Virus genome (UHGV): UHGV-0135234 | Source: a virus | DNA: 36,533 nucleotides | Reading direction: 5' to 3' (one strand) | In this document: piece by piece, positions 1 to 36,533 of the stretch | Numbering within the stretch: position 1 is the first letter of the stretch | Layout of the letters: every line of letters begins with the position of its first letter | Program-made: the position numbers and the translations under genes | Notes under the pieces: model-generated | Told to the model about the DNA's origin: nothing | Seen by the model: only the letters and a program-made list of their open reading frames with translations | Databases searched by the model: none

Positions 1-49
1 ATGTTTGCAGTTTCAAGGCATTTCCTTAAATCTGCTGGCGATGCCCTGT

Positions 50-700
50 TCATGCTGCACGCTCCCGCCCCTGGTTGTCTGTTGGTGACAGCGGAGCATT
101 GCTGAATGCATTTGTTAATCCGGCAATATCCAACGCGTATCCAGGGTGTAGTTGCACTGCCGGGTCTTCGCACTGATTACCCCAAACATCGAAGCCATGA
201 GACGTCTGGCGGGCGAACAGTTCAATGCGAGAAACATCGCCTAACAATTGCACAAGTTTTTCACGAACAATATCTGGTTTTCTTGAATGCTCAAGCCGCG
301 GTGCGGTAAATGACTGAACGATCCCTGCATTAATGCGCGTAGGTAGTTTTCCCTTTACTGCAAACAGGCAATCTTCACTATTGGCGCGAGTCATGTGTCC
401 CATACCCATAACCAGTTTATCTGGTTGTCGACTACCACATTTTATCCACGTGAAGCCCTTCATGGTCATCAGACGGAATCCCCAGGCTTCAACAACTTTT
501 AGTGCTTCGAGTGGTTGTGTTGGCACCCACCACATGGCCAACAGACAGTTTTCATCGGCCAAATCCCACACAGGAAGGCGGCAGATATCCAGCACACTCA
601 TAACCGGATATTTAAAACCGGCACCGCGATTACCATCTGCGGCTTTGTCCCGGTATACCCAGGGTGGATCTGCATAGATTAGTGTGTATTTCTTAGTCAT
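50..700 (-). CDS. DNA N6-adenine methyltransferase (MT-A70/Dam-like, orphan)
   Basis: ORF 50..712; first ATG at 700 preceded by GGGGTGG SD (712 is GTG). DPPW catalytic motif near N-terminus (YADPPWVY). No adjacent restriction endonuclease gene. Confidence 0.8.
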   Translation of the reverse strand: MTKKYTLIYADPPWVYRDKAADGNRGAGFKYPVMSVLDICRLPVWDLADENCLLAMWWVPTQPLEALKVVEAWGFRLMTMKGFTWIKCGSRQPDKLVMGMGHMTRANSEDCLFAVKGKLPTRINAGIVQSFTAPRLEHSRKPDIVREKLVQLLGDVSRIELFARQTSHGFDVWGNQCEDPAVQLHPGYALDIAGLTNAFSNAPLSPTDNQGRERAA

Positions 701-959
701 AAACCACCCCACAACATCCTATGCCGCTATAGTCGCCACGGCGAAGGCCGTTACCTTTTGTGATACATTGGTCCCTGCGAACCGCGATCCTTGCACGCTC
801 AACATCACCAGAAGCAACATCCATACACTGAAGCCAAAGGTGGGCGGCAATGCGGAACTGCCCTTTTTTCTCTCTTTCAATCGCGCGTTTTTCGATCTCT
901 ATCGCCGCAGGAGTAACGGCAACAACCTTTGAAGGGCTGCGCATTGAAACCTTGTTCAT
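693..959 (-). CDS. hypothetical protein
   Basis: ORF 693..992 (GTG at 992, first ATG at 959); no clear SD; fills the gap between AlpA-like gene and methylase in the same operon. Weak. Confidence 0.3.
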   Translation of the reverse strand: MNKVSMRSPSKVVAVTPAAIEIEKRAIEREKKGQFRIAAHLWLQCMDVASGDVERARIAVRRDQCITKGNGLRRGDYSGIGCCGVVYD

Positions 960-1101
960 GTGATATTTTTCAAGTCGGCTTAACTTTCTCACTTAATCCA
1001 ACCCTATCTGAAAATTAATGCCAGCAGATAAAGCCATGCTGAAACAGAGGCCAGGAATAAGTACCATCCTGACCATTTGCTCCAGTGCCTTAGCAGCGCA
1101 C

Positions 1102-1350
1102 TCATGCAGCGTTGCTCACAGGACGATATACACGTTGCTGAACAGGAGGTTTTTTACCCTGGAACTCTGCCGGGCTTGCTGCCTGACGTTCATCAAGCCA
1201 ACGCTCAACTTCATCACGGTTCCATGCGCAGCGTTTATCGGTGATATACCAGCGTTTAGGAAATTCCCCTGCGCGCTCCATACGGTCGATAGTGCTCCAT
1301 GACAGTGGCACCACCGCCAGGAGTTCCTTCTTACCTAATGCACCTTTCAT
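1102..1350 (-). CDS. AlpA-family phage transcriptional regulator (HTH)
   Basis: 82 aa; KKELLAVVPLSWSTIDRMERAGEFPKRWYITDKRCAWNRDEVERWL matches AlpA-type HTH pattern; GAGAGG SD upstream of ATG 1350. Confidence 0.75.
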   Translation of the reverse strand: MKGALGKKELLAVVPLSWSTIDRMERAGEFPKRWYITDKRCAWNRDEVERWLDERQAASPAEFQGKKPPVQQRVYRPVSNAA

Positions 1351-1399
1351 AAATACCTCTCTTGGTTGCAGTGCGGCGCGCGTGGCGCCGCGGTGGTGG

Positions 1400-2341
1400 T
1401 TACATAGATGTTTCGTTTAATTCTTCCCGACGAACGCTGTAAACGTCGGTGGCTTTTGCCAGCAGTTCGTCATCATCTGAAAGTTTTTGTGCAATGTATT
1501 TGTAAGCCTTATCCAGTTCGGAGACAGTGCTGTAATTCATCGCTGCGCTGGTAAAGGCCATCAGCATTTCTTCTGGATCACGGCTATCCGCTTTACGCGT
1601 TTGCTCATCAGGCTTTTTCACTGGTTTAGCGTTGATCAGACTGTTCATTCCCGCAGCAGTGGTCGTTTGCGGAGTAATGTCTCGCTCAACGCGCGGTGCC
1701 GTTTCCTGTAATTCGTCTGGTGTGTAGACGCCCATGATTACGTCAGGACAGTGCAAGCGAGACCAGCGTTTTGTCGCAAGGTATGCGAGTTGTTGTTTCG
1801 GATCACTGGCCCAAAGTGTGGAGTTTCTTACCTGTGCTTGAGACAGCATTAACTCAAGCACTCGAGGTTGATCCTCGCCCTTCATGGTTGCCCATACGCG
1901 AACACCGCAGCCTTCTTCGTCTTTTAGAGTCCAGCCTGGTGCGATATATGGATTGCCGTTTTTGGATGTTTTCTCAACAAACTTACCGATCACGCGTTCC
2001 CACGGCCCGAACCACTCGTAGTTGATGCGATCTTTTGTTGGCGACATCGTTGAGATAACTGCGTTTACTAATTGGGCTTCATAACCTAGCGTGCCGTTCA
2101 CAACATGGGTTTTCTGAGCCACGGCAAACGGGTTCATTCCCCACTGCGCAGCCTGCATTGCCACGGCCATGCAATCAGCTGGTTTCCCGGCGAGGTGCGC
2201 CGGTACCGTTACGCGGCTTTGCGCCATTACCTCGGCGAATTTCATCAGTTGGTTCAAGCCGTCTGGGCTGAAAATAGTTGCAGCAGTTCCAGCGATTGCT
2301 GTGTCTACTGGTGCGTTGATGTTTACGATGTCGTTGCTCAT
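1400..2341 (-). CDS. recT: RecT-family single-strand annealing recombinase
   Basis: ORF 1400..2368; ATG at 2341 overlaps upstream stop in an ATGA junction. Sequence pattern typical of RecT family. Confidence 0.88.
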   Translation of the reverse strand: MSNDIVNINAPVDTAIAGTAATIFSPDGLNQLMKFAEVMAQSRVTVPAHLAGKPADCMAVAMQAAQWGMNPFAVAQKTHVVNGTLGYEAQLVNAVISTMSPTKDRINYEWFGPWERVIGKFVEKTSKNGNPYIAPGWTLKDEEGCGVRVWATMKGEDQPRVLELMLSQAQVRNSTLWASDPKQQLAYLATKRWSRLHCPDVIMGVYTPDELQETAPRVERDITPQTTTAAGMNSLINAKPVKKPDEQTRKADSRDPEEMLMAFTSAAMNYSTVSELDKAYKYIAQKLSDDDELLAKATDVYSVRREELNETSM

Positions 2342-3159
2342 ATGTACATATCCTGTTTGCGTGCCCACTCATGGCGTTTAATGATTTCCACACCGCCCCA
2401 TTCATCATTGATGCGGCATTCGTGATAGGTATTCAGATCCCGGCGGAACAGAGCGTGCCCGGCATCGACATCCTGCGCATCCAGCTCGAACACGCGTACC
2501 GGATAGCGACCACAATCAATGCTTTCGCTCACGGCAAGAAAGAAAAAACCATGCGGCTGACCAGTAACCCTCATTGCGCCTTCGCGGTACATTGCGTCCT
2601 GCACGTGGTAGCGGAATTCCTCGATGTGGCGTGCAAAACGGTCCATATCTGCAACCTTTTTCACGTCGACGATCACGTTGTGCTCGTTCAGCCATTTGTC
2701 TGGACGAATTCGGCACAACTCACCCGTCTCTTCATCGTTCCAGTACATTGATGCTTCGCAGTAACCAGGTGCTTCCAACATCCAGCGTGCCGCCGGATGA
2801 GCCATTGCGCTATCACGCATCAGCTCCAGTTTCCGCCACTGCTCGGCATCAAGTACCGTAATCCCCATATCCGCCACATCACGAAGAAATGCCTCTTCGT
2901 CAGCTTTACCTTGTTTCGTCCGACGATCGAATTTCGGTGAAACAATGAAGCGTTTGTCGAACTCTCCAGGCTCCAGAAGCAGACAGTGCAATGCGGTTCC
3001 CATATCCAGTGCAGACTTTTTCTCTTCGTCTTCTGGTGCTGCCTGAACCCATTTAAGAAGCGCCGGATTCTTGGCAACCATGTCCAGTTGCGACTTACTC
3101 ACGCCGTCACCGGCGTGGTAGTCTTCGTTGCTGATGTCGAAATAAATTCCCGGTTTCAT
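2338..3159 (-). CDS. RecE-like exonuclease (PD-(D/E)XK, exodeoxyribonuclease VIII C-terminal-type domain)
   Basis: 273 aa, immediately upstream of and translationally coupled to recT; resembles the short RecE nuclease-domain proteins of lambdoid and Rac-like prophages. Confidence 0.75.
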   Translation of the reverse strand: MKPGIYFDISNEDYHAGDGVSKSQLDMVAKNPALLKWVQAAPEDEEKKSALDMGTALHCLLLEPGEFDKRFIVSPKFDRRTKQGKADEEAFLRDVADMGITVLDAEQWRKLELMRDSAMAHPAARWMLEAPGYCEASMYWNDEETGELCRIRPDKWLNEHNVIVDVKKVADMDRFARHIEEFRYHVQDAMYREGAMRVTGQPHGFFFLAVSESIDCGRYPVRVFELDAQDVDAGHALFRRDLNTYHECRINDEWGGVEIIKRHEWARKQDMYI

Positions 3160-3455
3160 GCCGCGTCCCTCTGTCCATCAAGCTGATCCGCCAGATCCCA
3201 GCGGGCGATAATTGCCATTGCCTCTCGCCGATAGGCATCCATCAGTTCTTCGAACTCAGGGCTGTCTTTAGCAGCCTCCAGTACTTCCTGACGAACGCCT
3301 TTGCCTGTTACAACGTCGAAAGTTGAGGACAGTTGATGAAGTCGGATGCTCTCAATCAGTTCAACTTGTCGGTCATATAGCTGTTCTGACAGGCGGTAGT
3401 CCTTGTCGAATGCCAGCATGATTTTTTGAAGATTTTTCTGCTGATTAACGTTCAT
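3156..3455 (-). CDS. hypothetical early protein (racC/gam position)
   Basis: ORF 3156..3470; ATG at 3455 has GGGAGG SD; stop overlaps RecE start (ATGA). No recognisable domain. Confidence 0.5.
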   Translation of the reverse strand: MNVNQQKNLQKIMLAFDKDYRLSEQLYDRQVELIESIRLHQLSSTFDVVTGKGVRQEVLEAAKDSPEFEELMDAYRREAMAIIARWDLADQLDGQRDAA

Positions 3456-3457
3456 TA

Positions 3458-3610
3458 TCAGCCCTCCCATATCTCGTTATCGTTGGCCACATCGCGAGCT
3501 TCTTTGCTGACGAAAGCCCACTTGATGCCTTCCTGTAAGGTGCGGAACTTCCAGCTCATGAATCCGCATGCAGTAACGCAGTACCAACCGTTGATGATTT
3601 TCCACTGCAT
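3458..3610 (-). CDS. small Cys-containing protein, first gene of leftward early operon (kil-like position)
   Basis: 50 aa MQWKIINGWYCVTACGFMSWKFRTLQEGIKWAFVSKEARDVANDNEIWEG; below the 60-aa ORF-track cutoff; GAGGT SD 8 nt upstream; operator 3630..3644 directly upstream. Confidence 0.4.
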   Translation of the reverse strand: MQWKIINGWYCVTACGFMSWKFRTLQEGIKWAFVSKEARDVANDNEIWEG

Positions 3611-3629
3611 AACTTGTTACCTCGGTCTG

Positions 3630-3644
3630 TTACCGTTGAGGTAA
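3630..3644. promoter_or_regulatory. operator palindrome TTACC-N5-GGTAA (OL-proximal)
   Basis: ttaccgttgaggtaa; overlaps predicted -10/+1 of leftward promoter. Confidence 0.6.
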
Positions 3645-3672
3645 TGATTATGCGTATTTGGTTTGATGTCAA
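3644..3672 (-). promoter_or_regulatory. putative leftward early promoter (pL-like)
   Basis: Minus strand -35 TTGACA (3667..3672), 17-bp spacer, -10 AATCAT; flanked by two operator palindromes. Confidence 0.4.
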
Positions 3673-3691
3673 TAGATATGAGTTAAAAAAA

Positions 3692-3706
3692 TTACCCGTT
3701 AGGTAA
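3692..3706. promoter_or_regulatory. operator palindrome TTACC-N5-GGTAA (OL-distal)
   Basis: ttacccgttaggtaa, perfect inverted repeat. Confidence 0.6.
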
Positions 3707-3719
3707 TCAAATAAGCAAT

Positions 3720-3742
3720 AAAAAAGCCGCCAGAAGGCGGCT
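3720..3742 (-). terminator. rho-independent terminator downstream of repressor gene
   Basis: Minus strand hairpin gccgcc-ttct-ggcggc followed by TTTTT. Confidence 0.6.
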
Positions 3743-3763
3743 TACTTACTGAAAAATATGATT

Positions 3764-4348
3764 TTATTGTTTATTTTTTTCGTTCTGGTTGATGACAAAT
3801 TCAATGTAACTTTCGATCTTTGCCTTCTCTGTTTCAGGTAACAATGCGTAGCGCGAGCGGTCATAGTTGATAGTCGCGGGGTCGTGCGGGTGAATCAGTA
3901 ATTCATATCCGTGACGCCCAAATGCGGATGCAACATTCTCCAGGGTGGAAATGGAAACGCTGACCTCATTGTTTAACAGGCGGCTGATTGTTACCTGGGC
4001 GACGCCGGATGCGCGGTGAAGTTTTCCCTGCGTTGAAAGGTCGCGGCTTTCGCTCATCCAGCGTTCCAGGTTGTGAGCCGCCAGTTGACCAATGTCGCTT
4101 GGTCCGACAGGCTGAAAACCTTCCTGAGAAAGCGAGCGATCGATATCAAGCCAGTTACGGGGTTTATTGGCGGCAGCTTCAATTTTTCGCGCAACCTGGT
4201 CGCCGATAACCTTCTTGCCAAGAGCCCAGCGGTTTACCAGATTTGCCTGAGTTCCAAGTTTTTCAGCCATCCGCGTCTGAACACCATTGAATTCACGGTC
4301 GATCAAGTCGTTGAGATTTTGCCTGCGGACGTCCTGGATACTTTTCAT
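3764..4348 (-). CDS. phage immunity repressor (CI-like, two HTH domains, no S24 peptidase domain)
   Basis: 194 aa; N-terminal HTH (QTRMAEKLGTQANLVNRWALGKK) and second HTH (RASGVAQVTISRLLNNEVSVSISTLENVA); no LexA-like autocleavage domain; divergent from Cro-like gene with operators between. Confidence 0.75.
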   Translation of the reverse strand: MKSIQDVRRQNLNDLIDREFNGVQTRMAEKLGTQANLVNRWALGKKVIGDQVARKIEAAANKPRNWLDIDRSLSQEGFQPVGPSDIGQLAAHNLERWMSESRDLSTQGKLHRASGVAQVTISRLLNNEVSVSISTLENVASAFGRHGYELLIHPHDPATINYDRSRYALLPETEKAKIESYIEFVINQNEKNKQ

Positions 4349-4403
4349 TTTCTGGAAAATCGCCTCATATCTGAATCAGAAGATGATTCAATTTAAAGCA
4401 ATA

Positions 4404-4418
4404 TTACCCAACAGGTAA
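4404..4418. promoter_or_regulatory. operator palindrome TTACC-N5-GGTAA (OR region)
   Basis: ttacccaacaggtaa in divergent repressor/cro intergenic region. Confidence 0.6.
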
Positions 4419-4451
4419 ATGCACCTCATGGGTAACTATCCTTGATTTTTG

Positions 4452-4466
4452 TTACCTTATAGGTGA
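4452..4466. promoter_or_regulatory. operator palindrome, imperfect (TTACC-N5-GGTGA) (OR region)
   Basis: ttaccttataggtga; lies in spacer of putative pR (-35 TTGATT 4442..4447). Confidence 0.45.
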
Positions 4467-4502
4467 ATATTTATTATCTGAAATAAATATCAGGCAATAG
4501 CT

Positions 4503-4733
4503 ATGAGCGATAACGGACATTTCGATTTCAAAAAGCACTGGCTTGCACTTACTCCGGATGAGCGTGAAGCCTTCGCACAGGAAGCCGGAACGACGAGTCA
4601 CTATATCCAGACTCACTTAACAGGTAAGCGCAAAATGCCAGGTAAGGTATTGATGAATGGGCTTTTTAAAGCCTGTAAATCAAGACAATGGCTGCGCTCA
4701 AAAGCAGAACTGGCATACTTCTTCTACTCATGA
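4503..4733 (+). CDS. Cro-like HTH regulator
   Basis: 76 aa, first rightward gene from immunity region; HTH around EREAFAQEAGTTSHYIQTHL. Confidence 0.6.
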   Translation: MSDNGHFDFKKHWLALTPDEREAFAQEAGTTSHYIQTHLTGKRKMPGKVLMNGLFKACKSRQWLRSKAELAYFFYS

Positions 4734-4755
4734 TATCCAGCCGCAACCCTCTGTA

Positions 4756-4780
4756 GACCGCCATCCGGCGGTCTTTTCAT
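4756..4780 (+). terminator. rho-independent terminator (tR1-like) after cro-like gene
   Basis: gaccgcc-atcc-ggcggtc 7-bp stem followed by TTTTC. Confidence 0.6.
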
Positions 4781-4883
4781 ATCTATTCGCACCTCAAAGG
4801 TAATAAAAAACCAAATCTGGTTGATCTTTTTTTTGTGTCAGCACAAAATGACCGTAATCCCAATACTAATAACAGGGCTTACC

Positions 4884-5084
4884 ATGGAAATCATTACACG
4901 TATTGATGCCGCAAAGCGCGGACTTAAACGCTACTACACCGGAAAACCATGTAAGCACGGACATGACAGTGAACGCTGGGTTTACAACGGACACTGCGTT
5001 GAGTGCACCATGGAATCAAACCGTCGCATCAGGGCAGAGATTAAGCAGATCATGATTAATTCCTCCCCACAACATTCAAGCTGA
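4884..5084 (+). CDS. small zinc-ribbon protein (C-x-H-x-H...C-x2-C)
   Basis: ORF 4821..5084; ATG at 4884 (MEIITRIDAAKRGLKRYYTGKPCKHGHDSERWVYNGHCVEC...); function unknown. Confidence 0.5.
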   Translation: MEIITRIDAAKRGLKRYYTGKPCKHGHDSERWVYNGHCVECTMESNRRIRAEIKQIMINSSPQHSS

Positions 5085-5099
5085 TAGCGGAGATTAATC

Positions 5100-5915
5100 A
5101 TGAGCAGACATGCAACAGATTGGGCCTGGGAGACAGATCCAGGTAGCTCGTCATTAAAGCTCATACTGCTTTCGATGGCTGACAGAGCCGATGAATATAA
5201 CCTCTGCTATCCCAGCATAGAACGCCTCGTTAAAGACACTTGCCTGAATAAAAAAACCGTACAGGCCGGGCTTATATCGCTCATGAAAATGGGGCTTATT
5301 TCAGATACCGGAGAGAGAAAGGGAGCGACGAAAAGAGTGCGGGTTTTCTCTCTTAATATAACCAAAAACGGGAACATTAAAGGCAACCGGGAGGGGGGCA
5401 ATGAACCCGAAAACGGTAATGTTACCGAAAACGGGAATATACCCAAAAACGGGATGTTGAATGATCCCAAAAACGGGATGTTGAATGATCCCAAAAACGG
5501 GATCCAGAACCAGTCATATAACCAGTCATTTAACCAAGAGAGGGAGAGCAGGACAAAAAACGGGGATTCTGTGCATCATGACCCCAGCGCAAACAACGCC
5601 GTGATGAATAACTTTGTTCCTCCTGGTGGGCCAGGGCAATTAGGCAAATTTGTCATGCATGAACAATGGCAGCCATCAGATGACTTTCTTCGGAAAAGCT
5701 CATTGCAGGGGATCTACCTGGACAGTCTGCCAACGGCACAGGAACTTGCAGAGTTCAGAATTTACTGGATGGCTGAGGGTAAGGCATACCATCAGGCACA
5801 GTGGGAGCAGAAGCTGGCAAGGCGGCTGCAGATTAGCAGACAGAAGCAATCAACATTACCTGATAACAACGTTCCGCACTGGAACAGCCCTGAAGCATGG
5901 GAGGATTTCTTGTGA
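5100..5915 (+). CDS. replication initiator, lambda O-like (HTH N-domain, iteron-encoded linker)
   Basis: 271 aa; N-terminal winged-HTH-like region; central (K/E)NG repeats encoded by DNA iterons; directly precedes P-like gene. Confidence 0.7.
   Translation: MSRHATDWAWETDPGSSSLKLILLSMADRADEYNLCYPSIERLVKDTCLNKKTVQAGLISLMKMGLISDTGERKGATKRVRVFSLNITKNGNIKGNREGGNEPENGNVTENGNIPKNGMLNDPKNGMLNDPKNGIQNQSYNQSFNQERESRTKNGDSVHHDPSANNAVMNNFVPPGGPGQLGKFVMHEQWQPSDDFLRKSSLQGIYLDSLPTAQELAEFRIYWMAEGKAYHQAQWEQKLARRLQISRQKQSTLPDNNVPHWNSPEAWEDFL
5361..5565. repeat. origin-like iterons inside O-like gene (about 7 copies, core AAAACGGGA)
   Basis: Core at 5365, 5410 (variant), 5428, 5446, 5470, 5494, 5557; two perfect 24-bp copies cccaaaaacgggatgttgaatgat at 5442..5465 and 5466..5489. 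Confidence 0.65.
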
Positions 5916-6697
5916 ACAACGTTTTTACCGCGATACAAAACCGTGACGGAGAAGCCCTTTCTCGCATGTCAGGTTATGAGCATCAGTACACCAACAATGA
6001 CAACGTGGTGAACATGTCAGCAGAGAGGCTTGTTGATGCCCTTTTCAAACAGCTGAAACAACTGTTTCCGGCGGCAGTGGTAACCAACCTGAAGACGCCA
6101 GAGCAGGAAGTCGCTGCAAAACAGCAGTGGATTGCTGCGTTTGCCGAAGGTGGGATCCGAACCCGTGAACAGGTTTCTGCTGGTATGCGCCACGCCCGCG
6201 CCAGTGAATCTCCGTTCTGGCCGTCTCCAGGGCAATTTATCAAGTGGTGCAAAGACAGCAAGATGGTTCTTGGCGTCACCATTGACGATGTGATGGCGGA
6301 GTTTCACCGGTACAGCAAGGAAAAAAGTTTATATCCTGGTGGTCCCGAAAGATTCCCGTGGCGGCATCCGGTTATGTACTGGGTCGTATGTGATACCCGC
6401 CGTGCAATGTATCAGCGCCAGCTTAGCGAGATTGAGGTTGAGAAACACGCACGCAGGCTGCTCGATGATTGGGCGAAAAAGGTGGCTTCCGGACAGCAGA
6501 TACCCGATCCGGTGATCAGCATACAGGCAAAGCCAGAGCCCATGAGTACACCTCCGGACACAGGGAGAGACGTTTACCATCCACCAGGGCGAAGTTTCGG
6601 GTGCATGCCTAACGCCGCCACCCTTGGGGGAATAACACCGGCGCAGTGGCTGATGGAGGAATACAGGCGGGGAAAGGCGGCAGGATTTATCAAGTAA
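5897..6697 (+). CDS. replication protein P-like (helicase loader)
   Basis: Clear similarity to lambda P core (FPAAVVTNL...QQWIAAFAEGGIRTREQVSAGMRHARASESPFWPSPGQFIKWCKD vs lambda FPASLANRD...RRQWVLAFRENGITTMEQVNAGMRVARRQNRPFLPSPGQFVAWCRE). Alternative GTG start at 5912 with GGGAGG SD. Confidence 0.85.
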   Translation: MGGFLVNNVFTAIQNRDGEALSRMSGYEHQYTNNDNVVNMSAERLVDALFKQLKQLFPAAVVTNLKTPEQEVAAKQQWIAAFAEGGIRTREQVSAGMRHARASESPFWPSPGQFIKWCKDSKMVLGVTIDDVMAEFHRYSKEKSLYPGGPERFPWRHPVMYWVVCDTRRAMYQRQLSEIEVEKHARRLLDDWAKKVASGQQIPDPVISIQAKPEPMSTPPDTGRDVYHPPGRSFGCMPNAATLGGITPAQWLMEEYRRGKAAGFIK

Positions 6698-6702
6698 TAC
6701 CA

Positions 6703-6722
6703 GCGCGATAGCGCATTTTTTT
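6703..6722 (+). terminator. weak terminator-like hairpin after P-like gene
   Basis: gcgc-gata-gcgc followed by ATTTTTTT. Confidence 0.35.
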
Positions 6723-6734
6723 ACGCCTCAATAA

Positions 6735-6749
6735 TTACCTGTTAGGTAA
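6735..6749. promoter_or_regulatory. operator palindrome TTACC-N5-GGTAA
   Basis: ttacctgttaggtaa upstream of internal promoter. Confidence 0.55.
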
Positions 6750-6768
6750 TAAAATATTCTAAACTCTA

Positions 6769-6797
6769 TTGATTTCGTGTCTTATGTGGTTTTTAAT
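6769..6797 (+). promoter_or_regulatory. putative internal promoter for nin-like operon
   Basis: -35 TTGATT (6769..6774), 17-bp spacer, -10 TTTAAT (6792..6797), directly followed by operator. Confidence 0.4.
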
Positions 6798-6811
6798 TAC
6801 CTCAGAGGTAA
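6797..6811. promoter_or_regulatory. operator palindrome TTACC-N5-GGTAA overlapping SD of downstream gene
   Basis: ttacctcagaggtaa; ends 4 nt before ATG 6815. Confidence 0.55.
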
Positions 6812-6814
6812 ATC

Positions 6815-7159
6815 ATGAGAAAACAGATACAGGCTCTTGGTCGACTCAAAACAGGCCAGATGAACAAAACAGAATCTGCGTATTGCCAGCACCTTGAGCA
6901 GCGTAAACGTGCAGGGGAAATAGCCTGGTATCGATTCGAGGGTATCAAGCTGCGGTTAGCTGACAACACGTTCTATACGCCAGATTTCGCTGTGATGCTC
7001 GCCACCGGCGAGATGGAACTGCACGAAGTGAAAGGTTTCTGGACCGACGACGCCAGGGTGAAAACCAAAGTCGCCGCAGATCAGTATCCGTTCCGAATCA
7101 TCGGGGTAACGGTTAAGCCAAAGAAAGCAGGTGGTGGCTGGAAAATCGAAGAGTTCTGA
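6815..7159 (+). CDS. DUF1064-like PD-(D/E)XK nuclease-fold protein
   Basis: 114 aa; FYTPDF...ELHEVKG motif pattern. Confidence 0.6.
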   Translation: MRKQIQALGRLKTGQMNKTESAYCQHLEQRKRAGEIAWYRFEGIKLRLADNTFYTPDFAVMLATGEMELHEVKGFWTDDARVKTKVAADQYPFRIIGVTVKPKKAGGGWKIEEF

Positions 7160-7220
7160 ATCGACGATCTTTTTAGTTATCAATGTAATCAATAAGTTAT
7201 GTGGATAAGCGAGGGTAAAG

Positions 7221-7778
7221 ATGGAAAGTAATATCAAAGGGTTAGTTGCCGCCGGGCATGAGATGGCTTCGGAACTGAAAGCAGAATGTGGTGCCGTTGA
7301 TATGCGCAGTGTGGCAAAGCTGATCAGCGATTTGGCAACGCAACTGGAAGTGCAACTGGTGCGTGCTAATGCGCTGGCCGAAGACCAGCAGAAAGCGATT
7401 GAGTCAATTAAGCAGGCTGATGCAGCTGTTAAGTTGGCACACGAGAAGTTTTCAGCGCTTGCGGCGGAGAATGCGGGGCTAAAGGCGATATGTGATGACC
7501 GTCGCAGATTCATCATGAATGGGGTGCAGATGGGTTATATCAAGGTGCCAGCAGCGGAAACAGATCCAGACCTTGAGACAATTCGCATTGCTATATCACC
7601 ACAAAAGCCCATTCCAGCCACCGATGCTTTCCTGACTGAAATTGAACGCAAAGCAATCCGAAAGTTCATTAACAGCATTGAACACATCCTGCGTGACAAG
7701 CTGTCTCCGTATGACACCGAAGAGATGCTTGAGGCTATTCGTATTTTTCTGGAAGAACAGAGTGGTGAGCAAAAATGA
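7221..7778 (+). CDS. hypothetical phage protein (coiled-coil)
   Basis: 185 aa; GAGGGT SD; stop overlaps next start (ATGA). Confidence 0.6.
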   Translation: MESNIKGLVAAGHEMASELKAECGAVDMRSVAKLISDLATQLEVQLVRANALAEDQQKAIESIKQADAAVKLAHEKFSALAAENAGLKAICDDRRRFIMNGVQMGYIKVPAAETDPDLETIRIAISPQKPIPATDAFLTEIERKAIRKFINSIEHILRDKLSPYDTEEMLEAIRIFLEEQSGEQK

Positions 7779-8890
7779 CGATCACAAAACAACGGGTAGA
7801 AGAAATCATATCCCGCATTGAAATGTATGGGCATGGTGCAGGGTATACCGCCGAAGAGGTTTATGACCTGGCTGTACTGGCGATGAATTTATCAAATATC
7901 GCAAACCTGAAGCGATACGAGCTTGATATGGAAGGTTGCGACTCGTGCGGTCAGGATTGTGGCGCTGACATGACTGAAGATTCTGATGGCGATTATGTCC
8001 TGTTTGATGACGTGGTTAAGTTGTTTGATTTTGATACAACCACTCAGAAGTTAGAAAGCCCAGCAAAGGAGGCAACCAGGGAGCAAGATGATTATCAGGC
8101 ACTGCGTGCTAAGGCAGAAAAAGCAACGTGTGGTGAGTGGTCGCTCGAATATGGAAAGGGCCGATTTGATGGTGATGATGCGCTAATTCATCGTGAAGTT
8201 GCTGGATATATTCCCATTTGCAGAATTGAAGGAGCGCATCCTGAAAGCGGTTTCGATGAAGATTTCCAAACTGAACAGCAGGCCAATGCTGAATTCATCG
8301 CCGCAGCCAATCCGGCTACTGTGCTGGCGCTTCTGGATGAACGGGAAAGAAACCAGCAATACATCAAACGCCGCGACCAGGAGAACGAGGAAATTGCGCT
8401 AACGGTAGGGAAGCTGCGTGTTGAGCTGGAAGCAGCAAATAAGCGCATAGCAGAACTGGAAGCCGAACCTGTAAGCCAAGCTTACAACTTGGCAGAATTA
8501 ATCGAAGGCATGGAAGTTTCCATTGATGTAAGCACTTGTGATGCTGATTTAGGTAATCGCTATTTCGGCACCGTCACTGAGGCGTTAGAACTTGATACGG
8601 CCAAGAATGGTTACATCCTCCTGGTTCAGGACGCAGAGCCAAACTTCGATGTAAATGGCAACTATCCGGTAACTCCGGATGGTTGGATAAGCTGTAGTGA
8701 TCTAATGCCGGAAGACACCAAAATGTTACTGGCATTTAGTCAAGGTGAAATCGTGGCAGCATATTGGAACTGGGTTGTAAATCCAATTGATTACAAAAAA
8801 TATAGAGCTTTCACGTATTTATCAGGAAATATCTTGGATGACGTAACTCACTGGATGCCGCTACCAGAGCCGCCGCAGGAGGCGAAATGA
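7775..8890 (+). CDS. Ead/Ea22-like protein with C-terminal DUF551-like region
   Basis: 371 aa; central block (EWSLEYGKGRFDGDDALIHREVAGYIPICRIEG...ANPATVLALLDERERNQQYIKRRDQENEEIA) typical of Ea22-like proteins; C-terminus ...WMPLPEPP. Confidence 0.65.
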   Translation: MTITKQRVEEIISRIEMYGHGAGYTAEEVYDLAVLAMNLSNIANLKRYELDMEGCDSCGQDCGADMTEDSDGDYVLFDDVVKLFDFDTTTQKLESPAKEATREQDDYQALRAKAEKATCGEWSLEYGKGRFDGDDALIHREVAGYIPICRIEGAHPESGFDEDFQTEQQANAEFIAAANPATVLALLDERERNQQYIKRRDQENEEIALTVGKLRVELEAANKRIAELEAEPVSQAYNLAELIEGMEVSIDVSTCDADLGNRYFGTVTEALELDTAKNGYILLVQDAEPNFDVNGNYPVTPDGWISCSDLMPEDTKMLLAFSQGEIVAAYWNWVVNPIDYKKYRAFTYLSGNILDDVTHWMPLPEPPQEAK

Positions 8891-9081
8891 TGGATGTAAA
8901 AGAGAAGGTTTTGCAGGTGATGCGTTCCCGGGCAGCCCTGCAAGATAAAGCTCTCGGCGGGGAATATCCATTCAGGATGGCAACCTGGAATTTGCGGTTG
9001 GCAATGGAGAAGGAATTTCCTGATGAAGAATGGCGTTCGGCAGATTTGCGCAAAATTCTTATGGAGCTGGCTAAAGACTGA
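8887..9081 (+). CDS. hypothetical phage protein
   Basis: 64 aa; ATGA-coupled to upstream gene; GGAGG SD. Confidence 0.5.
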   Translation: MMDVKEKVLQVMRSRAALQDKALGGEYPFRMATWNLRLAMEKEFPDEEWRSADLRKILMELAKD

Positions 9082-9146
9082 GCAGTATCCAAAGATACCT
9101 ATGCCAGCCGGATTGGTCAGGCGGTATGGAGACTGGAGGTGCGGTA

Positions 9147-9428
9147 ATGGCTAACCTGCAACTTGCAGTCAAAGGTGAATACTTCGATGCCATGATTCGC
9201 GGAGAGAAAACGGAAGAGTATCGCTTGTGTAATGACTACTGGAATAAGCGCCTCGTTAACCGTAAGTATGACCGCCTGATTATCACAAAGGGATATCCGA
9301 AGCGCGACGATTCCAGTCGTAGAATAGACGCCCCGTATGAAGGGTATGAAATCAAGACAATCACACATCCGCACTTCGGCGATAAACCGGTAAATGTGTT
9401 CGCGATAAAGGTAAATATTGATGGCTAA
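9147..9428 (+). CDS. ASCH-domain protein
   Basis: ORF 9126..9428; ATG at 9147 with GGAGGT SD; LAVKGEYFDAMIRGEKTEEYR matches ASCH hallmark. Confidence 0.6.
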   Translation: MANLQLAVKGEYFDAMIRGEKTEEYRLCNDYWNKRLVNRKYDRLIITKGYPKRDDSSRRIDAPYEGYEIKTITHPHFGDKPVNVFAIKVNIDG

Positions 9429-9759
9429 ATCAGCAGCAGAGCGCAAAGCCGCTCAGAGAGCCAGACAAGCTGCATCTGGTGTGCGTAAGCTGGAAATTGT
9501 GCTTGATGCTCAGGAAATTGAAATGCTGGAGCGTAACTGTGCCACGCGTCGCCCCGGGCGTGCGCCTTACGAATTTGGTGAGTATATAGCGTTATTGATC
9601 CGCCAGGATGATGCACGCGTGCACGGGCGTATAAAATCGATCAGCAGAAAACGTTGCGGTAAGTGCGGCGAGAGAGTTCCAGTTAATTCATGCCCGTGTA
9701 ATGGTGACTCGCAATGCTGGGTGACTAAAGGCTGGCATGAAACGAAATTAATAGTGTGA
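9421..9759 (+). CDS. Cys-rich small protein (possible zinc-binding regulator)
   Basis: 112 aa; C-terminal CGKCGERVPVNSCPCNG; last gene before packaging operon. Confidence 0.5.
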   Translation: MAKSAAERKAAQRARQAASGVRKLEIVLDAQEIEMLERNCATRRPGRAPYEFGEYIALLIRQDDARVHGRIKSISRKRCGKCGERVPVNSCPCNGDSQCWVTKGWHETKLIV

Positions 9760-9808
9760 CATGTTACGAGTAGATTATGCATGATGAATTTGATGGGTTT
9801 TGAATACT

Positions 9809-9834
9809 GCCGCCAACTATGGCGGCTTTATTTT
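9809..9834 (+). terminator. rho-independent terminator upstream of terS
   Basis: gccgcc-aactat-ggcggc followed by TTTATTTT. Confidence 0.65.
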
Positions 9835-9845
9835 GCATGGTACTA

Positions 9846-9860
9846 TTACCACAACGGTAA
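9846..9860. promoter_or_regulatory. operator palindrome TTACC-N5-GGTAA upstream of terS
   Basis: ttaccacaacggtaa; preceded by TACTAT -10-like hexamer; direct repeat CTATTACCAC at 9843 and 9861. Confidence 0.55.
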
Positions 9861-9877
9861 CTATTACCACGGTGGTT

Positions 9878-10474
9878 ATGATGCCTGCTGAACCTAAAAC
9901 CTATAAACGCAAATCAACGCAATTTAAGCCGCTCACAGCAATGCAGGAGGCTTATTGCCAGTCATACATCAAAACGCCTGAAAACCAGACTCAGGCAGCG
10001 ATTAACGCAGGATTCTCCCCAAATACAGCGGCAGTTAAAGCCAGTGTCATGATGCGCGATGAACGCATTCAAAAACGGATTGCCGAGTTGATGGAGGAGC
10101 GCAACAAACGAATGCGCGTCAGTGCTGATTACGTTCTCATGCGCCTGGTGGAGATCGACCAGATGGACGTGATCGACATCCTCAACGACGATGGTAGCCT
10201 TAAGCCAATCCGCGAGTGGCCGAAAATCTGGCGCACTACGCTTAGTGGCTTTGATCTGTCATCGACCATCATGAACATGAACGAGGATTCGATAGAGACA
10301 ATCCTCAAAAAAATTAAATGGCCTGACAAGGTGAAGAACCTCGAACTGATTGGTAAGCACGTCGACGTCAACGCATTCAAAGAACGCCTGGATGTTAATG
10401 TGAATGTGACAATTGCTGATCGCATAGCGGCAGCCAGGAAGAGACTGAAAGAACGTCAGGATGGCAATCAGTGA
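9878..10474 (+). CDS. terminase small subunit
   Basis: ORF 9800..10474; ATG at 9878 or 9881 (upstream part contains the terminator); pattern resembles small-terminase family (QEAYCQSYIKTPENQTQAAINAGFSPNTAAVKASVMMRDERIQKRI). Confidence 0.75.
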   Translation: MMPAEPKTYKRKSTQFKPLTAMQEAYCQSYIKTPENQTQAAINAGFSPNTAAVKASVMMRDERIQKRIAELMEERNKRMRVSADYVLMRLVEIDQMDVIDILNDDGSLKPIREWPKIWRTTLSGFDLSSTIMNMNEDSIETILKKIKWPDKVKNLELIGKHVDVNAFKERLDVNVNVTIADRIAAARKRLKERQDGNQ

Positions 10475-11946
10475 CAGATACAGCGTTATCTCCTGAAGAG
10501 CAGTTAATCGAGGATATTGCAGGGTTCACTCACGATCCGCTTGGCTATGCCCTCTATGCGTTCCCGTGGGGGGAAGAGGGTACTGAACTGGCACATGCCA
10601 CCGGTCCACGTCAGTGGCAGGCCGATGCGTTCCGAGAGATACGTGATCACCTGCAGAATCCAGAGACGCGATATCAGCCGCTTATGCTGGCACGCGCTTC
10701 TGGTCACGGTATTGGTAAATCCGCATTCATCTCAATGCTGATCAACTGGGGCATGTCCACTTGCGAGGATTGTAAGGTCGTGGTGACCGCCAACACCGAC
10801 AACCAGCTACGAACGAAGACCTGGCCGGAAATTATCAAGTGGTCGAACCTTGCCATCACGAAAGACTGGTTTACCTGTACCGCTACCGCGATGTACAGCA
10901 ATGATCCTGGGCACGACAAGCGGTGGCGAGCTGACGCAATCCCCTGGTCTGAGCACAACACTGAGGCATTCGCCGGACTACACAACGAGCGCAAACGCAT
11001 CATCGTGGTTTTCGACGAAGCATCCAACATTGCCGATCTGGTGTGGGAGGTAGCAGAGGGTGCGCTGACGGACGAAGACACCGAAATCATCTGGGTGGCG
11101 TTCGGGAACCCGACGCGTAATACCGGGCGTTTCCGCGAATGTTTCCGCAAATATAAACACCGCTGGAAGTGTGCGCAGATTGACAGCCGGACGGTGGAAG
11201 GCACTAACAAACAGCAGTTGCAGAAATGGGTTGATGACTACGGGGAAGACAGCGACTTCGTTAAAATCCGTGTGCGCGGCATATTCCCTGATGCATCTGA
11301 ATTGCAGTTTATCCCTACCGGTCTTACTGATGAGGCAATGAAACGGGTGGTAACCGCTGCGCAGGTGGCGCATGCTCCGGTGATAATCGGTGTTGACCCG
11401 GCATATTCAGGCGTTGATGACGCGGTGATATACCTGCGGCAGGGGCTACACAGTAAGGTGCTGTGGACTGGCAACAAGACTACCGACGATCTGATTATGG
11501 CGAAGCGTATCGCTGACTTTGAAGACCAGTATCAGGCTGACGCGGTGTTCATCGACTTCGGTTACGGAACCGGTTTGAAGTCAATCGGTGATGGCTGGGG
11601 GCGTACATGGCAACTTGTTCCGTTCGGCGGTGCGTCCACTGACCCGCAGATGCTTAACAAGCGTGGGGAGATGTTCAACTCATGTAAGACATGGCTGAGG
11701 CTGGGCGGCATGCTGGATGACCAGGAAACTGCAGACGACCTGTCGGCGGCAGAGTACAAAGTTCGCGTGGACGGTAAAATCGTTATCGAACCGAAGGAGG
11801 ATATCAAGGAGCGGCTTGGGCGTTCGCCGGGTAAAGGCGATGCGCTACTGCTGACGTTTGCGTTCCCTGTGTCGAAGCGTCTGCGAATTCCCGGGCAGCA
11901 GAACCAGCAAGGCAAGGCCATCACAGATTACGATCCCTATGCTTAA
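10471..11946 (+). CDS. terminase large subunit
   Basis: 491 aa; GTG start overlapping terS stop (GTGA); Walker A-like ASGHGIGKS; position and size. Confidence 0.85.
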   Translation: MTDTALSPEEQLIEDIAGFTHDPLGYALYAFPWGEEGTELAHATGPRQWQADAFREIRDHLQNPETRYQPLMLARASGHGIGKSAFISMLINWGMSTCEDCKVVVTANTDNQLRTKTWPEIIKWSNLAITKDWFTCTATAMYSNDPGHDKRWRADAIPWSEHNTEAFAGLHNERKRIIVVFDEASNIADLVWEVAEGALTDEDTEIIWVAFGNPTRNTGRFRECFRKYKHRWKCAQIDSRTVEGTNKQQLQKWVDDYGEDSDFVKIRVRGIFPDASELQFIPTGLTDEAMKRVVTAAQVAHAPVIIGVDPAYSGVDDAVIYLRQGLHSKVLWTGNKTTDDLIMAKRIADFEDQYQADAVFIDFGYGTGLKSIGDGWGRTWQLVPFGGASTDPQMLNKRGEMFNSCKTWLRLGGMLDDQETADDLSAAEYKVRVDGKIVIEPKEDIKERLGRSPGKGDALLLTFAFPVSKRLRIPGQQNQQGKAITDYDPYA

Positions 11947-11997
11947 TCCGCTGGTGGGGATAATGTCGTTGATATCCTCTGGTGAGGATAAAACAAA

Positions 11998-12023
11998 GCC
12001 AGCTCATAGGCTGGCTGTTTGTG
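11998..12023. terminator. bidirectional terminator between convergent terL and Gp49-like gene
   Basis: gccagc-tcatag-gctggc hairpin; T-rich on minus side (TTTGTTTT). Confidence 0.5.
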
Positions 12024-12032
12024 ACATGTCAC
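12021..12032. repeat. 12-bp palindrome GTGACATGTCAC (copy 1)
   Basis: Perfect palindrome abutting terminator and stop of Gp49-like gene; identical copy at 29532..29543; near copy at 9756..9767. Confidence 0.6.
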
Positions 12033-12036
12033 GGTG

Positions 12037-12417
12037 TTATTGCTCGCTTAGCTTCTGCTTCAGCAAGTAACCTTCGAGCATCCAGATTTTGTTTACAGCA
12101 TTCTGCCGGGCAATCTTCCGACCAATTTCTGCATCAAAGTTTTCCGGGCTTGCACAGGCGCTCTCTCCGGTGACGGTGAAGCCATTCTTCAGCACCAGTA
12201 CGCAGAAAGTGAGCAACTTCAATGGTGATAAATCACGATCGCCTTCTTCTGGTTTTTCCCTGCCACAATATTCGTTGCTGGAAATGGCACCATTACGTCC
12301 ATCATAAGCAGTAAAGTAATGCTCGCTTTTAATCACGTCTTCGATGTGCTGCGGAGTGATTCTCGGAGCGGTTTTGCCTTTCTCAACGATTTCTTTTTCG
12401 ATTTGCTGGTCGTTCAT
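12037..12417 (-). CDS. Gp49-like phage protein (unknown function)
   Basis: 126 aa; AAGGTG SD; reverse-oriented inside late region; conserved block LTFCVLVLKNGFTVTGESACASPENFDAEIGRKIA. Confidence 0.55.
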   Translation of the reverse strand: MNDQQIEKEIVEKGKTAPRITPQHIEDVIKSEHYFTAYDGRNGAISSNEYCGREKPEEGDRDLSPLKLLTFCVLVLKNGFTVTGESACASPENFDAEIGRKIARQNAVNKIWMLEGYLLKQKLSEQ

Positions 12418-12615
12418 AATCTCACCTTAAAAAAATGCCCGGCGAACCGGGCGAACTGGAAGCAATGAGTTATGCCTTCCGTGGCTGTACGGGTTTACAG
12501 CATGAAGTCATCGCAATGGCGTCCTGCTGTAAAAAGGGCGGTGATAGTCCTTCAAGGGAAACCATCACCGCCAAGCACCTGGAACTTCTGGCATCACGGT
12601 CCTTAGGCGTGATTC

Positions 12616-12692
12616 TGGCGTGGCATGCAGGATTCGAACCTGCGACCAACCGCTTAGAAGGCGGTTGCTCTGTCCAACTGAGCTAATGCCAC
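12616..12692 (-). tRNA. tRNA-Arg (anticodon UCU)
   Basis: 77 nt GTGGCATTAGCTCAGTTGGACAGAGCAACCGCCTTCTAAGCGGTTGGTCGCAGGTTCGAATCCTGCATGCCACGCCA; 7-bp acceptor stem, D-arm GCTC/GAGC, anticodon loop CTTCTAA, T-loop TTCGAAT, encoded CCA. Confidence 0.9.
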
Positions 12693-13021
12693 AACGCTGA
12701 GAGCACTGGTTTGGCTCGATATCAGGTAGGGTGGAACAGCCCGCTAATATCCAATGCTCTCATCGTTGTACCCTCGTCTCTTCCGAGGCGTCACACCGAA
12801 TCGCCGGGATGGTGAATCCCCGTGCGCGGAATAAAACCGCTCGACTTGCACATTCCGGCTACCTGGTTCGTTTGCCCGAGCAAGGGAGGGTGCCCCTTAA
12901 ACGTATCCAGACCGCTATCGGCGCATGTGCCATACGCCGTACTGCTCAAAATAAAAGCTCACTCCACCTGTTCAATTTAACGACAAGCCAGTCAGGTTAG
13001 TAACCGGAATGAACTCTTTGG

Positions 13022-13036
13022 TTACCTGAAAGGTAA
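13022..13036. promoter_or_regulatory. operator palindrome TTACC-N5-GGTAA upstream of head operon
   Basis: ttacctgaaaggtaa. Confidence 0.55.
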
Positions 13037-13126
13037 TAATTTGTGCGTTAAATGTCAACTATCTACGATAAATAAATCATATGTGGTTAAATTGGTAATA
13101 ATTTAATTGCGTACGGAGTCATTGAT

Positions 13127-13333
13127 ATGTGCATGGGTAGCTCACCATCAGTGCCTGCAACACCAGAAGTTCAGGCAGCACCACAGGAGCAGGATGCCGC
13201 CGTTGTTGATGCCCGCGACGAAGAAACTCGTCGCCGTCGCGCTGCTGCTGGTCGTAGTTCTACGCTGCTTACCGGTTCTCAGGGCGACACATCAACCGCT
13301 AATACCAGCGGTAAAACGCTACTTGGTCAGTAA
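13127..13333 (+). CDS. hypothetical small protein preceding portal
   Basis: 68 aa; same initiation context (cggagtcattga + ATG) as the portal gene. Confidence 0.4.
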   Translation: MCMGSSPSVPATPEVQAAPQEQDAAVVDARDEETRRRRAAAGRSSTLLTGSQGDTSTANTSGKTLLGQ

Positions 13334-13347
13334 CCGGAGTCATTGAA

Positions 13348-15027
13348 ATGGCGGAAACAACTAAAGAGCGATTGAACAAACAGTTCGCACAACTTGAAAG
13401 CGAGCGTCAGTCGTTCGAGCCGCACTGGCGCGAGTTGAGTGATTACATCAACCCGCGTGGTTCCCGCTTTCTGACTTCTGAGGTCAACCGTAACGATCGA
13501 CGCAATACACGTATTATTGATTCGACCGGGACTATGGCGGCGCGCACTCTCGCCAGCGGCATGATGTCAGGCATCACAAGCCCCGCGCGTCCGTGGTTTC
13601 GCCTGGCTACGCCAGATCCTGAAATGATGGATTATGGCCCTGTTAAGTTGTGGCTTGAGGCGGTGCAGAACCGCATGAACGATATGTTCAATAAGTCGAA
13701 TCTCTACCAGTCTCTTCCGCAGTTATACGGAAGCCTCGGCACATACAGCACCGGTGCAATGGCGGTACTGGAGGATGACGAGGACATCATTCGCACAATG
13801 CCATTCCCGATAGGCAGTTACTACCTGGCTAACTCACCTCGTGGCAGTGTGGACACCTGTTTTCGCAAGTTCTCTATGACTGTTCGTCAGCTTGTTCAGG
13901 AGTTCGGGCTAAATAACGTCAGCGAATCTGTAAAAAGCATGTGGGAAAGCGGCACCTACGAGAAGTGGATTGAAGTGATGCATTCGGTTTACCCGAACAT
14001 TGACCGCGATACATCGAAGCTGGATAGCAAGAACAAGCCATTCAAATCGGTTTATTACGAGGTTGGCGGCGATAACGACAAGTTGTTGCGTGAGTCCGGA
14101 TTCGATGAGTTTCCAATTATGGCTCCGCGCTGGGAAGTTAACGGCGAAGATGTTTATGGATCATCGTGCCCGGGTATGCTGGCGCTTGGACCTGTTAAGG
14201 CATTGCAGCTTCTCCAGAAGCGCAAGTCGCAGTTGATTGATAAAGCCACCAATCCGCCGATGGTTGCTCCGACTTCCCTCAAGAATCAGCGCGCCTCCCT
14301 TCTTCCTGGCGACATCACGTATATCGATCAGATTACTGGTCAGGATGGCTTCAGGCCTGCTTATCTGGTTAACCCCAGTACAGCAGATTTGGTGGCAGAC
14401 ATTCAGGACACTCGTCAAATCATTAACAGCGCCTACTTTGTCGATCTGTTCATGATGTTGCAGAACATCAATACCCGCTCGATGCCTGTTGAAGCGGTGA
14501 TCGAAATGAAAGAAGAAAAACTTCTGATGTTGGGGCCGGTTCTGGAGCGTCTGAACGACGAATGTCTTAATCCTCTCATTGACCGCGCTTTCTCGATGAT
14601 GGTGCGTAAAAACATGCTGCCGCCACCGCCTGACGCGATGGAAGGCATGCCCCTGAAGGTCGAATACATTTCCGTCATGGCTCAGGCGCAGAAGTCTATC
14701 GGCCTGTCCAGTCTGGCGTCCACGGTTAACTTCATTGGTCAACTTGCGCAAGCGAAACCAGAAGCTCTCGACAAACTCAACGTTGATCAGGCGATCGATG
14801 CATTCGCTGATATGTCCGGAGTGTCTCCAACCGTCATTGTTCCGCAGGAACAGGTTGAGCAGGCTCGCCAGCAACGGGCACAGCAGCAACAGCAGCAACA
14901 AATGATGGCGATGGGGATGGCGGCGGCACAGGGTGCCAAGACGCTAAGCGAAGCTAAAACTTCGGATCCGAGTGTTTTGTCAGCTATGGCGAATGCAGTT
15001 AGTGGTCAGGGTGGGCAATCACAATGA
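13348..15027 (+). CDS. portal protein (T7 gp8-like head-to-tail connector)
   Basis: 559 aa; C-terminal Gln/Met/Ala-rich tail (QQRAQQQQQQQMMAMGMAAAQG) like the T7 portal C-terminus; position after terminase. Confidence 0.85.
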   Translation: MAETTKERLNKQFAQLESERQSFEPHWRELSDYINPRGSRFLTSEVNRNDRRNTRIIDSTGTMAARTLASGMMSGITSPARPWFRLATPDPEMMDYGPVKLWLEAVQNRMNDMFNKSNLYQSLPQLYGSLGTYSTGAMAVLEDDEDIIRTMPFPIGSYYLANSPRGSVDTCFRKFSMTVRQLVQEFGLNNVSESVKSMWESGTYEKWIEVMHSVYPNIDRDTSKLDSKNKPFKSVYYEVGGDNDKLLRESGFDEFPIMAPRWEVNGEDVYGSSCPGMLALGPVKALQLLQKRKSQLIDKATNPPMVAPTSLKNQRASLLPGDITYIDQITGQDGFRPAYLVNPSTADLVADIQDTRQIINSAYFVDLFMMLQNINTRSMPVEAVIEMKEEKLLMLGPVLERLNDECLNPLIDRAFSMMVRKNMLPPPPDAMEGMPLKVEYISVMAQAQKSIGLSSLASTVNFIGQLAQAKPEALDKLNVDQAIDAFADMSGVSPTVIVPQEQVEQARQQRAQQQQQQQMMAMGMAAAQGAKTLSEAKTSDPSVLSAMANAVSGQGGQSQ

Positions 15028-15320
15028 CAGATTACGAAGACGATAAACTGAAAGAAGAAAACGCCCGTAAGCAACGTGACATGGCGCAGCGTGAAATTGA
15101 TGACATTCGCTTTGTCATGAGCAGTGAACAGGGGCGTCGCGTTGTCTGGTCGGTGCTGGAGAAAGGCCGTGTGTTTTCCGCTATCTCACCGATGGACGCT
15201 ATGGCAATGGCATTTAATGAGGGGCAACGCAATCTGGCGCTGGAACTGTTTCAGCGCGTTATGGCGCATTGCCCTGAACAGTATTTGAAGATGGCCAAAG
15301 AGGCCAGTGAACAGGAGTGA
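15024..15320 (+). CDS. hypothetical head-assembly protein
   Basis: 98 aa; ATGA-coupled between portal and scaffold. Confidence 0.55.
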   Translation: MTDYEDDKLKEENARKQRDMAQREIDDIRFVMSSEQGRRVVWSVLEKGRVFSAISPMDAMAMAFNEGQRNLALELFQRVMAHCPEQYLKMAKEASEQE

Positions 15321-15322
15321 TC

Positions 15323-16018
15323 ATGAATTTATTTGAGCGTTTGCTGTATCGCCGTCTTTGCAATGAGCAACCAGTCGATGGTGGAGCAGCTCCGGCTGCG
15401 TCAGAACCGTCAGCGCCTGCAGGTGATAACCCTGCTCCAGTTGGTGATCCATCACAACAGGAAGGTGATAAGCCACAACCTGTTGCTGATGGCGATAAAC
15501 CTGCTGATGACAAAAAGCCTGAAAACGATAAGCAGGATGAAAAAAAGGACGGCGATAAACCAGAGGGTGCGCCTGAGAAGTACGAGTTTCAGGCAGCCGA
15601 AGGCGTAGAGCTGGATACAGAAGCGTTGAAGGAATTCGAGCCGGTGGCGCGAGAACTTAACCTGACCAACGAGCAAGCGCAAAAGCTGGTTGATGCTTAT
15701 CCGAAGATTCTGGCAGGTGTTCAGCAGCGCCAGGCAGAAGCCTGGCAGAAAACAACCGAGCAGTGGGCTGCGGATGTAAAAGCTGACAAAGAAATCGGTG
15801 GCGACAAGTTGATTTCTAACCTTAGCGCCGCACAGCGTGCGCTTGACCAGTTCGGGACACCTGAACTCAAAGAATATCTGAACACCACCGGGCTGGGTAA
15901 TCACCCTGATCTGGTCAAAACGTTCGTGAAAATTGGAAAGGCGATGTCTGAAGATGGCATGGTCACCGGTGGTAATGAAGGCCAGCGTAGTGCGGCCGAA
16001 GTGCTCTATGGCAAATAA
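15323..16018 (+). CDS. scaffolding protein (putative)
   Basis: ORF 15317..16018 (GTG); ATG at 15323 with AGGAG SD; acidic, low-complexity Pro/Asp/Lys-rich N-region; directly precedes capsid gene. Confidence 0.65.
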   Translation: MNLFERLLYRRLCNEQPVDGGAAPAASEPSAPAGDNPAPVGDPSQQEGDKPQPVADGDKPADDKKPENDKQDEKKDGDKPEGAPEKYEFQAAEGVELDTEALKEFEPVARELNLTNEQAQKLVDAYPKILAGVQQRQAEAWQKTTEQWAADVKADKEIGGDKLISNLSAAQRALDQFGTPELKEYLNTTGLGNHPDLVKTFVKIGKAMSEDGMVTGGNEGQRSAAEVLYGK

Positions 16019-16026
16019 GAGAGGAA

Positions 16027-17019
16027 ATGACAATGGCTGTTAAAGGCTTAACTGCGCTAACGCTGGCTGACTGGGGTAAGCGCGTCGATCCAAACGGGAA
16101 AGTCGATAAGATTATCGAGCTTCTCGGTCAAACTAACCCGATCCTTCAGGATATGCCTTTTGTCGAAGGGAACCTTCCTACCGGACACCGAACCACCATT
16201 CGTTCTGGTTTACCTTCAGCTACCTGGCGTTTGCTGAACTATGGCGTACAGCCAAGCAAATCAACCACAGTGCAGGTAACCGATTACGTTGGCATGCTGG
16301 AAACCTATGCTGAAGTCGATAAGTCACTGGCTGATCTGAACGGCAATACCGCCGAATTCCGCCTGTCTGAAGACCGCGCATTTATTGAAGCGATGAATCA
16401 GCAGATGGCGCAGACGCTGTTTTATGGTGATTCCAGCGTTAACCCTCAGCAGTTTATGGGACTGTCCTCCCGCTATTCCAGCCTGTCTGCGGGTAATGCT
16501 CAGAACATCATTGATGCTGGTGGCACGGGTACAGATAACACCTCAATCTGGTTAGTGGTGTGGGGCGAAAACACCGTGCATGGCATCTTCCCGAAAGGGC
16601 AGAAGGCTGGCATTCAGATGGAAGATAAAGGCCAGGTGACACTGGAAGATGCTAATGGCGGCAAGTACGAAGGCTACCGTACCCATTACAAATGGGACAA
16701 CGGACTTGCTCTGCGTGACTGGCGTTATGTTGTTCGCATTGCAAACATCGATGTCAGCAATCTTTCAGAACCTTCCTCTGCCGCAAATATTGCGAAGTTG
16801 ATGGTTAAAGCACTGCATCGCATTCCAAATCGTGGCATGGGTCGCCCGGTGTTCTACATGAACCGCACTGTAGGCCAGGCTCTTGATCTGCAATCTCTGG
16901 AGAAAACATCTCTGGCGATCAGCGTAAAAGAGACAGAAGGCGAGTGGTGGACTTCATTCCGTGGTGTACCAATCCGTGAAACTGATGCGCTTCTGGAAAC
17001 AGAAGCCCGCGTGGTGTAA
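16027..17019 (+). CDS. major capsid protein
   Basis: 330 aa; strong SD GAGAGG; follows scaffold; followed by stem-loop 17036..17055. Confidence 0.8.
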   Translation: MTMAVKGLTALTLADWGKRVDPNGKVDKIIELLGQTNPILQDMPFVEGNLPTGHRTTIRSGLPSATWRLLNYGVQPSKSTTVQVTDYVGMLETYAEVDKSLADLNGNTAEFRLSEDRAFIEAMNQQMAQTLFYGDSSVNPQQFMGLSSRYSSLSAGNAQNIIDAGGTGTDNTSIWLVVWGENTVHGIFPKGQKAGIQMEDKGQVTLEDANGGKYEGYRTHYKWDNGLALRDWRYVVRIANIDVSNLSEPSSAANIAKLMVKALHRIPNRGMGRPVFYMNRTVGQALDLQSLEKTSLAISVKETEGEWWTSFRGVPIRETDALLETEARVV

Positions 17020-17070
17020 CGCCTGTTATTAACCTGTGGGTCGTAACAGACCCACTAATGGAGAAAGAAG

Positions 17071-17508
17071 ATGATCACCGACAAACTGTTGATGTTCTCC
17101 GAAGCTCAGGCGGTTACGAATACCGCGGCTTCTACTGACGTAATCGATCTCGGTCCAATTGACGGAAAACGTCGTGATATTGGCGTTGGTTACCCGCTTG
17201 AGTTTTGGGTGCTGGTTAACGAAGCCGCCACGGCAAGTGGTGAGGCAACTGTAAACATCCAGTTGCAGACGAGTGAGAATAACAGCTCTTGGACCACTAT
17301 TTATGATAGTGGTGCGTTGGCAAAGGCCACCCTGACAGCAGGTAAGCGAGTTGTTTCTGCAAAGGTGCCAGCCGGTGTTCAGCGATATCTGCGTGTTAAC
17401 TACTCCGTCGCAACTGGCCCACTAACGGCCGGCAAATTCACTGCGGGTATCAGTCTGGATGTTGATGCCAATACGCCGTATCCGATCCGCTCAAAAGTAA
17501 CTGGTTAA
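17071..17508 (+). CDS. putative capsid-associated structural protein
   Basis: 145 aa, Thr/Ala/Val-rich beta-type sequence; GGAGAAAG SD. Confidence 0.55.
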   Translation: MITDKLLMFSEAQAVTNTAASTDVIDLGPIDGKRRDIGVGYPLEFWVLVNEAATASGEATVNIQLQTSENNSSWTTIYDSGALAKATLTAGKRVVSAKVPAGVQRYLRVNYSVATGPLTAGKFTAGISLDVDANTPYPIRSKVTG

Positions 17509-17518
17509 GGTGATATCG

Positions 17519-17854
17519 ATGTCAGGTGAGAAACCAAGATACCGCGTTCTGCGCCTCTCTCATATCCATAACACTCTGTGGCCGGAGGGGGCAGAAATCG
17601 AATACGAAGGTGAGCCTGGTAGCGCACTGGAACCTGTTAACGATGCAGCCAGACAGGCAAAAGCAAAAGTTGCAGGAAAGGTGTCAATGGCAGCAACCAG
17701 CACCAAAATCATCAACGATGTGTCAGATGATGGTGAACTGGATAAGCTCCGTGAAGAGTACGAATTGCTCTTTAACGAGAAGCCACACCATAACGCTAAA
17801 GCCGAAACGCTCCGCGAGAAGATCGCAGATAAGCGTAAAGAACTGGGCGTGTAA
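17519..17854 (+). CDS. hypothetical virion-module protein
   Basis: ORF 17510..17854 (GTG); ATG at 17519 with AAGGTGA SD. Confidence 0.5.
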   Translation: MSGEKPRYRVLRLSHIHNTLWPEGAEIEYEGEPGSALEPVNDAARQAKAKVAGKVSMAATSTKIINDVSDDGELDKLREEYELLFNEKPHHNAKAETLREKIADKRKELGV

Positions 17855-17872
17855 GCCTCGCGAATCAGACAA

Positions 17873-17892
17873 GGGGCTTCGGCCCCTTTATT
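17873..17892 (+). terminator. terminator-like hairpin
   Basis: ggggc-ttcg-gcccc followed by TTTATT. Confidence 0.45.
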
Positions 17893-17904
17893 GCAGGAGT
17901 GTAT

Positions 17905-18228
17905 ATGGAACTCGTAAACCTTAAAACCGGCACTGACAGCTACCAGGATGAGAGCGGAGAAACCAGAACTCGCGATGAATACCCGTGGGGGCTGTGCATC
18001 ACTCTTAATAACGACACATTGAATAAGCTGAAGGCGCAACCTCAGGGCGTCGGAACAGAAGTGATGATAACGGCAAAGGCTGTTATTCGAGGCCTGTCTG
18101 CCAGAGAAACTGACGATGGTGTTAATCGCAGCGCCGATCTGCAGATCACTGATATGGCGATCGCTCCTGTTTCCGGGGATGTAGAAAAATCAGCGGCTGA
18201 AACTCTGTACGGCAATGGGGGGGAGTAA
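17905..18228 (+). CDS. hypothetical virion-module protein
   Basis: ORF 17899..18228; ATG at 17905 with CAGGAG SD. Confidence 0.5.
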   Translation: MELVNLKTGTDSYQDESGETRTRDEYPWGLCITLNNDTLNKLKAQPQGVGTEVMITAKAVIRGLSARETDDGVNRSADLQITDMAIAPVSGDVEKSAAETLYGNGGE

Positions 18229-18833
18229 TGGCCTCTGTAGTAGAGATCTGCAATCGTGCGTTGTCCAATATTGGCAACAGCCGCAGCATTAACAGCCTGA
18301 CGGAAGCCAGCAAGGAAGCGGGGGAATGTTCGCTGCACTTTGAGGCCTGCCGTGATGCTGTTCTTTCTGATTTTGACTGGAACTTTGCTACCAAACGCGT
18401 GGCGCTTGCAGATACGAGCAATCCACCGCCTGACTGGGAATACGCGTACCAGTACCCGTCAGATTGTCTGCGCATTACTGAAATTATGCTTCCTGGTGTA
18501 CGCAATCCAACAGCAGCAATGCGCGTTCAGTACGAAGTTGGTGCAGACACCAACGGAACAGGAAAGTTGATCTACACAGACCAGCCTCAGGCATGGCTCA
18601 AGTATGTCTCTCGCGTTACAGATGTGAACATGTTTGATGCCATTTTTATGGAGGCGTTGGCCTGGCGTCTTGCGGCAGCCATTAACATGGCGCTGACTGG
18701 GAATGCAGACCTCGGTACGTTTGCCCTCAATATGTACAATCGCGTGATTCTTAGTGCTGGCTCGCATAGCCAGAATGAATCACAGGAACCACAGCCACCG
18801 GTTGACGAGTTTACCATTGCGAGGTTGTCCTGA
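18228..18833 (+). CDS. tail tubular protein A-like (T7 gp11-like adaptor)
   Basis: 201 aa (T7 gp11 is 196 aa); N-terminal pattern resembles gp11; precedes a gp12-sized gene. Confidence 0.5.
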   Translation: MASVVEICNRALSNIGNSRSINSLTEASKEAGECSLHFEACRDAVLSDFDWNFATKRVALADTSNPPPDWEYAYQYPSDCLRITEIMLPGVRNPTAAMRVQYEVGADTNGTGKLIYTDQPQAWLKYVSRVTDVNMFDAIFMEALAWRLAAAINMALTGNADLGTFALNMYNRVILSAGSHSQNESQEPQPPVDEFTIARLS

Positions 18834-21304
18834 TGGCTATCAGTTGGATCCAGCCCAGCTTTGCCGGTGGTGAGATTGGACCGTCGTTGTACGGTCGTAT
18901 CGACATGGCGAAGTACCAGGTGGCATTGCGCAAGTGCGATAACTTTATCGTGCGGCAGTATGGCGGCGTTGAGAATCGACCTGGTACGCGTTTTGTCGGT
19001 GCCGCCAAATACCCAAATCGGAAATGCCGCCTGATCCCGTTCCAGTTCTCGACGGTTCAGACCTATGCTCTGGAGTTCGGACACCAGTACATGCGCGTTA
19101 TCAAAGATGGTGCGTTGGTGCTGAACAGCAGCAATGTTATTTATGAAATTGCCACGCCATATACTGAAGCTGATCTGTTCCGAATTAAATTCACGCAAAG
19201 CGCCGACGTGCTTACGCTGGTTCACCCGGCATACCCGCCGAAAGAGTTGCGCCGATATGCTCATGACAACTGGCAACTGGTTGATGTGGTAACGAAGAAC
19301 GGGCCATTTGAAGATATCAATATTGACGAGTCAGTGACGGTTTATGCCAGCGCCAGCACCGGGACAATTACGTTAACGGCAAGCGCCTCTATTTTTGGCG
19401 CGGAGCAGGTAGGCAAATTGTTCTATCTGGAACAGCCTGCAGTGGATTCAGTGCCGGTATGGGAAACCAGTAAGAGTACGTCGATTGGCGATATTCGCCG
19501 TGCAGACAGTAACTACTATCGCGCCGTTACAGCAGGCAAAACAGGTACTTTGCGCCCTTCGCATACAGAAGGCACATCATGGGATGGCTGGGGCGGATCC
19601 GGTGATGATGATACTGGCATTGAGTGGGAATATCTGCACAGTGGTTTTGGCATTGCCCGTATCACTGCTGCAAATGGAACTACTGCAACTGCCGAGGTGA
19701 TTTCCTATATCCCTTCGCAGGTAGTTGGCGAGGATAATGCCAGCTATAAATGGGCTAAATATGCCTGGAACAGTGTTAATGGTTATCCTGGCACTGTTGT
19801 TTATTATCAACAACGTCTTTACTTCGCCGCATCGACTGCGTTCCCTCAGACTATCTGGGCCAGCCGTACCGGGGATTATAAGGATTTTGGCAAAAGCAAT
19901 CCTACGCAGGATGACGACAGAATTATCTACACCTATGCCGGGCGTCAGGTTAATGAGATCCGCCACCTGATTGATGTCGGTTCGCTGGTGGCACTGACTT
20001 CCGGAGGTGAGTACGTCATCACCGGCGACCAGAACAAAGTGTTAACCCCATCATCATTTGCATTCAGCTCTCAGGGATCAAATGGCTCTAGCAATGTCCC
20101 ACCAATTGCCGTGGCGAATATTGCTCTGTTCGTCCAGGAGAAAGGCAGTGTTGTCCGTGATCTGGCCTACTCATTCGATGTTGACGGCTATCAGGGGAAC
20201 GACCTGACCATCCTTGCCAATCATCTTTTTCAGAAGCACAGCATTGTTGACTGGTGCTTCTCTATTGTCCCTTACTCCAGCGCCTTCTGCATTCGTGATG
20301 ACGGTAAATTACTGGTGATGACCTATTTGCGTGATCAGCAGGTTTTTGCATGGGCACCACAATCCAGTACCGGAAAATATGAAAGCACATGCAGTATCAG
20401 CGAAGGAAATGAAGATGCGGTGTATTTCGTCGTTAACCGAACCGTTAACGGGCAAACAGTGAGATACATCGAGCGACTGTCCAGCCGTTTATTTACCAGC
20501 GATGAAGATGCTTTCTTTGTTGATTCTGGCCTTAGCTATGATGGAAGAAATACGTCTGACAGAACGATGACCATCACTGGTGGTTCTGGCGAATGGGATT
20601 ACCGCGCGGAATATACAATCAGTATTTCTGGTGGTGCGTACTTCACCAGTAGTGATGTCGGTGCGCAACTACAGTTCCCTTATACCGGAACTGATCCTGA
20701 TACTGGCGATGAAGTGTCAAAAGAATTACGTTGCGACATTATTTCTGTAACCAGCAACACCGCTGTAGTGGTTCGTGCTAACAGGAACGTCCCGCCATCC
20801 CTCAGGAATGTGGCCACCACGAACTGGCAGATGGCGCGCCGGGCATTTGGCGGCTTGTCTCATCTTGAAGGTCAGACCGTAAACATCCTCTCTGATGCGA
20901 ACGTGGAACCACAGAAAGTAGTTTCCGGAGGTGCCGTCACGCTGGAATCACCGGGGGCTGTAGTGCACATCGGCCTGCCAATAACTGCTGAATTCGAAAC
21001 ACTGGATATCAACATTAACGGACAGGAAACGCTGCTGGACAAAAAACAGGTGATCCCATCCGTTACTCTGGTTGTGAATGCCAGCCGCGGCATCTGGGCG
21101 ACTACGCCCGGCGGTAAATGGTACGAATATCCACAGCGTGAATTCGAGTTCTACGATGATCCTGTTGATGACGCTACCGGAAAAGTAGAAGTGAAACTGG
21201 ACAGTAACTGGGGCAAAAACGGACGTGTAAGAATCCGTCAGCTTGACCCGTTGCCGCTGTCTGTTCTTGCCGTTATTCCTCGTCTTACTGTTGGGGGATT
21301 CTGA
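18833..21304 (+). CDS. tail tube/nozzle protein (T7 gp12-like by size and synteny)
   Basis: 823 aa (T7 gp12 794 aa); ATGA-coupled to upstream gene. Confidence 0.6.
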   Translation: MAISWIQPSFAGGEIGPSLYGRIDMAKYQVALRKCDNFIVRQYGGVENRPGTRFVGAAKYPNRKCRLIPFQFSTVQTYALEFGHQYMRVIKDGALVLNSSNVIYEIATPYTEADLFRIKFTQSADVLTLVHPAYPPKELRRYAHDNWQLVDVVTKNGPFEDINIDESVTVYASASTGTITLTASASIFGAEQVGKLFYLEQPAVDSVPVWETSKSTSIGDIRRADSNYYRAVTAGKTGTLRPSHTEGTSWDGWGGSGDDDTGIEWEYLHSGFGIARITAANGTTATAEVISYIPSQVVGEDNASYKWAKYAWNSVNGYPGTVVYYQQRLYFAASTAFPQTIWASRTGDYKDFGKSNPTQDDDRIIYTYAGRQVNEIRHLIDVGSLVALTSGGEYVITGDQNKVLTPSSFAFSSQGSNGSSNVPPIAVANIALFVQEKGSVVRDLAYSFDVDGYQGNDLTILANHLFQKHSIVDWCFSIVPYSSAFCIRDDGKLLVMTYLRDQQVFAWAPQSSTGKYESTCSISEGNEDAVYFVVNRTVNGQTVRYIERLSSRLFTSDEDAFFVDSGLSYDGRNTSDRTMTITGGSGEWDYRAEYTISISGGAYFTSSDVGAQLQFPYTGTDPDTGDEVSKELRCDIISVTSNTAVVVRANRNVPPSLRNVATTNWQMARRAFGGLSHLEGQTVNILSDANVEPQKVVSGGAVTLESPGAVVHIGLPITAEFETLDININGQETLLDKKQVIPSVTLVVNASRGIWATTPGGKWYEYPQREFEFYDDPVDDATGKVEVKLDSNWGKNGRVRIRQLDPLPLSVLAVIPRLTVGGF

Positions 21305-21768
21305 TGATCGATGTTCAAATTATTCCCGCCACCGAAGAGCATCTTCAGATGATTTTGCCGGATGTTCGTCAGGCTGATATTGACGAACTGTATGCGGTAT
21401 CGCTGATGACTACCGAAGATGCGCTGCGTGTTGGTCTTCGCACTGCGACTATGGCCTGGTCAGGATTTGCGAACGGAGAACTGGTAACCATGTTTGGCGT
21501 ATCTCCGGCGTCAATGATCGGTGGCAATGGTACGCCCTGGCTGGTAGGAACCAGCCGTATTGAAAAATATCAGAAGACATTTCTGCGCCACTGCCGCCCT
21601 GTATTGCAGCAGATGCTGGCAGTTTATCCGCGCCTGGAAAACTACGTCGACGAGCGAAACCATGTTGCCAAAGCATGGCTGCACTGGCTTGGATTCAGGC
21701 TTGAAGAAGCCGCGCCTTATGGTGCTCTTGGTCTTAATTTCCACAGATTTCACATGGAGAGAAAATAA
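21304..21768 (+). CDS. internal virion protein (gp13 position)
   Basis: 154 aa; synteny only. Confidence 0.5.
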   Translation: MIDVQIIPATEEHLQMILPDVRQADIDELYAVSLMTTEDALRVGLRTATMAWSGFANGELVTMFGVSPASMIGGNGTPWLVGTSRIEKYQKTFLRHCRPVLQQMLAVYPRLENYVDERNHVAKAWLHWLGFRLEEAAPYGALGLNFHRFHMERK

Positions 21769-22313
21769 TGTGCGATCCGGTTATTGCTGGTGGCGCAATG
21801 CTCGCCATGAGTGGCATTCAGGCATACACCCAGTACCAACAGGGAAAGTATGCCTCGAAGGTTGCAGAAGCGAACGCAGATATAGCCACAGCTCAGGCAA
21901 ATGATGCAATAAACAGAGGTAACGCTGAAGCTGAGCAACGGCGCAGAGAGACCCGACAGCGGCTTGGTACACAGGCGGCGACAATGGGGGCTACCGGCGC
22001 TGATTTATCTACAGGTAACGCGCTGGATATATTTGGCGACACTGCCCAGTTTGGCGCTCTTGATTCTCTGACGACGGTGAATAACGCGCAACGCGAGGCT
22101 TACGGTTATCAGGTTCAGGCTGCCAACTATAAAGCAGAAGCCAGTTCAGCCCGTAAACAGGGGAATGTGGGAGCAGCAACAACATTGCTCACTGCGCCTC
22201 TGAAGGCATACGGTGCGTACCAGATGTTTGGTGGGACGTGGAGTCCGTTTACTCAAAGCACCCCTGCGCCAATCGGAGCAGCAGCAGGAACCAGATTACC
22301 CGGAGGATTATAA
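21768..22313 (+). CDS. internal virion protein (gp14 position)
   Basis: 181 aa; Ala/Gly/Gln-rich. Confidence 0.55.
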   Translation: MCDPVIAGGAMLAMSGIQAYTQYQQGKYASKVAEANADIATAQANDAINRGNAEAEQRRRETRQRLGTQAATMGATGADLSTGNALDIFGDTAQFGALDSLTTVNNAQREAYGYQVQAANYKAEASSARKQGNVGAATTLLTAPLKAYGAYQMFGGTWSPFTQSTPAPIGAAAGTRLPGGL

Positions 22314-24826
22314 TGCCAGTCGTACCAACAGTATCCGGACGTCAGGTTGAGAGCCGTGGAGTTCAGTCAGCAGGCTTGCAGACGTTTTCTCAGCCAGGTA
22401 TTGGTGATGCTTTTGTTCGGGCAGGGGCAGAGGCAATTGATGTTTTGGGGCAGGCAAAACAGCGTGCCAATATTGCCTTGGCTCAGGAGGCATCTCTTAA
22501 CCTCAGTCAGATAAGCAGTGATTTGCTGAATAATCCTGAAACAGGATTGCTTAACCTGAAAGGGAAAAATGCTATTGGAAAAGGCCATGAGTATACGCAG
22601 CAGTTTGATGCTCAGGTCGAACAATTGGCTATGTCGCTGCCGGATGAACAGGCTCGTAATGCTTTCATGCAGCAGGCGCAGCAGCAGCGCATTCAGTTCA
22701 CTACGCAGGCCGGGCGACACGAGATAGGGCAAATTAATGCCTACGAAGAAGGCCAGTTTCAGGCGACACTGCTGAACAATGGTAAAAATGCCGCAGCATT
22801 GTATGGCGACAACGCCGCATACGTATTGGCTAACAAACAAACTTTCCAGCAAATTGAGGAGTACGGTGTTGCACATGGCTGGAGCAACGAGCAAATCCAG
22901 GCCAAGAAAATCGAGTTTAAAGAGAAGGTTGCTGATGCTGCATTGTCCCAGTGGTCGGCAAACAATGCGACCGCATTCATCCAAAGTAATGGCGAGTTAA
23001 GTGATACTGCTGCTGGAGCTCGCCGTGCTGTAGCAGATAGTGACTCTTCCGAGCGTGCCCGTGGCATACGCAACAATAACCCAGGAAATCTCGAATACAG
23101 CAAAACTAATCCGTGGGTAGGCCAGACCGGTGATGATGGTCGATTTGCTAAATTCGAAACACCTGAACACGGGATTCGTGCATTAGGGCGGAACCTGATG
23201 TCGTATCAGAGGCAGGGTATTGATACCGTCAGCGAGATAATTAATCGCTGGGCACCGCCTGCTGATAAAAATGACACTATGTCGTATATCAAAGCAGTGT
23301 GCGAACAACTTGGCGTTTCTGCTGATGAGCCTCTCGATGCATCTAATCCTGATACCCTGAAGGCGCTTTGTGCAGCCATTATCCATCATGAGAACGGTAG
23401 CCAGCCATACAGTGATCAGCAGTTAACTGCTGGTGTCAGTGCAGCACTTGGTTTATCAACAATTCCAACCAACACCAAACGCTATACCGGTAATGCAGCA
23501 TTCGATGCGGCATCTCCTGAGGCGCAGGCAAGTTTTATGCGACAGGCGGATCAACTGCGTCGGCAGCAGCAGGCTGAATATAAAACGATGATTGACAGCC
23601 AGGTTCGCGATGCGACAGCTGCGTATATGCGTGGCGTTGAATTTCCTAACCCACCTGGTGAGGCTGATTTTATTGCAGCTTATGGAGTAAGAGAAGGAAA
23701 CCTGCGATATACCGAGTTCAGAAATACGCAAATCGCCGGACAGTATATAGGCTCTTTCCGCAACATGCCGACAAGCAGCATTACAGCATATGTTGAGCAA
23801 TTACGCCCGGATACTGGTGAGACAGGGGAGGGTTATGCGGCACGAGCCGCTCTTTATGACAACGTTGTGTCGGCTGCAAGTCAGGTGATAAAGCAGCGAC
23901 AGGCTGATCCTGTACAGTTCTCTCTTGCCGCCGGACAGACAAAGCCTATCGACATGAGCAATAAGGATAACTTTGGACAGAGCGTTGCCTTGCGTGCTGC
24001 TCAGGTCAGTGACCTTGCTAAGTCATATGGCACTCCACTGACGTTCTTTTCCAAAGACGAGGCCAATCAGATCGGTGTTTTCTTTCGTGATGCGCCCGTT
24101 TCCCAACAGGCAGCATATCTCGATACCATCAGGCAGAGCACTGGTGGTGGGCAGGTGTATATGTCAGCACTACAGCAGATCAGTGCCAACGCTCCATCTG
24201 CTGCCGTTGCCGGGATACTGATGGATAAGCCAGGTGGTATTTTGGCAGAAAAAAACTGGTTTAATCCGGATGTTTCCGTGTCTCCTGAAACCGCTGCGCA
24301 GACAATTCTTGCTGGAGCGGCGGCTCGTAAAGGTACTGATGATGCGAAAGGTATTCCGATGCCTAAAGATGCTGATCTTCGCCTTGAGTTTTCTGACATG
24401 GTGAAGGATGCATTTGCTGGTGACGCTCAGGGGGCATCAATGGCATACGAGATCGCAAAGGATTATTACGCTGGTGTGATGGCGAAAAAAGGCGTGGTAT
24501 CAGGCGAAATTGACAATGATGTCTGGAAACAGGCTGTTAACGTAGCTACAGGTGGCGTGCATGACTATAACGGAATGGGGAATGTCCTTTTGCCGTGGGG
24601 AATGTCTGCAGAGCAATTCGATAAGCAGGTTAATCAGGCTTGGAATGAACAAGTTGTCGGCTCCGGGATAAAAACACCGCCTGGTCAGTATGGTTTGCAA
24701 AGTTACGGCGATAGTCAGTACCTGGTGAAACTTGGTACTGGTTATCTGCTGAAAGATGATGGTTCTCCCGTTGTTCTTAATCTGACACAGAAACGTCAGA
24801 GATTCTCCGGAGATATTCCGCAATGA
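22313..24826 (+). CDS. large internal virion/ejection protein
   Basis: ORF 22238..24826; ATG at 22313 with GGAGG SD overlapping upstream stop; 837 aa; conserved block GIRNNNPGNLEY...WVGQ...RFAKF...GIRALGRNLMSYQRQG. Confidence 0.65.
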   Translation: MPVVPTVSGRQVESRGVQSAGLQTFSQPGIGDAFVRAGAEAIDVLGQAKQRANIALAQEASLNLSQISSDLLNNPETGLLNLKGKNAIGKGHEYTQQFDAQVEQLAMSLPDEQARNAFMQQAQQQRIQFTTQAGRHEIGQINAYEEGQFQATLLNNGKNAAALYGDNAAYVLANKQTFQQIEEYGVAHGWSNEQIQAKKIEFKEKVADAALSQWSANNATAFIQSNGELSDTAAGARRAVADSDSSERARGIRNNNPGNLEYSKTNPWVGQTGDDGRFAKFETPEHGIRALGRNLMSYQRQGIDTVSEIINRWAPPADKNDTMSYIKAVCEQLGVSADEPLDASNPDTLKALCAAIIHHENGSQPYSDQQLTAGVSAALGLSTIPTNTKRYTGNAAFDAASPEAQASFMRQADQLRRQQQAEYKTMIDSQVRDATAAYMRGVEFPNPPGEADFIAAYGVREGNLRYTEFRNTQIAGQYIGSFRNMPTSSITAYVEQLRPDTGETGEGYAARAALYDNVVSAASQVIKQRQADPVQFSLAAGQTKPIDMSNKDNFGQSVALRAAQVSDLAKSYGTPLTFFSKDEANQIGVFFRDAPVSQQAAYLDTIRQSTGGGQVYMSALQQISANAPSAAVAGILMDKPGGILAEKNWFNPDVSVSPETAAQTILAGAAARKGTDDAKGIPMPKDADLRLEFSDMVKDAFAGDAQGASMAYEIAKDYYAGVMAKKGVVSGEIDNDVWKQAVNVATGGVHDYNGMGNVLLPWGMSAEQFDKQVNQAWNEQVVGSGIKTPPGQYGLQSYGDSQYLVKLGTGYLLKDDGSPVVLNLTQKRQRFSGDIPQ

Positions 24827-26625
24827 GTTACTTTGGCCTTAATCCAGTAAACCAGAATCAGCAGCTTGACGAAGCAGCATCAAATCCAGCTGGCTTTAAC
24901 AGCGATGTTGGTTTTTTCGACAATGCTGTAGGAGCGGCATTGTCTGGTTTGTACTCCGGGCTGGTGGCAAAGCCAGATCAGTTGCTATGGGCAGGGATGG
25001 ATAAAATCGTATCCCCGATTGCTCAGTTTGTTAACGAAAACACCTCGCTCAATGATACTTCAGTTTCATACATTGCCGAGCAGAGAAAACTAGCAGAGCA
25101 GCAGGTTAAGCGGCTGACGCCTGATGCCGCGACAACTGGAACCGCTGGGCAGGTTCTTTATGGGTTGTTCGATATGGGCGGGCAGGCTGTTGTTGGTACA
25201 ACGCTCGGTGGTCCGGTCGGAGGTGCTGCGGCGGTAACTTCGCTACAGGGTTTTTCTGAGTTTGAACGGCTGACAGCACAGGGTGTTGATTTCAGGACGG
25301 CGCAGGAAGCGGGATTAGTGCAGGGCATTACTGCTGGTGCCGGAACGCTGATCCCTATAAGCCTCGGGTTACGTGCTGGTGGTGCGCTGGCGGAAGGTGT
25401 GGCGGCTCAGCTTGCACGGACGGGTGAAAGTTCAGTGCGACGCGCCGCAGCAACAGCAGTACGTGCAACGCCAGATATTGCCTATGCCGCAGGTACAAAT
25501 ATTGCGTTCGGTATGGCACAGCGTGGGCTTACTGCAAAAACGCTTCGTGATGGTGGCTATAGCGAAATGGCTAATCAGTATGATGTGTTGGATCGACAGG
25601 CAATTGCTATTGATGCTGTTCTTGGAGTGGCGTTTGGTGGTGTCGGCAGATTTATTAACTCTCGCGGCGAGTCTACAAGCGCACCAAATTTTTCACCAGT
25701 TGATGTCGATGCTGCACTGGCGGCGAATGCCGCTCATCATGCTGAAATTGATATTGCTCCCGGTGTGCCGATCAACGTGCTTTCGCGTAATTCGCACATT
25801 CAGGCTCTGCGAAAAGCCATGTCTGATGTTAGCCAGGGGAGACCTGTAGACGTTGCCAGCATTGTTGAGTCTGCATCTTTCAGTGAAATTCCTGGGCGCA
25901 AGAGTCTGCTTTCTCAGGCAGTTAATGAGGCTCTGTCATCTGTAGATGATGGAGTAACGGCGCGCGCTATAGAAAATCGGTTGCTTGAAGAACAGGCCGC
26001 GCAGCTTTTGCCGCGTGGCGATAGACAGGTTTACCAGTCTGAAATCGCTAATAGCCAACGAATTATTGAAAATCTCACTGAACAGCGCGCACAAATTCTT
26101 GCAGAAGAGCCAACCGGTAGCGGTAAAGCTTTGTCTCGTGCTCGATCAGATAAACAGGCCAGACTTCGCGATATTGATCAACGAATCCGGCAGGCACAAG
26201 AACGCCTGGAGTTTTCCCGTAACGCGTTGGCACCGCACGAGCCTGGCGGTCAGTTTTTTGAAGCTCGAGCAGAACTGGCACGACGACAGCAGGCAGAAAG
26301 TGAACTTAATGCTCAGGCTGTTTCATTCTATAAAACAGCAGAGGTCAGGACGCCAGACGAAGTAGCTCCTTTTGAGCCCGGTAAGATATTGCAACAGACA
26401 GAACAAAAAATGATGGCAGATCCGGCAGGAGATATTGATCTGCGTATAGCTGAAGACTCGCTGCTTGAATCTCCGGACATGATAATCACCGTGCTGGATG
26501 ATGATGGTAATCCACAATCGCGCAGTGCGCGTGAAGTACTGGATGAAGCGAACAGGGAAAGTGAGCAGGCAATACAGGATTCCAGCCTGTTTGATGTTGC
26601 TGTGGCGTGTTTCTTGAGAGGTTAA
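24823..26625 (+). CDS. large internal virion/ejection protein
   Basis: 600 aa; Gly/Ala-rich hydrophobic segments; ATGA-coupled. Confidence 0.65.
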   Translation: MSYFGLNPVNQNQQLDEAASNPAGFNSDVGFFDNAVGAALSGLYSGLVAKPDQLLWAGMDKIVSPIAQFVNENTSLNDTSVSYIAEQRKLAEQQVKRLTPDAATTGTAGQVLYGLFDMGGQAVVGTTLGGPVGGAAAVTSLQGFSEFERLTAQGVDFRTAQEAGLVQGITAGAGTLIPISLGLRAGGALAEGVAAQLARTGESSVRRAAATAVRATPDIAYAAGTNIAFGMAQRGLTAKTLRDGGYSEMANQYDVLDRQAIAIDAVLGVAFGGVGRFINSRGESTSAPNFSPVDVDAALAANAAHHAEIDIAPGVPINVLSRNSHIQALRKAMSDVSQGRPVDVASIVESASFSEIPGRKSLLSQAVNEALSSVDDGVTARAIENRLLEEQAAQLLPRGDRQVYQSEIANSQRIIENLTEQRAQILAEEPTGSGKALSRARSDKQARLRDIDQRIRQAQERLEFSRNALAPHEPGGQFFEARAELARRQQAESELNAQAVSFYKTAEVRTPDEVAPFEPGKILQQTEQKMMADPAGDIDLRIAEDSLLESPDMIITVLDDDGNPQSRSAREVLDEANRESEQAIQDSSLFDVAVACFLRG

Positions 26626-26630
26626 ATTAA

Positions 26631-29105
26631 ATGAGACAGGAATGTATACAAGCGGTCCAGCAGGCGGCGCAGCGCACGTTAACGGCGCGAGAAATACAGA
26701 ACATTGAAGACCGCATTTATCGAAATATGCGCTCCATTGCTCGTGATGACCCGATGTCGTGGCGACAACTTTCCGAATCAGAACGGTTGTATCGTGCAGC
26801 ACAATTGGCATCTGAAGAATTACAGCGAGAAGCGGCATTAAAGAAACGTCGTGTGGCCCTCACTATAGCCGCACGTCAGAGATTGGATAAATTTATCAAT
26901 AGCTATCAAGGGGCTGATGGGAAACTTGGCGCTCTTAACCGTACTATTGCTTTTAATGCAGACGGTAAATCGAATTTCCTCTCTGTTGAATCCAGAACAA
27001 AAGCCACCCGTGATTATGCATTGAGTCAATTGCAGGAGGCATTCGAAGCAGTTGATCCTCGCTTTTTTGGTCTGTTTGAAGATGAAGCGGGCGTACGTGA
27101 CCTGGTATATGAAATGCGGGGGCAAAATACTGGCAATGCTAAAGCAAGAAAAGGTGCTAAGGCGTGGAGAGAAGTTACAGAGCTGCTGCGCCGCCGGTTT
27201 AATGATGCTGGTGGGGACATTGGCTATCTCGAAAACTGGGGGATCCCTCAACATCATTCTATGGAAAAGGTTGGGGCGGTATCAAAGGATAAGTGGGTTA
27301 GCGATGTTATAGGTAAGCTGGATCGCAAATATTATACCCGAGCCGATGGACAACTGATGAACGATGCCGAGTTGTCTGAATTTCTTGGAGAGGCTTATAA
27401 CACGATCGCTACTGGTGGGCTGAATAAGCTTACTGATACCGGAATGCGAATTTCCGGCGCACGTGCTAACCGTGGTAATGCATCACGACAGATACATTTC
27501 AAAGATGCAGATTCCTATCTGCAATATCAGCAACTTTATGGCGATCGCTCTCTATGGGAAATCATGGTCGGTCACCTGGAAGGTATCAGTAAAGATATTG
27601 CGCTGGTGGAAACATATGGCCCAAACCCCGATCATGTTTTCCGCTCCCTTCTTGATCAGGTTAAGGCAGAAACGGCAACAGCTAACCCGAGTAAAACCGG
27701 TAGCGTCGAGCGTCTGGCGAACAAAACAGAGAACTTGTACAACTTTATTTCCGGAAAAACACAGCCTGTAGCGAATCCGCACATCGCGCGATGGTCTGAC
27801 AATATCCGCAACTGGCTGGTTGCCAGCAGACTCGGATCCGCGTTGCTGTCATCGTTCTCTGATCTTGGAACCATGTATCTGTCTGCGAAGGTTACCAACC
27901 TTCCAATGAACCAGTTATTTCGCAACCAGCTTGAAGCTATGGACCCAACGAACCGTACAGAACTTGCGCGGGCGCGCCGCGCTGGCCTGGCGATGGAATC
28001 TCTACTTGGCAGCGTTAACCGCTGGGCGATGGATAATATGGGGCCGTCTGTGTCTCGTTGGGCGGCAACGGCGGTAATGCGTGCCAGTGGGCTTACAGCA
28101 TGGTCAGATGCGCACAAGCGCGCCTATGGCGTAACCATGATGGGAAGCCTGGGAGAAGTAGTGTCACGGACACCAGACCTTCGTAGCCTCGATGACTCTG
28201 ATTTTCGTATCCTGAAAAGCAAAGGGATTACTGACACAGACTGGAGCGTATGGAAGCTGGCGCAACAGGAGGACTGGGGGAACGGTAATAATACGATGCT
28301 GACACCGGAAAGCATTATGCGTATCCCTGATTCAGCAGTTAAACATCTTGGTGAGCCTGAACGCGTGAAATTTGAGGCAATGCGTAAACTGCTCGGTGCC
28401 GTAACTGAAGAAGTTGATATGGCTGTTATTACACCGGGCGCACGTGAACAGATGTTCGTAGGGTCTGGTCTTCAGCGTGGAACATGGAAAGGTGAATTAA
28501 CGAGAAGTGTTTTCCTGTTTAAATCGTTCCCTATCTCGGTAGTTATGCGTCACTGGCATAGAGCTATGGGGATGCCGTCTGCTGGTGGGCGTGCGGCATA
28601 TATAGCAACGTTTTTAGCAAGCACAACCATGCTTGGTGCTCTTTCCATGCAGATTACTGATCTTATTAATGGGAGAAATCCAAAAGAAATGACCGGTGAC
28701 AACATGGTTAAATTCTGGATAAATGCATTTTTAAAAGGTGGTGGGGCAGGGTTGTATGGTGATTTTCTTTTCTCTGACCACACCAGGTACGGGAGCGGCG
28801 CACTAGCGTCGATGCTTGGCCCGGTAGCTGGTCTGGTTGATGACGTAGTGAAGATTGCTCAGGGCATACCGTTAAATGCTGTGGAAGGGAAGAATGAGCA
28901 GACTGGTGGTGATCTGGTTAAGCTTGGGAAAGGTTTGATGCCTGGTGCGAATCTCTGGTACTTGAAGGCGGCTCTCGATCACATGATCTTTAATCAGATG
29001 CAGGAGTATTTTTCACCAGGCTATTTGCGTAAAATGGAGCAACGTTCGAAGAAAGAGTTTAACCAGACATACTGGTGGCGACCTCAGGATGTCACTCCGC
29101 AATAA
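26631..29105 (+). CDS. large internal virion/ejection protein
   Basis: 824 aa; last large protein of virion block. Confidence 0.65.
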   Translation: MRQECIQAVQQAAQRTLTAREIQNIEDRIYRNMRSIARDDPMSWRQLSESERLYRAAQLASEELQREAALKKRRVALTIAARQRLDKFINSYQGADGKLGALNRTIAFNADGKSNFLSVESRTKATRDYALSQLQEAFEAVDPRFFGLFEDEAGVRDLVYEMRGQNTGNAKARKGAKAWREVTELLRRRFNDAGGDIGYLENWGIPQHHSMEKVGAVSKDKWVSDVIGKLDRKYYTRADGQLMNDAELSEFLGEAYNTIATGGLNKLTDTGMRISGARANRGNASRQIHFKDADSYLQYQQLYGDRSLWEIMVGHLEGISKDIALVETYGPNPDHVFRSLLDQVKAETATANPSKTGSVERLANKTENLYNFISGKTQPVANPHIARWSDNIRNWLVASRLGSALLSSFSDLGTMYLSAKVTNLPMNQLFRNQLEAMDPTNRTELARARRAGLAMESLLGSVNRWAMDNMGPSVSRWAATAVMRASGLTAWSDAHKRAYGVTMMGSLGEVVSRTPDLRSLDDSDFRILKSKGITDTDWSVWKLAQQEDWGNGNNTMLTPESIMRIPDSAVKHLGEPERVKFEAMRKLLGAVTEEVDMAVITPGAREQMFVGSGLQRGTWKGELTRSVFLFKSFPISVVMRHWHRAMGMPSAGGRAAYIATFLASTTMLGALSMQITDLINGRNPKEMTGDNMVKFWINAFLKGGGAGLYGDFLFSDHTRYGSGALASMLGPVAGLVDDVVKIAQGIPLNAVEGKNEQTGGDLVKLGKGLMPGANLWYLKAALDHMIFNQMQEYFSPGYLRKMEQRSKKEFNQTYWWRPQDVTPQ

Positions 29106-29114
29106 GGAACAACA

Positions 29115-29528
29115 ATGAAGGAATTATTGCTGTTATCGGTATTTTTGATATCCGCTTGCTCGACATCCTATGATGTTTATGACGGTGTTGATAAGGCATA
29201 TTGCGACAAAGTTAAAATGGATTTTTCTCTTGCCAAGACGGCGAAGGATAGTTGTATTGATCACTACGTCAAGACTTATACCAAGCCAGCCTCATCGGCA
29301 TCTGATATTGCTGAAGGTGCTGTGTTTGAGTGTAACAAGGTGATATCCATCGCAGCGAGTTCTTCATACGATGCTGCTGTATGTGCAATGGCTGAAAGAA
29401 ACGGCATGTCAGTGCAAAAAATTAATAGCATGATAAGCAGTAATGACGAAGCCAAAATAAGAACTGATATCAGCTCGGTGAAAAAAGATGCCATGAACAG
29501 AGTTGTAAAATATCAGTCATCTTTATAA
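29115..29528 (+). CDS. lipoprotein (candidate superinfection-exclusion moron)
   Basis: 137 aa; signal peptide MKELLLLSVFLISAC with lipobox ISAC, Ser at +2; AT-rich; followed by palindrome and terminator. Confidence 0.6.
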   Translation: MKELLLLSVFLISACSTSYDVYDGVDKAYCDKVKMDFSLAKTAKDSCIDHYVKTYTKPASSASDIAEGAVFECNKVISIAASSSYDAAVCAMAERNGMSVQKINSMISSNDEAKIRTDISSVKKDAMNRVVKYQSSL

Positions 29529-29531
29529 GTC

Positions 29532-29543
29532 GTGACATGTCAC
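29532..29543. repeat. 12-bp palindrome GTGACATGTCAC (copy 2)
   Basis: Identical to 12021..12032; abuts terminator 29545..29568. Confidence 0.6.
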
Positions 29544-29544
29544 A

Positions 29545-29568
29545 GGCCGCTTTCGCGGCCTTGTTTTT
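29545..29568 (+). terminator. rho-independent terminator
   Basis: ggccgc-tttc-gcggcc followed by TTGTTTTT. Confidence 0.65.
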
Positions 29569-29728
29569 AACGAATGCCACCGCCACCCGGGCGGGAATCC
29601 GCAGAACGCCCACCGCAGCGGGAGCCGTCAGCAGCAGTGTCGCTGTCGTGCTGACAACGACCGGCAAAGGCCTGAGTTGAAGCTACCAGAGACAACAAAA
29701 CGAACAGTGCAGCAAATGCTTTTTTCAT
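29567..29728 (-). CDS. small secreted peptide (Sec signal peptide, 2 Cys, Gly-rich C-terminus)
   Basis: ORF 29567..29800; ATG at 29728 gives 53 aa MKKAFAALFVLLSLVASTQAFA|GRCQHDSDTAADGSRCGGRSADSRPGGGGIR; weak SD. Confidence 0.35.
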   Translation of the reverse strand: MKKAFAALFVLLSLVASTQAFAGRCQHDSDTAADGSRCGGRSADSRPGGGGIR

Positions 29729-29800
29729 TGTGAAATTTCCATCTATAAGCCACCTCAATGTGGCGTCAATGAGTGTAGCACTGACTTTTGTTTCGCCCAC

Positions 29801-29821
29801 AAAAAAGCCCGCAGCGCGGGC
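29801..29821 (-). terminator. rho-independent terminator after cargo gene B
   Basis: Minus strand gcccgc-gct-gcgggc followed by TTTTTT. Confidence 0.6.
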
Positions 29822-30261
29822 TATTCTTCTTCATCATTAAAAAGCGGATTGTTGTTTCCATCTGATGAAAGGAAAGGTATGTGTTCTCTTGAAAATCCAA
29901 CAATGACAATTTCATTATCATTTTTTGCATAATGAATGCATTCATTAGAATGCCTTCCGCCAGGGTTGAAATTTAAGTTAATGGTATAATTCTTAAATGT
30001 GTTTGGATACCATGTTGGCCCACAATGATAATGCCAATAATTCTCTTGCTCATAATTGTCTGAGCCGGGAATTTTATCATGGTTATCATCAACCCACGAG
30101 GGCTTGTTTTTTCCAACAAGCGCCCTTCCATTGGCAACATCCTCTAAAAAACTTTGTATGATTTTTATTTCATCATCAGTAAGGAAAGGTCCGTCTACAG
30201 CGAAAGGGGTGTTGCTTTCCCCATGTAGAAAACTATTAGATATTCTAATGTTAAACTTCAA
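29821..30261 (-). CDS. AT-rich cargo protein of unknown function (gene B)
   Basis: ORF 29821..30402 has no internal Met; CAGGAG SD + 6 nt + TTG at 30261 gives 146 aa (MKFNIRISNSFLHGESNTPFAVDGPFLTDDEIKIIQ...NYWHYHCGPTWYP...FNDEEE); upstream 47 codons of the long ORF use rare codons and overlap gene A. Start uncertain. Confidence 0.4.
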   Translation of the reverse strand: MKFNIRISNSFLHGESNTPFAVDGPFLTDDEIKIIQSFLEDVANGRALVGKNKPSWVDDNHDKIPGSDNYEQENYWHYHCGPTWYPNTFKNYTINLNFNPGGRHSNECIHYAKNDNEIVIVGFSREHIPFLSSDGNNNPLFNDEEE

Positions 30262-30281
30262 GGAAAACTCCTGATGTGCTT

Positions 30282-30449
30282 CTATTTGGAGCGAAATGCC
30301 GCCTTGAAGTCGCTGAAAGATGTTCCTGTCTGGTAAACCATATCCTTGTCGCGCTCTTTGCTTGCGCGGCCAAGCATAACTTTTCCAATGACATCCCAGC
30401 ATTGCTTGGCTTGTTCATTGTGCTGAGTACGATTTTTCAACGCTGTCAT
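30282..30449 (-). CDS. small protein (gene A), first gene of operator-controlled cargo operon
   Basis: 55 aa MTALKNRTQHNEQAKQCWDVIGKVMLGRASKERDKDMVYQTGTSFSDFKAAFRSK; AGGAGG SD 6 nt before ATG; host-like codon usage; not in ORF track (<60 aa). Confidence 0.4.
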   Translation of the reverse strand: MTALKNRTQHNEQAKQCWDVIGKVMLGRASKERDKDMVYQTGTSFSDFKAAFRSK

Positions 30450-30461
30450 ATCGCGCCTCCT

Positions 30462-30476
30462 TTACCTTTAAGGTAA
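30462..30476. promoter_or_regulatory. operator palindrome TTACC-N5-GGTAA between promoter and gene A
   Basis: ttacctttaaggtaa immediately upstream of SD. Confidence 0.55.
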
Positions 30477-30504
30477 TAGTACGCTATTCACCCACAGTCT
30501 GCAA
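30476..30504 (-). promoter_or_regulatory. putative promoter of cargo operon
   Basis: Minus strand -35 TTGCAG (30499..30504), 17 bp, -10 TACTAT (30476..30481), then operator. Confidence 0.45.
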
Positions 30505-30513
30505 TCTGTACAG

Positions 30514-30540
30514 AATTATTTAAAGGCACATCCCTGTGCC
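30514..30540 (-). terminator. terminator-like hairpin after Bro-N gene
   Basis: Minus strand ggcaca-ggga-tgtgcc followed by TTTAAATAATT. Confidence 0.4.
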
Positions 30541-30548
30541 GCCGCCCG

Positions 30549-31235
30549 TCAGAAGAACCCAGCCTTGTCGTTGATGTACTCCGCGTGGGTCTGGATATCA
30601 CGCAGGCATTTGCTCACACCAACAATGTAGCAGAACATGGTGGTCAGCTCCGCCGCCGCGCCCGATACGTCGTGCCCGTCTTCCTGTAACTGGTTCAGCA
30701 GATTCATCAGCAGTGAGTTCTCCGTCAGGCCGAGAACACCAGACGGAGAATGAATCAGGCTGCGGTAGCCGGGCTTCAGTGGGGCACTGTAGGTTTTGTT
30801 CTCTATCTTCATTGCCTGCATCACTGCTGATGCTGTGGCGTTGGCTACCTGGTCGGCAACTATCTTTATGCGTTCTTCCTGCGGGAGCGAGTTTTTAATG
30901 TAACTTCCGGTGCGGCGGATCTGAGGAAGAACCTCACCTGTAACCCATTTACGAAAGCGGTAGGGGATAGTGCCTGGTGTCACTGCGTCGCGGCAGCGGA
31001 GGATCAGTGTGTAGAGGCCTGACTCGTTGATAATATTGGTTTCACCTTGACGGCCTAAGTTAAATTTAGCCCTTTCATCATCATCAAGAGATTTTATTGA
31101 CATAGTGGGGTTTGTCAGTTGAAGAGCTTTAATAACGTCTTTGGCAACAAACCAAGGATTTCCATCAATAACAATGGCTCGAATGGTGGCTTCTGATTCA
31201 AAATGAAAAACAGATGGGGTTACGTTAGCAGTCAT
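30549..31235 (-). CDS. Bro-N domain antirepressor-like protein
   Basis: ORF 30549..31388; ATG at 31235 (MTANVTPSVFHFESEATIRAIVIDGNPWFVAKDVIKALQL... classic Bro-N N-terminus); AAGGTGA SD; upstream extension is a structured leader. Confidence 0.8.
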   Translation of the reverse strand: MTANVTPSVFHFESEATIRAIVIDGNPWFVAKDVIKALQLTNPTMSIKSLDDDERAKFNLGRQGETNIINESGLYTLILRCRDAVTPGTIPYRFRKWVTGEVLPQIRRTGSYIKNSLPQEERIKIVADQVANATASAVMQAMKIENKTYSAPLKPGYRSLIHSPSGVLGLTENSLLMNLLNQLQEDGHDVSGAAAELTTMFCYIVGVSKCLRDIQTHAEYINDKAGFF

Positions 31236-31388
31236 AGTGATCACCTTTGTAGTTAGGTTAATCACCACTACCGACGCCAATCGGTTGGTGGTGAACTGTG
31301 CAGGGTTGGCGTAACCGGCTACAAAGGACCCGGCGCACCTTTCGGTGCCCCCACACAGCCCACCATAGAATAGGTGCGCTTTACACAT

Positions 31389-31408
31389 AAAAAAACCGCT
31401 TATGCGGC
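31389..31408 (-). terminator. intrinsic terminator/attenuator in Bro leader
   Basis: Minus strand gccgc-ataa-gcggu followed by seven U. Confidence 0.45.
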
Positions 31409-31501
31409 ATATGTGCCTCTGTAGTAACCCGGGACGCCAATCCCGGCACTGGATTTTGCCAGTGCCCGATTACTATGGCACAAGAGGAGTGCGATGTAAA
31501 T

Positions 31502-31516
31502 TTACCGAAAAGGTAA
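31502..31516. promoter_or_regulatory. operator palindrome TTACC-N5-GGTAA
   Basis: ttaccgaaaaggtaa directly downstream of putative Bro promoter. Confidence 0.55.
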
Positions 31517-31544
31517 TAATAAACACTCTACTTGGTAATTGCAA
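31516..31544 (-). promoter_or_regulatory. putative promoter for Bro-N gene
   Basis: Minus strand -35 TTGCAA (31539..31544), 17 bp, -10 TATTAT (31516..31521); same architecture as gene A promoter. Confidence 0.4.
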
Positions 31545-31547
31545 ACC

Positions 31548-31805
31548 TTATCTGGTTTGTTTTCGTAATTGTTCGGCACAATAGTCGAGATGTGTTTGCA
31601 GATCCCGCATAGACATCTGTGAGCTGGTGACGTAGTTAATCAGTGCAGTCAGTTCGGCAAGTGGGCCATCGACATTAAATCCATCCTTATCGAGATCCCG
31701 GAGTAATTTCATCAAGTGCGATCCCTCCACCAGTGACCTGACGCCTCCCGGCGTGTGAATCCTTTCGGTAAATCCGTCTTCCAGTGGATAGTGATACTGC
31801 TGCAT
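31548..31805 (-). CDS. small antirepressor-domain protein, paralog of Bro C-terminal domain; LexA-box controlled
   Basis: ORF 31548..31823 (TTG); ATG at 31805 gives 85 aa with GGAG SD; aligns with C-terminus of 30549..31235 protein (IH(S/T)P.GV..L.E.S.LM.LL..L..DG..V.G..AELT...RD.QTH..Y). Confidence 0.55.
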   Translation of the reverse strand: MQQYHYPLEDGFTERIHTPGGVRSLVEGSHLMKLLRDLDKDGFNVDGPLAELTALINYVTSSQMSMRDLQTHLDYCAEQLRKQTR

Positions 31806-31826
31806 CTTATCTTCTCCATGCAATAA

Positions 31827-31842
31827 CTGTATATTTATACAG
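31827..31842. promoter_or_regulatory. LexA box (SOS operator) CTGTATATTTATACAG
   Basis: Perfect CTGT-N8-ACAG with AT-rich spacer; 10 nt upstream of SD of the 85-aa gene. Confidence 0.75.
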
Positions 31843-31881
31843 TATCAAATAATTTGTTTGCTATCCAGCACGTTTTGCAAA

Positions 31882-31896
31882 TTACCCGAAAGGTAA
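31882..31896. promoter_or_regulatory. operator palindrome TTACC-N5-GGTAA
   Basis: ttacccgaaaggtaa between 85-aa gene and divergent tailspike. Confidence 0.55.
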
Positions 31897-32000
31897 TATC
31901 TATTCGTATTTACAGTCTTTCTATCCATATGTGGTTTTTCAGGTAATAGAATAACCAGATATGCGGCGCAACGGGTGCTGCGACTATCTGGAGATTTAAC

Positions 32001-34190
32001 ATGACGGTCTCAACCGAAGTTGACCACAACGAATACACCGGTAACGGCGTTACGACATCATTTCCGTATACCTTCCGTATTTTCAAAAAAACCGACCTGG
32101 TTGTTCAGGTGTCTGACCTGAACGGGAACGTAACAGAATTGGTTCTGGATACCGGTTATAAGGTAACTGGAGCGGGCACTTATAGTGGCGGTGAAGTGGT
32201 TCTCCCGTCGCCGCTTGCTGCTGGCTGGCGAATTACGATAGAGCGTGTGCTTGATGTGGTGCAGGAGACTGATCTTCGCAATCAGGGAAAATTTTTCCCC
32301 GAAGTTCATGAAGATGCATTTGACTACCTGACGATGCTGATCCAGCGATGTTTTGGGTGGTTCAGACGTGCATTGATGAAACCATCTTTGCTTGCAAAAT
32401 ATTACGATGCAAAGCAAAACAAAATTTCTAACCTTGCAGATCCATCATTTGAGCAGGACGCTGTAAATAATCGCTCAATGCGTAATTATGTCGATGCTGC
32501 AATCGCCGGGGTTGTTGGTGGTTTTGGTTGGTTTATACCGTCAGGAAGCGGGGCAAGACAACGAACATTTCAAAGCAAAATGAGGGATATAATTTCTCCT
32601 TGTGATTACGAAGATAATATTTTTATGATTAAGGAGTTGATATCCAAAGGCAAAAATGCCGCTGTTTTTAACTCATATTATACTTTTGTTATTACTGTTG
32701 GCGAATGGGGTGATTTCCCTACACTCAAAGATGCAATCATTGCAGCCCAGTCAATGAGACCTATGTGGGATGGTGGTAATGCTTTCTGCGAAATAAGAAT
32801 TAAGACCGGGCATATTATCAACTATCAAATTGAATTCAGTTCAGGTGTTGATTTGTCTTGGATTAAAATAACATCAGAAGACTCAGTGGTTTTCTCTGAC
32901 ACTCGTTTGTTTACTAAAATCGTTAGAACGTATTACGAATACAAGTATTTATTTTACATTTGCGATGCAGCAAAAAGTCCTGTATTTGCTATTCAGATCG
33001 AAGAAAATAGAGATGATAGCGATGTTTGTGCATTTATTGTAACTCAAAAAGCTGAACTTAATTTCTATCCGTATTCAGGTGCTCGAAAGTTCTACGTTGG
33101 AATTCATGGTAGTTTTGGTGCAAAAATTAGTGCATATCATACCGGATGTGCTCCTGATGAGGAAAGTGTTGCTGCATATATGCCAGAAGGGTATTACGTA
33201 TGTGATTTTTCTTATAGCAGATACTCTTCCCTGCAACTGGTAAATAATGTCAAGGCATCAATGCCTGTAAGCAAGTTTGAACGGTGCACAGAGAGTACGG
33301 TTGCGTCAGTTAATTGTATTTATAATGTTAAAGCAGATTTTCAGGGGTCAAGTGCAAGCTATTGTTATATAGGATGGAATGTAAGAGATGGTTCAAATGT
33401 TAATATACGCGACCATAAAACTATACATTGCTCATATCGTGGATTAACCTGCATTCATACAGCATATGTTGATGCAAGACGACATGACGTTGAAGAAAGT
33501 GATGCAGAAACAAGTGGTAAAGTCCTTGAACCAAATATTGAAAAAGGTTTTTATGGATGTGCACTTGGTGTGCGTATTGATGGTGCGGGTTGCGTTGATG
33601 TTGCTGGTAATGATATGCGCAATTGTGGAACAGCCGTTAATGCAGACACTGGTGCTGTTATTTCAGGAAAGGCTGTAGATATCTCAGGGGCTGAGCTGGG
33701 ATTTGATTGCCATGCAGGAGCATCTGTTAATTTTCCAAGGCTATGGGGTACAGATATAAAAAAATTAATGCACCTCCAAGATGGTGTAAGGTTTAACTCT
33801 AATATTTGTCATGTATTTGGTGCAAATCCCACAAAAGATATTAGATGGATTGATGTAGAGAGATCTGAAGCTTCTTTTATGAATGCAACGCTGGATGCAG
33901 ATTCAGGATTTATTGCCGACTGTGGTAGTAGGATAACCATTGAAGGAAGTAAAGTTAAAAACCAAACAATAAGAAGTTTTTTTGGATCATATGTGGCTAT
34001 AAATAATACTGTTGCTGACAGAACTTATTCAGATATAGCCGATGTTCCGCAGTTGACTATTAGTGGAGGATCTTTTATTTCTGCTACAGGATATTCTAAT
34101 TCTGACTCCAGCCCTCTGAGGTTGAGCACAACACGAAATACACTTGGCGTTGGAGGAGCCATATTTTCAACCAATGGGGAAGTTTCATGA
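32001..34190 (+). CDS. tailspike/tail fiber with T7 gp17-like N-terminal adaptor and AT-rich C-terminal receptor-binding domain
   Basis: 729 aa; N-terminal about 130 aa matches podovirus tail-fibre N-domain pattern; composition becomes AT-rich from about 32450. Confidence 0.8.
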   Translation: MTVSTEVDHNEYTGNGVTTSFPYTFRIFKKTDLVVQVSDLNGNVTELVLDTGYKVTGAGTYSGGEVVLPSPLAAGWRITIERVLDVVQETDLRNQGKFFPEVHEDAFDYLTMLIQRCFGWFRRALMKPSLLAKYYDAKQNKISNLADPSFEQDAVNNRSMRNYVDAAIAGVVGGFGWFIPSGSGARQRTFQSKMRDIISPCDYEDNIFMIKELISKGKNAAVFNSYYTFVITVGEWGDFPTLKDAIIAAQSMRPMWDGGNAFCEIRIKTGHIINYQIEFSSGVDLSWIKITSEDSVVFSDTRLFTKIVRTYYEYKYLFYICDAAKSPVFAIQIEENRDDSDVCAFIVTQKAELNFYPYSGARKFYVGIHGSFGAKISAYHTGCAPDEESVAAYMPEGYYVCDFSYSRYSSLQLVNNVKASMPVSKFERCTESTVASVNCIYNVKADFQGSSASYCYIGWNVRDGSNVNIRDHKTIHCSYRGLTCIHTAYVDARRHDVEESDAETSGKVLEPNIEKGFYGCALGVRIDGAGCVDVAGNDMRNCGTAVNADTGAVISGKAVDISGAELGFDCHAGASVNFPRLWGTDIKKLMHLQDGVRFNSNICHVFGANPTKDIRWIDVERSEASFMNATLDADSGFIADCGSRITIEGSKVKNQTIRSFFGSYVAINNTVADRTYSDIADVPQLTISGGSFISATGYSNSDSSPLRLSTTRNTLGVGGAIFSTNGEVS

Positions 34191-34483
34191 TTAAGAGCAT
34201 TGATGTCACTCCATTTCTTCACTCGCTTTGCGCTTTTGTGGCTCAGGTACTGGTTGGTATTTTTACCGGAAACTGGGCTTACGGTGCGATAGCCGGTTGT
34301 ACGTTCTTCATTGCGCGTGAACACACCCAGGCAGAATATCGCTGGATAGAAAAGTTTGGGAAAGGGAAACGTATCAACATGCCGTGGTGGGGAGGTTTTG
34401 ATCCACGCGTGTGGGATGTGGGAAGTCTGTTGGATTTTGCTGTTCCTGTTGTTTTTTGTTTTTGTGTTTATTTCTCTATTTGA
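34187..34483 (+). CDS. small membrane protein (2 predicted TM segments)
   Basis: 98 aa; ATGA-coupled to tailspike stop; hydrophobic segments near both ends. Confidence 0.45.
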   Translation: MIKSIDVTPFLHSLCAFVAQVLVGIFTGNWAYGAIAGCTFFIAREHTQAEYRWIEKFGKGKRINMPWWGGFDPRVWDVGSLLDFAVPVVFCFCVYFSI

Positions 34484-34685
34484 CTGCTACCGCGCCATTA
34501 AATGGTGCGGTATTCAACCTGCTCTTCACTGTTTGTTTCTTCAGAGTCATGTAAAAGGTGAGCTTTATTCTCGGCATGAAAAACAGGGAATTGACGATGT
34601 TAAAGTAACAAAAAACCATAAATGGTTTATTATGCGTAATGCTTTACTGTTCAGGAGGTTGTTATGCATATAAACGGTGGAAAAC

Positions 34686-35090
34686 ATGTCAGCTCAACTA
34701 ACCAGTGAAACTTTAAATCAGTGGCTTAGCATGAGTTCTCTGGCGGCGGTGATAGCAGGAGTTCCTCCTGAGGTTGCTTTGGGTGCTTTGGCTGGAGCGG
34801 TAATTTTTGTTACCTCTGCAGTAGAGTACCCCATCCGTCGCCGGGTGCTCCTGTCGATGCTCAGCTTTCTTTGCGGCCTTCTCTTTTACAAACCAGCAGC
34901 ATCAATTCTTATCGGCATAGCCAGCCTGATCCCTACCATCACGCAGGACTCTTTTGAAAAAGGGATTGTTTTCTCTGCAGGCGCATTCGTGTCAGCAATT
35001 GTCGCTGTGCGTATTGGTATATGGCTCTATCACCGTTCCGATAATCCACGCGAGTTAATTCCGGGGAGAAAAGACGATGGTAACGCATGA
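34686..35090 (+). CDS. holin-like membrane protein
   Basis: ORF 34677..35090 (GTG); ATG at 34686 with GGTGG SD; 3-4 predicted TM segments. Confidence 0.5.
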   Translation: MSAQLTSETLNQWLSMSSLAAVIAGVPPEVALGALAGAVIFVTSAVEYPIRRRVLLSMLSFLCGLLFYKPAASILIGIASLIPTITQDSFEKGIVFSAGAFVSAIVAVRIGIWLYHRSDNPRELIPGRKDDGNA

Positions 35091-35385
35091 GTTTTTTTTG
35101 CTTATCACCAATGCAGTTATTTGCACTGGCATAGCAATTCGCGTTGTCACATTCCGGCGTAACGGCTCTCAACACCGAAGGTGGGGAGGATGGCTTGCTT
35201 ATTTCCTGATTGTTGCTGCGGCCAGTATTCCTGTTCGTGTCGCCTATGCAATCTGGTTACGTACGCCAATGGCTGTGGATTTATCTGAGGTCATTATCAA
35301 CGCTGTCATGCTAGCTGCGGTTATTAAAACGCGCGGTAACGTCGTTCAAATTTTCAAAGTATCGAGGTCTAAACATGGAGATTAA
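35077..35385 (+). CDS. holin/antiholin-like membrane protein
   Basis: 102 aa, about 3 TM segments; overlaps neighbours; directly precedes endolysin. Confidence 0.5.
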
Positions 35386-36004
35386 ACAATTCCAGCGAGC
35401 TGCTGGTATCAGCGAGGCACTGGCCGCACGCTGGTTCTCGCATATAACTTCTGCGATGAAAGAGTTTGGTATCAGCAAACCAGAAGATCAGGCTATGTTT
35501 ATTGCTCAGGTCGGGCATGAGTCTGGAGGCTTCACCCGGTTGCAGGAGAATTTCAACTACAGCGTCAGCGGACTGGCTAACTTTGTTCGGGCTGGGCGTC
35601 TCACTCAGGGACAGGCCAACGCATTGGGGCGACGTGCAGGCGAACCACCATTGCCACTTGAGCGCCAGAGAGCGATTGCCAATCTGGTGTACAGCAAACG
35701 CATGGGGAACAATGCCCCTGGTGATGGCTGGAACTACCGTGGGCGCGGGCTTATCCAGGTTACCGGTTTGAATAACTATCGTGACTGTGGAAACGGTCTT
35801 AAGGTTGACCTGCTGGAGAGTCCTGAACTGCTGGCGCAGGACGAATACGCGGCTCGTAGCGCGGCGTGGTTCTTTGCCAGCAAAGGATGCATGAAGTATA
35901 CCGGCGATATTGCACGTGTAACTCTGATTATCAATGGTGGCCGGAACGGCATCGACGACCGGCGCGCGCGATACATCAATGCCAGTAAGGTGCTGGCGGT
36001 ATGA
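35375..36004 (+). CDS. endolysin, glycoside hydrolase family 19 (chitinase-like)
   Basis: 209 aa; motifs [28 protein letters not shown] typical of GH19 phage endolysins. Confidence 0.85.
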
Positions 36005-36483
36005 TCTTGGCATTCGTAAAAGCATACCGGAAACAGTTGATTATCATGGCGGTGCTTGCTGTTCTGGTCATATCAGGAGTTGTTGCCTGGAGTGTACACG
36101 GCAGTCGTCAGTACGACGCCGGGTATGCGCAGGCGAAAGAAGACCGCAAAACCGAAGATGAGAGAATTCGTCAGCACTACGAACAGGAGAAAGCGATCAA
36201 TGAACGTGAAGCGCAGCAGAGGATCGACCAGGCGCGCAATGATGCTCTTGATGCTGCCGCTCGCGCTGGCAGGTTGCAGCAACAGCTCGTTGCCATCCGT
36301 GAGCAGCTCAGGCAGTATAACGCCATTGTCGGCGCTGGGACGTCAGCCGCAGACACCGGAGTTTTGCTTGCCGACGTGCTCAGTAAATCTCTCGAGAGAA
36401 ACAGACAACTGGCAGAGTATGCTGACCGGGCAGCCGAAGCCGGAAGAGTCTGTGAAAAACAGTACGACACCCTGACCAGATAG
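36001..36483 (+). CDS. Rz: i-spanin (Rz-like)
   Basis: 160 aa; N-terminal TM ([18 protein letters not shown]), coiled-coil periplasmic domain; ATGA-coupled to endolysin. Confidence 0.75.
36200..36475 (+). CDS. Rz1: o-spanin (Rz1-like) embedded in +1 frame of Rz
   Basis: Start ATG 36200 gives lipoprotein signal [26 protein letters not shown] (lipobox LAGC); Pro/Ser-rich mature part; start uncertain (alt ATG 36239). Confidence 0.55.
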   Translation: MNVKRSRGSTRRAMMLLMLPLALAGCSNSSLPSVSSSGSITPLSALGRQPQTPEFCLPTCSVNLSRETDNWQSMLTGQPKPEESVKNSTTP

Positions 36484-36533
36484 CATGGCATTTTTCATGG
36501 TACTGATTTCCGGTGACGGTATATAAAACGGTA

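Follow-up and report, generated by a model that had tools for sequence, protein, structure and literature searches.

A 50-residue gene behind an operator-flanked promoter

The window analyzed here is the whole 36,533-nucleotide stretch of the virus genome UHGV-0135234. On its minus strand, positions 3458–3610 hold an open reading frame of 50 amino acids, MQWKIINGWYCVTACGFMSWKFRTLQEGIKWAFVSKEARDVANDNEIWEG, with an ATG at 3610–3608 and a TGA at 3460–3458. The product is 100% identical to phiV10 p39 and to WP_001198620.1, and it is the orthologue of epsilon15 gp37, the name used below. A Shine–Dalgarno sequence, GAGGT (3623–3619, minus strand), lies 8 nt 5' of the ATG, and a GAGG-type Shine–Dalgarno sequence at a distance of 6–9 nt is retained across the aligned relatives. 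The first-pass annotation had described a 50-residue frame preceded by GAGGT, and both elements are present as claimed.

Farther upstream on the same strand is a putative early-left (pL-like) promoter (3672–3644), assigned from its consensus match and its conserved −35 box. It consists of TTGACA (3672–3667) and AATCAT (3649–3644) separated by a 17-nt spacer, matches at 10 of 12 positions, and is the sole promoter-like site on either strand of window positions 1–3700. The sequence CTATTGACA is kept in 8 of the 10 aligned loci, and the −35 box is retained in the same proportion. The promoter is flanked by two copies of a repressor operator. The proximal copy, TTACCGTTGAGGTAA (3630–3644), abuts the −10 box and spans the likely transcription start, while the distal copy, TTACCCGTTAGGTAA (3692–3706), is positioned upstream of the −35 box, 62 bp from the proximal operator. 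In the upstream alignment of relatives, the −35 box, proximal operator, Shine–Dalgarno sequence, and ATG are all conserved, with the TTACC and GGTAA halves of the operator invariant. The window contains 12 copies of the TTACC-N5-GGTAA motif where 0.67 would be expected, a count reached by none of 100 shuffles, and the epsilon15 record marks the equivalent sites as repressor-binding. Two further proposals made from the letters alone are borne out: an operator-controlled promoter lies directly upstream of the frame, and gp37 is the first cistron of a leftward early operon. The promoter is of the sigma-70 type, TTGACA-17-AATCAT between two operator copies.

The gene on the other side of the promoter (3764–4348, minus strand) encodes a 194-residue prophage repressor with two helix-turn-helix domains, of the SPC32H Rep/epsilon15 gp38 type. 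An intrinsic terminator of the repressor transcript (3743–3724, minus strand) stands between this gene and the early-left promoter, and an equivalent terminator is annotated in phiV10. Operator copies are also found at 4404 and 4452, within the divergent repressor/cro intergenic region.

Additional copies are scattered across the prophage, at 6735–6749, 6797–6811, 9846–9860, 9864–9878, 13022–13036, 30462–30476, 31502–31516, and 31882–31896. The pair at 6735 and 6797 has a 62-bp spacing, identical to that of the pL pair. The occurrence of operators this far from the immunity region suggests that Rep may control several further promoters. Those at 31502 and 31882 lie near two minus-strand Rfam matches, a C4 antisense RNA and an isrK sRNA (31284–31370 and 31389–31465), located immediately upstream of a Bro-N/antirepressor-like frame (30549–31388, minus strand). 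The arrangement of these RNAs and this frame points to putative antirepressor control resembling P1 ImmI or Gifsy isrK. The prophage also carries a tRNA-Arg gene (anticodon tct) at 12616–12692 on the minus strand.

A widespread protein catalogued as hypothetical

Residues 1–50 of the frame match all 50 positions of the phrog_898 profile (E = 1.9e-38), and each of the 32 sequences in our gp37 family alignment also matches this profile. The identical orthologue is found in phiV10 (p39, YP_512294.1), TL-2011b, vB_EcoP_ZX5, and other Uetakeviruses. Epsilon15 gp37 (NP_848245.1) is 78% identical over the full length and 79% identical in a tblastn local alignment. The label is "hypothetical protein" everywhere, including phiV10 p39, epsilon15 gp37, and WP_001198620.1, and the exact protein sequence recurs on at least 1000 contigs, each time as hypothetical. 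Calling by PGAP is uneven, with the CDS left out in some E. coli genomes. No model in Pfam, NCBIfam, or PADLOC matches the frame, and PHROGs yields only the function-less phrog_898. In the literature library searched, no paper mentions the gp37 accessions, PHROG 898, or the peptide sequence, and the paper on vB_EcoP_ZX5 does not discuss the frame. The tryptic peptides expected from gp37 include IINGWYCVTACGFMSWK and DVANDNEIWEG. The first-pass annotation had called the frame unannotated, which reflects only the ORF-length threshold under which it worked; phiV10, epsilon15, RefSeq, and PHROGs already list the protein as hypothetical. The gene is a conserved small early gene of epsilon15/phiV10-type prophages, already catalogued and ordinary in kind.

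Of 5426 complete E. coli genomes, 559 carry a chromosomal prophage that matches the region at 98–99.5% identity. Homologues of gp37 form 63 clusters in a collection of 5.8 billion proteins and 19 in a set of 1.84 billion cluster representatives. Where a cluster carries an organism name, it is always one of the Enterobacterales, with Escherichia, Salmonella, Klebsiella, Enterobacter, Hafnia, Serratia, Raoultella, Kluyvera, and Scandinavium represented. A homologue is also present in 16 plasmid records. We rejected these plasmid copies as a distinct context, as they represent entire Uetakevirus prophages inserted into plasmids. In one case, Klebsiella pneumoniae plasmid pKPN-498 (NZ_CP008829.1; L029 in our set), a whole Uetakevirus-like prophage has been inserted. 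The plasmid-borne prophage retains integrase, immunity region, gp37, gp36, Exo, RecT, and replication genes, and the carriers are large conjugative IncF plasmids of Klebsiella.

Selection on the reading frame

In an ungapped alignment of eight phage loci, variable sites within the first 25 codons are distributed 5/2/11 over the three codon positions. Nei–Gojobori dN/dS is 0.03–0.2 for most of the 15 pairs drawn from six of these eight loci, and pS among the pairs is 0.4–0.7, near saturation at synonymous sites, such that the amino acids have been conserved through saturated synonymous change. Since the antisense frame shares wobble positions with the sense frame, all six frames were scored. 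Across six phages (pS ~0.5), pN/pS is lowest in the sense frame, at 0.26, compared with 0.44 in the antisense frame, which is open in close relatives but is broken by stops in three distant homologues (L011, L014, and L015). In the record of Enterobacter phage Tyrion (NC_031077), this antisense ORF of 70–72 residues (BI095_gp39, L007 2905–3117) is annotated in place of the gp37 orthologue. As a true gene, the antisense ORF was ruled out by its higher pN/pS and by the stops in distant homologues.

An RNA element was likewise ruled out, as Rfam returned no match in the gp37 region and the folding energy of the mRNA is ordinary (z = −0.78). The Shine–Dalgarno sequence of the next gene, GGGAGGG (3462–3468), sits within the 3' end of gp37, an arrangement that would also suit a translated leader serving gp36. 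A mere leader would not be expected to retain a 50-residue sequence and a confidently predicted fold. Given the low dN/dS, the conserved start, Shine–Dalgarno sequence, promoter, and operator, and the conserved synteny described below, gp37 is a real gene, and by these comparative measures it is protein-coding and under strong purifying selection.

The early-left operon

The genomic context of gp37 was compared across eight phage records, some ten prophage contigs with identities as low as 36–42%, and one Klebsiella plasmid. The gene order is constant: repressor, operators with promoter, gp37, a variable slot, exonuclease, RecT, and an AlpA-type excisionase. It holds down to 36–42% identity, in Serratia, Hafnia, and others. 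Conservation in related prophages had been suggested as a check on the frame, and the synteny extends to about 20 phages and prophages of the Enterobacterales. In two Serratia-type loci (L012 and L015), one additional small ORF separates the repressor from the gp37 homologue; gp37 is therefore usually, but not always, the first cistron. The inserted small genes (L012 4713–4925; L015 4211–4477 and 4737–4919) include a 60–70-residue ORF and, in L015, a DNA_pol3_theta (HOT-like) gene.

In the window, the variable slot is occupied by a gp36-family gene (3156–3455, minus strand; 99 residues, PHROG 856), the next cistron after gp37. Its ATG lies 2 nt past the gp37 stop (TGAtaATG), and in relatives the two genes overlap by 4–8 nt. 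Pfam gave no match to gp36. The same slot in relatives holds PF06064 Gam (L020 3819–4106) or PF28165 GamL (L024 4240–4524), and comparison of the gp36 family with the Gam group of relatives by hhalign returned a probability of 74% (E = 2.8e-5). On this profile evidence, gp36 is probably a distant Gam-like host-nuclease inhibitor. Downstream in the same operon are a PD-(D/E)XK (DUF3799) recombination exonuclease (2338–3159, minus strand) and a RecT-family single-strand annealing protein (1400–2341, minus strand). The presence of Gam or GamL in the equivalent slot, together with the hhalign result, leads us to describe the operon as a small protein, a probable Gam-like protein, Exo, and RecT. 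In L014, gp37 is joined directly to a 550-residue RecE-like protein, with no gp36 between them.

The Exo/RecT pair of epsilon15 (L003 3454–5385) is unrelated to that of the window (1400–3159), with 16–25% identity. The genes surrounding the exchanged pair in epsilon15, namely gp37, the cro-like gene, and AlpA, are conserved, a clear module swap within the early-left operon.

Protein features and predicted fold

Residues 1–25 of gp37 are near-invariant in phages of E. coli, Salmonella, Klebsiella, and Enterobacter, and the C-terminal third is variable. The first-pass annotation had described the product as Cys-containing, which is accurate for the window protein, whose only cysteines are C11 and C15, but does not extend to the family: distant members have 0–3 Cys, with L/Y/F/H/I and S/G at the two positions. 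No conserved set of Cys/His ligands was found across the family, and given these substitutions the family has no shared metal or disulfide site. The highest Kyte–Doolittle mean over 19 residues ranges from 0.1 to 1.45 across the family, and a small membrane protein was ruled out for want of a hydrophobic segment of ~19 residues. The pI varies from 4.5 to 10.6, with 3–8 Arg plus Lys residues. Variable pI, few basic residues, and low hydropathy favor a protein binder over a nucleic-acid-binding or membrane protein.

AlphaFold2, supplied with the 32-sequence alignment, predicted strands at residues 2–6, 9–14, and 18–22 followed by a helix at 25–48 (pLDDT 78.9). The prediction is alignment-dependent, as 15 and 32 sequences give different models; the 15-sequence alignment yielded a lone helix with a pLDDT of 56, which was discarded as low-confidence. 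The β3-α model agrees with the conserved NG and xG turns. The protein is accordingly modeled as a soluble mini-domain of ~50 residues, in which a three-stranded antiparallel sheet (2–22) is predicted to pack on the helix (25–48).

A Foldseek search with this model gave nothing significant, and a PDB sequence search with the family profile returned only chance matches (E ~1). Generic β3-α domains, namely AP2/ERF, the integrase N-terminal domain, the HicB N-domain, UPF0339/DUF1508, and T7 Gp1.2, share 2–14% identity with gp37, at scores that are noise-level for a 50-residue motif. The variable net charge of the gp37 family also makes a DNA-binding role like that of AP2-type domains less likely.

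Comparison with N, Kil, and other early-left proteins

The first-pass annotation had placed the gene at the position of N or kil in lambdoid and Rac-like prophages. The kil-like location beside recombination genes stands, while both an N-type role and homology to Kil are rejected. With regard to N, gp37 resembles lambda N and P22 gp24 in being the first gene after pL/OL, with no sequence similarity between them. An N-type antiterminator was rejected on several grounds, as gp37 has no arginine-rich motif and is not strongly basic (lambda N and P22 gp24 have pI values of 11.0 and 10.2), the leader is not nut-like, and no intrinsic terminators were detected downstream. The ~27-nt leader is filled by the operator and the Shine–Dalgarno sequence, which leaves no room for a nut site, and the ordinary folding energy of the mRNA gives no sign of a hairpin. 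A simple scan, with rho-dependent sites outside its reach, detected no terminator-like sites on the operon (minus) strand of window positions 1–3700.

For the remaining early-left proteins, the gp37 family profile was searched (hmmsearch) against 28 small early-left proteins of lambda, P22, and Rac. Scores were at most 1.6 bits for lambda Kil, P22 Kil, and Rac KilR, with P22 Kil and KilR at or below 0 bits, and also at most 1.6 bits for CIII, Ral, Gam, Arf, Abc1/2, YdaE, YdaF, and YdaG. Two likenesses noted by eye were discarded. That to P22 Kil (an NG hairpin and an F..L.EA motif) received an hhalign probability of 0.45%, and that to Rac YdaF (DUF1391) received 0.66%. The latter protein and Qin YdfA (DUF1391, ~51 residues) are likewise ~50-residue products among the first post-repressor genes, with a superficial "F-x-T...W" after an (N/D)G hairpin. 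No gp37 family member matched PF07151 at E values up to 10.

The 47-residue lambda Kil is a ZipA-dependent inhibitor of FtsZ (PMC3961180, PMC11762379), the core of which is predicted to be a helix-turn-helix (PMC11762379). A lambda-Kil-type fold was rejected for gp37, for which the model is β3-α. Lambda Kil and gp37 are alike in being small early-left peptides encoded directly ahead of gam (for gp37, a probable gam-like gene) and the recombination genes, and gp37, like lambda Kil, would be repressed in the lysogen. They differ in that lambda kil lies several genes from pL and is N-dependent, whereas gp37 is the first cistron. In lambda, kil is just upstream of gam-bet-exo, and in P22 it is just upstream of arf-erf. 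P22 Kil (62 residues) and Rac KilR (73 residues; PMC12482147) are, like gp37, small early-left prophage proteins near recombination genes, and profile similarity to gp37 is absent. What gp37 keeps is a positional analogy to kil, as a small repressed early-left gene beside gam-like and recombination genes. It belongs to the broad class of small early-left proteins.

Candidate partners and function

Comparison of gp37 with its neighbors bears on the nature of its partner. In a comparison of eight loci, the N-terminal 25 residues of gp37 are 88–96% identical between phages in which Rep is 43–78% and gp36 44–55% identical. That the N-terminus stays steady while Rep, gp36, and Exo/RecT vary argues against a co-evolving partner among Rep, Exo, and RecT and favors a conserved host target. 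In distant prophages, gp37 diverges faster than Exo, which weakens this argument. The full-length gp37 type also co-segregates with the gp36 type, with three types of each in a small sample. Gp36 may therefore be a phage partner contacted through the C-terminal helix, or the co-segregation may reflect simple linkage.

The reading we prefer, tentatively and at somewhat less than even probability, is that gp37 is silent in the lysogen, is made at once upon derepression or infection, and binds a conserved host protein. In the lysogen, Rep bound at both promoter-flanking operators would keep gp37 silent. Upon removal of Rep, or upon infection, gp37 would be among the earliest proteins produced, and it would bind its host protein stoichiometrically through the aromatic-rich sheet. 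It could thereby act as a host-takeover factor or one that modulates host nucleases or division, in the functional class of lambda Kil, Gam, and CIII while non-homologous to all of them. Inhibition of cell division specifically is not claimed.

A different role, in which gp37 is an accessory of the recombination module, such as a P22 Arf-like protein or a Gam cofactor that modulates RecBCD/SbcCD or loads the annealing protein, seems unlikely to us. It would account for the invariable location of gp37 upstream of Exo–RecT and its tight coupling to the next cistron, for the direct coupling to the RecE-like protein of L014, and for the co-segregation of the C-terminal variant with the gp36 type; P22 Arf is itself the product of a 47-residue gene in an analogous slot. 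Weighing against it, gp37 is almost unchanged despite the unrelated Exo/RecT pair of epsilon15, and similarity to Arf, Abc1, Abc2, and Gam is absent. Because gp37 is linked as tightly to the immunity region, adjacency does not discriminate.

We regard it as improbable that gp37 is Kil-like in function without being homologous, a small peptide that would stop the host from dividing by acting on FtsZ or the divisome during lytic growth. At 50 residues, it is of suitable size alongside lambda Kil (47) and P22 Kil (62), and its location, followed directly by a probable Gam-like gene, Exo, and RecT, recalls lambda and P22 kil. The known Kil proteins differ in size and share no detected similarity with the gp37 profile; the absence of homology is therefore not disqualifying for a Kil function. 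The failure of sequence and profile comparisons to link gp37 with lambda Kil, P22 Kil, or KilR nevertheless counts against this role, as does the contrast between the predicted β3-α fold and the helix-turn-helix predicted for lambda Kil. Position is weak evidence, because the same slots are filled in other phages by CIII, Ral, Arf, YdaG, and YdaF.

Similarly low odds attach to gp37 as a modulator of lysis–lysogeny or of host defense, whether a CIII-like protease inhibitor, an inactivator of Rep that provides positive feedback, or an inhibitor of a defense system. The first protein made after derepression would be well timed for commitment or counter-defense, and small early-left proteins such as CIII and Ral are encoded at similar places in lambda and P22. 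Yet no similarity to CIII or Ral was detected, PADLOC returned no match, and Rep is much less conserved than the N-terminal sheet of gp37, a disparity that speaks against its being a co-evolving target. In addition, these phages already possess a separate antirepressor locus (PMC9782041).

The least probable reading by far, that the conserved stretch is an overlapping DNA or RNA signal, the complement of the antisense gene annotated in Tyrion, or a translated leader for gp36 only, is already largely refuted by the dN/dS and six-frame analysis.

Implications for Uetakevirus biology

Returning to gp37 as a binder of a conserved host protein, a broader proposal would be that PHROG 898 constitutes an unrecognized class of β3-α host-takeover proteins of ~50 residues. 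As the very first Uetakevirus product after derepression, such a protein would inhibit some conserved piece of host machinery, for example the divisome, RecBCD/SbcCD, or a protease, and its mechanism would have no relation to those of Kil, Gam, and CIII. We consider this proposal less likely than not.

Taken at face value, the result is modest and will be unsurprising to a specialist: the gene is real, already catalogued, and a homologue of neither N nor Kil. Two annotation problems are corrected by it, the inconsistent PGAP calls and the choice of the wrong strand in phage Tyrion. Roughly a tenth of complete E. coli genomes harbor the prophage region, with kin in Salmonella, Klebsiella, Enterobacter, Serratia, and Hafnia. 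If gp37 does inhibit a conserved host process, it would represent a new scaffold for small-protein inhibitors and would offer a handle on Uetakevirus induction.

What the first reader, a model, noticed from the sequence alone, without database searches (positions are those of the whole stretch)
3630..31896. A 15-bp palindrome TTACC-N5-GGTAA at 11 intergenic sites, including late and cargo promoters
Perfect or near-perfect copies at 3630, 3692, 4404, 4452 (imperfect GGTGA), 6735, 6797, 9846, 13022, 30462, 31502, 31882, with a degenerate candidate at 4789. All are intergenic. Four flank the repressor/cro divergent region like OL/OR. Others sit immediately downstream of -10-like hexamers (TACTAT-TACC at terS and gene A, TATTAT-TACC at Bro, TTTAAT-TACC at 6797, AATCAT-TACC at pL). 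A single operator type spread across early, late, packaging and cargo promoters is not the lambda paradigm (two operator clusters) and looks more like a P1 C1-style dispersed regulon, implying direct repression of structural and cargo genes in the lysogen.
Basis: seen in the sequence. Interest (0 to 1): 0.8.

Follow-up and report, generated by a model that had tools for sequence, protein, structure and literature searches.

The report
Known epsilon15-type repressor operators, genome-wide
The repeated palindrome TTACC-N5-GGTAA is real and far from chance, but it is the operator set already annotated for the repressor of epsilon15/phiV10-type temperate phages, so this is a confirmed, largely known regulatory feature.

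Summary
TTACC-N5-GGTAA occurs 10 times exactly (0.01 expected) and 12 times with at most one mismatch (0.67 expected). All copies lie in the 8% of the window that is non-coding.

The window is a Uetakevirus genome, about 97% identical to phiV10, PAS61 and HEMP4. Its 194-aa repressor is a full-length homologue of the crystallised SPC32H Rep. The window also carries the SPC32H-type small antirepressor Ant behind a LexA box.

The RefSeq record of epsilon15 already marks ATTACC-N5-GGTAAT as repressor-binding sites at the same places: pL, the mid-early operon, terS, the portal operon and the tail fibre gene. Motif, positions and a 61-63 bp spacing of operator pairs are conserved in 11 related phages and prophages.

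The "dispersed regulon" reading is therefore right but not new. "Direct repression of structural genes" is only partly supported. At pL, the 6797 promoter, terS, the cargo gene and Bro, the operator abuts a -10 element. At the portal and tailspike genes it lies 40-55 bp upstream of a separate conserved late-promoter block, next to leftward promoters.

The Bro leader carries isrK and a P1-type C4 antisense RNA.

The parts
3630..3644 (.). OL1: exact operator covering the start region of pL. On the minus strand, -35 TTGACA lies at 3672-3667 and -10 AATCAT at 3649-3644.
3692..3706 (.). OL2: exact operator 62 bp (centre to centre) upstream of OL1, between the rep terminator and the pL -35.
   Evidence: The 61-63 bp pair spacing is conserved in 11 relatives.
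3764..4348 (-). rep: 194-aa repressor, a full-length homologue of SPC32H Rep (PDB 5d50). It has an N-terminal DNA-binding domain with an invariant NLVNRW stretch, a middle HTH_3 domain and a C-terminal tetramerisation/Ant-binding region. It has no S24 peptidase domain.
4404..4418 (.). OR3-like exact operator, next to the rep side of the divergent region.
4421..4435 (.). OR2-like weak operator GCACCTCATGGGTAA (2 mismatches), 17 bp from 4404. The same 17 + 30/31 bp triple is present in epsilon15 and SPC32H.
4452..4466 (.). OR1-like operator (GGTGA, 1 mismatch) overlapping the -35 and spacer of pR (TTGTTA 4449-4454, 17-nt spacer, TATTAT 4472-4477).
4503..4733 (+). Cro-position gene, 76 aa (phrog_35, transcriptional repressor).
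4789..4803 (.). Degenerate site GCACCTCAAAGGTAA after the terminator that follows the cro-like gene. The orthologous position has a 1-mismatch site in phiV10 and Tyrion.
6735..6749 (.). Upstream operator of the mid-early-right promoter pair, 62 bp from 6797.
6797..6811 (.). Proximal operator abutting -10 TTTAAT (6792-6797); -35 TTGATT lies at 6769-6774. Its right half supplies the GAGG ribosome-binding site of the DUF1064 gene, whose ATG is at 6815.
9846..9860 (.). terS operator 1. It directly follows an extended -10 (TGgTACTAT, 9838-9846), which itself follows the terminator at 9809-9826.
9864..9878 (.). terS operator 2 (GGTTA, 1 mismatch), 18 bp from the first and ending 2 nt before the terS ATG at 9881.
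13022..13036 (.). Single operator between the leftward tRNA-Arg/ORF 12037-12417 unit and the rightward gp3-portal operon. On the minus strand an invariant TTGACA (13061-13056) lies exactly 17 nt from TACCTT inside the operator. The rightward late-promoter block starts about 40 bp downstream.
30462..30476 (.). Operator abutting -10 TACTAT (minus strand, 30481-30476) of a leftward cargo unit of unknown function (55-aa ORF 30282-30449 and ORF 29821-30402).
31502..31516 (.). Operator abutting -10 TATTAT (minus strand; TTGCAA at 31544-31539, 17-nt spacer, TATTAT at 31521-31516). This promoter drives isrK, the C4 RNA and Bro.
31284..31465 (-). Leader RNAs of the Bro unit: isrK-like sRNA (31389-31465) and P1-type C4 antisense RNA (31284-31370).
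   Evidence: 74.7 and 79.5 bits, both above the gathering scores
30549..31235 (-). Bro-N domain antirepressor-like gene. The start is probably the ATG at 31235, because the longer ORF overlaps the two RNAs.
31882..31896 (.). Single operator in the divergent ant/tailspike region. It is centred about 57 bp upstream of the inferred Pant start and about 40 bp upstream of the tailspike late-promoter block.
31827..31842 (.). LexA box CTGTATATTTATACAG overlapping the inferred Pant -10 (TACTGT). The inferred -35 is TGGATA (31867-31862, minus strand).
31548..31805 (-). ant: small antirepressor, 87% identical to SPC32H Ant.

Best explanation
The palindrome, in full (A)TTACC-N5-GGTAA(T), is the operator of the prophage repressor Rep encoded at 3764-4348. 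Rep belongs to the epsilon15/SPC32H family: an N-terminal helix-turn-helix domain, a dimerisation domain and a C-terminal tetramerisation domain.

In the lysogen, Rep probably sits on about 14 operators in 9 intergenic regions and keeps almost every transcription unit quiet. At five promoters the operator starts at the last base of the -10 element and covers the transcription start, so Rep would exclude RNA polymerase. These are pL, the 6797 promoter, terS, the 30462 cargo unit and the isrK-C4-Bro unit. At pR it covers the -35.

At pL and at the 6797 promoter a second operator lies exactly 62 bp upstream. This fits one tetramer holding both sites through a small DNA loop.

Single operators at the portal and tailspike regions lie in divergent intergenic regions upstream of a distinct late-promoter block. 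They may act on the leftward promoters, on the late promoters, or on both.

Induction is not by repressor cleavage. DNA damage removes LexA from the ant promoter, and Ant then pulls Rep off the DNA.

What is shown here: the motif statistics, positions, conservation, homology, and the promoter-like context. What is inferred: physical binding (reported for SPC32H Rep in papers I could not open), looping, and the direction of control at each site.
For: - Motif counts: 10 exact copies against 0.01 expected, and 12 against 0.67 with one mismatch. All lie in the 8.3% of the window that is non-coding.
- Identity of the window: a Uetakevirus about 97% identical to phiV10, PAS61 and HEMP4.
- Prior annotation: RefSeq NC_004775 (epsilon15) carries protein_bind 'repressor / lysogeny' features. 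Their sequences are ATTACC-N5-GGTAAT, and they lie upstream of terS, gp3/portal, the tail fibre gene, pL (three sites) and the mid-early operon.
- Repressor homology: Rep matches SPC32H Rep over its full length (PDB 5d50, E = 4e-42).
- DNA-binding domain: residues 1-70 are conserved, with an invariant NLVNRW, across five phages whose Reps are otherwise only 42-78% identical.
- Conservation of sites: the same motif occupies orthologous intergenic sites in phiV10, Tyrion, SPC32H, epsilon15 and Klebsiella BUCT711. It is also present in six enterobacterial prophages found through Rep.
- Pair spacing: 61-63 bp in all of these (same calls).
- Negative control: distant homologues of the DNA-binding domain, the one read having a different helix (TQVSRL in Hydrogenovibrio), have no such motif nearby.
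- Promoter context: -35/-10 elements abut the operators on the strand of the downstream gene and are conserved in alignments.
- Induction module: Ant is 87% identical to SPC32H Ant, and a perfect LexA box is present.
- Published data: SPC32H Rep binds palindromic DNA as a tetramer, with its DNA-binding pairs about 100 angstroms apart (PMC9638917; PMC9986798). Overexpressing the identical ZX5 repressor cut endolysin and holin mRNA by more than 99.9% (PMC9782041).
Against: - No binding or transcript data exist for this phage at the dispersed sites.
- The papers that should hold the operator experiments could not be read: Kropinski 2007, Kim and Ryu 2013, Kim 2016.
- The sites at 13022 and 31882 do not overlap the most conserved promoter-like blocks, so simple occlusion of the late promoters is not supported there.
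- The window has no operator upstream of its lysis genes, although relatives do. Control of every late unit by Rep is therefore not obligatory.
- The Cro-like protein could bind the same sites.
- The drop in late mRNA seen in ZX5 could be indirect.
Confidence: 0.85

Rival explanations
1. The operators next to the structural genes (13022, 31882, and the lysis-region site in relatives) do not repress the late promoters. They regulate the leftward, non-structural promoters in the same divergent regions: the tRNA-Arg/gp66-like unit, ant, and the O-antigen conversion genes in relatives. Late genes would then be controlled by a separate factor acting on the CCATATnTGGTT block.
For: - All three 'late' operators lie in divergent intergenic regions with a leftward gene.
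- At 13022, an invariant TTGACA lies exactly 17 nt from TACCTT inside the operator on the minus strand in six genomes, while the spacer sequence between them varies.
- The conserved late block lies 40-55 bp away from the operator, and the distance is not fixed.
- The window lost the lysis-region operator together with the leftward cargo gene but kept the late block.
Against: - The epsilon15 curators read these as lysogeny operators without assigning a direction.
- A tetramer could loop from the operator to the GGTAAT half-site inside the late block.
- At 31882 the operator lies upstream of Pant rather than on it, so simple occlusion does not explain repression of ant either.
- terS, a true late gene, does have the operator on its start site.
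Confidence: 0.4
2. The motif is mainly the target of another phage regulator rather than Rep. Candidates are the 76-aa Cro-position protein (4503-4733) and the 113-aa regulator encoded just before terS (9418-9759). It would then act as a lytic-phase control site or an activator site.
For: - In lambdoid phages, Cro shares the operators of CI.
- Both candidate genes are conserved across the genus.
- No binding data were available to me.
Against: - The sites bracket rep itself.
- They are labelled as repressor sites in the epsilon15 record.
- They lie on transcription starts, not in activator positions.
- The paired layout fits a tetramer with two DNA-binding units.
- The motif is invariant wherever the Rep DNA-binding domain is invariant.
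Confidence: 0.08
3. The repeats are a compositional or chance feature, or a host-factor site unrelated to immunity.
For: - GGTAA is about twice as common as expected on the + strand (71 copies).
- There are more two-mismatch matches inside genes than the shuffles give: 24 against about 9.
Against: - Ten exact copies against 0.01 expected; none of 100 shuffles reached this.
- All copies with at most one mismatch are intergenic (p about 1e-13).
- Positions are orthologous in phages of at least seven host genera.
- I know of no E. coli regulator with a TTACC-N5-GGTAA site (own knowledge).
Confidence: 0.01

Closest known systems
Repressor-binding sites annotated in Salmonella phage epsilon15 (RefSeq NC_004775; Kropinski et al. 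2007, Virology 369:234)
   Same: The 17-bp palindrome ATTACC-N5-GGTAAT is identical. The locations match: two or three sites at pL, sites at OR, a pair in the mid-early-right operon, terS, the gp3/portal operon and the ant/tail-fibre region. The genome architecture is the same.
   Different: The window's Rep is only 42% identical overall. The window has two sites at pL, not three, and extra sites at a Bro unit and a cargo unit that epsilon15 lacks. It has no site upstream of the lysis genes.
SPC32H Rep-Ant switch (Kim and Ryu 2013, J Virol 87:11775; Kim et al. 2016, PNAS 113:E2480; PDB 5d50, 5d4z)
   Same: Full-length Rep homologue; Ant 87% identical; LexA box at the ant promoter; same operator motif and positions in the SPC32H genome.
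   Different: The window has a second, Bro-type antirepressor-like gene with isrK and C4 leader RNAs. Rep's C-terminal half has diverged.
Phage P1 C1 repressor regulon and its immI region (own knowledge of the P1 literature)
   Same: One repressor with many operators scattered over the genome. An operator-controlled promoter drives a C4 antisense RNA followed by an antirepressor gene (plus the site at 31502). Induction works through an antirepressor.
   Different: P1 operators are asymmetric 17-mers, and C1 is an unrelated protein. P1 late genes are controlled indirectly through Lpa. Here the operator is a symmetric palindrome bound by an HTH tetramer, and it lies directly on the terS promoter.
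Lambda OL/OR
   Same: Divergent rep and cro with a three-part OR (4404, 4421, 4452), an OL on the pL start, and a weak repressor promoter next to OR.
   Different: Operators are not confined to two clusters. The repressor has no RecA-dependent autocleavage domain. Operator pairs are 62 bp apart and flank the promoter, rather than being adjacent.

Membership tests
Uetakevirus (epsilon15/SPC32H-type) Rep operator set | Rep orthologue with an N-terminal HTH DNA-binding domain, a middle HTH-like dimerisation domain and a C-terminal tetramerisation/Ant-binding domain | tested here: met
   phmmer against PDB 5d50_A gave E = 4e-42 over residues 1-190. Pfam HTH_3 matches residues 106-147 and there is a YdaS-like HTH at 21-61. 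Alignment A1 has 73 invariant columns, including NLVNRW.
Uetakevirus (epsilon15/SPC32H-type) Rep operator set | Palindrome ATTACC-N5-GGTAAT identical to the features labelled 'repressor' in NC_004775 | tested here: met
Uetakevirus (epsilon15/SPC32H-type) Rep operator set | Sites at orthologous intergenic positions (pL pair, OR, mid-early pair, terS, portal operon, ant/tailspike) | tested here: met
   alignments
Uetakevirus (epsilon15/SPC32H-type) Rep operator set | Small Ant antirepressor under a LexA box | tested here: met
   Ant is 87% identical to SPC32H Ant. CTGTATATTTATACAG lies at 31827-31842 and is conserved in six genomes.
Uetakevirus (epsilon15/SPC32H-type) Rep operator set | Physical binding of Rep to the sites and repression in vivo | not testable with these tools
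   Primary papers are not held. Secondary accounts exist.
Lambda-type CI/Cro switch | Three-part operator between divergent repressor and cro genes | tested here: met
   Sites at 4404, 4421 and 4452 lie between rep (ends 4348) and the cro-like gene (starts 4503).
Lambda-type CI/Cro switch | Repressor with a LexA-like S24 autocleavage domain | tested here: not met
   Pfam finds only HTH families. The homologue is inactivated by Ant.
Lambda-type CI/Cro switch | Operators confined to OL and OR | tested here: not met
   Nine intergenic regions carry sites.
P1 C1 dispersed regulon | Many operators scattered over otherwise unrelated operons | tested here: met
P1 C1 dispersed regulon | Asymmetric 17-bp operator | tested here: not met
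   The sites are perfect inverted repeats.
P1 C1 dispersed regulon | Repressor homologous to P1 C1 | not tested
   Rep was not compared directly with C1. Its only family and structure matches are Cro/C1-type HTH families and SPC32H Rep.
P1 C1 dispersed regulon | immI-type module: operator-controlled promoter, C4 antisense RNA, antirepressor gene | tested here: met
   Rfam C4 (RF01695) scores 79.5 bits at 31284-31370, between the operator/promoter at 31502-31544 and the Bro-N gene.
Mycobacteriophage L5 gp71 'stoperators' | Asymmetric sites inside transcribed regions, oriented so as to block elongation | tested here: not met
   The sites are symmetric and all lie at promoter-proximal intergenic positions. 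None with at most one mismatch lies inside a gene.

The most novel reading that the evidence does not exclude
Rep of this phage group acts as a whole-genome silencer with two site architectures that nobody has tested. The first is a pair of operators 61-63 bp apart that brackets a promoter (pL and the mid-early promoter) and is held by one tetramer through a tight loop. The second is a single operator placed next to each of a separate class of late promoters, which carry a CCATATnTGGTT element and have no -35. In addition, a single DNA-binding specificity is kept across prophages of at least seven enterobacterial genera, even though the rest of Rep has diverged to 42% identity. This would mean one genus-wide immunity type.
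Probability: 0.4. Interest if true: 0.45.

Novelty: already known. Interest (0 to 1): 0.3.

Why it matters
It gives a reliable operator map for a phiV10-type prophage: which promoters are probably silenced by Rep in the lysogen. That is useful for annotation, for engineering these phages (phiV10 is used as an E. coli O157 reporter phage) and for interpreting prophage transcriptomes. It does not change the picture of temperate-phage regulation, because the same sites were predicted for epsilon15 in 2007 and the Rep-Ant mechanism was solved for SPC32H. Three questions remain open and testable: loop formation by the 62-bp operator pairs, the role of the operators beside the late promoters, and whether all Uetakeviruses share one immunity.

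Tried and rejected
- **Primary papers.** I tried to read Kropinski 2007 (PMC2698709), Kim and Ryu 2013 (PMC3807360) and Kim 2016 (PMC4983836). None is held. Full-text searches for the motif with 'operator' or 'repressor' found nothing relevant.
- **Co-variation test.** I looked for a link between Rep's recognition helix and the motif. Pseudomonas phage PseuP_224, whose cI is 39% identical to Rep over residues 4-68, has no motif and no short palindromes near cI. Hydrogenovibrio, Thiomicrospira and Paraburkholderia homologues of the DNA-binding domain (TQVSRL in the Hydrogenovibrio one I read) also have none. This is consistent with the hypothesis but is only negative evidence. I found no relative with a changed half-site.
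- **Cargo genes.** The ORFs at 29115-30449 and 34187-34483 had no hits in NCBIfam or PADLOC, and the 193-aa ORF had none in Pfam.
- **Rejected: chance or composition**.
- **Rejected: stoperator-type roadblocks.** The sites are symmetric and lie at promoters.
- **Rejected: pac site or methylase target.** The sites are found only between genes, in nine separate regions.
- **Late promoters.** I could not assign canonical -35/-10 elements overlapping the 13022 and 31882 operators for the rightward late genes.

Full report
**1. The observation**

In 100 dinucleotide-preserving shuffles the mean was 0.01. Allowing one mismatch gives 12 matches against 0.67 expected.

Of the 26 further matches with two mismatches, only two are intergenic:
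- 4421, which lies between 4404 and 4452.

I built a gene map from homology and from the conserved start codons. On that map 8.3% of the window is non-coding, and all 14 sites lie entirely within it. The chance of 12 out of 12 falling there is about 1e-13.

**2. What the window is**

Megablast shows a Uetakevirus, the epsilon15/phiV10 group of temperate podoviruses. It is about 97% identical over most of its length to phiV10, PAS61, HEMP4, phiv142-3 and ZX5. The window runs from just after the integrase gene to the Rz gene, so the attP-int region is outside it.

**3. The sites are already annotated in the type phage**

The RefSeq record of epsilon15 (NC_004775) carries seven 'protein_bind: repressor, lysogeny' features. 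Reading them shows the same palindrome, ATTACC-N5-GGTAAT. They lie:
- upstream of terS;
- upstream of gp3/portal;
- between gp19 (the Ant homologue) and the tail fibre gene;
- three times at pL;
- in the middle of the early-right operon.

An exact scan finds 11 copies in epsilon15, including two at OR and one upstream of the lysis cassette. The phiV10 record has no such features, but the sequence has the sites.

**4. The repressor and its switch**

The 194-aa protein at 3764-4348 (minus strand) matches the crystallised repressor of Salmonella phage SPC32H over its whole length (PDB 5d50, E = 4e-42).
- It has two HTH regions and no S24 peptidase domain.
- Across the window, Tyrion, Klebsiella BUCT711, epsilon15 and SPC32H, overall identity falls to 42-44%.
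- The first 70 residues stay strongly conserved, with an invariant NLVNRW stretch. This explains why the half-site is the same in all of them.

The ORF at 31548-31805 (minus strand) is 87% identical to SPC32H Ant. A perfect LexA box, CTGTATATTTATACAG, lies at 31827-31842. In an alignment of six genomes it overlaps a conserved TGGATA-17-TACTGT promoter.

Secondary literature describes SPC32H Rep as follows:
- It is a tetramer that binds palindromic sites with pairs of DNA-binding domains drawn from different dimers.
- Tetrameric Ant removes it from DNA (PMC9638917).
- Its two DNA-binding ends lie about 100 angstroms apart, and its repression mechanism is 'not extensively characterized' (PMC9986798).

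For ZX5, whose repressor is identical to the window's, overexpression cut endolysin and holin mRNA by more than 99.9% (PMC9782041).

**5. Conservation of the regulon**

The motif occupies orthologous intergenic positions in phiV10, Tyrion (41), SPC32H (40), epsilon15 (17) and BUCT711 (47). It is also present in six prophages found through Rep, in Superficieibacter, Erwinia, Klebsiella, Citrobacter (two) and Scandinavium.

The spacing is striking. The pL pair and the mid-early pair are 61-63 bp apart, centre to centre, in every genome. OR is a triple with spacings of 17 and 30/31 bp. terS has two sites 18 bp apart.

Relatives also have one-mismatch sites upstream of the lysis cassette and of int. 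The window lacks the first, because a different cargo gene replaced that flank. The second lies outside the window.

Distant homologues of the DNA-binding domain, the one read having a different helix, have no such motif nearby.

**6. Anatomy at each site**

| Site(s) | Promoter context | Evidence |
|---|---|---|
| 3630 (pL) | On the minus strand, TTGACA-17-AATCAT; the operator begins at the last T of the -10 | |
| 6797 | TTGATT-17-TTTAAT, then the operator; its right half supplies the GAGG ribosome-binding site of the DUF1064 gene | |
| 3692 and 6735 | Partner operators, each 62 bp upstream of 3630 and 6797, so the promoter sits between the two sites | |
| 4452 (pR) | The operator covers the -35 and spacer of TTGTTA-17-TATTAT | |
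| 9846/9864 (terS) | A terminator is followed by an extended -10 (TGgTACTAT; TGtTACTAT in epsilon15), then two operators running up to the ATG | |
| 30462 (cargo, minus strand) | TACTAT abuts the operator | |
| 31502 (Bro, minus strand) | TTGCAA-17-TATTAT abuts the operator | |

In all five abutting cases the -10 lies on the strand of the downstream gene. These are textbook positions for steric repression.

**7. The two 'structural' sites differ**

Both the gp3-portal operon and the tailspike gene are preceded by a block that is nearly invariant in six genomes: CATATGTGGTT-N7-TAATA(A/G), followed by the ribosome-binding site. A third copy, CCATATATGGTT-N7-TATGAT, precedes the lysis cassette in relatives; the window has a degenerate version. 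The block has no -35. It contains the near-palindrome CCATATATGG where the spacer would be. I read it as a late-promoter class that needs an activator (inference).

The operators at 13022 and 31882 lie about 52 and 40 bp upstream of the centre of that palindrome, not on it. Both are in divergent regions.
- **At 13022,** the minus strand has an invariant TTGACA exactly 17 nt from TACCTT inside the operator, with a variable spacer sequence. It points at tRNA-Arg (12616-12692) and ORF 12037-12417.
- **At 31882,** the operator is centred about 57 bp upstream of the inferred ant start.

The claim of direct repression of the structural genes is therefore well founded for the packaging genes but open for the portal-to-tail and tailspike units.

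**8. The P1 comparison**

As a family assignment it fails. The operators are symmetric, and the protein is an SPC32H-type HTH tetramer.

Rfam finds an isrK-like sRNA (31389-31465) and a P1-type C4 antisense RNA (31284-31370) in the leader between the operator-controlled promoter at 31502-31544 and the Bro-N gene. This is the layout of P1 immI (C1 operator, c4, antirepressor; own knowledge) and of the Gifsy-1 isrK-anrP unit (PMC4825925).

**9. Verdict**

The feature is real, non-random and functional-looking. It is the known (predicted and annotated) Rep operator set of epsilon15-like phages in a close relative of phiV10.

Three things remain untested:
- looping by the 62-bp operator pairs;
- what the operators beside the late promoters do;
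- whether a single immunity specificity is shared across the genus.

Noticed in passing
window 31284-31465 (minus strand): Rfam finds an isrK-like Hfq-binding sRNA (31389-31465, 74.7 bits) and a P1-type C4 antisense RNA (31284-31370, 79.5 bits). They lie in tandem in the leader of the Bro-N antirepressor-like gene, downstream of the operator-controlled promoter. The long ORF 30549-31388 overlaps both RNAs, so the real Bro start is probably the ATG at 31235.
   Followed up: partly
window 13077-13105, 31925-31952 and 34616-34645; also L002-L006: A block CCATAT(G/A)TGGTT-N7-TAnnAn is nearly invariant in 5-6 genomes. It precedes the portal operon, the tailspike gene and the lysis cassette. It has no -35, and the near-palindrome CCATATATGG sits in the spacer position. 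It looks like a distinct late-promoter class that needs an activator. The 113-aa regulator gene at 9418-9759, just upstream of terS, is a candidate for that activator.
   Followed up: partly
window 13022-13061 (minus strand): An invariant TTGACA lies exactly 17 nt from TACCTT inside the operator in six genomes, and the spacer sequence between them varies. This suggests a Rep-controlled leftward promoter towards tRNA-Arg(tct) at 12616-12692 and ORF 12037-12417.
   Followed up: partly
window 9809-9846: The terS promoter appears to be an extended -10 (TGgTACTAT) placed immediately after an intrinsic terminator. The hairpin occupies the place where a -35 would be. This is conserved in epsilon15, SPC32H, Tyrion and phiV10.
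   Followed up: partly
window-wide; L002-L013: The Rep DNA-binding domain and the operator half-site are the same in phages and prophages of Escherichia, Salmonella, Klebsiella, Enterobacter, Citrobacter, Erwinia, Superficieibacter and Scandinavium, although Rep falls to 42% identity overall. Ant stays 87% identical between the window and SPC32H, while the Rep C-terminal region it binds is much more diverged.
   Followed up: partly
window coding regions (for example 10704, 22552, 27572): Twenty-four two-mismatch matches lie inside genes, against about 9 expected from shuffles. GGTAA occurs 71 times on the + strand and TTACC 43 times. This is probably codon or composition bias, but weak internal sites were not excluded.
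   Followed up: no
window 29115-30449 and 34187-34483: These cargo ORFs are shared only with phiv142-3 and HEMP4 and had no NCBIfam or PADLOC match (the 193-aa ORF also had no Pfam match). Relatives carry other genes in the same slots (YafO toxin in TL-2011b, oac in phiV10). The leftward cargo unit has its own promoter with a Rep operator on it, which is unusual for a gene expected to be expressed in the lysogen.
   Followed up: partly
window 31926-31963: The tailspike late block is flanked by an 11-nt inverted repeat (CATATGTGGTT ... AACCAGATATG). The repeat is present in the window and phiV10 but not in Tyrion or epsilon15.
   Followed up: no

Follow-up and report, generated by a model that had tools for sequence, protein, structure and literature searches.

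A probable replication origin inside the initiator gene of a phiV10-like temperate phage

The initiator gene and its neighbourhood

The locus lies in a viral genome of 36,533 nucleotides (UHGV virus genome UHGV-0135234), which was analysed over its whole length and is called the window here. Positions 5000-6000 of the window are 96-99% identical to Escherichia phage phiV10 and its relatives (Uetakevirus, epsilon15-like). From left to right, a repressor gene on the minus strand (3764-4348) is followed by a cro-like gene (4503-4733), a terminator (4755-4774), a small ORF (4884-5084) and, at 5100-5915 on the plus strand, the initiator gene, which encodes a protein of 271 aa with an HTH_36 N-domain, a variable linker and a DnaT-like C-domain. 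Directly downstream is the gene for a lambda-P-like helicase loader (5897-6697, plus strand), the neighbour expected of a lambda-type origin. The product of this gene was recognized through Pfam (PF06992, Phage_lambda_P, 1.5e-56), through PHROG 109 ('P-like helicase loader', 2.4e-92) and through the phiV10 annotation, and its start, either the ATG at 5897 or the GTG at 5912, overlaps the end of the initiator gene. A DUF1064 resolvase-like gene (6815-7159) lies further to the right. As read from this gene order, the repeats described below would be transcribed through from the early right operon, as they are in lambda. The phiV10 RefSeq record annotates no origin and no repeat at the initiator region.

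We established the domain structure of the initiator by profile searches. Residues 18-67 match the winged-helix-type Pfam domain HTH_36 (1.8e-10), with conservation reaching about aa 87, and residues 184-252 match Pfam DnaT (1.1e-15), a similarity also found with PDB DnaT chains over aa 181-264 (7.7e-21). The stretch in between (about aa 88-180) is variable, and its first part, aa 88-134, is encoded by the iterons. Changes in length from -24 to +72 bp are tolerated in this linker among close relatives, and this length polymorphism, together with the Pfam boundaries, suggests that the linker is disordered. A single-sequence AlphaFold2 model of the 271-aa protein was unusable (mean pLDDT 37.4, pTM 0.25). 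As a whole, the protein matches PHROG 1032 'replication initiation protein' (1.8e-108), and it fits a PHROG 1032-type HTH_36 class characterized by the N-domain motif DTGERKGxTKRVRV, CC-N6-GG dyads and RAAYCNNNCA units.

Two family assignments were tried for this protein and rejected. The first one was the lambda O family. PHROG 391 ('replication initiation O-like') matches aa 1-157 (3.9e-19), from which the initiator is at most distantly related to that family; BLASTP against lambda O gave a best E of 0.07, which is not significant, and Phage_rep_O (PF04492), matched by lambda O itself at 5.7e-36, is absent from the Pfam matches of the initiator, which are HTH_36 and DnaT only. The preliminary description, made from the letters of the sequence, had named the protein O-like, and this is apt for its function and architecture but not for its N-domain, which is HTH_36 and not Phage_rep_O, nor is it borne out by BLASTP. 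The second was full-length DnaT: the NCBIfam model NF002770 requires 201 bits, the protein reaches 85.3, and the match covers aa 181-264 only. Close relatives carry the gene under the label 'primosomal protein I / DnaT'. Such database names are misleading, because only the C-terminal ~85 residues are DnaT-like; the label would hide an origin-binding initiator role, and we regard it as wrong in function.

Iterons and a second repeat in the linker-coding region

The 12-nt pattern CCNAAAACGGNA has six exact matches in the array (at 5362, 5407, 5425, 5443, 5467 and 5491), all on the plus strand, and these 12-mers span 5362-5502 (141 bp) with spacings of 45, 18, 18, 24 and 24 bp. Iteron 1 (TAACCAAAAACGGGAA, 5359-5374, with its exact match at 5362) is an outlier located 45 bp upstream of iteron 2 (AACCCGAAAACGGTAA, 5404-5419). 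Then come iteron 3 (TTACCGAAAACGGGAA, 5422-5437), iteron 4 (TACCCAAAAACGGGAT, 5440-5455) and two copies of ATCCCAAAAACGGGAT, namely iteron 5 (5464-5479), whose arms ATCCC and GGGAT are perfectly complementary, and iteron 6 (5488-5503), the last copy, likewise with perfect 5-bp arms. The consensus in the window is xTCC(C/G)AAAACGG(G/T)Ax. The locus therefore holds several direct repeats, each with an internal dyad, situated between the HTH_36 and DnaT domains, both of which are features of a lambda-type origin.

A shorter core, the 9-mer AAAACGGGA, is present in five exact copies (starting at 5365, 5428, 5446, 5470 and 5494) and in two more with a single mismatch (5410 and 5557). The seven copies of the array are all on the plus strand, and no exact copy was found outside the array in the 36.5-kb window. 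At up to one mismatch the 9-mer has 16 matches, a number that none of 100 shuffles reached (7.7 ± 2.6 matches). Tandem Repeats Finder reported an 18-bp unit (2.8 copies) at 5405-5454, a 24-bp unit (2.6 copies, 100% identity) at 5442-5503 and a 12-bp unit (2.4 copies) at 5508-5536. The perfect 24-bp copies of the preliminary description are hence confirmed, and so is its translation of the repeats as (K/E)NG in the linker of the protein: in the ORF at 5100-5915 all seven cores read KNG or ENG (residues 89-91, 104-106, 110-112, 116-118, 124-126, 132-134 and 153-155), and aa 88-134 lie between the HTH_36 and DnaT domains.

The same description counted about seven direct repeats at a spacing of 18-24 bp. 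The array is real, yet six of its copies are well supported, and the spacing holds for the central five only, which are separated from the first and the seventh copy by 45 and 63 bp, respectively. This weak seventh copy (CAAAAAACGGGG, 5554-5565, plus strand, one mismatch to the 9-mer core) probably does not function as an iteron: 24 of 35 same-length variants from close relatives have another base at position 5560, and only one of 82 related loci matches the 12-nt pattern at this place. Since it is altered in most variants, we count six iterons and not seven. A degenerate copy at about 5383-5393 might have made an eighth iteron, but we rejected it, as 5386-5399 is the most polymorphic stretch of the array in close relatives. 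Outside the array, the exact 12-nt pattern appears once in the whole window (CCAAAAACGGCA, 1954-1965, minus strand), inside an ORF on the minus strand (1400-2368) and 3.4 kb from the array; it may be a chance match or a stray initiator site. A search for DnaA boxes returned none in or near the initiator gene and two in the window (7200 and 36451), a number within chance.

A second element begins downstream of iteron 6, at exactly 6 bp from its CC-N6-GG core, and consists of three 12-bp units (GAACCAGTCATA, TAACCAGTCATT and TAACCAAGAGAG; 5507-5542, plus strand) that were identified by Tandem Repeats Finder and family comparison and had not been singled out in the preliminary description. The family form of the unit is RAAYCNNNCA, with a period of 12 bp (43 pairs) or 13 bp (13 pairs), the latter of which shifts the reading frame. 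A pair of units is found in 54 of the 82 family loci and in no flank. In the largest class (27 loci) the first unit lies 6 bp past the nearest upstream iteron core, and nearly all homologues have CAGAAYC after the last-iteron position. The third unit is usually continued by A/T-rich DNA, for example GAATCTAAAAATA, and the mean AT content of 29 homologous loci is 0.69-0.75 at +40 to +60 from the last iteron, compared to about 0.57 elsewhere. A 23-nt pattern made of two units at 13-bp spacing gave nothing relevant in the window, because the units are spaced 12 bp here. phiV10 has one extra unit (QSYNQSYNQSFNQ) with respect to the window (5508-5536), so that the copy number of the second element varies among close relatives too.

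The second element occupies the same position as the AT-rich unwinding tract of lambda (NC_001416; PMC7466680), and we propose that the 12-bp units mark the region of unwinding and helicase entry. An A/T-rich unwinding region beside the last iteron may be indicated by the stability of the DNA (5512-5541 ranks second among the least stable 30-mers of the initiator gene, but only at the 96th percentile of the window), by the rise of AT content in the family and by the conserved triple repeat of 12-13 bp at this place. A strongly AT-rich tract like that of lambda was not found in the gene, whose least stable 30-mers, flanking the array, reach only the 98th and 96th percentiles.

The lack of a strong AT tract in the array, and the fact that the least stable DNA of the neighbourhood is intergenic (4464-4493 and 6747-6776, both at the 100th percentile and less stable than any 30-mer in the gene), are what one would expect if the repeats were initiator sites serving regulation only, be it autoregulation of the operon, titration or handcuffing of the initiator or exclusion of related phages, and replication started elsewhere, for example in an AT-rich intergenic region. 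Accessory roles are also suggested by some iterons of Stx phages that are weakly bound and yet required (PMC7466680). We nevertheless find a purely regulatory role improbable: 4464-4493 is the operator region between the divergent repressor and cro-like genes, the array is joined at a fixed 6 bp by a conserved second element and then by DNA of 69-75% AT (vs about 57%) that resembles an unwinding region, and a natural chimera in phage GF-2, described below, replaces exactly the N-domain and ori of lambda.

Conservation and exchange of the repeats

Among close relatives we parsed 82 loci, drawn from 80 near-identical phiV10-like viral contigs together with phiV10, BP9, YDC107_2 and the window. 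The architecture of the window (45, 18, 18, 24, 24) is present in 60 of them, and the others carry 5-9 copies, whole units of 18 or 24 bp having been gained or lost. Iteron 1 was found in all parsed phiV10-like loci, and 481 of the 495 iteron units are one of three sequences. Among 43 same-length variants, 6 of 108 sites are polymorphic in the iteron 12-mers and 12-bp units, against 22 of 130 in the rest of the linker (Fisher p = 0.008); the 12-bp units at 5507-5542 account for 2 of 36 sites. Counting only first and second codon positions, we found 3/72 in the repeats and 18/110 in the remainder (p = 0.016; 43 variants). By these figures the repeats are conserved, under purifying selection, inside a linker that is relaxed as a protein.

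Some records in this set are peculiar. The record of YDC107_2 (CP025713) marks the initiator gene as broken and has a spacing of 43, 19, 19, 25, 24 instead of 45, 18, 18, 24, 24, which looks like homopolymer sequencing errors in the A-tracts. Phages BP9 (PP488543, 138 kb) and PH444 (PP350014, 115 kb) are larger, unrelated phages with a phiV10-like replication module, in the case of BP9 within 3.5 kb of the end of the record; these records are possibly chimeric assemblies or contain contaminating prophage DNA.

At longer range, arrays are located at the same place in PPompW, Edwardsiella GF-2, Vibrio H20 and Acinetobacter AP22, whose N-domains share 35-50% identity. We then took 80 species-level genomic loci with N-domains 40-87% identical, of which 79 were usable; the family-wide statistics take these loci as they are, with shared ancestry uncorrected. 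Seventy of the 79 have an array, 3-10 copies long, that begins at about residue 90-100, and copies of the motif almost never occur outside it. A generic motif (CC, an A-rich N6, GG, where the search itself required CC and GG) reaches 9.76 copies per kb behind the N-domain, compared to 0.24 in the flanks. Common spacings are 17, 17, 22, 22 and 46, 17, 17, 22, 22, the first gap of 45/46 bp recurring in Acinetobacter homologues (46, 17, 17, 22, 22), and the short-short-long-long order is also seen in Acinetobacter, Vibrio and Providencia homologues. Spacings of 17 or 22 bp place the copies in two or three reading frames, and indeed 54 loci have the generic motif three or more times, 42 of them in two or three frames.

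These data bear on the possibility that the repeats are a flexible (K/E)NG peptide linker expanded by replication slippage, in which the DNA has no role in cis. Taken by itself, the window would agree with it, as all its spacings are multiples of three and its cores are uniformly KNG or ENG, and close relatives differ by whole in-frame units, just as slippage predicts. But homologues read the same DNA motif in three frames, giving unrelated peptides: ACCCAAAAACGG, which encodes PKNG in the window, yields TQKR in GF-2 and PPompW and DPKTE in Vibrio H20, and ACCCAAAAACGGGA is frame-shifted in the same manner (TQKR in GF-2 and PPompW, DPKTE in Vibrio H20, PKNG in the window). With the motif in all frames across homologues, a peptide repeat cannot account for the array. 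Besides, the encoded peptides are not conserved family-wide even though codon positions 1 and 2 are less polymorphic in the repeats, and some family copies are in inverted orientation, their arms being retained around a TTTTT spacer, while dyad symmetry is meaningless for a peptide. We therefore regard a peptide repeat as very unlikely; by comparison of sequences, the element is constrained as DNA and not as peptide.

The family iteron has the consensus GTNCC-(R)AAAA(Y)-GGNAC (GTNCC-N6-GGNAC type). To assess its symmetry, we counted complementary arm positions in 181 units and in column shuffles. Of the two outer arm positions, one is complementary in 104 units, compared to 74.8 ± 5.1 in shuffles (maximum 91), and the other in 91, compared to 55.0 ± 5.7 (maximum 76). 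Complementarity is not above shuffles for the arm position adjoining CC/GG (69/181 vs 61.1) or for the innermost spacer positions (63/181 vs 60.9). The dyad is thus carried by the two outer arm positions and the invariant CC/GG only. That these dyads are instead nucleic-acid secondary structure (hairpins, weak antisense terminators) or sites for unrelated host proteins is hardly credible: neighbouring iteron arms (GGGAT...ATCCC) and the T-run of the next iteron do form terminator-like hairpins on the minus strand (5493-5474 and 5469-5450), but their stems have 6 pairs, 3 of them G-C, their number is at chance level (4 sites vs 2.8 ± 1.6 in shuffles), Rfam has no match to them and no family in 4400-6800 at E <= 1, and the motif co-occurs strictly with one DNA-binding domain family across many host genera, which a host site would not need.

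Exchanges between phages separate the two ends of the protein. Residues 1-135 of the Edwardsiella phage GF-2 initiator (locus 1501-2343) align with the protein of the window, including the iteron-coded stretch (47% identity, 4e-38), and its residues 137-280 align with lambda O 156-299 (62% identity, 2e-67), with a P homologue next. Judged by these alignments, the GF-2 initiator is a natural chimera, in which an HTH_36 N-domain with its iterons is fused to a lambda-O C-domain, and the HTH_36 N-domain and the repeats stand exactly where the N-domain of lambda O and ori-lambda stand. Conversely, Tyrion, SPN1S and TL-2011b have only the DnaT-like C-domain in common with the window, with other N-domains, and the iteron motif had 0, 1 and 0 matches in their loci, respectively. 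The repeats thus track the DNA-binding domain and not the C-domain, as expected for binding sites of that domain. The linkers of these three phages bear short dyad or direct repeats of their own: GTCCGCAAAGCGTCCGC...GCGGACAAAAAGCGGAC in SPN1S (locus about 1363-1410), GTAACGCAAAAAGTAACGCCAACAGCGTTAC in TL-2011b (about 1330-1360) and GGATCAG three times in Tyrion (about 1428-1450). These are probably their own origins.

The proposed origin and known replication systems

Position, anatomy and comparative evidence all favour the ori-lambda-like origin inside the initiator gene that the preliminary description had proposed. We consider it likely that 5359-5542, inside the linker-coding part of the initiator gene, is the replication origin of this phiV10-like temperate phage, and we infer that replication actually starts there. 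Dimers of the HTH_36 N-domain would bind the six dyad-symmetric iterons and assemble a nucleoprotein complex similar to the O-some. This complex would destabilise the adjoining three 12-bp units (5507-5542), and the DnaT-like C-domain would bring in the lambda-P-like loader with the host DnaB.

An origin inside the initiator gene is textbook knowledge for lambda. The iterons of lambda, as read from NC_001416, are ATCCCTCAAAACGAGGGA and variants, and like those of the window (ATCCCAAAAACGGGAT) they are direct repeats with an internal dyad and a central A-tract. In both phages it is the part of the initiator gene coding for the interdomain linker that contains the repeats, a gene for a P-type loader comes next, and the GF-2 chimera suggests that the two arrays are functionally interchangeable modules. 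The differences are nonetheless clear. The initiator of the window has an HTH_36 N-domain in place of Phage_rep_O, and its C-domain is DnaT-like; there are six iterons where lambda has four (18-19 bp); the TCCC/GGGA arm cores are 3 bp closer (a 16-bp unit vs a 19-bp one); and the A/T-rich tract of ~40 bp is represented in the window by three 12-bp units of moderate A/T content.

Iteron plasmid origins of the RK2 oriV type contain repeated 13-mers in their unwinding element. They resemble the window in that an array of iterons is directly flanked by a few tandem units of 12-13 bp, and they differ from it in that the origin of the window would lie inside a coding sequence and belong to another initiator family, the role of the 12-13-mers in the window being itself an inferred one.

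Among phages, the Stx phages 933W and P27 have six iterons in gene O, four of lambda having been replaced, and a lengthened O linker (PMC7466680). As in the window, there are six iterons, their number varies between relatives and each extra iteron adds residues to the linker (PMC7466680). Stx phages differ in having true lambda O homologues and lambda-type iterons, and binding and plasmid replication have been shown for them, whereas the window is known from sequence. HTH_36 proteins have been listed in replication units of Stx phages, without an origin analysis (PMC8951638). Closer in terms of the initiator are the Acinetobacter Obolenskvirus phages (AP22, Brutus and Scipio), in which repeats in the middle of the replication-protein gene were suggested in silico as the origin (PMC10888812), in a paper that gives no motif, dyad, spacing or cross-family analysis. 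AP22 shares the N-domain family with the window (HTH_36, 40% identity over aa 1-147) and has related repeats at the same position, but it has another C-domain and the next gene encodes a DnaB-like helicase and not a P-like loader. Our literature search returned nothing on the origins of phiV10 or epsilon15, the genome papers of both phages lying outside the search, and no origin, binding or replication experiment for this HTH_36 initiator family; nor did it return an earlier description of the family-wide spacing pattern and the 12-13-bp units.

The arrangement of array and RAAYCNNNCA units extends from enterobacterial phages to prophages of Acinetobacter, Vibrio, Pseudoalteromonas and Desulfovibrio. 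More tentatively, we propose that both elements could form a widespread, uncharacterised class of bipartite origins tied to one HTH_36 N-domain, with a conserved spatial code (an outlying iteron, a short-short-long-long spacing and a fixed 6-bp step to RAAYCNNNCA), in which the 12-13-mers might be sequence-specific sites for single-strand binding or helicase entry, like DnaA-trios or the 13-mers of RK2, and not merely easily melted DNA.

The general picture drawn from lambda is unchanged by these results: the arrangement is the expected one, but with an initiator family different from lambda O. A probable origin can now be placed for phiV10 and other Uetakevirus-like phages, which are used as reporter and typing phages of E. 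coli O157. For hundreds of prophages with this HTH_36 N-domain, CC-N6-GG dyads followed by RAAYCNNNCA units provide a simple rule for finding the origin. As for unwinding, a phage origin may contain a sequence-specific element for this step, and the 12-13-bp units, whose distance to the last iteron is fixed, are a concrete candidate.

Follow-up and report, generated by a model that had tools for sequence, protein, structure and literature searches.

A conserved 14-bp dyad at late promoters of an epsilon15/phiV10-like temperate phage, a candidate binding site for a late-gene regulator

The stretch of viral DNA analysed here (36,533 nt, hereafter the window) is an epsilon15/phiV10-like (Uetakevirus) temperate podophage. 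An earlier note on this DNA had singled out the word TATGTGG ahead of four rightward genes; its positions (6783, 7198, 13080 and 31928, all on the + strand), its distances to the start codons (32, 23, 47 and 73 nt, respectively) and the statement that five nucleotides and TTACC or GGTAAT follow it at three of them are all correct. The 9-mer TATGTGGTT is exact at 6783, 13080 and 31928, and two further TATGTGG copies lie within the tailspike ORF (32762 and 33990). Over the whole window the 7-mer shows no enrichment (6 copies on both strands versus 4.1 expected, a count reached in 25 of 100 shuffles), but its placement ahead of operon starts is non-random: of the six copies, four fall within the upstream windows, which total approximately 1,200 nt and would be expected to contain 0.1, and all three copies of the 9-mer (0.15 expected in the window) are located there (0.005 expected).

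The proposal that one element is shared by all four operons holds for the three sites carrying TATGTGGTT, whereas the match at 7198 is fortuitous and not conserved:

7198-7206, + strand: TATGTGGAT, second of the sites reported earlier; unconserved and not a member of the dyad family described below

In relatives outside the E. coli lineage the homologous position reads TTATACGGGTAAG or TTAAACGGGTAAG, and 7198 is absent among the matches to our position weight matrix (PWM, see below) listed for the window, the lowest of which scores 11.9 bits. The site overlaps a consensus DnaA box (TGTGGATAA at 7200-7208, the reverse complement of the 9-mer TTATCCACA) adjoining a conserved IHF-like site; a DnaA-box function is doubtful, because relatives from outside the E. 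coli lineage lack the box at the corresponding place. Two familiar identities of the word itself were also rejected. As a sigma-70 -10 or -35 hexamer, TATGTG lacks the T at position 6 and has no properly spaced partner, the word at 6783 falling in the spacer between TTGATT and TTTAAT; as a CRP site (TGTGA-N6-TCACA), it has no TCACA-like partner 6 nt past TGTGG at any of the sites.

The word noted earlier is real, but the true unit is longer: TATGTGGTT constitutes the right half of a 14-bp dyad, A-W-Y-C-A-T-A-T-R-T-G-G-T-T, whose perfect form, the palindrome AACCATATATGGTT, is present in phiV10 and Tyrion. The right half is better conserved than the left, the G of TATGTGG being A or G among relatives, and a matrix of 31 sites displays complementary pairs at positions 1/14, 3/12, 4/11, 5/10, 6/9 and 7/8. 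The outer 4-5 bp are conserved and the centre is variable, a form which is that of a site for a dimeric DNA-binding protein and which suggests that the dyad may be bound by one. A PWM trained solely on late-promoter sites of epsilon15, SPC32H, Klebsiella phages and Tyrion (that is, on Salmonella, Klebsiella and Enterobacter relatives) ranks the dyads ahead of the tailspike gene, the gp3 operon and the lysis cassette, in that order, as the top three in the window; six matches reach at least 13 bits versus 1.1 expected, and none of 300 Markov shuffles contains as many. The dyad precedes gp3, tailspike, lysis genes, the post-cro region and the middle operon in phages and prophages of at least eight host genera (it is found in Escherichia, Salmonella, Klebsiella, Enterobacter, Citrobacter, Erwinia, Kluyvera, Buttiauxella and Scandinavium) and has apparently remained unannotated so far.

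The copies at the three late promoters, with the two -10 regions first discussed below, are the following:

13075-13088, + strand: dyad AATCATATGTGGTT in the promoter of the gp3/portal/head-tail operon; 20.2 bits, second in the window; contains the word at 13080
13097-13102, + strand: AATAAT, the best -10-like hexamer and putative -10 for gp3; begins 9 nt past the dyad; GATAAT in Buttiauxella
31923-31936, + strand: dyad ATCCATATGTGGTT in the tailspike promoter; 21.3 bits, top in the window; contains the word at 31928
31942-31952, + strand: block GGTAATAGAAT, with the putative tailspike -10 TAGAAT at 31947-31952; 11 of 11 columns invariant
34614-34627, + strand: dyad AACCATAAATGGTT ahead of the lysis cassette; 18.1 bits, third in the window

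Since the genes preceding the late operons are either encoded on the opposite strand or followed by a terminator, these operons need promoters of their own. Across genera, only two blocks are conserved at each of the three: the dyad itself and, 7-10 nt further downstream, a -10-like hexamer. The gp3 promoter block CATATGTGGTTAAATTGGTAATAATTTAA is invariant in 7 genomes, and the dyad is retained as ATCCGTATATGGTT in Erwinia and ATTCTTATATGGTT in Buttiauxella. When the tailspike upstream regions of five divergent genomes (E. coli, Salmonella, Klebsiella and Enterobacter phages) are aligned, 11 of the 14 dyad columns are invariant, as compared to 2/25 between the Rep operator and the dyad and 0/5 between the dyad and GGTAAT. 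The latter, which the earlier note had listed together with the word at gp3 and tailspike, appears to act as part of a -10 block and not as a Rep half-site, GGTAATAGAAT being invariant around it (the Buttiauxella version is GGTGATAATTT). At the lysis position, which the earlier note had missed, phiV10 and Tyrion possess the perfect AACCATATATGGTT followed by TATTGTGTATGAT/TATAAT. The conserved late -10-like hexamers are thus AATAAT/GATAAT, TAGAAT and TATGAT/TATAAT.

No complete + strand promoter was retrieved at gp3, tailspike or lysis by a sigma-70 consensus scan, and no -35 is conserved across genera at the late promoters; at gp3, no hexamer located 16-18 bp upstream of the -10 matches the -35 at more than two of six positions. 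Nor does any Rep operator, even with 2 mismatches, cover the core of a late promoter; the full operators (13022 and 31882) are found 40-50 bp further upstream, at divergent leftward promoters. The late dyads are centred approximately 26-30 bp upstream of the putative starts, all positions relative to +1 being deduced from hexamer matches.

Further copies of the dyad, or of one of its halves, are associated with promoters of other classes:

4809-4822, + strand: dyad AACCAAATCTGGTT past the cro-like gene and its terminator; dyad centre at about -40.5
6778-6791, + strand: half-dyad TGTCTTATGTGGTT in the spacer of the middle promoter, with only the right half-site present in the window; corresponds to the word at 6783
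31544-31557, strand unassigned: tentative extra copy AACCTTATCTGGTT; 14.1 bits
3650-3663, strand unassigned: half-dyad in the spacer of PL, the leftward early promoter; reads AACCAAATACGCAT on the - strand; 12.2 bits

The post-cro dyad, the other good member overlooked previously, abuts a -35-like TTGATC (4821-4826) separated by 17 bp from a -10-like CAAAAT (4844-4849); it occupies the same position in every relative examined, is always followed by GATCTTTTT, and has a degenerate Rep operator (4789-4803) nearby. The middle promoter is a complete sigma-70-like one (-35 TTGATT at 6769-6774, 17-bp spacer, -10 TTTAAT at 6792-6797) with Rep operators on both sides (6735-6749 and 6797-6811). Gene 6815, which it serves, is the first of the middle operon (DUF1064 ... 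gp49-like) and not a late gene. The right half of the middle-promoter box is kept in all relatives, and Tyrion possesses a full dyad there (ATCCATATACGGTT, 20.3 bits); in this spacer, the box is expected to repress and not to activate. The PL half-dyad is located between Rep operators at 3630-3644 and 3692-3706, and the same position holds a near-perfect dyad, AACCATATATGGAT, in Tyrion and nothing in epsilon15/SPC32H. The copy at 31544 is centred approximately 41.5 bp upstream of the putative start of a leftward promoter-like site (TTGCAA-17-TATTAT, 31544..31516) facing the isrK/C4/Bro-N antirepressor module. It is found in phiV10 as well and corresponds to AACCTTATGTGGTT (15.9 bits) in Tyrion, but is regarded as tentative because it coincides in part with the final codons of the ant-like ORF and was not seen in the Klebsiella relatives.

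The dyad is separate from the Rep operator palindrome, as the earlier note had maintained: no dyad copy fits the operator even with 2 mismatches, and the two families did not overlap in any scan. The operator, TTACC-N5-GGTAA, occurs 10 times in the window versus 0.01 expected, the Rep protein of the window is homologous to that of SPC32H (PDB 5D50; E 4e-42), and the epsilon15 record annotates such operators as repressor-binding. Like the dyad, the operators of epsilon15/SPC32H-type phages (ATTACC-N5-GGTAAT) are palindromic, occupy the same intergenic regions and share an ACC...GGT core; the dyad differs in having N6 instead of N5, flanks AACC/GGTT instead of TTACC/GGTAA, and an AT-rich, conserved centre.

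As the late promoters possess neither a conserved -35 nor a core Rep operator, positive control is most likely. The presence of the dyad at the structural, tailspike and lysis promoters makes a late-promoter element or activator site, as suggested in the earlier note, the best reading; we estimate the probability that the dyad is the binding site of a dimeric phage regulator activating these -35-less promoters at roughly one half. The regulator would be phage-encoded and produced only once Rep has been inactivated; bound to the dyad, it would supply the contact otherwise given by the missing -35, and host sigma-70 RNA polymerase would then start at the late promoters. Head, tailspike and lysis genes would thereby be kept silent in the lysogen. 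At the post-cro promoter, where the dyad lies at about -40 and abuts the -35, the same protein could boost delayed-early transcription, while in the spacer of the middle promoter, and of PL in some relatives (about -20), it could damp early and middle transcription. Some features fit this scheme less comfortably. The distance from dyad to -10 varies (7, 8 or 10 nt) and the register differs by promoter class (about -20, -27 to -30 and -40); this would be unusual if activation had a single geometry, and at some sites a repressor fits just as well. Furthermore, terS-terL, also late functions, have a Rep operator and no dyad.

The leading candidate for the dyad-binding factor, although a tentative one, is encoded by the last gene of the middle operon:

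9421-9759, + strand: gp49-like ORF of 112 aa just before terS; strand-helix-helix N-terminus and Cys-rich C-terminus

This protein matches phrog_536 ('transcriptional regulator', E 7.7e-55) and is 72-81% identical in the relatives compared. Against this candidate, the homologue in Pectobacterium phage ZF40 is 63-66% identical, yet the ZF40 genome is not enriched in the dyad. The PerC-like protein (693-992, - strand) is a distinctly weaker candidate, and the Cro-like protein a rather unlikely one; the remaining probability falls to some other phage or host factor. The Cro-like protein is predicted to adopt a lambda-repressor/434/C-protein-like five-helix fold (pLDDT 88.6), its best fold matches (YdaS, P22 c2, 434 and C.AhdI) having TM-scores of approximately 0.55-0.65 and weak E-values (0.75 and above). 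It is homologous to Cro of Psychrobacter phage pOW20-A, which has TACC-N5-GGTA operators in its cI-cro gap and no dyad box in its genome; most likely, therefore, the Rep operators are also those of the Cro-like protein, which probably binds them rather than the dyad.

Clearly less probable than activation is that the dyad serves as the operator of a negative regulator, either a second repressor or a Cro-type turn-down factor, which, lying over the -35 and -10 regions or between them, would shut out RNA polymerase from promoters of all three classes, early, middle and late. A classic repressing position, within the 17-bp spacer of a complete -35/-10 pair, is occupied by the box at the middle promoter and, in Tyrion, at PL; the late dyad centre (about -27 to -30) overlaps the zone of the sigma region 4 and spacer contacts, and the protein in the Cro position combines its repressor-like five-helix fold with a recognition helix invariant across genera. 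However, since the late promoters possess no conserved -35 and their -10 hexamers are merely moderate, there would be little intrinsic late-promoter activity to repress. Repression of all lytic operons by a lytic early gene makes little regulatory sense, and the pOW20-A homologue argues against the Cro-like protein in this role.

We consider it unlikely that no dedicated factor is involved and that the box represents core promoter sequence for host RNA polymerase, be it a weak -35-like hexamer (TTCATA/TCCATA), spacer or upstream sequence, with promoter modules having been duplicated within the ancestral phage. PL and the middle promoter share one arrangement (operator, 28 nt, box, 5 nt, operator) and are clearly paralogous modules; the gp3 region is so highly conserved throughout that it carries little footprint information. 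In epsilon15 and Klebsiella phages the left half of the tailspike dyad is TTCATA, a 4/6 match to the -35 at 17 bp from TAGAAT, so that the conservation could in part be that of ordinary promoter sequence. The best-conserved bases, however, are GGTT and the symmetric outer positions and not the -35-like part, the lysis and gp3 copies match the -35 at no more than 2-4 of six positions at allowed spacings, and one and the same box is found in three different registers with respect to the -10. The symmetry, moreover, which makes several copies perfect 14-bp palindromes, plays no role in sigma-70 recognition.

Recognition by a DNA-binding protein of the enterobacterial host is still less probable. 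The box has the same sequence in phages from many genera of enterobacteria, while Rep identity between lineages is only 42-45%; the Rep operator is just as invariant despite this divergence, so that invariance of the box is no argument for a host factor. We know of no host site that fits the dyad, be it that of CRP, DnaA, IHF, Fis or GntR-type proteins (TGGT-N-ACCA), or the NrdR box; NrdR boxes occur in pairs.

The lysis leader holds a conserved 28-pair hairpin with compensatory changes, annotated in the epsilon15 record as an RNase III site; it includes the dyad right half and the -10, so that some transcripts must start at or upstream of the dyad. That the element itself works in RNA, as a small hairpin (AACCAUAUAUGGUU can fold into one of 5 bp), part of a leader structure or an RNase III site, is nevertheless very improbable: left-half variants (ATTC, AATC, ATAC) are not accompanied by compensatory right-half changes, no comparable leader pairing involves the box at gp3, tailspike, post-cro or middle promoter, downstream of the tailspike -10 there is just a 4-bp GC stem, which shows no covariation, and the hairpin of the lysis leader is more readily understood as a feature in its own right, overlapping the promoter.

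Activation through the dyad would have its closest parallel in the Lpa-dependent late promoters of P1, where a short inverted repeat likewise lies just upstream of the -10 at several late operons. In the P1 record a '-22 region' precedes the -10 signal by 4-9 nt and no -35 signal is annotated, a layout (-10, no -35, upstream inverted repeat) recurring at gp3, tailspike and lysis in all lineages, as judged from putative +1 positions; in P1 the gene for the activator immediately precedes the terminase genes, a place taken here by the gp49-like gene. The P1 box (AAGTNACTT, 9 bp, near -22) differs from the present one (AACCATATATGGTT, 14 bp), which is centred at about -26.5 to -29.5, approximately 5-8 bp further upstream, and, unlike Lpa boxes, also occurs at early and middle promoters. 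No Lpa homologue was detected in the window by tblastn (best E 9.9), and hhalign comparison of Lpa with the gp49-like and Cro-like profiles yielded probabilities below 1%.

In T4 middle promoters the MotA box is found at -30, and the Q-binding elements of lambda lie between -35 and -10; in both systems, as proposed here, a factor-specific element replaces or adjoins the -35 region of a sigma-70 promoter. No MotA/AsiA was seen in the window. Control of the lambda Q/qut type was rejected: lambda has a single late promoter with a terminator downstream, whereas several late promoters are present here, with short leaders running directly into genes and no terminator after them, and Q-like proteins of ZF40 and pOW20-A have no homologue in the window (the best match, E 0.08, falls inside structural genes). 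The 14-bp operators of 434-type Cro/repressors and the C-boxes of restriction-modification controller proteins are likewise short dyads whose outer bases are conserved and whose centre varies; the sole small HTH_3-type protein here, the Cro-like one, most likely uses the Rep operators. Dyads of this class are bound by small HTH dimers, which activate or repress depending on the register.

In Megablast comparisons the window is about 97% identical to the E. coli O157 typing phages 9 and 10, vB_EcoP_PAS61, ZX5 and phiV10, and about 80% identical to Salmonella phage epsilon15, identities that mark it as a Uetakevirus-type temperate podophage. Phages of the phiV10 type are in use for O157 typing, and E. 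coli, Salmonella and Klebsiella genomes often carry prophages of the phiV10/epsilon15 kind. The gene order matches that of phiV10 and epsilon15:

First in order, leftward: early operon
3764-4348, minus strand: rep, homologous to SPC32H Rep (PDB 5D50, E 4e-42)
4503-4733: gene in the cro position, followed by replication genes
6815 to 9759: middle operon, followed by terS and terL
Between terL and the gp3 operon: a leftward gene and a tRNA-Arg
13127 to about 29500: long gp3-portal-head-tail operon
Between the head-tail operon and the tailspike gene, leftward: antirepressor genes
32001: tailspike gene
From about 34686: lysis genes

The palindrome TTACC-N5-GGTAA, which corresponds to the repressor-binding sites annotated in the epsilon15 record, is present in 10 copies (0.01 expected). 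A Rep operator (9846-9860) and a second near-operator (9864-9878) follow the rho-independent terminator GCCGCCAACTATGGCGGCTTTATTTT, located 3' of the gp49-like gene (9810-9880 region), and precede an ATG at 9880. This is probably the terS start, as in epsilon15 and Tyrion; the phiV10 annotation instead uses the TTG at 9800.

An earlier note had described TATGTGG as a recurrent element upstream of four rightward operon starts, separate from the operator palindrome. Its four coordinates (6783, 7198, 13080 and 31928) are correct, as is the detail that five nucleotides and TTACC or GGTAAT can follow. The word itself is not over-represented in the window (6 copies observed, 4.1 expected); four of the six, however, fall in the approximately 1,200 nt that lie just before rightward genes preceded by a gap (0.1 expected there), and all three copies of the 9-mer TATGTGGTT (0.15 expected) lie upstream of such genes. 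The placement is thus non-random. When the sequences 5' of homologous genes were compared between phiV10, epsilon15, SPC32H, Enterobacter phage Tyrion and two Klebsiella phages, TATGTGGTT proved to be one half, the right, of a dyad of 14 bp; this dyad rather than TATGTGG is the true unit. The copy upstream of the lysis cassette in phiV10 and Tyrion is the perfect palindrome AACCATATATGGTT. A set of 31 distinct copies gives the consensus A-[T/A]-[C/T]-C-A-T-A-T-[A/G]-T-G-G-T-T, with a nearly invariant GGTT, a looser left half, and A or G at the position of the middle G of TATGTGG.

A weight matrix built exclusively from late-promoter copies of non-E. coli phages was then applied to the window. 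The three best matches were at 31923 (21.3 bits), 13075 (20.2 bits) and 34614 (18.1 bits), upstream of the tailspike, gp3 and lysis genes, respectively; the last (34614-34627) had been overlooked in the earlier note. Six matches reached at least 13 bits, compared with 1.1 expected, and none of 300 Markov shuffles equalled this number. An exact-match scan of IMG/VR with AACCATATATGGTT returned mostly background. The dyad has the core ACC...GGT in common with the Rep operator, and could be taken for a degenerate operator, but its halves are separated by N6 rather than N5 and its flanks are different, which rules this reading out and bears out the claim that the two elements are separate. Sequence and spacing likewise exclude TATGTGG as a -10, -35 or extended -10 element. 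We consider it likely that a protein of some kind binds the box.

The gp3, tailspike and lysis units need promoters of their own, since the preceding genes in most relatives run on the opposite strand or end in a terminator. At all three the dyad is followed, after 7-10 nt, by a -10-like hexamer:

gp3 operon: post-dyad block AAATTGGTAATAATTT (GGTGATAATTT in Buttiauxella), -10-like AATAAT or GATAAT
Tailspike: post-dyad block N5 + GGTAATAGAAT, -10-like TAGAAT
Lysis: post-dyad block TATTGTGTATGAT (TATAAT in phiV10), -10-like TATGAT or TATAAT

Conservation in the gap between ant and the tailspike gene is confined to discrete blocks. In a five-genome alignment these are a LexA box, the short CTATCCAGCA, a Rep operator, the dyad, of whose 14 columns 11 are invariant, and GGTAATAGAAT, which is invariant in all 11. 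Operator and dyad are separated by 25 nt with two invariant columns, dyad and GGTAAT by 5 nt with none. A conserved -35 is absent at the gp3, tailspike and lysis promoters, where a consensus promoter scan also found no complete rightward sigma-70 promoter. The three core promoters contain no Rep operator either, even when two mismatches are allowed; the full operators at 13022 and 31882 sit 40-50 bp upstream of late core promoters, at divergent leftward promoters. In a lysogen the head, tailspike and above all lysis genes would have to stay silent, and a promoter with neither operator nor -35 would be expected to need a phage-made activator. The probability that this phage group uses the box as an activator site at its late promoters is, in our estimate, roughly one half. 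The earlier suggestion of a late-promoter element or activator site therefore stands as regards location, the dyad lying at the gp3, tailspike and lysis promoters; activation is what we infer from their architecture.

The divergent promoter near 13022 has a perfect and conserved minus-strand -35, TTGACA (13053-13058), facing the tRNA, with the Rep operator (13022-13036) at its -10/start position. It is probably a Rep-controlled leftward promoter of tRNA-Arg(tct) (12616-12692, minus strand) and of the gp49/66-family gene at 12037-12417, and because of this overlap the operator upstream of gp3 probably serves the leftward promoter and not that of gp3. The one near 31882 lies in the LexA-box region before the ant-like gene: a LexA-box-like CTGTATATTTATACAG (31827-31842), conserved in all aligned relatives, stands between the operator and the ant-like ORF. 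This fits control of the SPC32H type, in which ant is reportedly under LexA plus Rep.

Among known systems, the late promoters of P1 are nearest in architecture: the P1 record gives a '-22 region' 4-9 nt before the -10 signal, without a -35 signal. The two boxes differ in sequence, length and exact position. Homologues of P1 Lpa, of the ZF40 CII-like protein and of the two Q-like antiterminators searched for are missing from the window, and, Lpa being absent, the dyad would work like an Lpa-type box without belonging to that family. The characterised regulators of epsilon15/phiV10/SPC32H-type phages are Rep, Ant and LexA; how these phages switch on their structural and lysis genes is apparently not described in the accessible literature. 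The box is unannotated in the epsilon15, phiV10, SPC32H, Tyrion and Klebsiella phage records, and literature searches with its strings returned only unrelated primers, although the epsilon15 genome and SPC32H papers may contain an earlier mention. We judge it to be real, conserved, of an ordinary kind and apparently undescribed. The conceptual gain is incremental, as this would be one more instance of positive control of phage late genes; a late-promoter box would nevertheless offer a direct handle on the late regulator, compact phage-inducible promoters for reporters and improved annotation of transcription units in the genus.

A simple late-promoter model is complicated by the lysis leader, which contains a hairpin of 28 pairs (window about 34616-34685, plus strand; 24755-24817 in sequence L002) conserved in six phages and annotated as an RNase III site in the epsilon15 record. 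All four substitutions in its 5' arm in the window keep pairing, and its many G-U pairs indicate a plus-sense RNA structure. The right dyad half and the -10 fall in the 5' arm, the ribosome-binding site in the 3' arm. Transcripts from the predicted late start would lack the 5' arm, whereas read-through transcripts would carry it, with the ribosome-binding site sequestered. The hairpin could be a separate safeguard against untimely translation of the lysis genes that blocks read-through transcripts, and fold-back inhibition in IS10 provides an analogue. It implies that some transcription arrives from upstream, which counts against the simple model. The tailspike leader has only a 4-bp stem, without covariation.

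Further dyad copies lie outside the late promoters. One (4809-4822 in the window) directly follows the cro-like gene and its terminator in every relative examined; GATCTTTTT always comes next, so that the final two bases of the dyad open a -35-like TTGATC, 17 bp from CAAAAT. Its centre would then lie near -40, with degenerate Rep operators on each side. Site 6783 proved to be of another sort, located in the 17-bp spacer of the middle promoter (TTGATT at 6769, TTTAAT at 6792), which two full Rep operators flank; only the right half-site is present in the window, and the full dyad in Tyrion. The leftward early promoter PL has the same module as the middle promoter (operator, 28 nt, box, 5 nt, operator), its dyad being good in Tyrion, half-preserved in the window (3650-3663) and absent in epsilon15. 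A possible copy at 31544-31557 is centred approximately 41.5 bp upstream of the inferred start at a leftward promoter-like site facing an isrK/C4/Bro-N module.

Among the candidate binders, the gp49-like protein (9421-9759) is encoded by the last gene of the middle operon, before the terminator, operator and terS, a position occupied by late regulators in many phages (e.g. lpa-pacA-pacB of P1). PHROGs classes it as a transcriptional regulator; it displays an N-terminal strand-helix-helix pattern and at least four conserved C-terminal cysteines. Sequence and profile searches against the PDB gave no match, and its AlphaFold model (pLDDT 56) is too poor for use. The family extends to ZF40, N15/phiKO2-like, Yersinia, Vibrio and Aeromonas phages. 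Pectobacterium phage ZF40, with a homologue of 63-66% identity, shows no dyad enrichment (14 matches of at least 9 bits, 15 expected), but this is not decisive, since the putative DNA-facing strand differs (RKLEIVL versus TKLELNL). It is conceivable, though unlikely, that in epsilon15-like podophages a small ribbon-helix-helix and zinc-ribbon protein of the gp49 family binds the dyad in place of a -35, activates all late operons and, at copies in other registers, exerts feedback on early and middle promoters; if true, this would be a previously unrecognised activator system and a new family of phage late-gene activators.

The distribution of the PerC-like protein (693-992, minus strand) is narrow and matches that of the box; PMC4764244 does not give a DNA consensus for Pch. 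The 76-aa Cro-position protein is modelled as a five-helix lambda-repressor/434/C-protein-like domain (pLDDT 88.6), its recognition helix is invariant across genera, and its family was found only in these phages, apart from a homologue in the cro position of Psychrobacter phage pOW20-A (49% over 39 residues, E 1e-14). There, the N-terminal domain of the adjoining CI is homologous to the window Rep (E 1e-10), the cI-cro gap (9604-9740 in sequence L339) contains three TACC-N5-GGTA palindromes, and the dyad was not found in the genome. The entire immunity module is thus homologous, one DNA-binding/operator module being common to a CI of the LexA type and to Rep, which is tetrameric and non-cleavable. 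The Rep operators are therefore most probably the targets of the Cro-like protein too, which was downgraded as a dyad binder. The gp40-like zinc-finger protein was rejected for its wide distribution, which includes lytic phages.

Natural variants were sought in 120 IMG/VR loci with a gp3 box; no locus cleanly lacked a candidate gene. The gp49-like gene is kept in 47 of 48 informative loci and the Cro-like gene in 6 of 6; such loci therefore do not discriminate between candidates. In the one exception, a prophage-like contig (L262, IMG/VR 647000262_000004, about 1836-2030), the gp49-like protein is cut after approximately 37 residues and the gp3 dyad is intact; the contig may be a defective prophage, or the C-terminal zinc-ribbon half may be dispensable.

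Several neighbouring features were also recorded. Directly after the post-cro dyad, 4883-5084 (plus strand) encodes a small Cys/His-rich protein (KRYYTGKPCKHGH...NGHCVEC); its domain occurs widely in unrelated phages, lytic as well as temperate, of Vibrio, Xanthomonas, Pseudomonas and Klebsiella, where some annotations name it endonuclease VII or HNH. Immediately 5' of a Bro-N-domain ORF (30549-31388, minus strand) lie a C4 antisense RNA (RF01695, 31284-31370, minus strand, 79.5 bits) and an isrK Hfq-binding RNA (RF01394, 31389-31465, minus strand, 74.7 bits), both above the Rfam gathering score; together they look like a P1 immI-like or Gifsy isrK-like antirepressor module, besides the SPC32H-type ant-like gene (31548-31823, minus strand).

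Site 7198, the remaining site of the original four, is not a member of the box family, since TTATACGGGTAAG or TTAAACGGGTAAG takes its place in the phages of Salmonella, Klebsiella and Enterobacter, adjoining a conserved IHF-like ATCAATAAnTTA. A change in the E. coli lineage only has created a consensus DnaA box there, TGTGGATAA (7200-7208), beside the conserved IHF-like ATCAATGTAATCAATAAGTTA (7175-7195); the DUF1064 and eae-like genes flank both sites. In the epsilon15 record, IHF is annotated at the place homologous to 7175-7195.

Follow-up and report, generated by a model that had tools for sequence, protein, structure and literature searches.

The window (the whole 36,533-nucleotide stretch of viral DNA analyzed here, UHGV virus genome UHGV-0135234) probably has, at positions 9809-9880, the junction at which the early-right operon of a prophage gives way to its packaging operon. 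The boundary as we read it would consist of an intrinsic terminator followed by an extended -10 promoter for the terminase small subunit gene, terS, that is gated by the prophage repressor, Rep. That a terminator and a repressor operator precede the packaging operon is no new finding for the genus Uetakevirus, since the GenBank record of Salmonella phage epsilon15 annotates both, the operator as a "repressor" site, at positions homologous to those here. To this extent the arrangement is a re-derivation from raw sequence of the content of the epsilon15 record and changes little. Small additions are made here in the evidence for the extended -10 element, the nature of a direct "repeat" upstream of terS, a corrected terS start, a slot for accessory genes, and a lead concerning a short palindrome.

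The junction of the early-right and packaging operons

The window is, judged by sequence identity, a Uetakevirus prophage of the phiV10/epsilon15 type. Over positions 9000-12000 it is 97% identical to vB_EcoP_PAS61, to O157 typing phages 9 and 10, and to phiV10, and ~82% identical to epsilon15, all members of this genus. The 500 bases around 9809-9880 are present in 637 of 5426 complete Escherichia coli genomes, and the prophage type is thus a common and well sampled one. The features that bear on the boundary are as follows.

3764-4348, minus strand: Rep, the prophage repressor predicted to bind O1 and O2 (match to PDB 5D50)
9421-9759, plus strand: basic, Cys-rich protein of 112 amino acids, last gene of the early-right operon (open reading frame; homologue of epsilon15 gp49)
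9756-9767, either strand: palindrome GTGACATGTTAC, which differs from GTGACATGTCAC at a single base and overlaps the 112-amino acid protein gene at its stop codon
9777-9803, plus strand: 27-nucleotide remnant, ATGCATGATGAATTTGATGGGTTTTGA, of a 70-amino acid accessory gene that is intact in relatives
9809-9834, plus strand: intrinsic terminator with a 7-pair stem, the loop ACTA, and then TTTATTTT (terminator scan and folding)
9838-9846, plus strand: extended -10 element TGgTACTAT, the proposed promoter P_terS (conservation; predicted promoter)
9846-9860, either strand: O1, a predicted and exact Rep operator, TTACC-acaac-GGTAA, or TTACCacaacGGTAA, homologous to epsilon15 12-27
9864-9878, either strand: O2, a candidate weaker operator-like site, TTACC-acggt-GGTtA, or TTACCacggtGGTtA, with one mismatch
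9881-10474, plus strand: terS, terminase small subunit (Pfam Terminase_2, 1e-29)
10471-11946, plus strand: terL (terminase large subunit), which overlaps terS at its end and is annotated as terL in related records
3630, 3692, 4404, 4452, 6735, 6797, 9846, 9864, 13022, 30462, 31502, and 31882: operator sites found by motif search

All coordinates given in the original prediction for the features within 9809-9877 hold in the sequence. The epsilon15 record (AY150271.2) begins just 11 bases ahead of the counterpart of O1. It annotates a protein_bind feature, "repressor, lysogeny," at 12-27, with terS following at 47-643, and a stem_loop feature, "rho-independent terminator," at 39646-39672, at the extreme end of the record and after gp49. 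Further repressor sites are annotated before the portal operon, the tailspike gene, and the RuvC-like gene, as well as beside the repressor gene.

The start of terS determines whether the boundary is seen as non-coding. The sequence ATGATG at 9878-9883 offers in-frame ATG codons at 9878 and 9881, of which the latter is homologous to the starts in epsilon15 and SPC32H. PGAP and the phiV10 record place the start at TTG 9800. Relatives carry insertions and deletions of 1-2 nucleotides upstream of the terS ATG, showing that this stretch does not code for protein. From this comparison the TTG 9800 start is probably wrong and the homologous ATG at 9881 the better choice. The distinction matters in that the TTG start hides the terminator, the promoter, and the operators inside a "CDS."

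A strong intrinsic terminator had been predicted at 9809-9834, and its GC-rich stem, T-tract, and folding energy bear this out. The hairpin arms are GCCGCCA (9809-9815) and TGGCGGC (9820-9826), and TTTATTTTG follows at 9827-9835. The terminator scan lists the hairpin with seven pairs, six of them G-C, 50 nucleotides past the stop at 9759. As RNA, the terminator folds with -16.4 kcal/mol (z = -3.46), a value equaled by none of 200 shuffled sequences. A search of Rfam over 9700-9900 gave no match. The hairpin is homologous to the terminator annotated at 39646-39672 in epsilon15 and is kept in epsilon15, SPC32H, PAT1, KPC3phi13.3, and four further relatives (L089 and L091-L093). Where relatives have it, the stem is either identical or altered by an A-U to G-U change, with no compensatory double changes. 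The structure is therefore backed by conservation and not by covariation.

Among the relatives compared, the hairpin is retained wherever the 112-amino acid protein gene, or a gene of the KPC3/L089 type, precedes terS. BUCT554, L088, and L090 instead have a LexA-box promoter and a umuD-like gene upstream of terS and are without the hairpin. Some relatives therefore manage without the terminator, and insulation of the late operon is not essential. The earlier suggestion that the late operon is insulated from early transcription thus stands insofar as a strong terminator follows the last early-right gene, but the terminator is not universal, being absent where the umuD-like insert is present.

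The DNA between the 112-amino acid protein gene and the hairpin varies in its content. E. coli prophages of one type (L008) have a full 70-amino acid open reading frame, ending ...YDEFDGL and a stop codon, between the palindrome and the hairpin, and KPC3phi13.3 and L089 have another open reading frame between the 112-amino acid protein gene and the hairpin. The umuD-like gene of BUCT554, L088, and L090, with its LexA-box promoter, occupies this stretch as well. Judged by these relatives, the stretch is an insertion slot for accessory genes. We infer that the hairpin is the terminator that closes both the early-right operon and this slot.

A candidate promoter fused to a repressor operator

The hexamer TACTAT (9841-9846) starts six bases past the T-tract and is preceded by TG at 9838-9839. 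Its final T, at 9846, is also the first T of the TTACC half-site of O1, and 9846-9860 reads TTACCACAACGGTAA. The original prediction of a -10-like TACTAT fused to an operator palindrome at 9846-9860 is confirmed in the sequence; the operator motif recurs across the genome, and the epsilon15 site is annotated.

Conservation of this region was assessed upstream of terS at 91 loci, comprising 80 viral contigs, six genomes of other species, and five phage records (epsilon15, SPC32H, PAT1, BUCT554, and KPC3phi13.3). The 80 viral contigs all encode a 100% identical TerS and are informative on the pattern of substitution, not on diversity. The 91 loci yield 25 distinct upstream sequences. All 25 agree in the TG, TA, and TAT of TGnTA(C/G/T)TAT and in the left half-site of O1, and the right half-site differs in a single variant (AGTAA in L090). 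TGgTACTAT has the defining bases of the TGnTAnnnT motif, and these do not change among the 25 variants. Free variation is seen in the base between TG and TA, in the third base of the hexamer, in both spacers, and in the DNA that separates the operators. Close E. coli variants differ at 11 of the 46 positions from 9835 to 9880, and all 11 lie outside the 16 that make up the TG, the -10, and the half-sites of O1 (P = 0.004). This pattern is a clear indication that the -10 and O1 are under purifying selection.

The conservation extends to foreign surroundings. TGnTA(C/G/T)TAT is retained in L005, L088, and L090 despite unrelated upstream DNA, and in BUCT554, L088, and L090, where a different gene lies upstream, similarity to the window starts exactly at the TG. 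TACTA is not common to the flanks of the other operator sites in the window, which sets its conservation apart from that of the operator. The register of -10 and operator seen at O1 recurs on the minus strand at 30462-30485 (TACTAT-TACC, then AGGAGG and ATG), and a more distant terS lineage (L102) has AATAAT-TACC in that register.

No recognizable -35 was found for P_terS; the hexamer at 17-nucleotide spacing is TATGGC, a poor match lying within the 3' arm of the hairpin. Relatives with other upstream DNA are likewise without a recognizable -35, and the promoter scan of the window did not list the site. Promoters of the extended -10 class do not require a recognizable -35. The TGnTAnnnT motif is common by chance, and so it is on its conservation that we base the case for a promoter. 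We infer a minimal extended -10 promoter that would be occluded by Rep. Because the last base of the -10 is the first base of O1, the predicted start, at ~9853, would lie inside O1. A second promoter at the second copy of the repeat described below (AACTAT) was considered and rejected; a common variant reads AACAAT there.

O1 belongs to a set of sites spread over the window. TTACC-N5-GGTAA with at most one mismatch occurs 12 times, compared with 0.67 occurrences expected, and none of 100 shuffled sequences reached 12. Ten of the 12 sites lie within the 7% of the window that is not covered by the map of open reading frames. The two terS operators are inside the open reading frame mechanically extended from TTG 9800 and are non-coding only with the ATG 9881 start. 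Sites at 3630, 3692, 4404, and 4452 flank rep, and others precede the RuvC-like gene, terS, the portal operon, a gene for a 193-amino acid protein, the ant region, and the tailspike gene. The sites have the same syntenic arrangement in epsilon15 and SPC32H and in the prophages of six further species.

Rep matches the SPC32H repressor (PDB 5D50) with E = 4e-42 over residues 1-190. Its identity to the Salmonella proteins is ~42% overall, 53% in the N-terminal 72 residues, and 37-38% in the C-terminal part, and the sequence NLVNRW is unchanged in the conserved N-terminal helix-turn-helix segment. TTACC and GGTAA are kept in every relative found, even where Rep is only ~41-45% identical. The conserved N terminus of Rep fits these shared operator half-sites. 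According to a secondary account, SPC32H Rep binds to palindromic sites in tetrameric form, and the antirepressor breaks up the tetramer (PMC9638917). In the 98% identical phage ZX5, overexpression of the repressor lowered endolysin and holin transcripts by ~99.97-99.99% (PMC9782041). A literature search for the operator motif together with epsilon15 found no papers.

In the mechanism we favor, the hairpin and T-tract would terminate the transcripts of the early-right promoter and of any inserted accessory gene. Directly behind the hairpin, TGgTACTAT would act as a minimal promoter without a -35. In a lysogen, Rep bound to O1 would shut this promoter, and Rep may also sit on the weaker O2, over the ribosome-binding site. 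Once Rep is inactivated, in this family by an SOS-controlled antirepressor, P_terS, a promoter of their own, would drive terS and terL. Since the same motif lies before other lytic units, Rep would repress directly at many dispersed sites, after the manner of phage P1, and not through a single Q-type switch. A point against the proposal is that all lytic promoters would be released together, which leaves the timing of late expression without explanation.

The direct repeat predicted at 9843 and 9861 is indeed present, but it is not an element in its own right. The 10-mer originally reported, CTATTACCAC, is really an 11-mer, ACTATTACCAC, at 9842-9852 and 9860-9870. Exactly two copies of the 11-mer exist in the window, and matches with up to two mismatches are not enriched (11 found, 5.8 expected). 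The second, one-mismatch copy of the operator, at 9864-9878, reads TTACCACGGTGGTTA, and its right half holds the Shine-Dalgarno sequence GGTGG (9871-9875). This O2 palindrome explains the second copy of the repeat, which is the left half of O2 together with its A/T flank. The "repeat" thus consists of the left halves of two adjacent operators.

O2 is the less constant of the two sites. The epsilon15 version, TTACTtcggtGGTAA, departs from the motif in its left half, that of the window in its right half, and that of SPC32H has two mismatches. In relatives the left half is TTACT or TTGCT and the right half GGTAA. The spacing of O1 and O2 is 18, 19, or 20 nucleotides, and O2 is absent in KPC3phi13.3. 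These comparisons make O2 a weak auxiliary site at best, and its right half may be kept simply as a ribosome-binding site.

TerS proteins often recognize DNA within or near their own gene, and the repeats lie directly upstream of terS, in direct orientation and ~18 nucleotides apart, as might be expected of a packaging recognition (pac) site bound by TerS. We nevertheless consider a pac site here highly improbable. The repeat unit is a half-site of a palindrome that recurs at ten other non-coding places, including both flanks of rep, and the exact 11-mer is found nowhere else in the window. The length of the repeat, its spacing, and its second copy all vary; the two copies share only TATTAC in epsilon15, and KPC3phi13.3 has lost copy 2. 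Among the relatives the repeats near terS are not conserved as such; only the operator half-sites are. The stretch might nevertheless serve as operator and pac site at once.

The position of O2, over the ribosome-binding site and well downstream of any start point, raises a different possibility, namely that Rep bound to O1 and O2 is a roadblock to RNA polymerase arriving from upstream and that terS, having no promoter of its own, is expressed by read-through. The poor -35 would agree with this, as would a similar operator directly before the ATG of the RuvC-like gene (operator 6797-6811, ATG 6815). In the relatives with the umuD-like insert no terminator lies between the LexA-box promoter and terS, and a roadblock would be useful there. 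A roadblock leaves unexplained, however, why TG-n-TA-n-TAT upstream of O1 is invariant in all variants and in unrelated contexts. Most relatives, moreover, already have a strong terminator 12 nucleotides upstream, and the operators here are symmetric, whereas the stoperators of mycobacteriophage L5 reportedly work in a single orientation only. On this balance we regard the roadblock as unlikely and prefer a Rep-gated promoter.

The Cys-rich protein and the palindrome at its stop codon

The 112-amino acid protein encoded just upstream had been put forward as a candidate late regulator. It matches the PHROG family phrog_536 ("transcriptional regulator") at 1.5e-54. Neither a Pfam family nor a sequence match in the PDB was found for it, and a PDB profile search returned only a chance-level match, to ribosomal protein S20 (E = 2.8). 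An AF2 model of the protein has a pLDDT of 58, too low for a fold search. The epsilon15 record notes a similarity of gp49 to N15 gp46. All 120 homologues among the matches listed carry uninformative source names, such as "hypothetical protein." In Pectobacterium phage ZF40 the homologue is encoded in the mid-early region, and in the lambda-like phage Chlobot it is a fragment adjoining a umuD-like gene; each of these phages has its own Q-like gene. Several relatives have another gene between the 112-amino acid protein gene and terS. With no Pfam or PDB match, with homologues in mid-early or accessory positions, and with genes intervening before terS, a role as late regulator is not supported, and nothing in these comparisons ties the protein specifically to terS.

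A PHROG scan of the early-right open reading frames tested identified a Cro-like repressor, a replication initiator and loader, a Holliday-junction resolvase, and several families whose function is unknown. RefSeq is the source of the ASCH domain label that the open reading frame at 9126-9428 bears. No Q- or N-like family was present in the PHROG and Pfam matches of the early-right open reading frames scanned. The only promoter-like match between the 112-amino acid protein gene and the hairpin is GTGACA-18-CATGAT at 9756-9785. We rejected it as a chance match that is accounted for by the palindrome, which supplies the -35, and by the 27-nucleotide gene remnant, which contains the -10, and it is not conserved in epsilon15 or L092. 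As this match is not conserved as a promoter, the lambda-like arrangement of a promoter, a short RNA, and a terminator is absent.

The palindrome at the stop codon recurs at the ends of operons. In its perfect form, which is present in nearly all relatives, it is the 12-bp sequence GTGACATGTCAC with the arms GTGAC and GTCAC. The window has two exact copies, one at 12021-12032, between the stop of a minus-strand gp66-like gene and its terminator, and one at 29532-29543, three bases beyond the final structural gene, with a terminator following at once. In the sense of transcription, the palindrome is just upstream of the terminators at 9809, 12016-11997 (minus strand), and ~29544. Epsilon15 and SPC32H, whose flanking sequences differ, have exact GTGACATGTCAC at the three syntenic locations, as do six other species. 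In ZF40 and Chlobot it stands right after their homologues of the 112-amino acid protein gene.

A set of 46 diverse viral contigs was recovered with the ZF40 homologue protein. In about 37 of the 46, GTGACATGTCAC or a variant with the GTGAC and GTCAC arms lies 0-10 nucleotides past the stop of the homologous gene, and most have one or two further copies. GTGAC-NN-GTCAC was found in 95 distinct contexts in ~1 Mb of loci, compared with ~1 expected by chance. A strict terminator-like hairpin is present within 75 nucleotides in 33 of the 95 contexts, as against 4% of random positions, and many copies are not near terminators. The palindrome is not annotated in AY150271.2, and a literature search for the 12-mer found no paper.

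The simplest reading of this linkage is that GTGACATGTCAC is a predicted binding site for the 112-amino acid protein encoded beside it. An alternative is a module-boundary sequence, given that each of the three copies also adjoins a variable region. It is possible, and we suggest it only tentatively, that the protein and the palindrome form an undescribed pair of regulator and site that may modulate termination or read-through, including at the entry to the packaging operon. The palindrome was also considered as an activator site for P_terS. Its center is ~91 nucleotides upstream of the predicted start in the window and ~73 nucleotides upstream in epsilon15, a difference that does not amount to whole helical turns, and for this reason the activator reading was rejected.

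A further proposal would be that the 112-amino acid protein or another early product causes read-through into the late genes in the manner of Q, with GTGACATGTCAC as the loading site. The palindrome abuts the stop of the 112-amino acid protein gene and recurs just upstream of three terminators, its contexts are enriched in nearby hairpins as given above, and gene and palindrome travel together in unrelated phages. We think such antitermination quite unlikely all the same. The early-right open reading frames scanned contain no Q- or N-like family, and the sole promoter-like match between gene and terminator is not conserved. Palindrome and hairpin are separated by anywhere between 0 and 41 nucleotides, and by more where genes are inserted, and many copies are not near terminators. 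ZF40 and Chlobot carry the homologue in addition to their own Q-like genes, and a conserved promoter and operator downstream of the terminator would be redundant. A Rep-gated promoter for terS continues to be our preferred reading of the boundary. The association of GTGACATGTCAC with terminators and with the Cys-rich protein gene is new as far as we found, and cheap to test.

Comparison with other phages

The closest parallel is epsilon15, which has, as does the window, a gp49-like gene, the palindrome, a hairpin GCCGCC(A/G)ACTATGGCGGC with a T-tract, TGnTACTAT, TTACC-N5-GGTAA, a weaker second site, and terS. A difference from epsilon15 is the 27-nucleotide gene remnant, which in the window lengthens the spacer before the hairpin. 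The regulon of the window resembles those of epsilon15 and SPC32H in having the same operator half-sites at syntenic places and a homologous Rep. In contrast to SPC32H, with its small Ant, the antirepressor of the window is a 279-amino acid Bro-N/Ant protein encoded behind C4 and isrK RNAs.

Phage P1 has 22 C1 operators, which are asymmetric 17-mers, and its late genes need the activator Lpa, whose gene is under C1 control (PMC8546580). The proposed action of Rep would resemble that of P1 C1, with one prophage repressor acting directly at many lytic promoters, and the C4 antisense RNA at the antirepressor locus of the window is a further likeness, to P1 immI. Unlike those of P1, the operators in the window are symmetric 15-mers and stand directly before the packaging and structural operons. 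The order of a gene for a small Cys-containing protein at the end of the early-right operon, a terminator, and then the late genes is similar to that of the late control region of lambda. Unlike lambda, the window has no Q homologue among the early-right open reading frames scanned and no conserved promoter between that gene and the terminator, and its predicted promoter, covered by an operator, is downstream of the terminator.

Brown et al. in 1997 are said to have found the gp71 stoperators of mycobacteriophage L5 to be asymmetric, active in one orientation, and numerous. The repressor sites in the window are like these stoperators in that many occupy short gaps between genes, in early as well as late operons, and some stand well downstream of promoters. 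They differ in being only about a dozen, where L5 has far more, in being symmetric, and in the fusion of O1 to a conserved -10.

The comparison of 91 loci supports direct control of the terminase operon by the prophage repressor in these phages, a control that would keep terminase unmade in lysogens.

The terS leader and upstream sequences

The start of the terminase small subunit gene terS is annotated as TTG 9800 in RefSeq PGAP (NZ_CM142789.1), phiV10, and PAT1, with the consequence that the terminator hairpin, the proposed promoter, and the operators, all of which lie within 9800-9880, are annotated as coding. In epsilon15 and SPC32H the terS start is the ATG homologous to 9881. Relatives differ by 1-2 nt indels within 9800-9880, which shows that this stretch is non-coding.

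The stop codon of the Cys-rich 112-aa gene upstream is adjoined by a 12-bp palindrome. Further copies are found near terminators, one where a gp66-like gene ends and one where the structural operon ends, and the palindrome also occurs at three positions in each of L003, L007, and L094.

Palindrome GTGACATGTCAC (12 bp)
Window: 9756-9767, 12021-12032, 29532-29543
L003: 39612, 2142, 19517
L007: 38629, 2145, 19634
L094: 14944, 5125, 7622

Unrelated phages have the palindrome together with the Cys-rich gene: ZF40, Chlobot, and, among 46 viral contigs, about 37. The epsilon15 record carries no annotation at the palindrome, and a literature search for the 12-mer found no paper containing the sequence.

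The interval from the palindrome to the terminator is a slot for the insertion of accessory genes.

Accessory-gene insertion slot
Window: 9768-9808
L008 (relative's locus): about 790-1000
L005 (relative's locus): 760-1170
L006 (relative's locus): 760-1100

The slot is occupied in relatives by a 70-aa ORF, by a LexA-box promoter with a umuD-like gene, or by another ORF. A 27-nt remnant of the 70-aa ORF is left in the window at 9777-9803.

terL and the portal operon are separated by a tRNA gene on the opposite strand, which is neighbored by an N4 gp49/Sf6 gp66-family gene (12037-12417).

12616-12692, minus: tRNA-Arg (anticodon TCT)

Rep operator spacing and an associated box

Several pairs of operators for the prophage repressor Rep, in the window and in relatives, have a start-to-start distance of exactly 62 bp.

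Operator pairs 62 bp apart
Window: 3630/3692, 6735/6797
L003: 32555/32617, 35907/35969

This distance is about six helical turns and suggests that tetrameric Rep brings about looping or pairing. The spacing of the pair at terS is only 18 bp.

A conserved box, located 46-58 nt 3' of one Rep operator, is followed after 5 nt by a second operator half-site and a -10-like hexamer.

Box TATGTGGTT(W)
Window: 6783-6792, 13080-13089, 31928-31937

The box precedes the RuvC-like gene, the portal operon, and the tailspike gene, and is absent at terS. Its conservation extends to epsilon15, SPC32H, and a further six species, and it may be a -30 box of activator-dependent promoters.

The antirepressor control region

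Immediately upstream of the antirepressor gene are a C4 antisense RNA and isrK, both detected with Rfam; a LexA box is close by, as are the Rep operators that start at 31502 and 31882.

30549-31388, minus: Bro-N/Ant antirepressor gene
31284-31370, minus: C4 antisense RNA
31389-31465, minus: isrK
31825-31844: LexA box AACTGTATATTTATACAGTA

The antirepressor control region of this epsilon15-type phage is similar to immI of P1.

Follow-up and report, generated by a model that had tools for sequence, protein, structure and literature searches.

Closest described systems

PF13876 (Phage_gp49_66; N4 Gp49/Sf6 gene 66) is the Acb4 family of anti-CBASS sponges, with 1,331 homologs and a structure, PDB 9E4W (Chang et al., bioRxiv 10.1101/2024.12.30.630793), and a second paper likewise treats PF13876 as the Acb4 family. 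Chang et al. found 3'3'-cGAMP to be bound by all eight of the Acb4 homologs tested, with those from Gram-negative phages binding cAA too. They also report that ligand range differs among family members and that the fold resembles that of dsRBDs. N4 Acb4 binds c-di-AMP at 111 nM and is the necessary and sufficient trigger of the guard systems Panoptes and PanDA.

The window discussed here is the whole stretch of 36,533 nucleotides analysed from UHGV virus genome UHGV-0135234. It is an epsilon15/phiV10-like (Uetakevirus) prophage, and related DNA is present in 1052 of 5426 complete E. coli genomes, about a fifth. Between its packaging and head modules lies a gene of the Acb4 family in reverse orientation, and we think it likely that the whole is best explained as an Acb4-family CBASS sponge in a conserved, repressor-controlled accessory slot of the Uetakevirus phages.

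The founding member of the family is Acb4 of Bacillus phage SPO1 (gp1.3; PDB 9E4W), which is like the window protein in belonging to PF13876, in fold, in small size and in phage origin. The two have in common the equivalents of F48, F62 and I66 and the core NGF...G.S...P.NFD.EIG, and 9E4W is the sole significant PDB match. However identity is 23-25% and the lengths are 96 aa for SPO1 and 126 aa for the window protein, which differs in having an extra N-terminal helix, an insertion of about 30 residues and a basic RK..R cluster. Its carrier, unlike SPO1, is a temperate phage of a Gram-negative host, and binding is here predicted by analogy. The Pfam namesake, Acb4 of Escherichia phage N4 (N4 gp49/gp48), is nearer, with about 49% identity in alignment, a Gram-negative host and the C-terminal motif W.LEGYLLKQ.L shared. 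N4 is however virulent, and its gene is flanked by replication genes, in an anti-signalling hotspot of the N4-like group, and not by terminase and portal genes. In the case of gene 66 of Shigella phage Sf6 the protein is near-identical, but the gene points the same way as the late operon, flanked by the lysis genes and genes 67/68, and has neither the palindrome nor the leader of hairpin and seven T that we describe below.

With regard to genomic context, the best comparison is with the anti-signalling hotspot of N4-like phages/Migulavirinae (bioRxiv 10.64898/2026.06.04.730250), where, as here, conserved core genes flank variable small cargo that includes Acb4 and Tad2. The Uetakevirus slot differs in usually holding a single ORF that is antisense to the late genes, in having ORF-precise boundaries (hairpin, seven T and SD on one side, a 12-bp palindrome on the other), in apparent direct control by the repressor, and in being carried by temperate phages. 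The lambdoid morons (the Hendrix/Juhala concept) resemble the window gene in being extra genes between modules with a terminator and presence/absence polymorphism. The window gene differs from them in lacking an adjoining promoter and in a predicted function that serves lytic growth and not the lysogen.

The acb4 gene and its product

12037..12417, minus strand: acb4 coding sequence, 126 aa, PF13876/Acb4 family (ORF with ATG start; Pfam; identity to an entry in Table S3 of Chang et al.)

This gene had been described as the only minus-strand protein gene in the 9.8-29.1 kb late block, and the ORF list and annotation bear this out. The remaining minus-strand ORFs of 90 aa or more in that block are all nested within longer plus-strand ORFs, and in the NCBI annotation of the APEC O1 prophage of E. 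coli, which is 96.6% identical, the minus strand of the late block carries this gene and a tRNA only.

The HMM search confirmed the predicted Gp49-like family, with PF13876 matching at E=3.4e-35 and 120.8 bits (the curated cut-off being 27 bits) over profile positions 1-82 of 82. The protein also matches PHROG 322; NCBIfam and PADLOC gave no match. Table S3 of Chang et al. includes UniProt A0A0H2Z1H7 (E. coli APEC O1), which is string-identical to the window protein, together with Sf6 gp66, which is one residue apart (D3G), and the phiV10 and epsilon15 proteins. It is firm from these matches that the reverse-oriented gene encodes an Acb4-family protein, and one already catalogued. The original prediction had placed it in a family of unknown function, a label that fails because PF13876 is now the family of Acb4 anti-CBASS sponges, with this exact protein in the table. 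With this gene the family, whose function was worked out in 2024-2026, gains a copy from a temperate E. coli prophage, and little else changes in this respect.

A phmmer search of PDB with the window protein gave 9E4W at E=0.007. The AlphaFold2 monomer model (pLDDT 92.4, pTM 0.82) has the elements H-H-E-H-H-E-E-H and includes what characterises the Acb4 protomer, namely three antiparallel strands with flanking helices in a dsRBD-like arrangement and a long C-terminal helix. In a Foldseek search of PDB the top 13 matches were all chains of 9E4W, with probability 1.00 and target-normalised TM of 0.55-0.70, and the next match had E=0.36.

Among the ten ligand contacts of SPO1 Acb4 three are identical in the window protein (F48, F62 and I66, present as F80, F94 and I98). 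V56 is replaced by C88 and N63, which contacts the ligand via its backbone, by D95, and K36, E49, Y57, T70 and K81 are all replaced as well. The residues kept include those of the adenine pocket, F62 and I66, and those lost include K36 and E49, which are guanine-specific. Because of the low number of identical contacts and the loss of these two residues, the ligand spectrum may differ from that of SPO1 Acb4. Among the Uetakevirus copies the insertion of about 30 residues, which lies between strands, is hypervariable, and the C-terminal 60 residues are almost invariant. Family membership is firm; ligand binding by the window protein, and the ligand spectrum of its clade, we infer from sequence.

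By homology the protein would form a homotetramer, in the Acb4 family a pinwheel whose four ligand pockets lie between protomers, that sequesters CBASS cyclic dinucleotides, namely 3'3'-cGAMP and its relatives, with c-di-AMP as a further probable ligand by analogy with the homologs from Gram-negative phages. With the signal sequestered the CBASS effector would never be activated and the lytic cycle would be completed.

The substitutions in the guanine pocket, the hypervariable insertion that sets the Uetakevirus proteins apart and the differences in ligand range within the Acb4 family would all suit a sponge of the same fold for another signal, such as cyclic trinucleotides, gcADPR of Thoeris or the cyclic oligoadenylates of type III CRISPR. 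We think this improbable, as 3'3'-cGAMP was bound by each of the eight homologs tested, N4 Acb4, with the same conserved C-terminal core motifs, binds c-di-AMP tightly, and the adenine-pocket residues F62 and I66 are conserved. More improbable still is that the protein uses its dsRBD-like fold to act on RNA and not on nucleotide signals. The resemblance of the Acb4 fold to dsRBDs is real, and where its last helix starts the window protein has R100-K101-x-x-R104, which is lacking in SPO1 Acb4 and is at the position of the [KR]-x(1,3)-[KR] motif that viral dsRBDs require to bind dsRNA. However the sequence falls firmly in PF13876 beside experimentally validated sponges, and the same basic residues are expected in the phosphate-binding pocket of a sponge, positive pockets having been reported for Acb4 models. 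A CBASS sponge is thus our preferred reading of the protein.

The slot between the terminase and portal genes

The gene has the large terminase gene on one side and the gp3/portal operon on the other, and at this conserved accessory site it is read in the direction opposite to the late genes. In phiV10 (PhiV10p03) and epsilon15 this site likewise holds an Acb4-type gene. The original prediction of an accessory insertion between packaging and head modules is upheld by the finding of unrelated genes in the same slot in related phages. The relatives listed here all have their cargo in the same gap and on the same strand.

Klebsiella phage ST512-KPC3phi13.3: Tad2 homolog (PF11195; E=4e-16 to solved Tad2 structures)
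SPC32H: 138-aa membrane protein
65FD: 143-aa Cys-rich protein
Tyrion and BUCT554: phrog_4846-related proteins
ST11-OXA245phi3.2: 93-aa protein
BUCT711: 263-aa coiled-coil protein
SPNIS2: decayed acb4

A search of IMG/VR with the conserved upstream element GGGCATTTTTTTAAGGTGA gave 120 loci, and the 113 complete first ORFs were clustered. There were nine clusters, of which the largest are Acb4-type (61 loci) and phrog_4846-type (31 loci, 27%), followed by the 65FD type (5), an 86-89-aa family (4), Tad2 (3), the SPC32H type (2) and three more families with 2, 2 and 1. The slot usually has one ORF and rarely two. As in a known anti-defence hotspot, variable small genes lie between core genes, and Acb4 (61) and Tad2 (3) are recognised among them through Pfam and PDB.

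Alignment of the boundaries shows that conservation reaches the SD on one side and restarts at 'CACC GTGACATGTCAC' on the other. Comparison with Sf6 gene 66 is informative here, as the two genes agree at 367 of 377 nucleotides and have unrelated flanks, with the homology beginning 3 nt before the ATG and stopping 7 nt before the stop codon. Homology thus all but coincides with the ORF, from which it follows that the unit of exchange is approximately the ORF and that the palindrome belongs to the Uetakevirus backbone. We considered a cassette system like that of integrons and rejected it, as the palindrome stays with the backbone and is absent beside the near-identical Sf6 copy, and the slot has no recombinase gene.

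In the case of the other cargo, the phrog_4846-type proteins (31 of the 113 loci) range from 61 to 201 aa and have a common C-terminal domain, '...NLYNMKLQCL...AINAAFDKITF'. The '...YSPAEAFESGY' domain of the 86-89-aa family corresponds to the N-terminal portion of PHROGs 872 and 9467, in which Tad2 and Acb4 are its fusion partners. There are also uncharacterised families of 110 aa and 97 aa. The uncharacterised families have no Pfam or PDB match, and PDB sequence searches with three of them gave nothing significant. We regard them as candidate counter-defence proteins.

It is possible, if on balance doubtful, that the gap between TerL and portal is a dedicated counter-defence slot under repressor control, with ORF-for-ORF exchange between fixed boundaries. 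If so, the uncharacterised cargo would be new anti-defence proteins, foremost the phrog_4846 family and the 86-aa '...YSPAEAFESGY' domain, and the palindrome, which marks three conserved gene ends in each genome, would function in regulation or recombination. A literature search found no published description of the slot. We see it as a new instance of something already known in kind, of moderate value as a source of candidate counter-defence genes. It is sharply bounded and can be found by sequence, and in it at least two sponge families (Acb4 and Tad2) alternate with about seven uncharacterised small proteins, so that searching the slot offers a cheap route to such candidates.

The 3' boundary

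12021-12032, no strand: 12-bp palindrome GTGACATGTCAC, 4 nt past the acb4 stop, the conserved 3' boundary of the slot
11997..12016, minus strand: terminator hairpin between TerL and acb4, followed by TTGTTTTATC, which passes the terminator scan

The palindrome had already been noted at the end of the gene, and the count supports its significance. With at most one mismatch there are three sites in the window, one of them with a mismatch, against 0.04 expected, and the same three positions are found in epsilon15, so that it is not due to chance. In 90 of the 113 IMG/VR loci the palindrome (at most two mismatches) starts 4 nt past the stop of the cargo gene, and in 9 it starts 27 nt past it, whatever the cargo.

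The hairpin had been taken for a bidirectional terminator. On the minus strand this holds, as the scan is passed there, but on the plus strand the same hairpin has the tail GTTTGTGA, with just 4 T, and fails.

The copies of the palindrome are at 9756-9767, 12021-12032 and 29532-29543 in the window and at 2142, 19517 and 39612 in epsilon15, and in both phages each copy is at or just past a stop codon and ahead of a terminator hairpin. The genes that precede the third copy are wholly different in the two, with products of 137 aa in the window and 64 aa in epsilon15 with no similarity, which suggests that there may be a second variable slot at that site.

The leader

12422..12428, minus strand: Shine-Dalgarno AAGGTGA, 4 nt before the ATG, kept in relatives whatever the cargo
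12429..12452, minus strand: T2, terminator-like hairpin GCCCGG-TTCG-CCGGGC (GCCCGGTTCGCCGGGC) followed by A and seven T (terminator scan)
12494..12533, minus strand: H2, leader hairpin TTTACAGC...GCTGTAAA (single-sequence fold; RNAalifold)
12527..12572, minus strand: T1, terminator-like hairpin with a 14-bp stem, then CTTTTTACAG, downstream of the tRNA (terminator scan)
12616..12692, minus strand: tRNA-Arg (anticodon TCT), 198 nt upstream of acb4 (ARAGORN; Rfam RF00005, 73.3 bits)

The gene has its own SD, as predicted, reading AAGGTGA at 12428..12422, and the tRNA noted beside it is indeed there, on the same strand. The tRNA-Arg is optional in the slot, being present in 48 of 86 related loci and absent from 38. 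T1 and T2 were both overlooked in the original prediction. T2 (hairpin proper 12452..12437) adjoins the SD directly, and its equivalent in epsilon15 is annotated as a rho-independent terminator.

The leader of 221 nt folds far better than shuffled controls (z=-3.76), and RNAalifold with 30 diverse sequences recovered T1, H2 and T2, with 7 of 31 pairs maintained through two-sided changes. T1 (hairpin proper 12572..12537) has three covarying stem pairs, H2 has two together with G-U pairs that fit the minus strand alone, and in T2 two stem pairs are changed on both sides in 7 of the 30 sequences (GG/CC to AC/GT). Several of the G-U pairs of the leader can form on the cargo-sense strand alone. A search of 11900-13400 against Rfam at E<=1 gave the tRNA as its sole match, so the structured leader belongs to no described RNA family. 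We also considered T2 as a possible attenuator, and found no alternative pairing that would compete with its stem.

In one IMG/VR copy whose Acb4 is identical, the T2 loop is inverted, with GCCCGG-CGAA-CCGGGC in place of GCCCGG-TTCG-CCGGGC, a hairpin-loop flip. Further upstream, the minus-strand leader beyond the tRNA (12693-13021) has blocks conserved across genera, including a hairpin at 12925-12945 around GGCGCATGTGCC (GGCACATGTGCC in relatives), which has an ACATGT core in common with the boundary palindrome. In the equivalent of this region, relatives lacking the tRNA-Arg have tRNA-like T-arm remnants or small ORFs. Part of it is annotated in epsilon15 as an RNase III site, and Rfam finds nothing there.

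Candidate promoter, operator and probable timing of expression

13022..13058, minus strand: candidate leftward promoter with -35 TTGACA at 13058..13053, a 17-nt spacer and -10 TACCTT at 13035..13030

This candidate, about 600 nt upstream of acb4, is the sole conserved promoter-like element on the minus strand. Six diverse relatives keep both hexamers (TTGAC invariant) and vary freely in the sequence of the spacer, and the -10 falls within the operator-like TTACCTGAAAGGTAA (13022-13036). As a -10, TACCTT is weak, and the candidate was not called by the promoter scan. An operator-like site is upstream in 83 of 86 IMG/VR loci, nearly always with TTGAC preceding it at one fixed distance, and the homologous site in epsilon15 is, by GenBank annotation, a repressor binding site.

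Nearer to the gene, the promoter scan of the minus strand over 12418-12615 found nothing, and alignment of the leaders, with a manual check of the 80-nt block between T1 and T2, gave no -35/-10 pair conserved across relatives. As T2, with its seven T, adjoins the SD, there is no space for a promoter beside the gene. The scan did give a sigma-70 site at 12386..12359, inside the coding sequence, which we regard as due to chance.

The operator motif TTACC-N5-GGTAA occurs 10 times in the window against 0.08 expected. The sites are at 3630, 3692, 4404, 6735, 6797, 9846, 13022, 30462, 31502 and 31882; they head most transcription units and correspond to the annotated repressor operators of epsilon15. 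Direct contact of the prophage repressor with almost all operons, late ones among them, is therefore possible.

We envisage a leftward transcript, under repressor control, that would run from the promoter through the optional tRNA-Arg, T1, H2, T2 and the cargo ORF to the palindrome and terminator. Expression of acb4 in the lysogen is unlikely, because the -10 of the only conserved promoter-like element overlaps the repressor operator, and we infer that the gene is silent in the lysogen and expressed early after infection or induction. Such timing would suit a counter-defence protein, and it would spare the lysogen's own CBASS and avoid tripping Panoptes and PanDA. There remains a difficulty in that T1 and T2 intervene between the sole recognisable promoter and the SD, which counts against the supply of a sponge needed in stoichiometric amounts. 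Passage through them might come about by antitermination, by partial read-through, or by processing after which the hairpin stays as a 5' stabiliser. The locus thus poses a puzzle of regulation, as a temperate phage must silence a guard-triggering sponge in the lysogen and activate it early, and the promoter/operator and hairpins make this open to experiment.

The original prediction described the organisation as moron-like, and this stands in part. The gene has its own terminator (12016..11997) and the cargo varies among relatives, but there is no promoter adjoining the gene. In the classical sense a moron would be an autonomous cassette expressed from the repressed prophage to the benefit of the lysogen, for example through superinfection immunity or fitness. 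The reverse orientation, the downstream terminator and the variable presence among relatives would be in keeping with this, as would the alternative cargo SPC32H_003, which resembles membrane proteins often used for exclusion. We nevertheless think it quite unlikely, as the T2 hairpin and the SD leave no space between them for a promoter, a repressor operator overlaps the conserved promoter further upstream, and Acb4-type sponges disable host CBASS and, expressed alone, trigger Panoptes and PanDA. Constitutive expression would be costly to the lysogen because its own CBASS would be disabled and its guards triggered, and as a sponge that disables CBASS serves the phage in lytic growth, prophage expression of the moron type is unlikely. 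We conclude that the gene is probably not a classical moron, given the lack of an adjoining promoter and a predicted function that serves lytic growth. A late virion or assembly protein is barely credible. The site between packaging and head genes could suggest one, as could the near-identical Sf6 gene in a late operon downstream of the lysis genes, but the window gene is on the strand opposite to the late genes, unrelated genes substitute for it in sister phages with the same virion module, and the established function of the family is that of a soluble sponge. We thus retain the reading of a CBASS sponge expressed early in lytic growth.

Other features of the window

The motif ATGTGGTT(T/A) is on the plus strand at about 6780, 13081 and 31930, in each case just upstream of a rightward operon (replication-region genes, gp3/portal and tailspike respectively), and may be a shared promoter or activator element.

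The gene at 9418-9759 on the plus strand, directly before the late genes, encodes a 113-aa protein that has a C-terminal Cys-rich motif resembling a Zn-ribbon, matches phrog_536 'transcriptional regulator' and is 78% identical to epsilon15 gp49. Its stop overlaps the first palindrome. The product is a candidate late-gene regulator.

The TerS ORF as called mechanically has a TTG start at 9800, and has within it a terminator-like hairpin at about 9811-9836 and operator-like repeats at 9846-9875. The ATG at about 9880 (MPAEP...), which corresponds to the start in epsilon15, is more probably the true one.

Just beyond the late block there is a second reverse-oriented accessory gene, a small ORF at 29567-29728 on the minus strand, which is positionally analogous to epsilon15 gp19. 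It encodes 53 aa from the ATG (MKKAFAALFVLLSLVAS...), has an N-terminus resembling a signal peptide, and is annotated as hypothetical in APEC O1.

Follow-up and report, generated by a model that had tools for sequence, protein, structure and literature searches.

The stretch of DNA analysed here, referred to as the window, is the 36,533-nt UHGV virus genome UHGV-0135234, which is a Uetakevirus, that is, an epsilon15/phiV10-like temperate podophage. A tRNA gene lies between the terminase large subunit and portal genes, on the strand opposite to both, and is surrounded by a series of further features, which are given below in leftward order.

13348 to 15027, plus strand: flanking portal (head-to-tail connector) gene (Pfam PF12236, E 1.6e-187).
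13030 to 13058, minus strand: predicted sigma-70 promoter of the RNA-tRNA unit (read from the sequence).
13022 to 13036, no strand assigned: repressor operator palindrome TTACCTGAAAGGTAA, overlapping the -10 box and the predicted start (motif enrichment; epsilon15 annotation).
12941 to 13023, minus strand: predicted 5' leader with the motif GUCGUUAAAU...GGUGGAGUGAGC (alignments; k-mer map).
12745 to 12940, minus strand: structured RNA core with P1, P2a/P2, a variable P3, P4, a pseudoknot, P5 and the invariant block GGUAGCCGGAAUGUGCAAG (covariance model R1).
12693 to 12768, minus strand: long helix P6 around a variable hairpin insert (paired-strand extraction; minimum-energy fold).
12616 to 12692, minus strand: tRNA-Arg(UCU), 77 nt, CCA encoded (ARAGORN; RF00005; alignment with argU and phage copies; 100% identity with phiV10).
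12593 to 12613, minus strand: hairpin P7 (AUCACG-loop-CGUGAU), directly after the tRNA and homologous to the post-slot hairpin in tRNA-less copies (alignment).
12528 to 12572, minus strand: T1, a terminator-like 14-bp hairpin followed by CUUUUUAC (terminator scan; alignment; mEp460 sequence).
12428 to 12452, minus strand: T2, a GC-rich intrinsic terminator GCCCGGUUCGCCGGGC with a U7 run (terminator scan).
12037 to 12417, minus strand: N4 Gp49 / Sf6 gene 66 family gene, 126 aa (Pfam PF13876, E 3.4e-35; PGAP Gp49 family protein).
11997 to 12016, minus strand: T3, a terminator-like hairpin after the Gp49-family gene (terminator scan).
10471 to 11946, plus strand: flanking terminase large subunit gene, a 491-aa ORF (annotation of the phiv142-3 and epsilon15 homologues).

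The first-pass annotation had described a clean 77-nt cloverleaf with a UCU anticodon, placed antisense to the structural genes in the terminase/portal interval, and had named tRNA predictors as a check. ARAGORN accepted the structure, calling a tRNA-Arg with anticodon tct at 12616-12692 (-) as the sole tRNA of the window, and cmscan matched Rfam RF00005 at 12619-12692 (-) with 73.3 bits (gathering score 29, E 2e-14) and with the full model covered. Together with the PF12236 match of the portal gene, these results bear out the description; a Pfam search with the terminase large subunit ORF (10471-11946) gave no match. Inspection under standard tRNA numbering revealed the features of an elongator tRNA, with stems of 7/4/5/5 bp, the conserved nucleotides U8, A14, G18G19 and U33, GUUCGAAUC in the T loop (in agreement with GUUCRANYC) and a 3' CCA. 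The identity elements read by Escherichia coli ArgRS are A20, C35, U36 and G/A73, and the phage sequence has A20, C35, U36 and G73 together with the anticodon UCU, as expected for an argU-type tRNA-Arg(UCU). Judging from its sequence, the gene is genuine and full length, and probably functional.

The tRNA-Arg(UCU) itself is already known and is routinely annotated in phiV10-like E. coli phages and prophages. The copies in phiV10 (100% identical), SPN1S/SPC32H, the O157 typing phages 9 and 10, phiv142-3 and vB_EcoP_ZX5 are the same gene at the same locus, with no material difference from that of the window. Several GenBank records label it tRNA-Arg, as does PGAP in prophages, and the vB_EcoP_ZX5 paper mentions 'One tRNA'. 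Annotated as tRNA-Arg, it is carried by 508 of 5426 complete E. coli genomes (about 9%), and it is at least 99% conserved in 339 genomes. Some relatives' records omit the tRNA or lay a 'hypothetical protein' across its position, and the phiv142-3 record gives it as 69 nt on the wrong strand. The rare-codon tRNAs of Stx-converting lambdoid phages (argO and others) are likewise tRNA-Arg genes in temperate E. coli phages and match over the central 57 nt at about 82-84%, but they differ in genomic location, in transcription unit (the late region) and in sequence, and are not associated with the structured RNA considered below.

Alignment with K-12 argU showed 64 of 77 positions to be identical (83%) and 13 to differ. 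The changes affect the acceptor-stem pairs 2:71, 4:69 and 6:67, the anticodon-stem pairs 29:41 and 30:40, and positions 20a, 45 and 48. Every stem change is compensatory, and the anticodon, the anticodon loop, the D-arm stem, the T arm and the ArgRS identity nucleotides are shared with argU. The earlier statement that the acceptor and anticodon stems differ from those of the host gene is thus correct, the differences being compensatory pairs. Unlike argU, which is a stand-alone chromosomal gene, the phage-borne tRNA is embedded in a larger RNA.

What is new is the setting: the tRNA forms part of a larger folded RNA, widespread and unannotated, whose promoter bears a phage repressor site. The arrangement of features points to a leftward non-coding transcription unit of roughly 0.6 kb between the terminase and portal genes. 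The core of this unit is about 190 nt long and comprises a pseudoknot and five helices; the covariance model R1 gives it 158 bits (E 2e-49) in the window. Among 30 diverse copies, 94.4% of the cells pair, versus 26-45% in slid controls, and 12 pairs change on both sides, a level of covariation equalled in 0 of 500 shuffles. The G-U pairs assign the transcribed strand to that of the tRNA; transcription of the plus strand was ruled out, since the frequent G-U pairs of helix P1 would turn into C-A. The helices P6, P7 and P8 were judged by eye. The P6 strands (5' 12768-12753, CAACGAUGAGAGCAUU; 3' 12707-12693, AGUGCUCUCAGCGUU) were recovered by the minimum-energy fold, and 24 distinct copies include the compensatory variants GAGAGCAUU/AGUGCUCUC, GAGCGCACU/AGUGCGCUC and, in D6, AAGGCG/CGCCGUU. 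The predicted 599-nt transcript has a folding z of -4.84.

No known Rfam family matched the RNA at its gathering score or at E<=5 in the window, or at E<=1 in six other loci, and a literature search with sequence strings of the invariant blocks found no matching paper. The only sub-threshold match nearby was an RprA-like 3' module in the copy of a Stenotrophomonas phage (50 bits versus a gathering score of 70), a motif that is absent from the window. Nor does a protein-coding account fit the conserved DNA, as neither strand, nor the stretch that follows the GUUGUGG slot, shows a consistent ORF; two plus-strand ORFs of 83 and 89 aa, which overlap the tRNA and the RNA core, had no Pfam matches and were rejected as coding.

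The R1 model finds the core in 23 prophage loci as well as in the window. Lambdoid, P1-like and other phages of enterobacteria contain it, usually with no accompanying tRNA, and it is unannotated in epsilon15-like serotype-converting phages, Stx2-converting phages and P1-family plasmid-prophages. The element always lies in sense orientation behind repressor-controlled promoters, and all of the tRNAs adjacent to it (47 of 47) are co-oriented with it. P1-type phages have a tRNA(CAU) 18 nt upstream of the core, in phage P7 the element sits within the C1-controlled ban operon, and in mEp460 operators are followed by a PL-like promoter with OL-type operators and, about 40 nt further on, by the element. 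Four of 27 contig 18-mer matches (Dysgonamonadaceae, Oscillospiraceae, Bacteroides and Azonexus) had no R1 support and were treated as chance. Tandem copies were also rejected, as the exact 18-mer occurs once in the window and the 131 matches in 133 records amount to about one per locus. The E. coli K-12 prophage CPS-53 has no copy, its homology starting only at the yfdP ribosome-binding site; CPS-53 genes resemble the early-left genes of mEp460. In epsilon15 the tRNA and most of the RNA core are deleted and the phage is still viable; the tRNA is therefore dispensable.

Comparison of copies with and without the tRNA revealed one defined slot, occupied by the tRNA here and by unrelated hairpins or degenerate tRNA-like sequences elsewhere (L087, GUGGUUAGCUCAGG...; L100; L079, with a T-arm). 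The slot helix of the tRNA-less copies, GUUGUGG/CCACAAC, coincides in the alignment with the tRNA acceptor GUGG/CCAC, and the downstream modules are common to both kinds of copy. On this alignment a conserved helix of the larger RNA is the graft site of the tRNA, whose first four acceptor pairs are that helix, and the coincidence would explain why the acceptor stem differs from that of argU. No tRNA-bearing copy departs from the 5' GUGG, while the 3' strand drifts by wobble pairs (U2-G71 and G3-U70 in L011), which suggests a constraint from the larger RNA. Further downstream, P7 has the covarying variants GCGCA/UGCGC, GCACA/UGUGC, GCCCA/UGGGC and CACG/CGUG, and mEp460-type and other copies retain T1, its stem covarying. 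T2, which abuts the Shine-Dalgarno site of the next gene, is common to epsilon15, L015, L103 and L046. The Gp49-family gene that follows T1 and T2 is co-oriented with the RNA-tRNA unit and is variable cargo, missing from phiv142-3, whose match starts only at position 12413 of the window.

Upstream of the core we predict a sigma-70 promoter for the unit, with -35 TTGACA (13058-13053), a 17-nt spacer, -10 TACCTT (13035-13030) and a start near 13023. It was identified by eye; having a -10 that agrees with the consensus at only 3 of 6 positions, it escapes a simple promoter scan. The promoter and palindrome pair is kept across five Uetakeviruses, tRNA-less ones included, with no variation in the TTGAC part of the -35 or in most of the -10 (the -35 is TTGACC in BUCT711 and the -10 is TACCCT in Tyrion), and the leader motif is common to the window, epsilon15, Tyrion and BUCT711. 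Sites matching the operator motif with up to 2 mismatches number 15 in the window against 0.82 expected, a count that 0 of 100 shuffles reached. These sites are concentrated near the cro-like genes and the HTH repressor gene (3764-4348), and in epsilon15 the homologous site is curated as one bound by the repressor. A rightward late promoter could be under the control of the operator instead, or in addition.

The suggestion that the tRNA serves AGA, a codon rare in enterobacteria, stood in part. Per 1000 codons, AGA is found 7.6-7.7 times in the phage, 2.4 times in ordinary genes of K-12 and 1.1 times in genes for ribosomal proteins and elongation factors (for AGG, 4.6, 1.9 and 0, respectively), so that the cognate codon AGA is rare in the host and 3 to 7 times commoner in the phage. 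The expected concentration in the late genes was not found, as the head module (13127-17508) has 0 AGA in 1427 codons; the gene at 32001-34190, by contrast, contains 13. Carriage of the tRNA and AGA use were not correlated among four genomes, a small sample (per 1000 codons, Tyrion 7.5 and epsilon15 4.2 without the tRNA; the window 7.6 and SPN1S 5.4 with it). Codon compensation as a rationale for the tRNA is therefore supported weakly, and not specifically, because the head module lacks AGA and the tRNA-less relatives use this codon as much.

The best explanation of these data, to which we give a probability of about 0.6, is that a probably functional tRNA-Arg(UCU) lies inside a leftward, repressor-controlled non-coding RNA unit. 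The operator-overlapped sigma-70 promoter would fire once infection or induction lifts repression, and RNA polymerase would pass in turn through the pseudoknotted core, P6, the tRNA, P7, T1 and T2, with possible read-through into the Gp49-family gene. Cleavage by RNase P together with 3' processing would then yield the mature, CCA-ended tRNA, which would be charged by ArgRS and would read AGA, and AGG by wobble. The sequence analysis shows the tRNA gene and its identity to phage copies already on record, the operator, the conservation of the promoter, the covariation of the RNA and the geometry of the graft; we infer transcription, processing, charging and a translational benefit, and charging is proposed because A20, C35, U36 and G73 are present.

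A rather unlikely alternative, though one with several observations behind it, is that the tRNA works mainly on behalf of the larger RNA, as punctuation or cargo, AGA decoding being secondary and charging compatible with this role. As punctuation, the cloverleaf would recruit RNase P and the 3' enzymes, which would fix the 3' boundary of the core and the 5' boundary of the RNA downstream; as cargo, it would be carried as tRNAs are in GOLLD, where phage tRNAs are 'sometimes present in the linker region' (PMC12286853). This would fit the single slot, filled elsewhere by unrelated hairpins or degenerate tRNA-like sequences, the invariant 5' GUGG facing a drifting 3' strand, the tRNA(CAU) ahead of the P1-type core and the uncoupling of AGA use from tRNA carriage. 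The strict preservation of the ArgRS identity elements and the anticodon loop, and the roughly 99% conservation of the tRNA in hundreds of prophages, argue instead for selection on decoding and not merely on shape, and most lineages manage with a simple hairpin.

It is improbable that the tRNA has an anti-defence role, in which it would replace or decoy a host tRNA-Arg(UCU) cleaved by an anticodon nuclease (colicin D-like or other) and would itself escape cleavage through its altered stems. Evasion of tRNA-targeting defences by phage tRNAs is an established concept, the changed pairs 29:41 and 30:40 adjoin the anticodon loop, and the unit is predicted to turn on in lytic growth. Yet escape variants typically alter the anticodon loop, and the 7-nt loop found here is identical to that of argU; sister phages without the tRNA thrive, and we know of no tRNA-Arg(UCU)-specific nuclease in E. 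coli defence systems.

That the tRNA is a fragment captured from host argU, an att-site remnant or a decaying, functionless pseudogene is scarcely credible and already largely refuted. In favour of this reading, argU is a known integration target (DLP12 sits there in K-12), the epsilon34 attP matches tRNA positions 33-67, a segment described in the epsilon34 record as similar to the 3' end of Salmonella argU, and the tRNA is lost from epsilon15, but the match to epsilon34 is limited to these positions, and the cloverleaf of the window is full length and 83% identical to argU, neither partial nor host-identical, with all stem changes compensatory, its CCA retained, at least 99% conservation across the 339 genomes and no integrase near it in the window. 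In the close, 97.6%-identical relative vB_EcoP_ZX5 the attP lies elsewhere, 190 bp from the integrase, and the attB lies at the 3' end of guaA (ZX5 paper), which agrees with the first-pass view of the tRNA as a phage variant and not a host fragment marking an att site.

Returning to the repressor-controlled RNA unit, two functions of the larger RNA may be considered by analogy with known systems, namely a processive antiterminator and a tRNA-carrying large phage RNA. The put RNAs are about 70 nt long with two stem-loops, and putL is placed shortly after a PL-like promoter (PMC9378689). The mEp460-type element resembles HK022 put and the HK639 putL-like RNA in its position, as it starts about 40 nt after a PL-like promoter and is followed by terminator-like hairpins and genes; put-type positions were also found in the window (operator-overlapped promoter, element, T1 and T2) and in the ban operon of phage P7. 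Unlike the put RNAs, the core has about 190 nt, five helices and a pseudoknot, and does not conform to their size or structure; identity with an HK639 putL-like RNA was ruled out, as R1 gave no match at E<=10 and the sequences are not alignable. The unit resembles GOLLD and ROOL in being carried by phages and in its modular build, which combines a conserved core with variable inserts and places a tRNA in a linker-like slot. It differs from them in being smaller, about 0.36-0.6 kb with a 190-nt core, and in occurring in Enterobacterales phages directly behind repressor-controlled promoters, and the GOLLD and ROOL covariance models gave no match in the window (gathering score or E<=5) or at six other loci (E<=1).

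We tentatively propose, with a confidence somewhat short of even, that the tRNA is an interchangeable module of a previously undescribed class of phage RNA, which has a pseudoknotted core of about 190 nt plus P6-P8, spans 0.36-0.6 kb and heads repressor-controlled early transcripts in at least three unrelated temperate lineages (Uetakevirus; SfV/mEp460-type lambdoids, including Stx2 phages; and P1/P7/D6), serving either as a new processive antiterminator or as a GOLLD/ROOL-like tRNA carrier. As an antiterminator, the RNA may act in cis so that the polymerase passes T1 and T2. As a carrier, it may be a large RNA of the GOLLD/ROOL kind, from which the tRNA is freed by RNase P.

The tRNA adds nothing new in itself, and it is its context, a covarying RNA without an Rfam match, that could matter. 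An RNA antiterminator would join lambda N and HK022 put as a third solution to the antitermination of early genes, and would account for lambdoid phages without an annotated N gene passing their early terminators. A tRNA-carrying scaffold would allow the unexplained association of tRNAs with large phage RNAs to be studied in E. coli, a tractable model. The graft would also offer a concrete reason for the divergence of phage tRNA stems, namely the constraint of a host RNA scaffold and not translation or the evasion of defence.

A minus-strand tRNA-Arg at 12616-12692, with anticodon tct, is the single tRNA found by ARAGORN in the 36.5-kb window, and an independent covariance-model scan with Rfam RF00005 placed it at the same site with 73.3 bits (gathering score 29, E 2e-14, full model). 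Both predictors therefore accept the 77-nt tRNA-Arg(UCU) cloverleaf proposed by the first-pass annotation, and the gene encodes its 3' CCA. Its position between the terminase and portal genes, opposite to them, agrees with the flanking genes, which are all on the plus strand.

Genes of the interval and its surroundings
9800-10474, plus strand, small terminase (PF03592)
10471-11946, plus strand, large terminase homologue of 491 aa, named from the annotation in phiv142-3 and epsilon15 (the Pfam search gave no match)
12417-12037, minus strand, gene of the PF13876 Gp49/Sf6-gene-66 family, behind the hairpins T1 and T2
13348-15027, plus strand, portal (PF12236, E 1.6e-187)
16027-17019, plus strand, major capsid protein

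Two plus-strand ORFs of 83 and 89 aa (12435-12686 and 12731-13000), which overlap the tRNA and the RNA core, gave no Pfam match. The Gp49/Sf6-gene-66 gene is variable cargo: the window, APEC O1 and epsilon15 carry it, phiv142-3 lacks it, and three further loci (L015, L103 and L046) have other genes at its position.

Alignment with argU of K-12 showed 64 identical positions out of 77. The 13 differences fall in acceptor pairs 2:71, 4:69 and 6:67, in anticodon-stem pairs 29:41 and 30:40 and at positions 20a, 45 and 48, and every stem difference is compensatory, in agreement with the earlier description of a phage variant with divergent acceptor and anticodon stems. No difference from argU falls in the anticodon loop, D stem or T arm. 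The identity nucleotides of E. coli ArgRS are A20, C35, U36 and G73, and all of them are found in the phage tRNA.

The tRNA is an already known and widely annotated feature, of low interest on its own. The window belongs to a Uetakevirus, an epsilon15/phiV10-like podophage, and shares ~97.5% identity over ~90% of 25 kb with vB_EcoP_PAS61, phiv142-3 and vB_EcoP_ZX5; its tRNA matches that of phiV10 at 100% identity. A tRNA-Arg is annotated in phiv142-3, the O157 typing phages 9 and 10, SPC32H/N and SPN9TCW, and by PGAP in prophages, for example that of APEC O1; megablast found it in 508 of 5426 complete E. coli genomes, with at least 99% identity in 339 of these. Several GenBank records (DQ126339/NC_007804, PP445227, MW722083, JQ011317 and MN187550) have a "hypothetical protein" instead of a tRNA over the matched region, and the phiv142-3 record has the strand of the tRNA wrong and its length as 69 nt. 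For ZX5, "One tRNA ... was annotated" (PMC9782041), and in the same phage attP lies 190 bp from the integrase and attB is the 3' end of guaA (PMC9782041); the tRNA is thus no relic of an attachment site, in agreement with the first-pass annotation. The attP of epsilon34 matches this tRNA only at positions 33-67, and its record likens the segment to the 3' end of Salmonella argU.

Codon compensation is a plausible reason for the tRNA that codon usage does not specifically support. We counted codons in 44 window ORFs (11,105 codons), 30 ordinary K-12 genes and the K-12 ribosomal and EF genes.

AGA and AGG per 1000 codons
This phage: AGA 7.7, AGG 4.6
Ordinary K-12 genes (30 genes): AGA 2.4, AGG 1.9
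K-12 ribosomal and EF genes: AGA 1.1, AGG 0

AGA, rare in the host, is thus enriched in the phage, but the enrichment does not extend to the head module of the late genes (13127-17508: gp3-like ORF, portal, capsid gene and the ORF after it), with 0 AGA and 1 AGG in 1427 codons. Use of rare Arg codons is strongly uneven along the phage genome. Heavy use is seen in the 729-aa gene at the tailspike position (32001-34190; 13 AGA, 5 AGG), in large virion proteins and in early genes. Codon compensation is weakened because the most abundantly needed late products use no AGA, and also because relatives without the tRNA use AGA equally to carriers, in a comparison of four genomes under one uniform ORF heuristic that is indicative only.

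AGA per 1000 codons among relatives
This window, tRNA-Arg present: 7.6
SPN1S, tRNA-Arg present: 5.4
Tyrion, tRNA-Arg absent: 7.5
epsilon15, tRNA-Arg absent: 4.2

The surroundings of the tRNA revealed that it is not a free-standing gene and is grafted onto a helix of a larger RNA. The 434 bp upstream of it on the same strand (12693-13126) are non-coding, and a block at ~12753-12940 has 78-80% identity to unannotated intergenic DNA of unrelated temperate phages: mEp460, cdtI, 2H10, 1720a-02, Stx2a/Stx2c-converting lambdoids, P1, P7, D6, SJ46 and RCS47, with weaker matches in Klebsiella phage SopranoGao and a Stenotrophomonas phage.

Elements of the non-coding unit
12425-13023, minus strand, whole unit
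13058-13053 (-35, TTGACA), 17-nt spacer, 13035-13030 (-10, TACCTT), minus strand, putative sigma-70 promoter read from the sequence
12745-12940, minus strand, RNA core of ~190 nt within a non-coding unit of ~0.36-0.6 kb
12613-12593, minus strand, hairpin P7, directly past the tRNA and the same module as in tRNA-less copies
12572-12528, minus strand, terminator-like hairpin T1
12452-12428, minus strand, terminator T2

The 18-mer GTAGCCGGAATGTGCAAG (12862-12845) occurs in >120 IMG/VR contigs, which gave 115 distinct contexts in 36 clusters below 85% identity; core copies were gathered through this 18-mer, so that its invariance is by construction. Their alignment showed invariant single-stranded blocks between hairpins that vary in length and sequence. 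We proposed by eye a structure with helices P1, P2a/P2, a variable P3, P4 and P5, in which the P4 loop pairs with GGUG as a pseudoknot, and scored it on 30 diverse copies against partners slid by 1-3 columns and against shuffles. Pairing cells reached 94.4% versus 26-45% in the slid controls, both sides change in 12 of 30 pairs, compensatory cells numbered 66 versus 19 ± 5 in shuffles, and the covariation score was 0.254 versus 0.119 ± 0.008 (reached by 0/500 shuffles), the copies being mutually related and the structure derived from the same sequences as were scored. Since G-U pairs are frequent in helix P1, the transcribed strand is that of the tRNA.

The covariance model R1 scores the window copy at 158 bits. 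Of 27 species-representative genome loci, 23 gave a full-length copy, with scores of 119-187 bits. Of these, 22 belong to named Enterobacterales genera (Kosakonia, Citrobacter, Klebsiella, Phytobacter, Kluyvera, Enterobacter, Buttiauxella, Erwinia, Escherichia and others), and the last comes from a contig of 1.75 kb that was binned as a Bacillota MAG. No Rfam 15 family matched the element at E<=5, and a search of a paper library for its signature sequences found none. The core is unannotated in nearly all records of lambdoid/Stx2, P1/P7/D6, Uetakevirus and other Enterobacterales phages. The element is a widespread covarying structured RNA, apparently without prior description.

The tRNA sits in a slot among the 3' modules, where helices P6, P7 and P8 were judged by eye without formal scoring. 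The tail after P5, CAACGAUGAGAGCAUU (12768-12753), pairs with AGUGCUCUCAGCGUU (12707-12693) as the long helix P6 around a variable insert, with compensatory versions in other copies (GAGCGCACU/AGUGCGCUC, and AAGGCG/CGCCGUU in D6). A conserved GUUGUGG follows in ~110 of 119 distinct loci, and in tRNA-less copies it pairs with a downstream CCACAAC as helix P8. P8 encloses a variable domain, and its mEp460 version is 9 bp long without a mismatch (GUUGUGGUG/CACCACAAC). After P8 come hairpin P7, with covarying variants (GCGCA/UGCGC, GCACA/UGUGC, GCCCA/UGGGC, CACG/CGUG), then T1 and T2. In the tRNA, G1-U2-G3-G4/C69-C70-A71-C72 is exactly the GUGG/CCAC of P8. Among tRNA-bearing copies the 5' GUGG is invariant and the 3' strand drifts by wobble-compatible changes (U2-G71 and G3-U70 in BUCT711), which indicates that the larger RNA constrains the 5' acceptor strand; such a constraint would specifically explain the divergence of the acceptor stem from argU. 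The conserved GUUG (12692-12695) has two potential partners, the CAAC that forms the P6 base upstream of it (12765-12768) and, in copies lacking the tRNA, the CAAC of P8 downstream; this choice may act as a conformational switch.

Across 131 loci, 84 have no nearby tRNA, 29 have a tRNA-Arg(UCU) in the slot and 18 (P1 type) have a tRNA(CAU) immediately ahead of the core; every one of these tRNAs is co-oriented with the element. The variable inserts of tRNA-less copies, in P6 (L007, L015 and L106) and in the slot (L079, L087 and L100), contain T-arm-like motifs (GGTTCRANTCC) and degenerate tRNA-like sequences, the latter in all three slot copies. Such sequences hint that tRNAs have repeatedly been gained, lost or left to decay within the RNA. 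The predicted 599-nt transcript folds at -235 kcal/mol versus -200 ± 7 for shuffles (z = -4.84, 0/100), and its minimum-energy fold recovers P1, P5, P6, the tRNA arms, T1 and T2.

The epsilon15 locus (L005 2813-2902, NC_004775 ~2787-2876) is a clean deletion derivative, shorter by ~330 nt. The promoter, P1 and half of P2 remain and the sequence resumes inside T1, so that the remainder of the core is gone, along with P6, the tRNA and P7; the record annotates an RNase III site over part of this region. Many tRNA-less copies carry an RprA-like 3' module, UUGCUGUGUGUAGUCUU plus a terminator, which in Stenotrophomonas phage BUCT708 (L009 2631-2750) scores 50 bits (gathering score 70). Among 33 representatives, 13 have the motif CTGTGTGTA at a distance of ~310 nt past the 18-mer; the window lacks it. 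This suggests that some versions may end in an sRNA mimic of host RprA. In Enterobacter phage Tyrion (L010 3903-3967), the cargo region between terminase and portal matches the Rfam int-alpA RNA (44 bits, gathering score 35.8).

The putative promoter is missed by a simple promoter scan, its -10 matching only 3/6, and is near-invariant in the window, epsilon15, Tyrion, BUCT711 and SPN1S, with deviations only in BUCT711 (TTGACC) and Tyrion (TACCCT). The palindrome TTACCT-N3-AGGTAA (13036-13022) overlaps the -10. Its form TTACC-N5-GGTAA has 15 window sites with <=2 mismatches versus 0.82 expected (0/100 shuffles). Copies at 3630, 3692, 4404 and 4452 flank the HTH repressor gene (3764-4348) and lie between it and a divergent cro-like ORF, and further 15-nt copies are at 6735, 6797, 30462, 31502 and 31882. 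The several promoter-proximal positions mirror the curated sites of epsilon15, whose record gives homologous sites, including one at the homologous promoter, as repressor binding sites. The element of mEp460 begins ~40 nt past a PL-like promoter whose two operators, TTGC-N7-GCAA, match OR, and that of phage P7 lies within the C1-controlled ban operon, between tRNA-Ile and ban. We infer that the tRNA unit would be shut off in a lysogen and be expressed early once the prophage is induced or a cell is infected; alternatively or in addition, the operator might act on a rightward late promoter. Two minus-strand RNAs, a C4 antisense RNA (31284-31370, 79.5 bits) and an isrK-like RNA (31389-31465, 74.7 bits), immediately precede a Bro-N antirepressor gene (30549-31388, minus strand). 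Together they form a P1 immI-like antirepressor control module, with the operator copy at 31502; mEp460 has the same C4/isrK pair (L006 206-394).

The element lies directly behind early promoters and is followed by terminator-like hairpins and then genes, an arrangement resembling that of the cis-acting put antiterminators of HK022 (PMC9378689). Membership of the put family was rejected, since put RNAs are ~70 nt with two stems and R1 did not match the annotated putL-like RNA of HK639. A cis-acting, antiterminator-like role by analogy with put is speculative. Also speculative is a role like that of GOLLD/ROOL. These large phage RNAs are "often near tRNA islands", and the GOLLD linker sometimes contains tRNAs (PMC12286853). 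The element resembles GOLLD/ROOL; their models gave no match to it. Compatible with both ideas, the tRNA or tRNA-like module may supply RNase P punctuation. The structured RNA, with its predicted repressor control and a tRNA grafted on a helix, is an additional result and the part worth following up.
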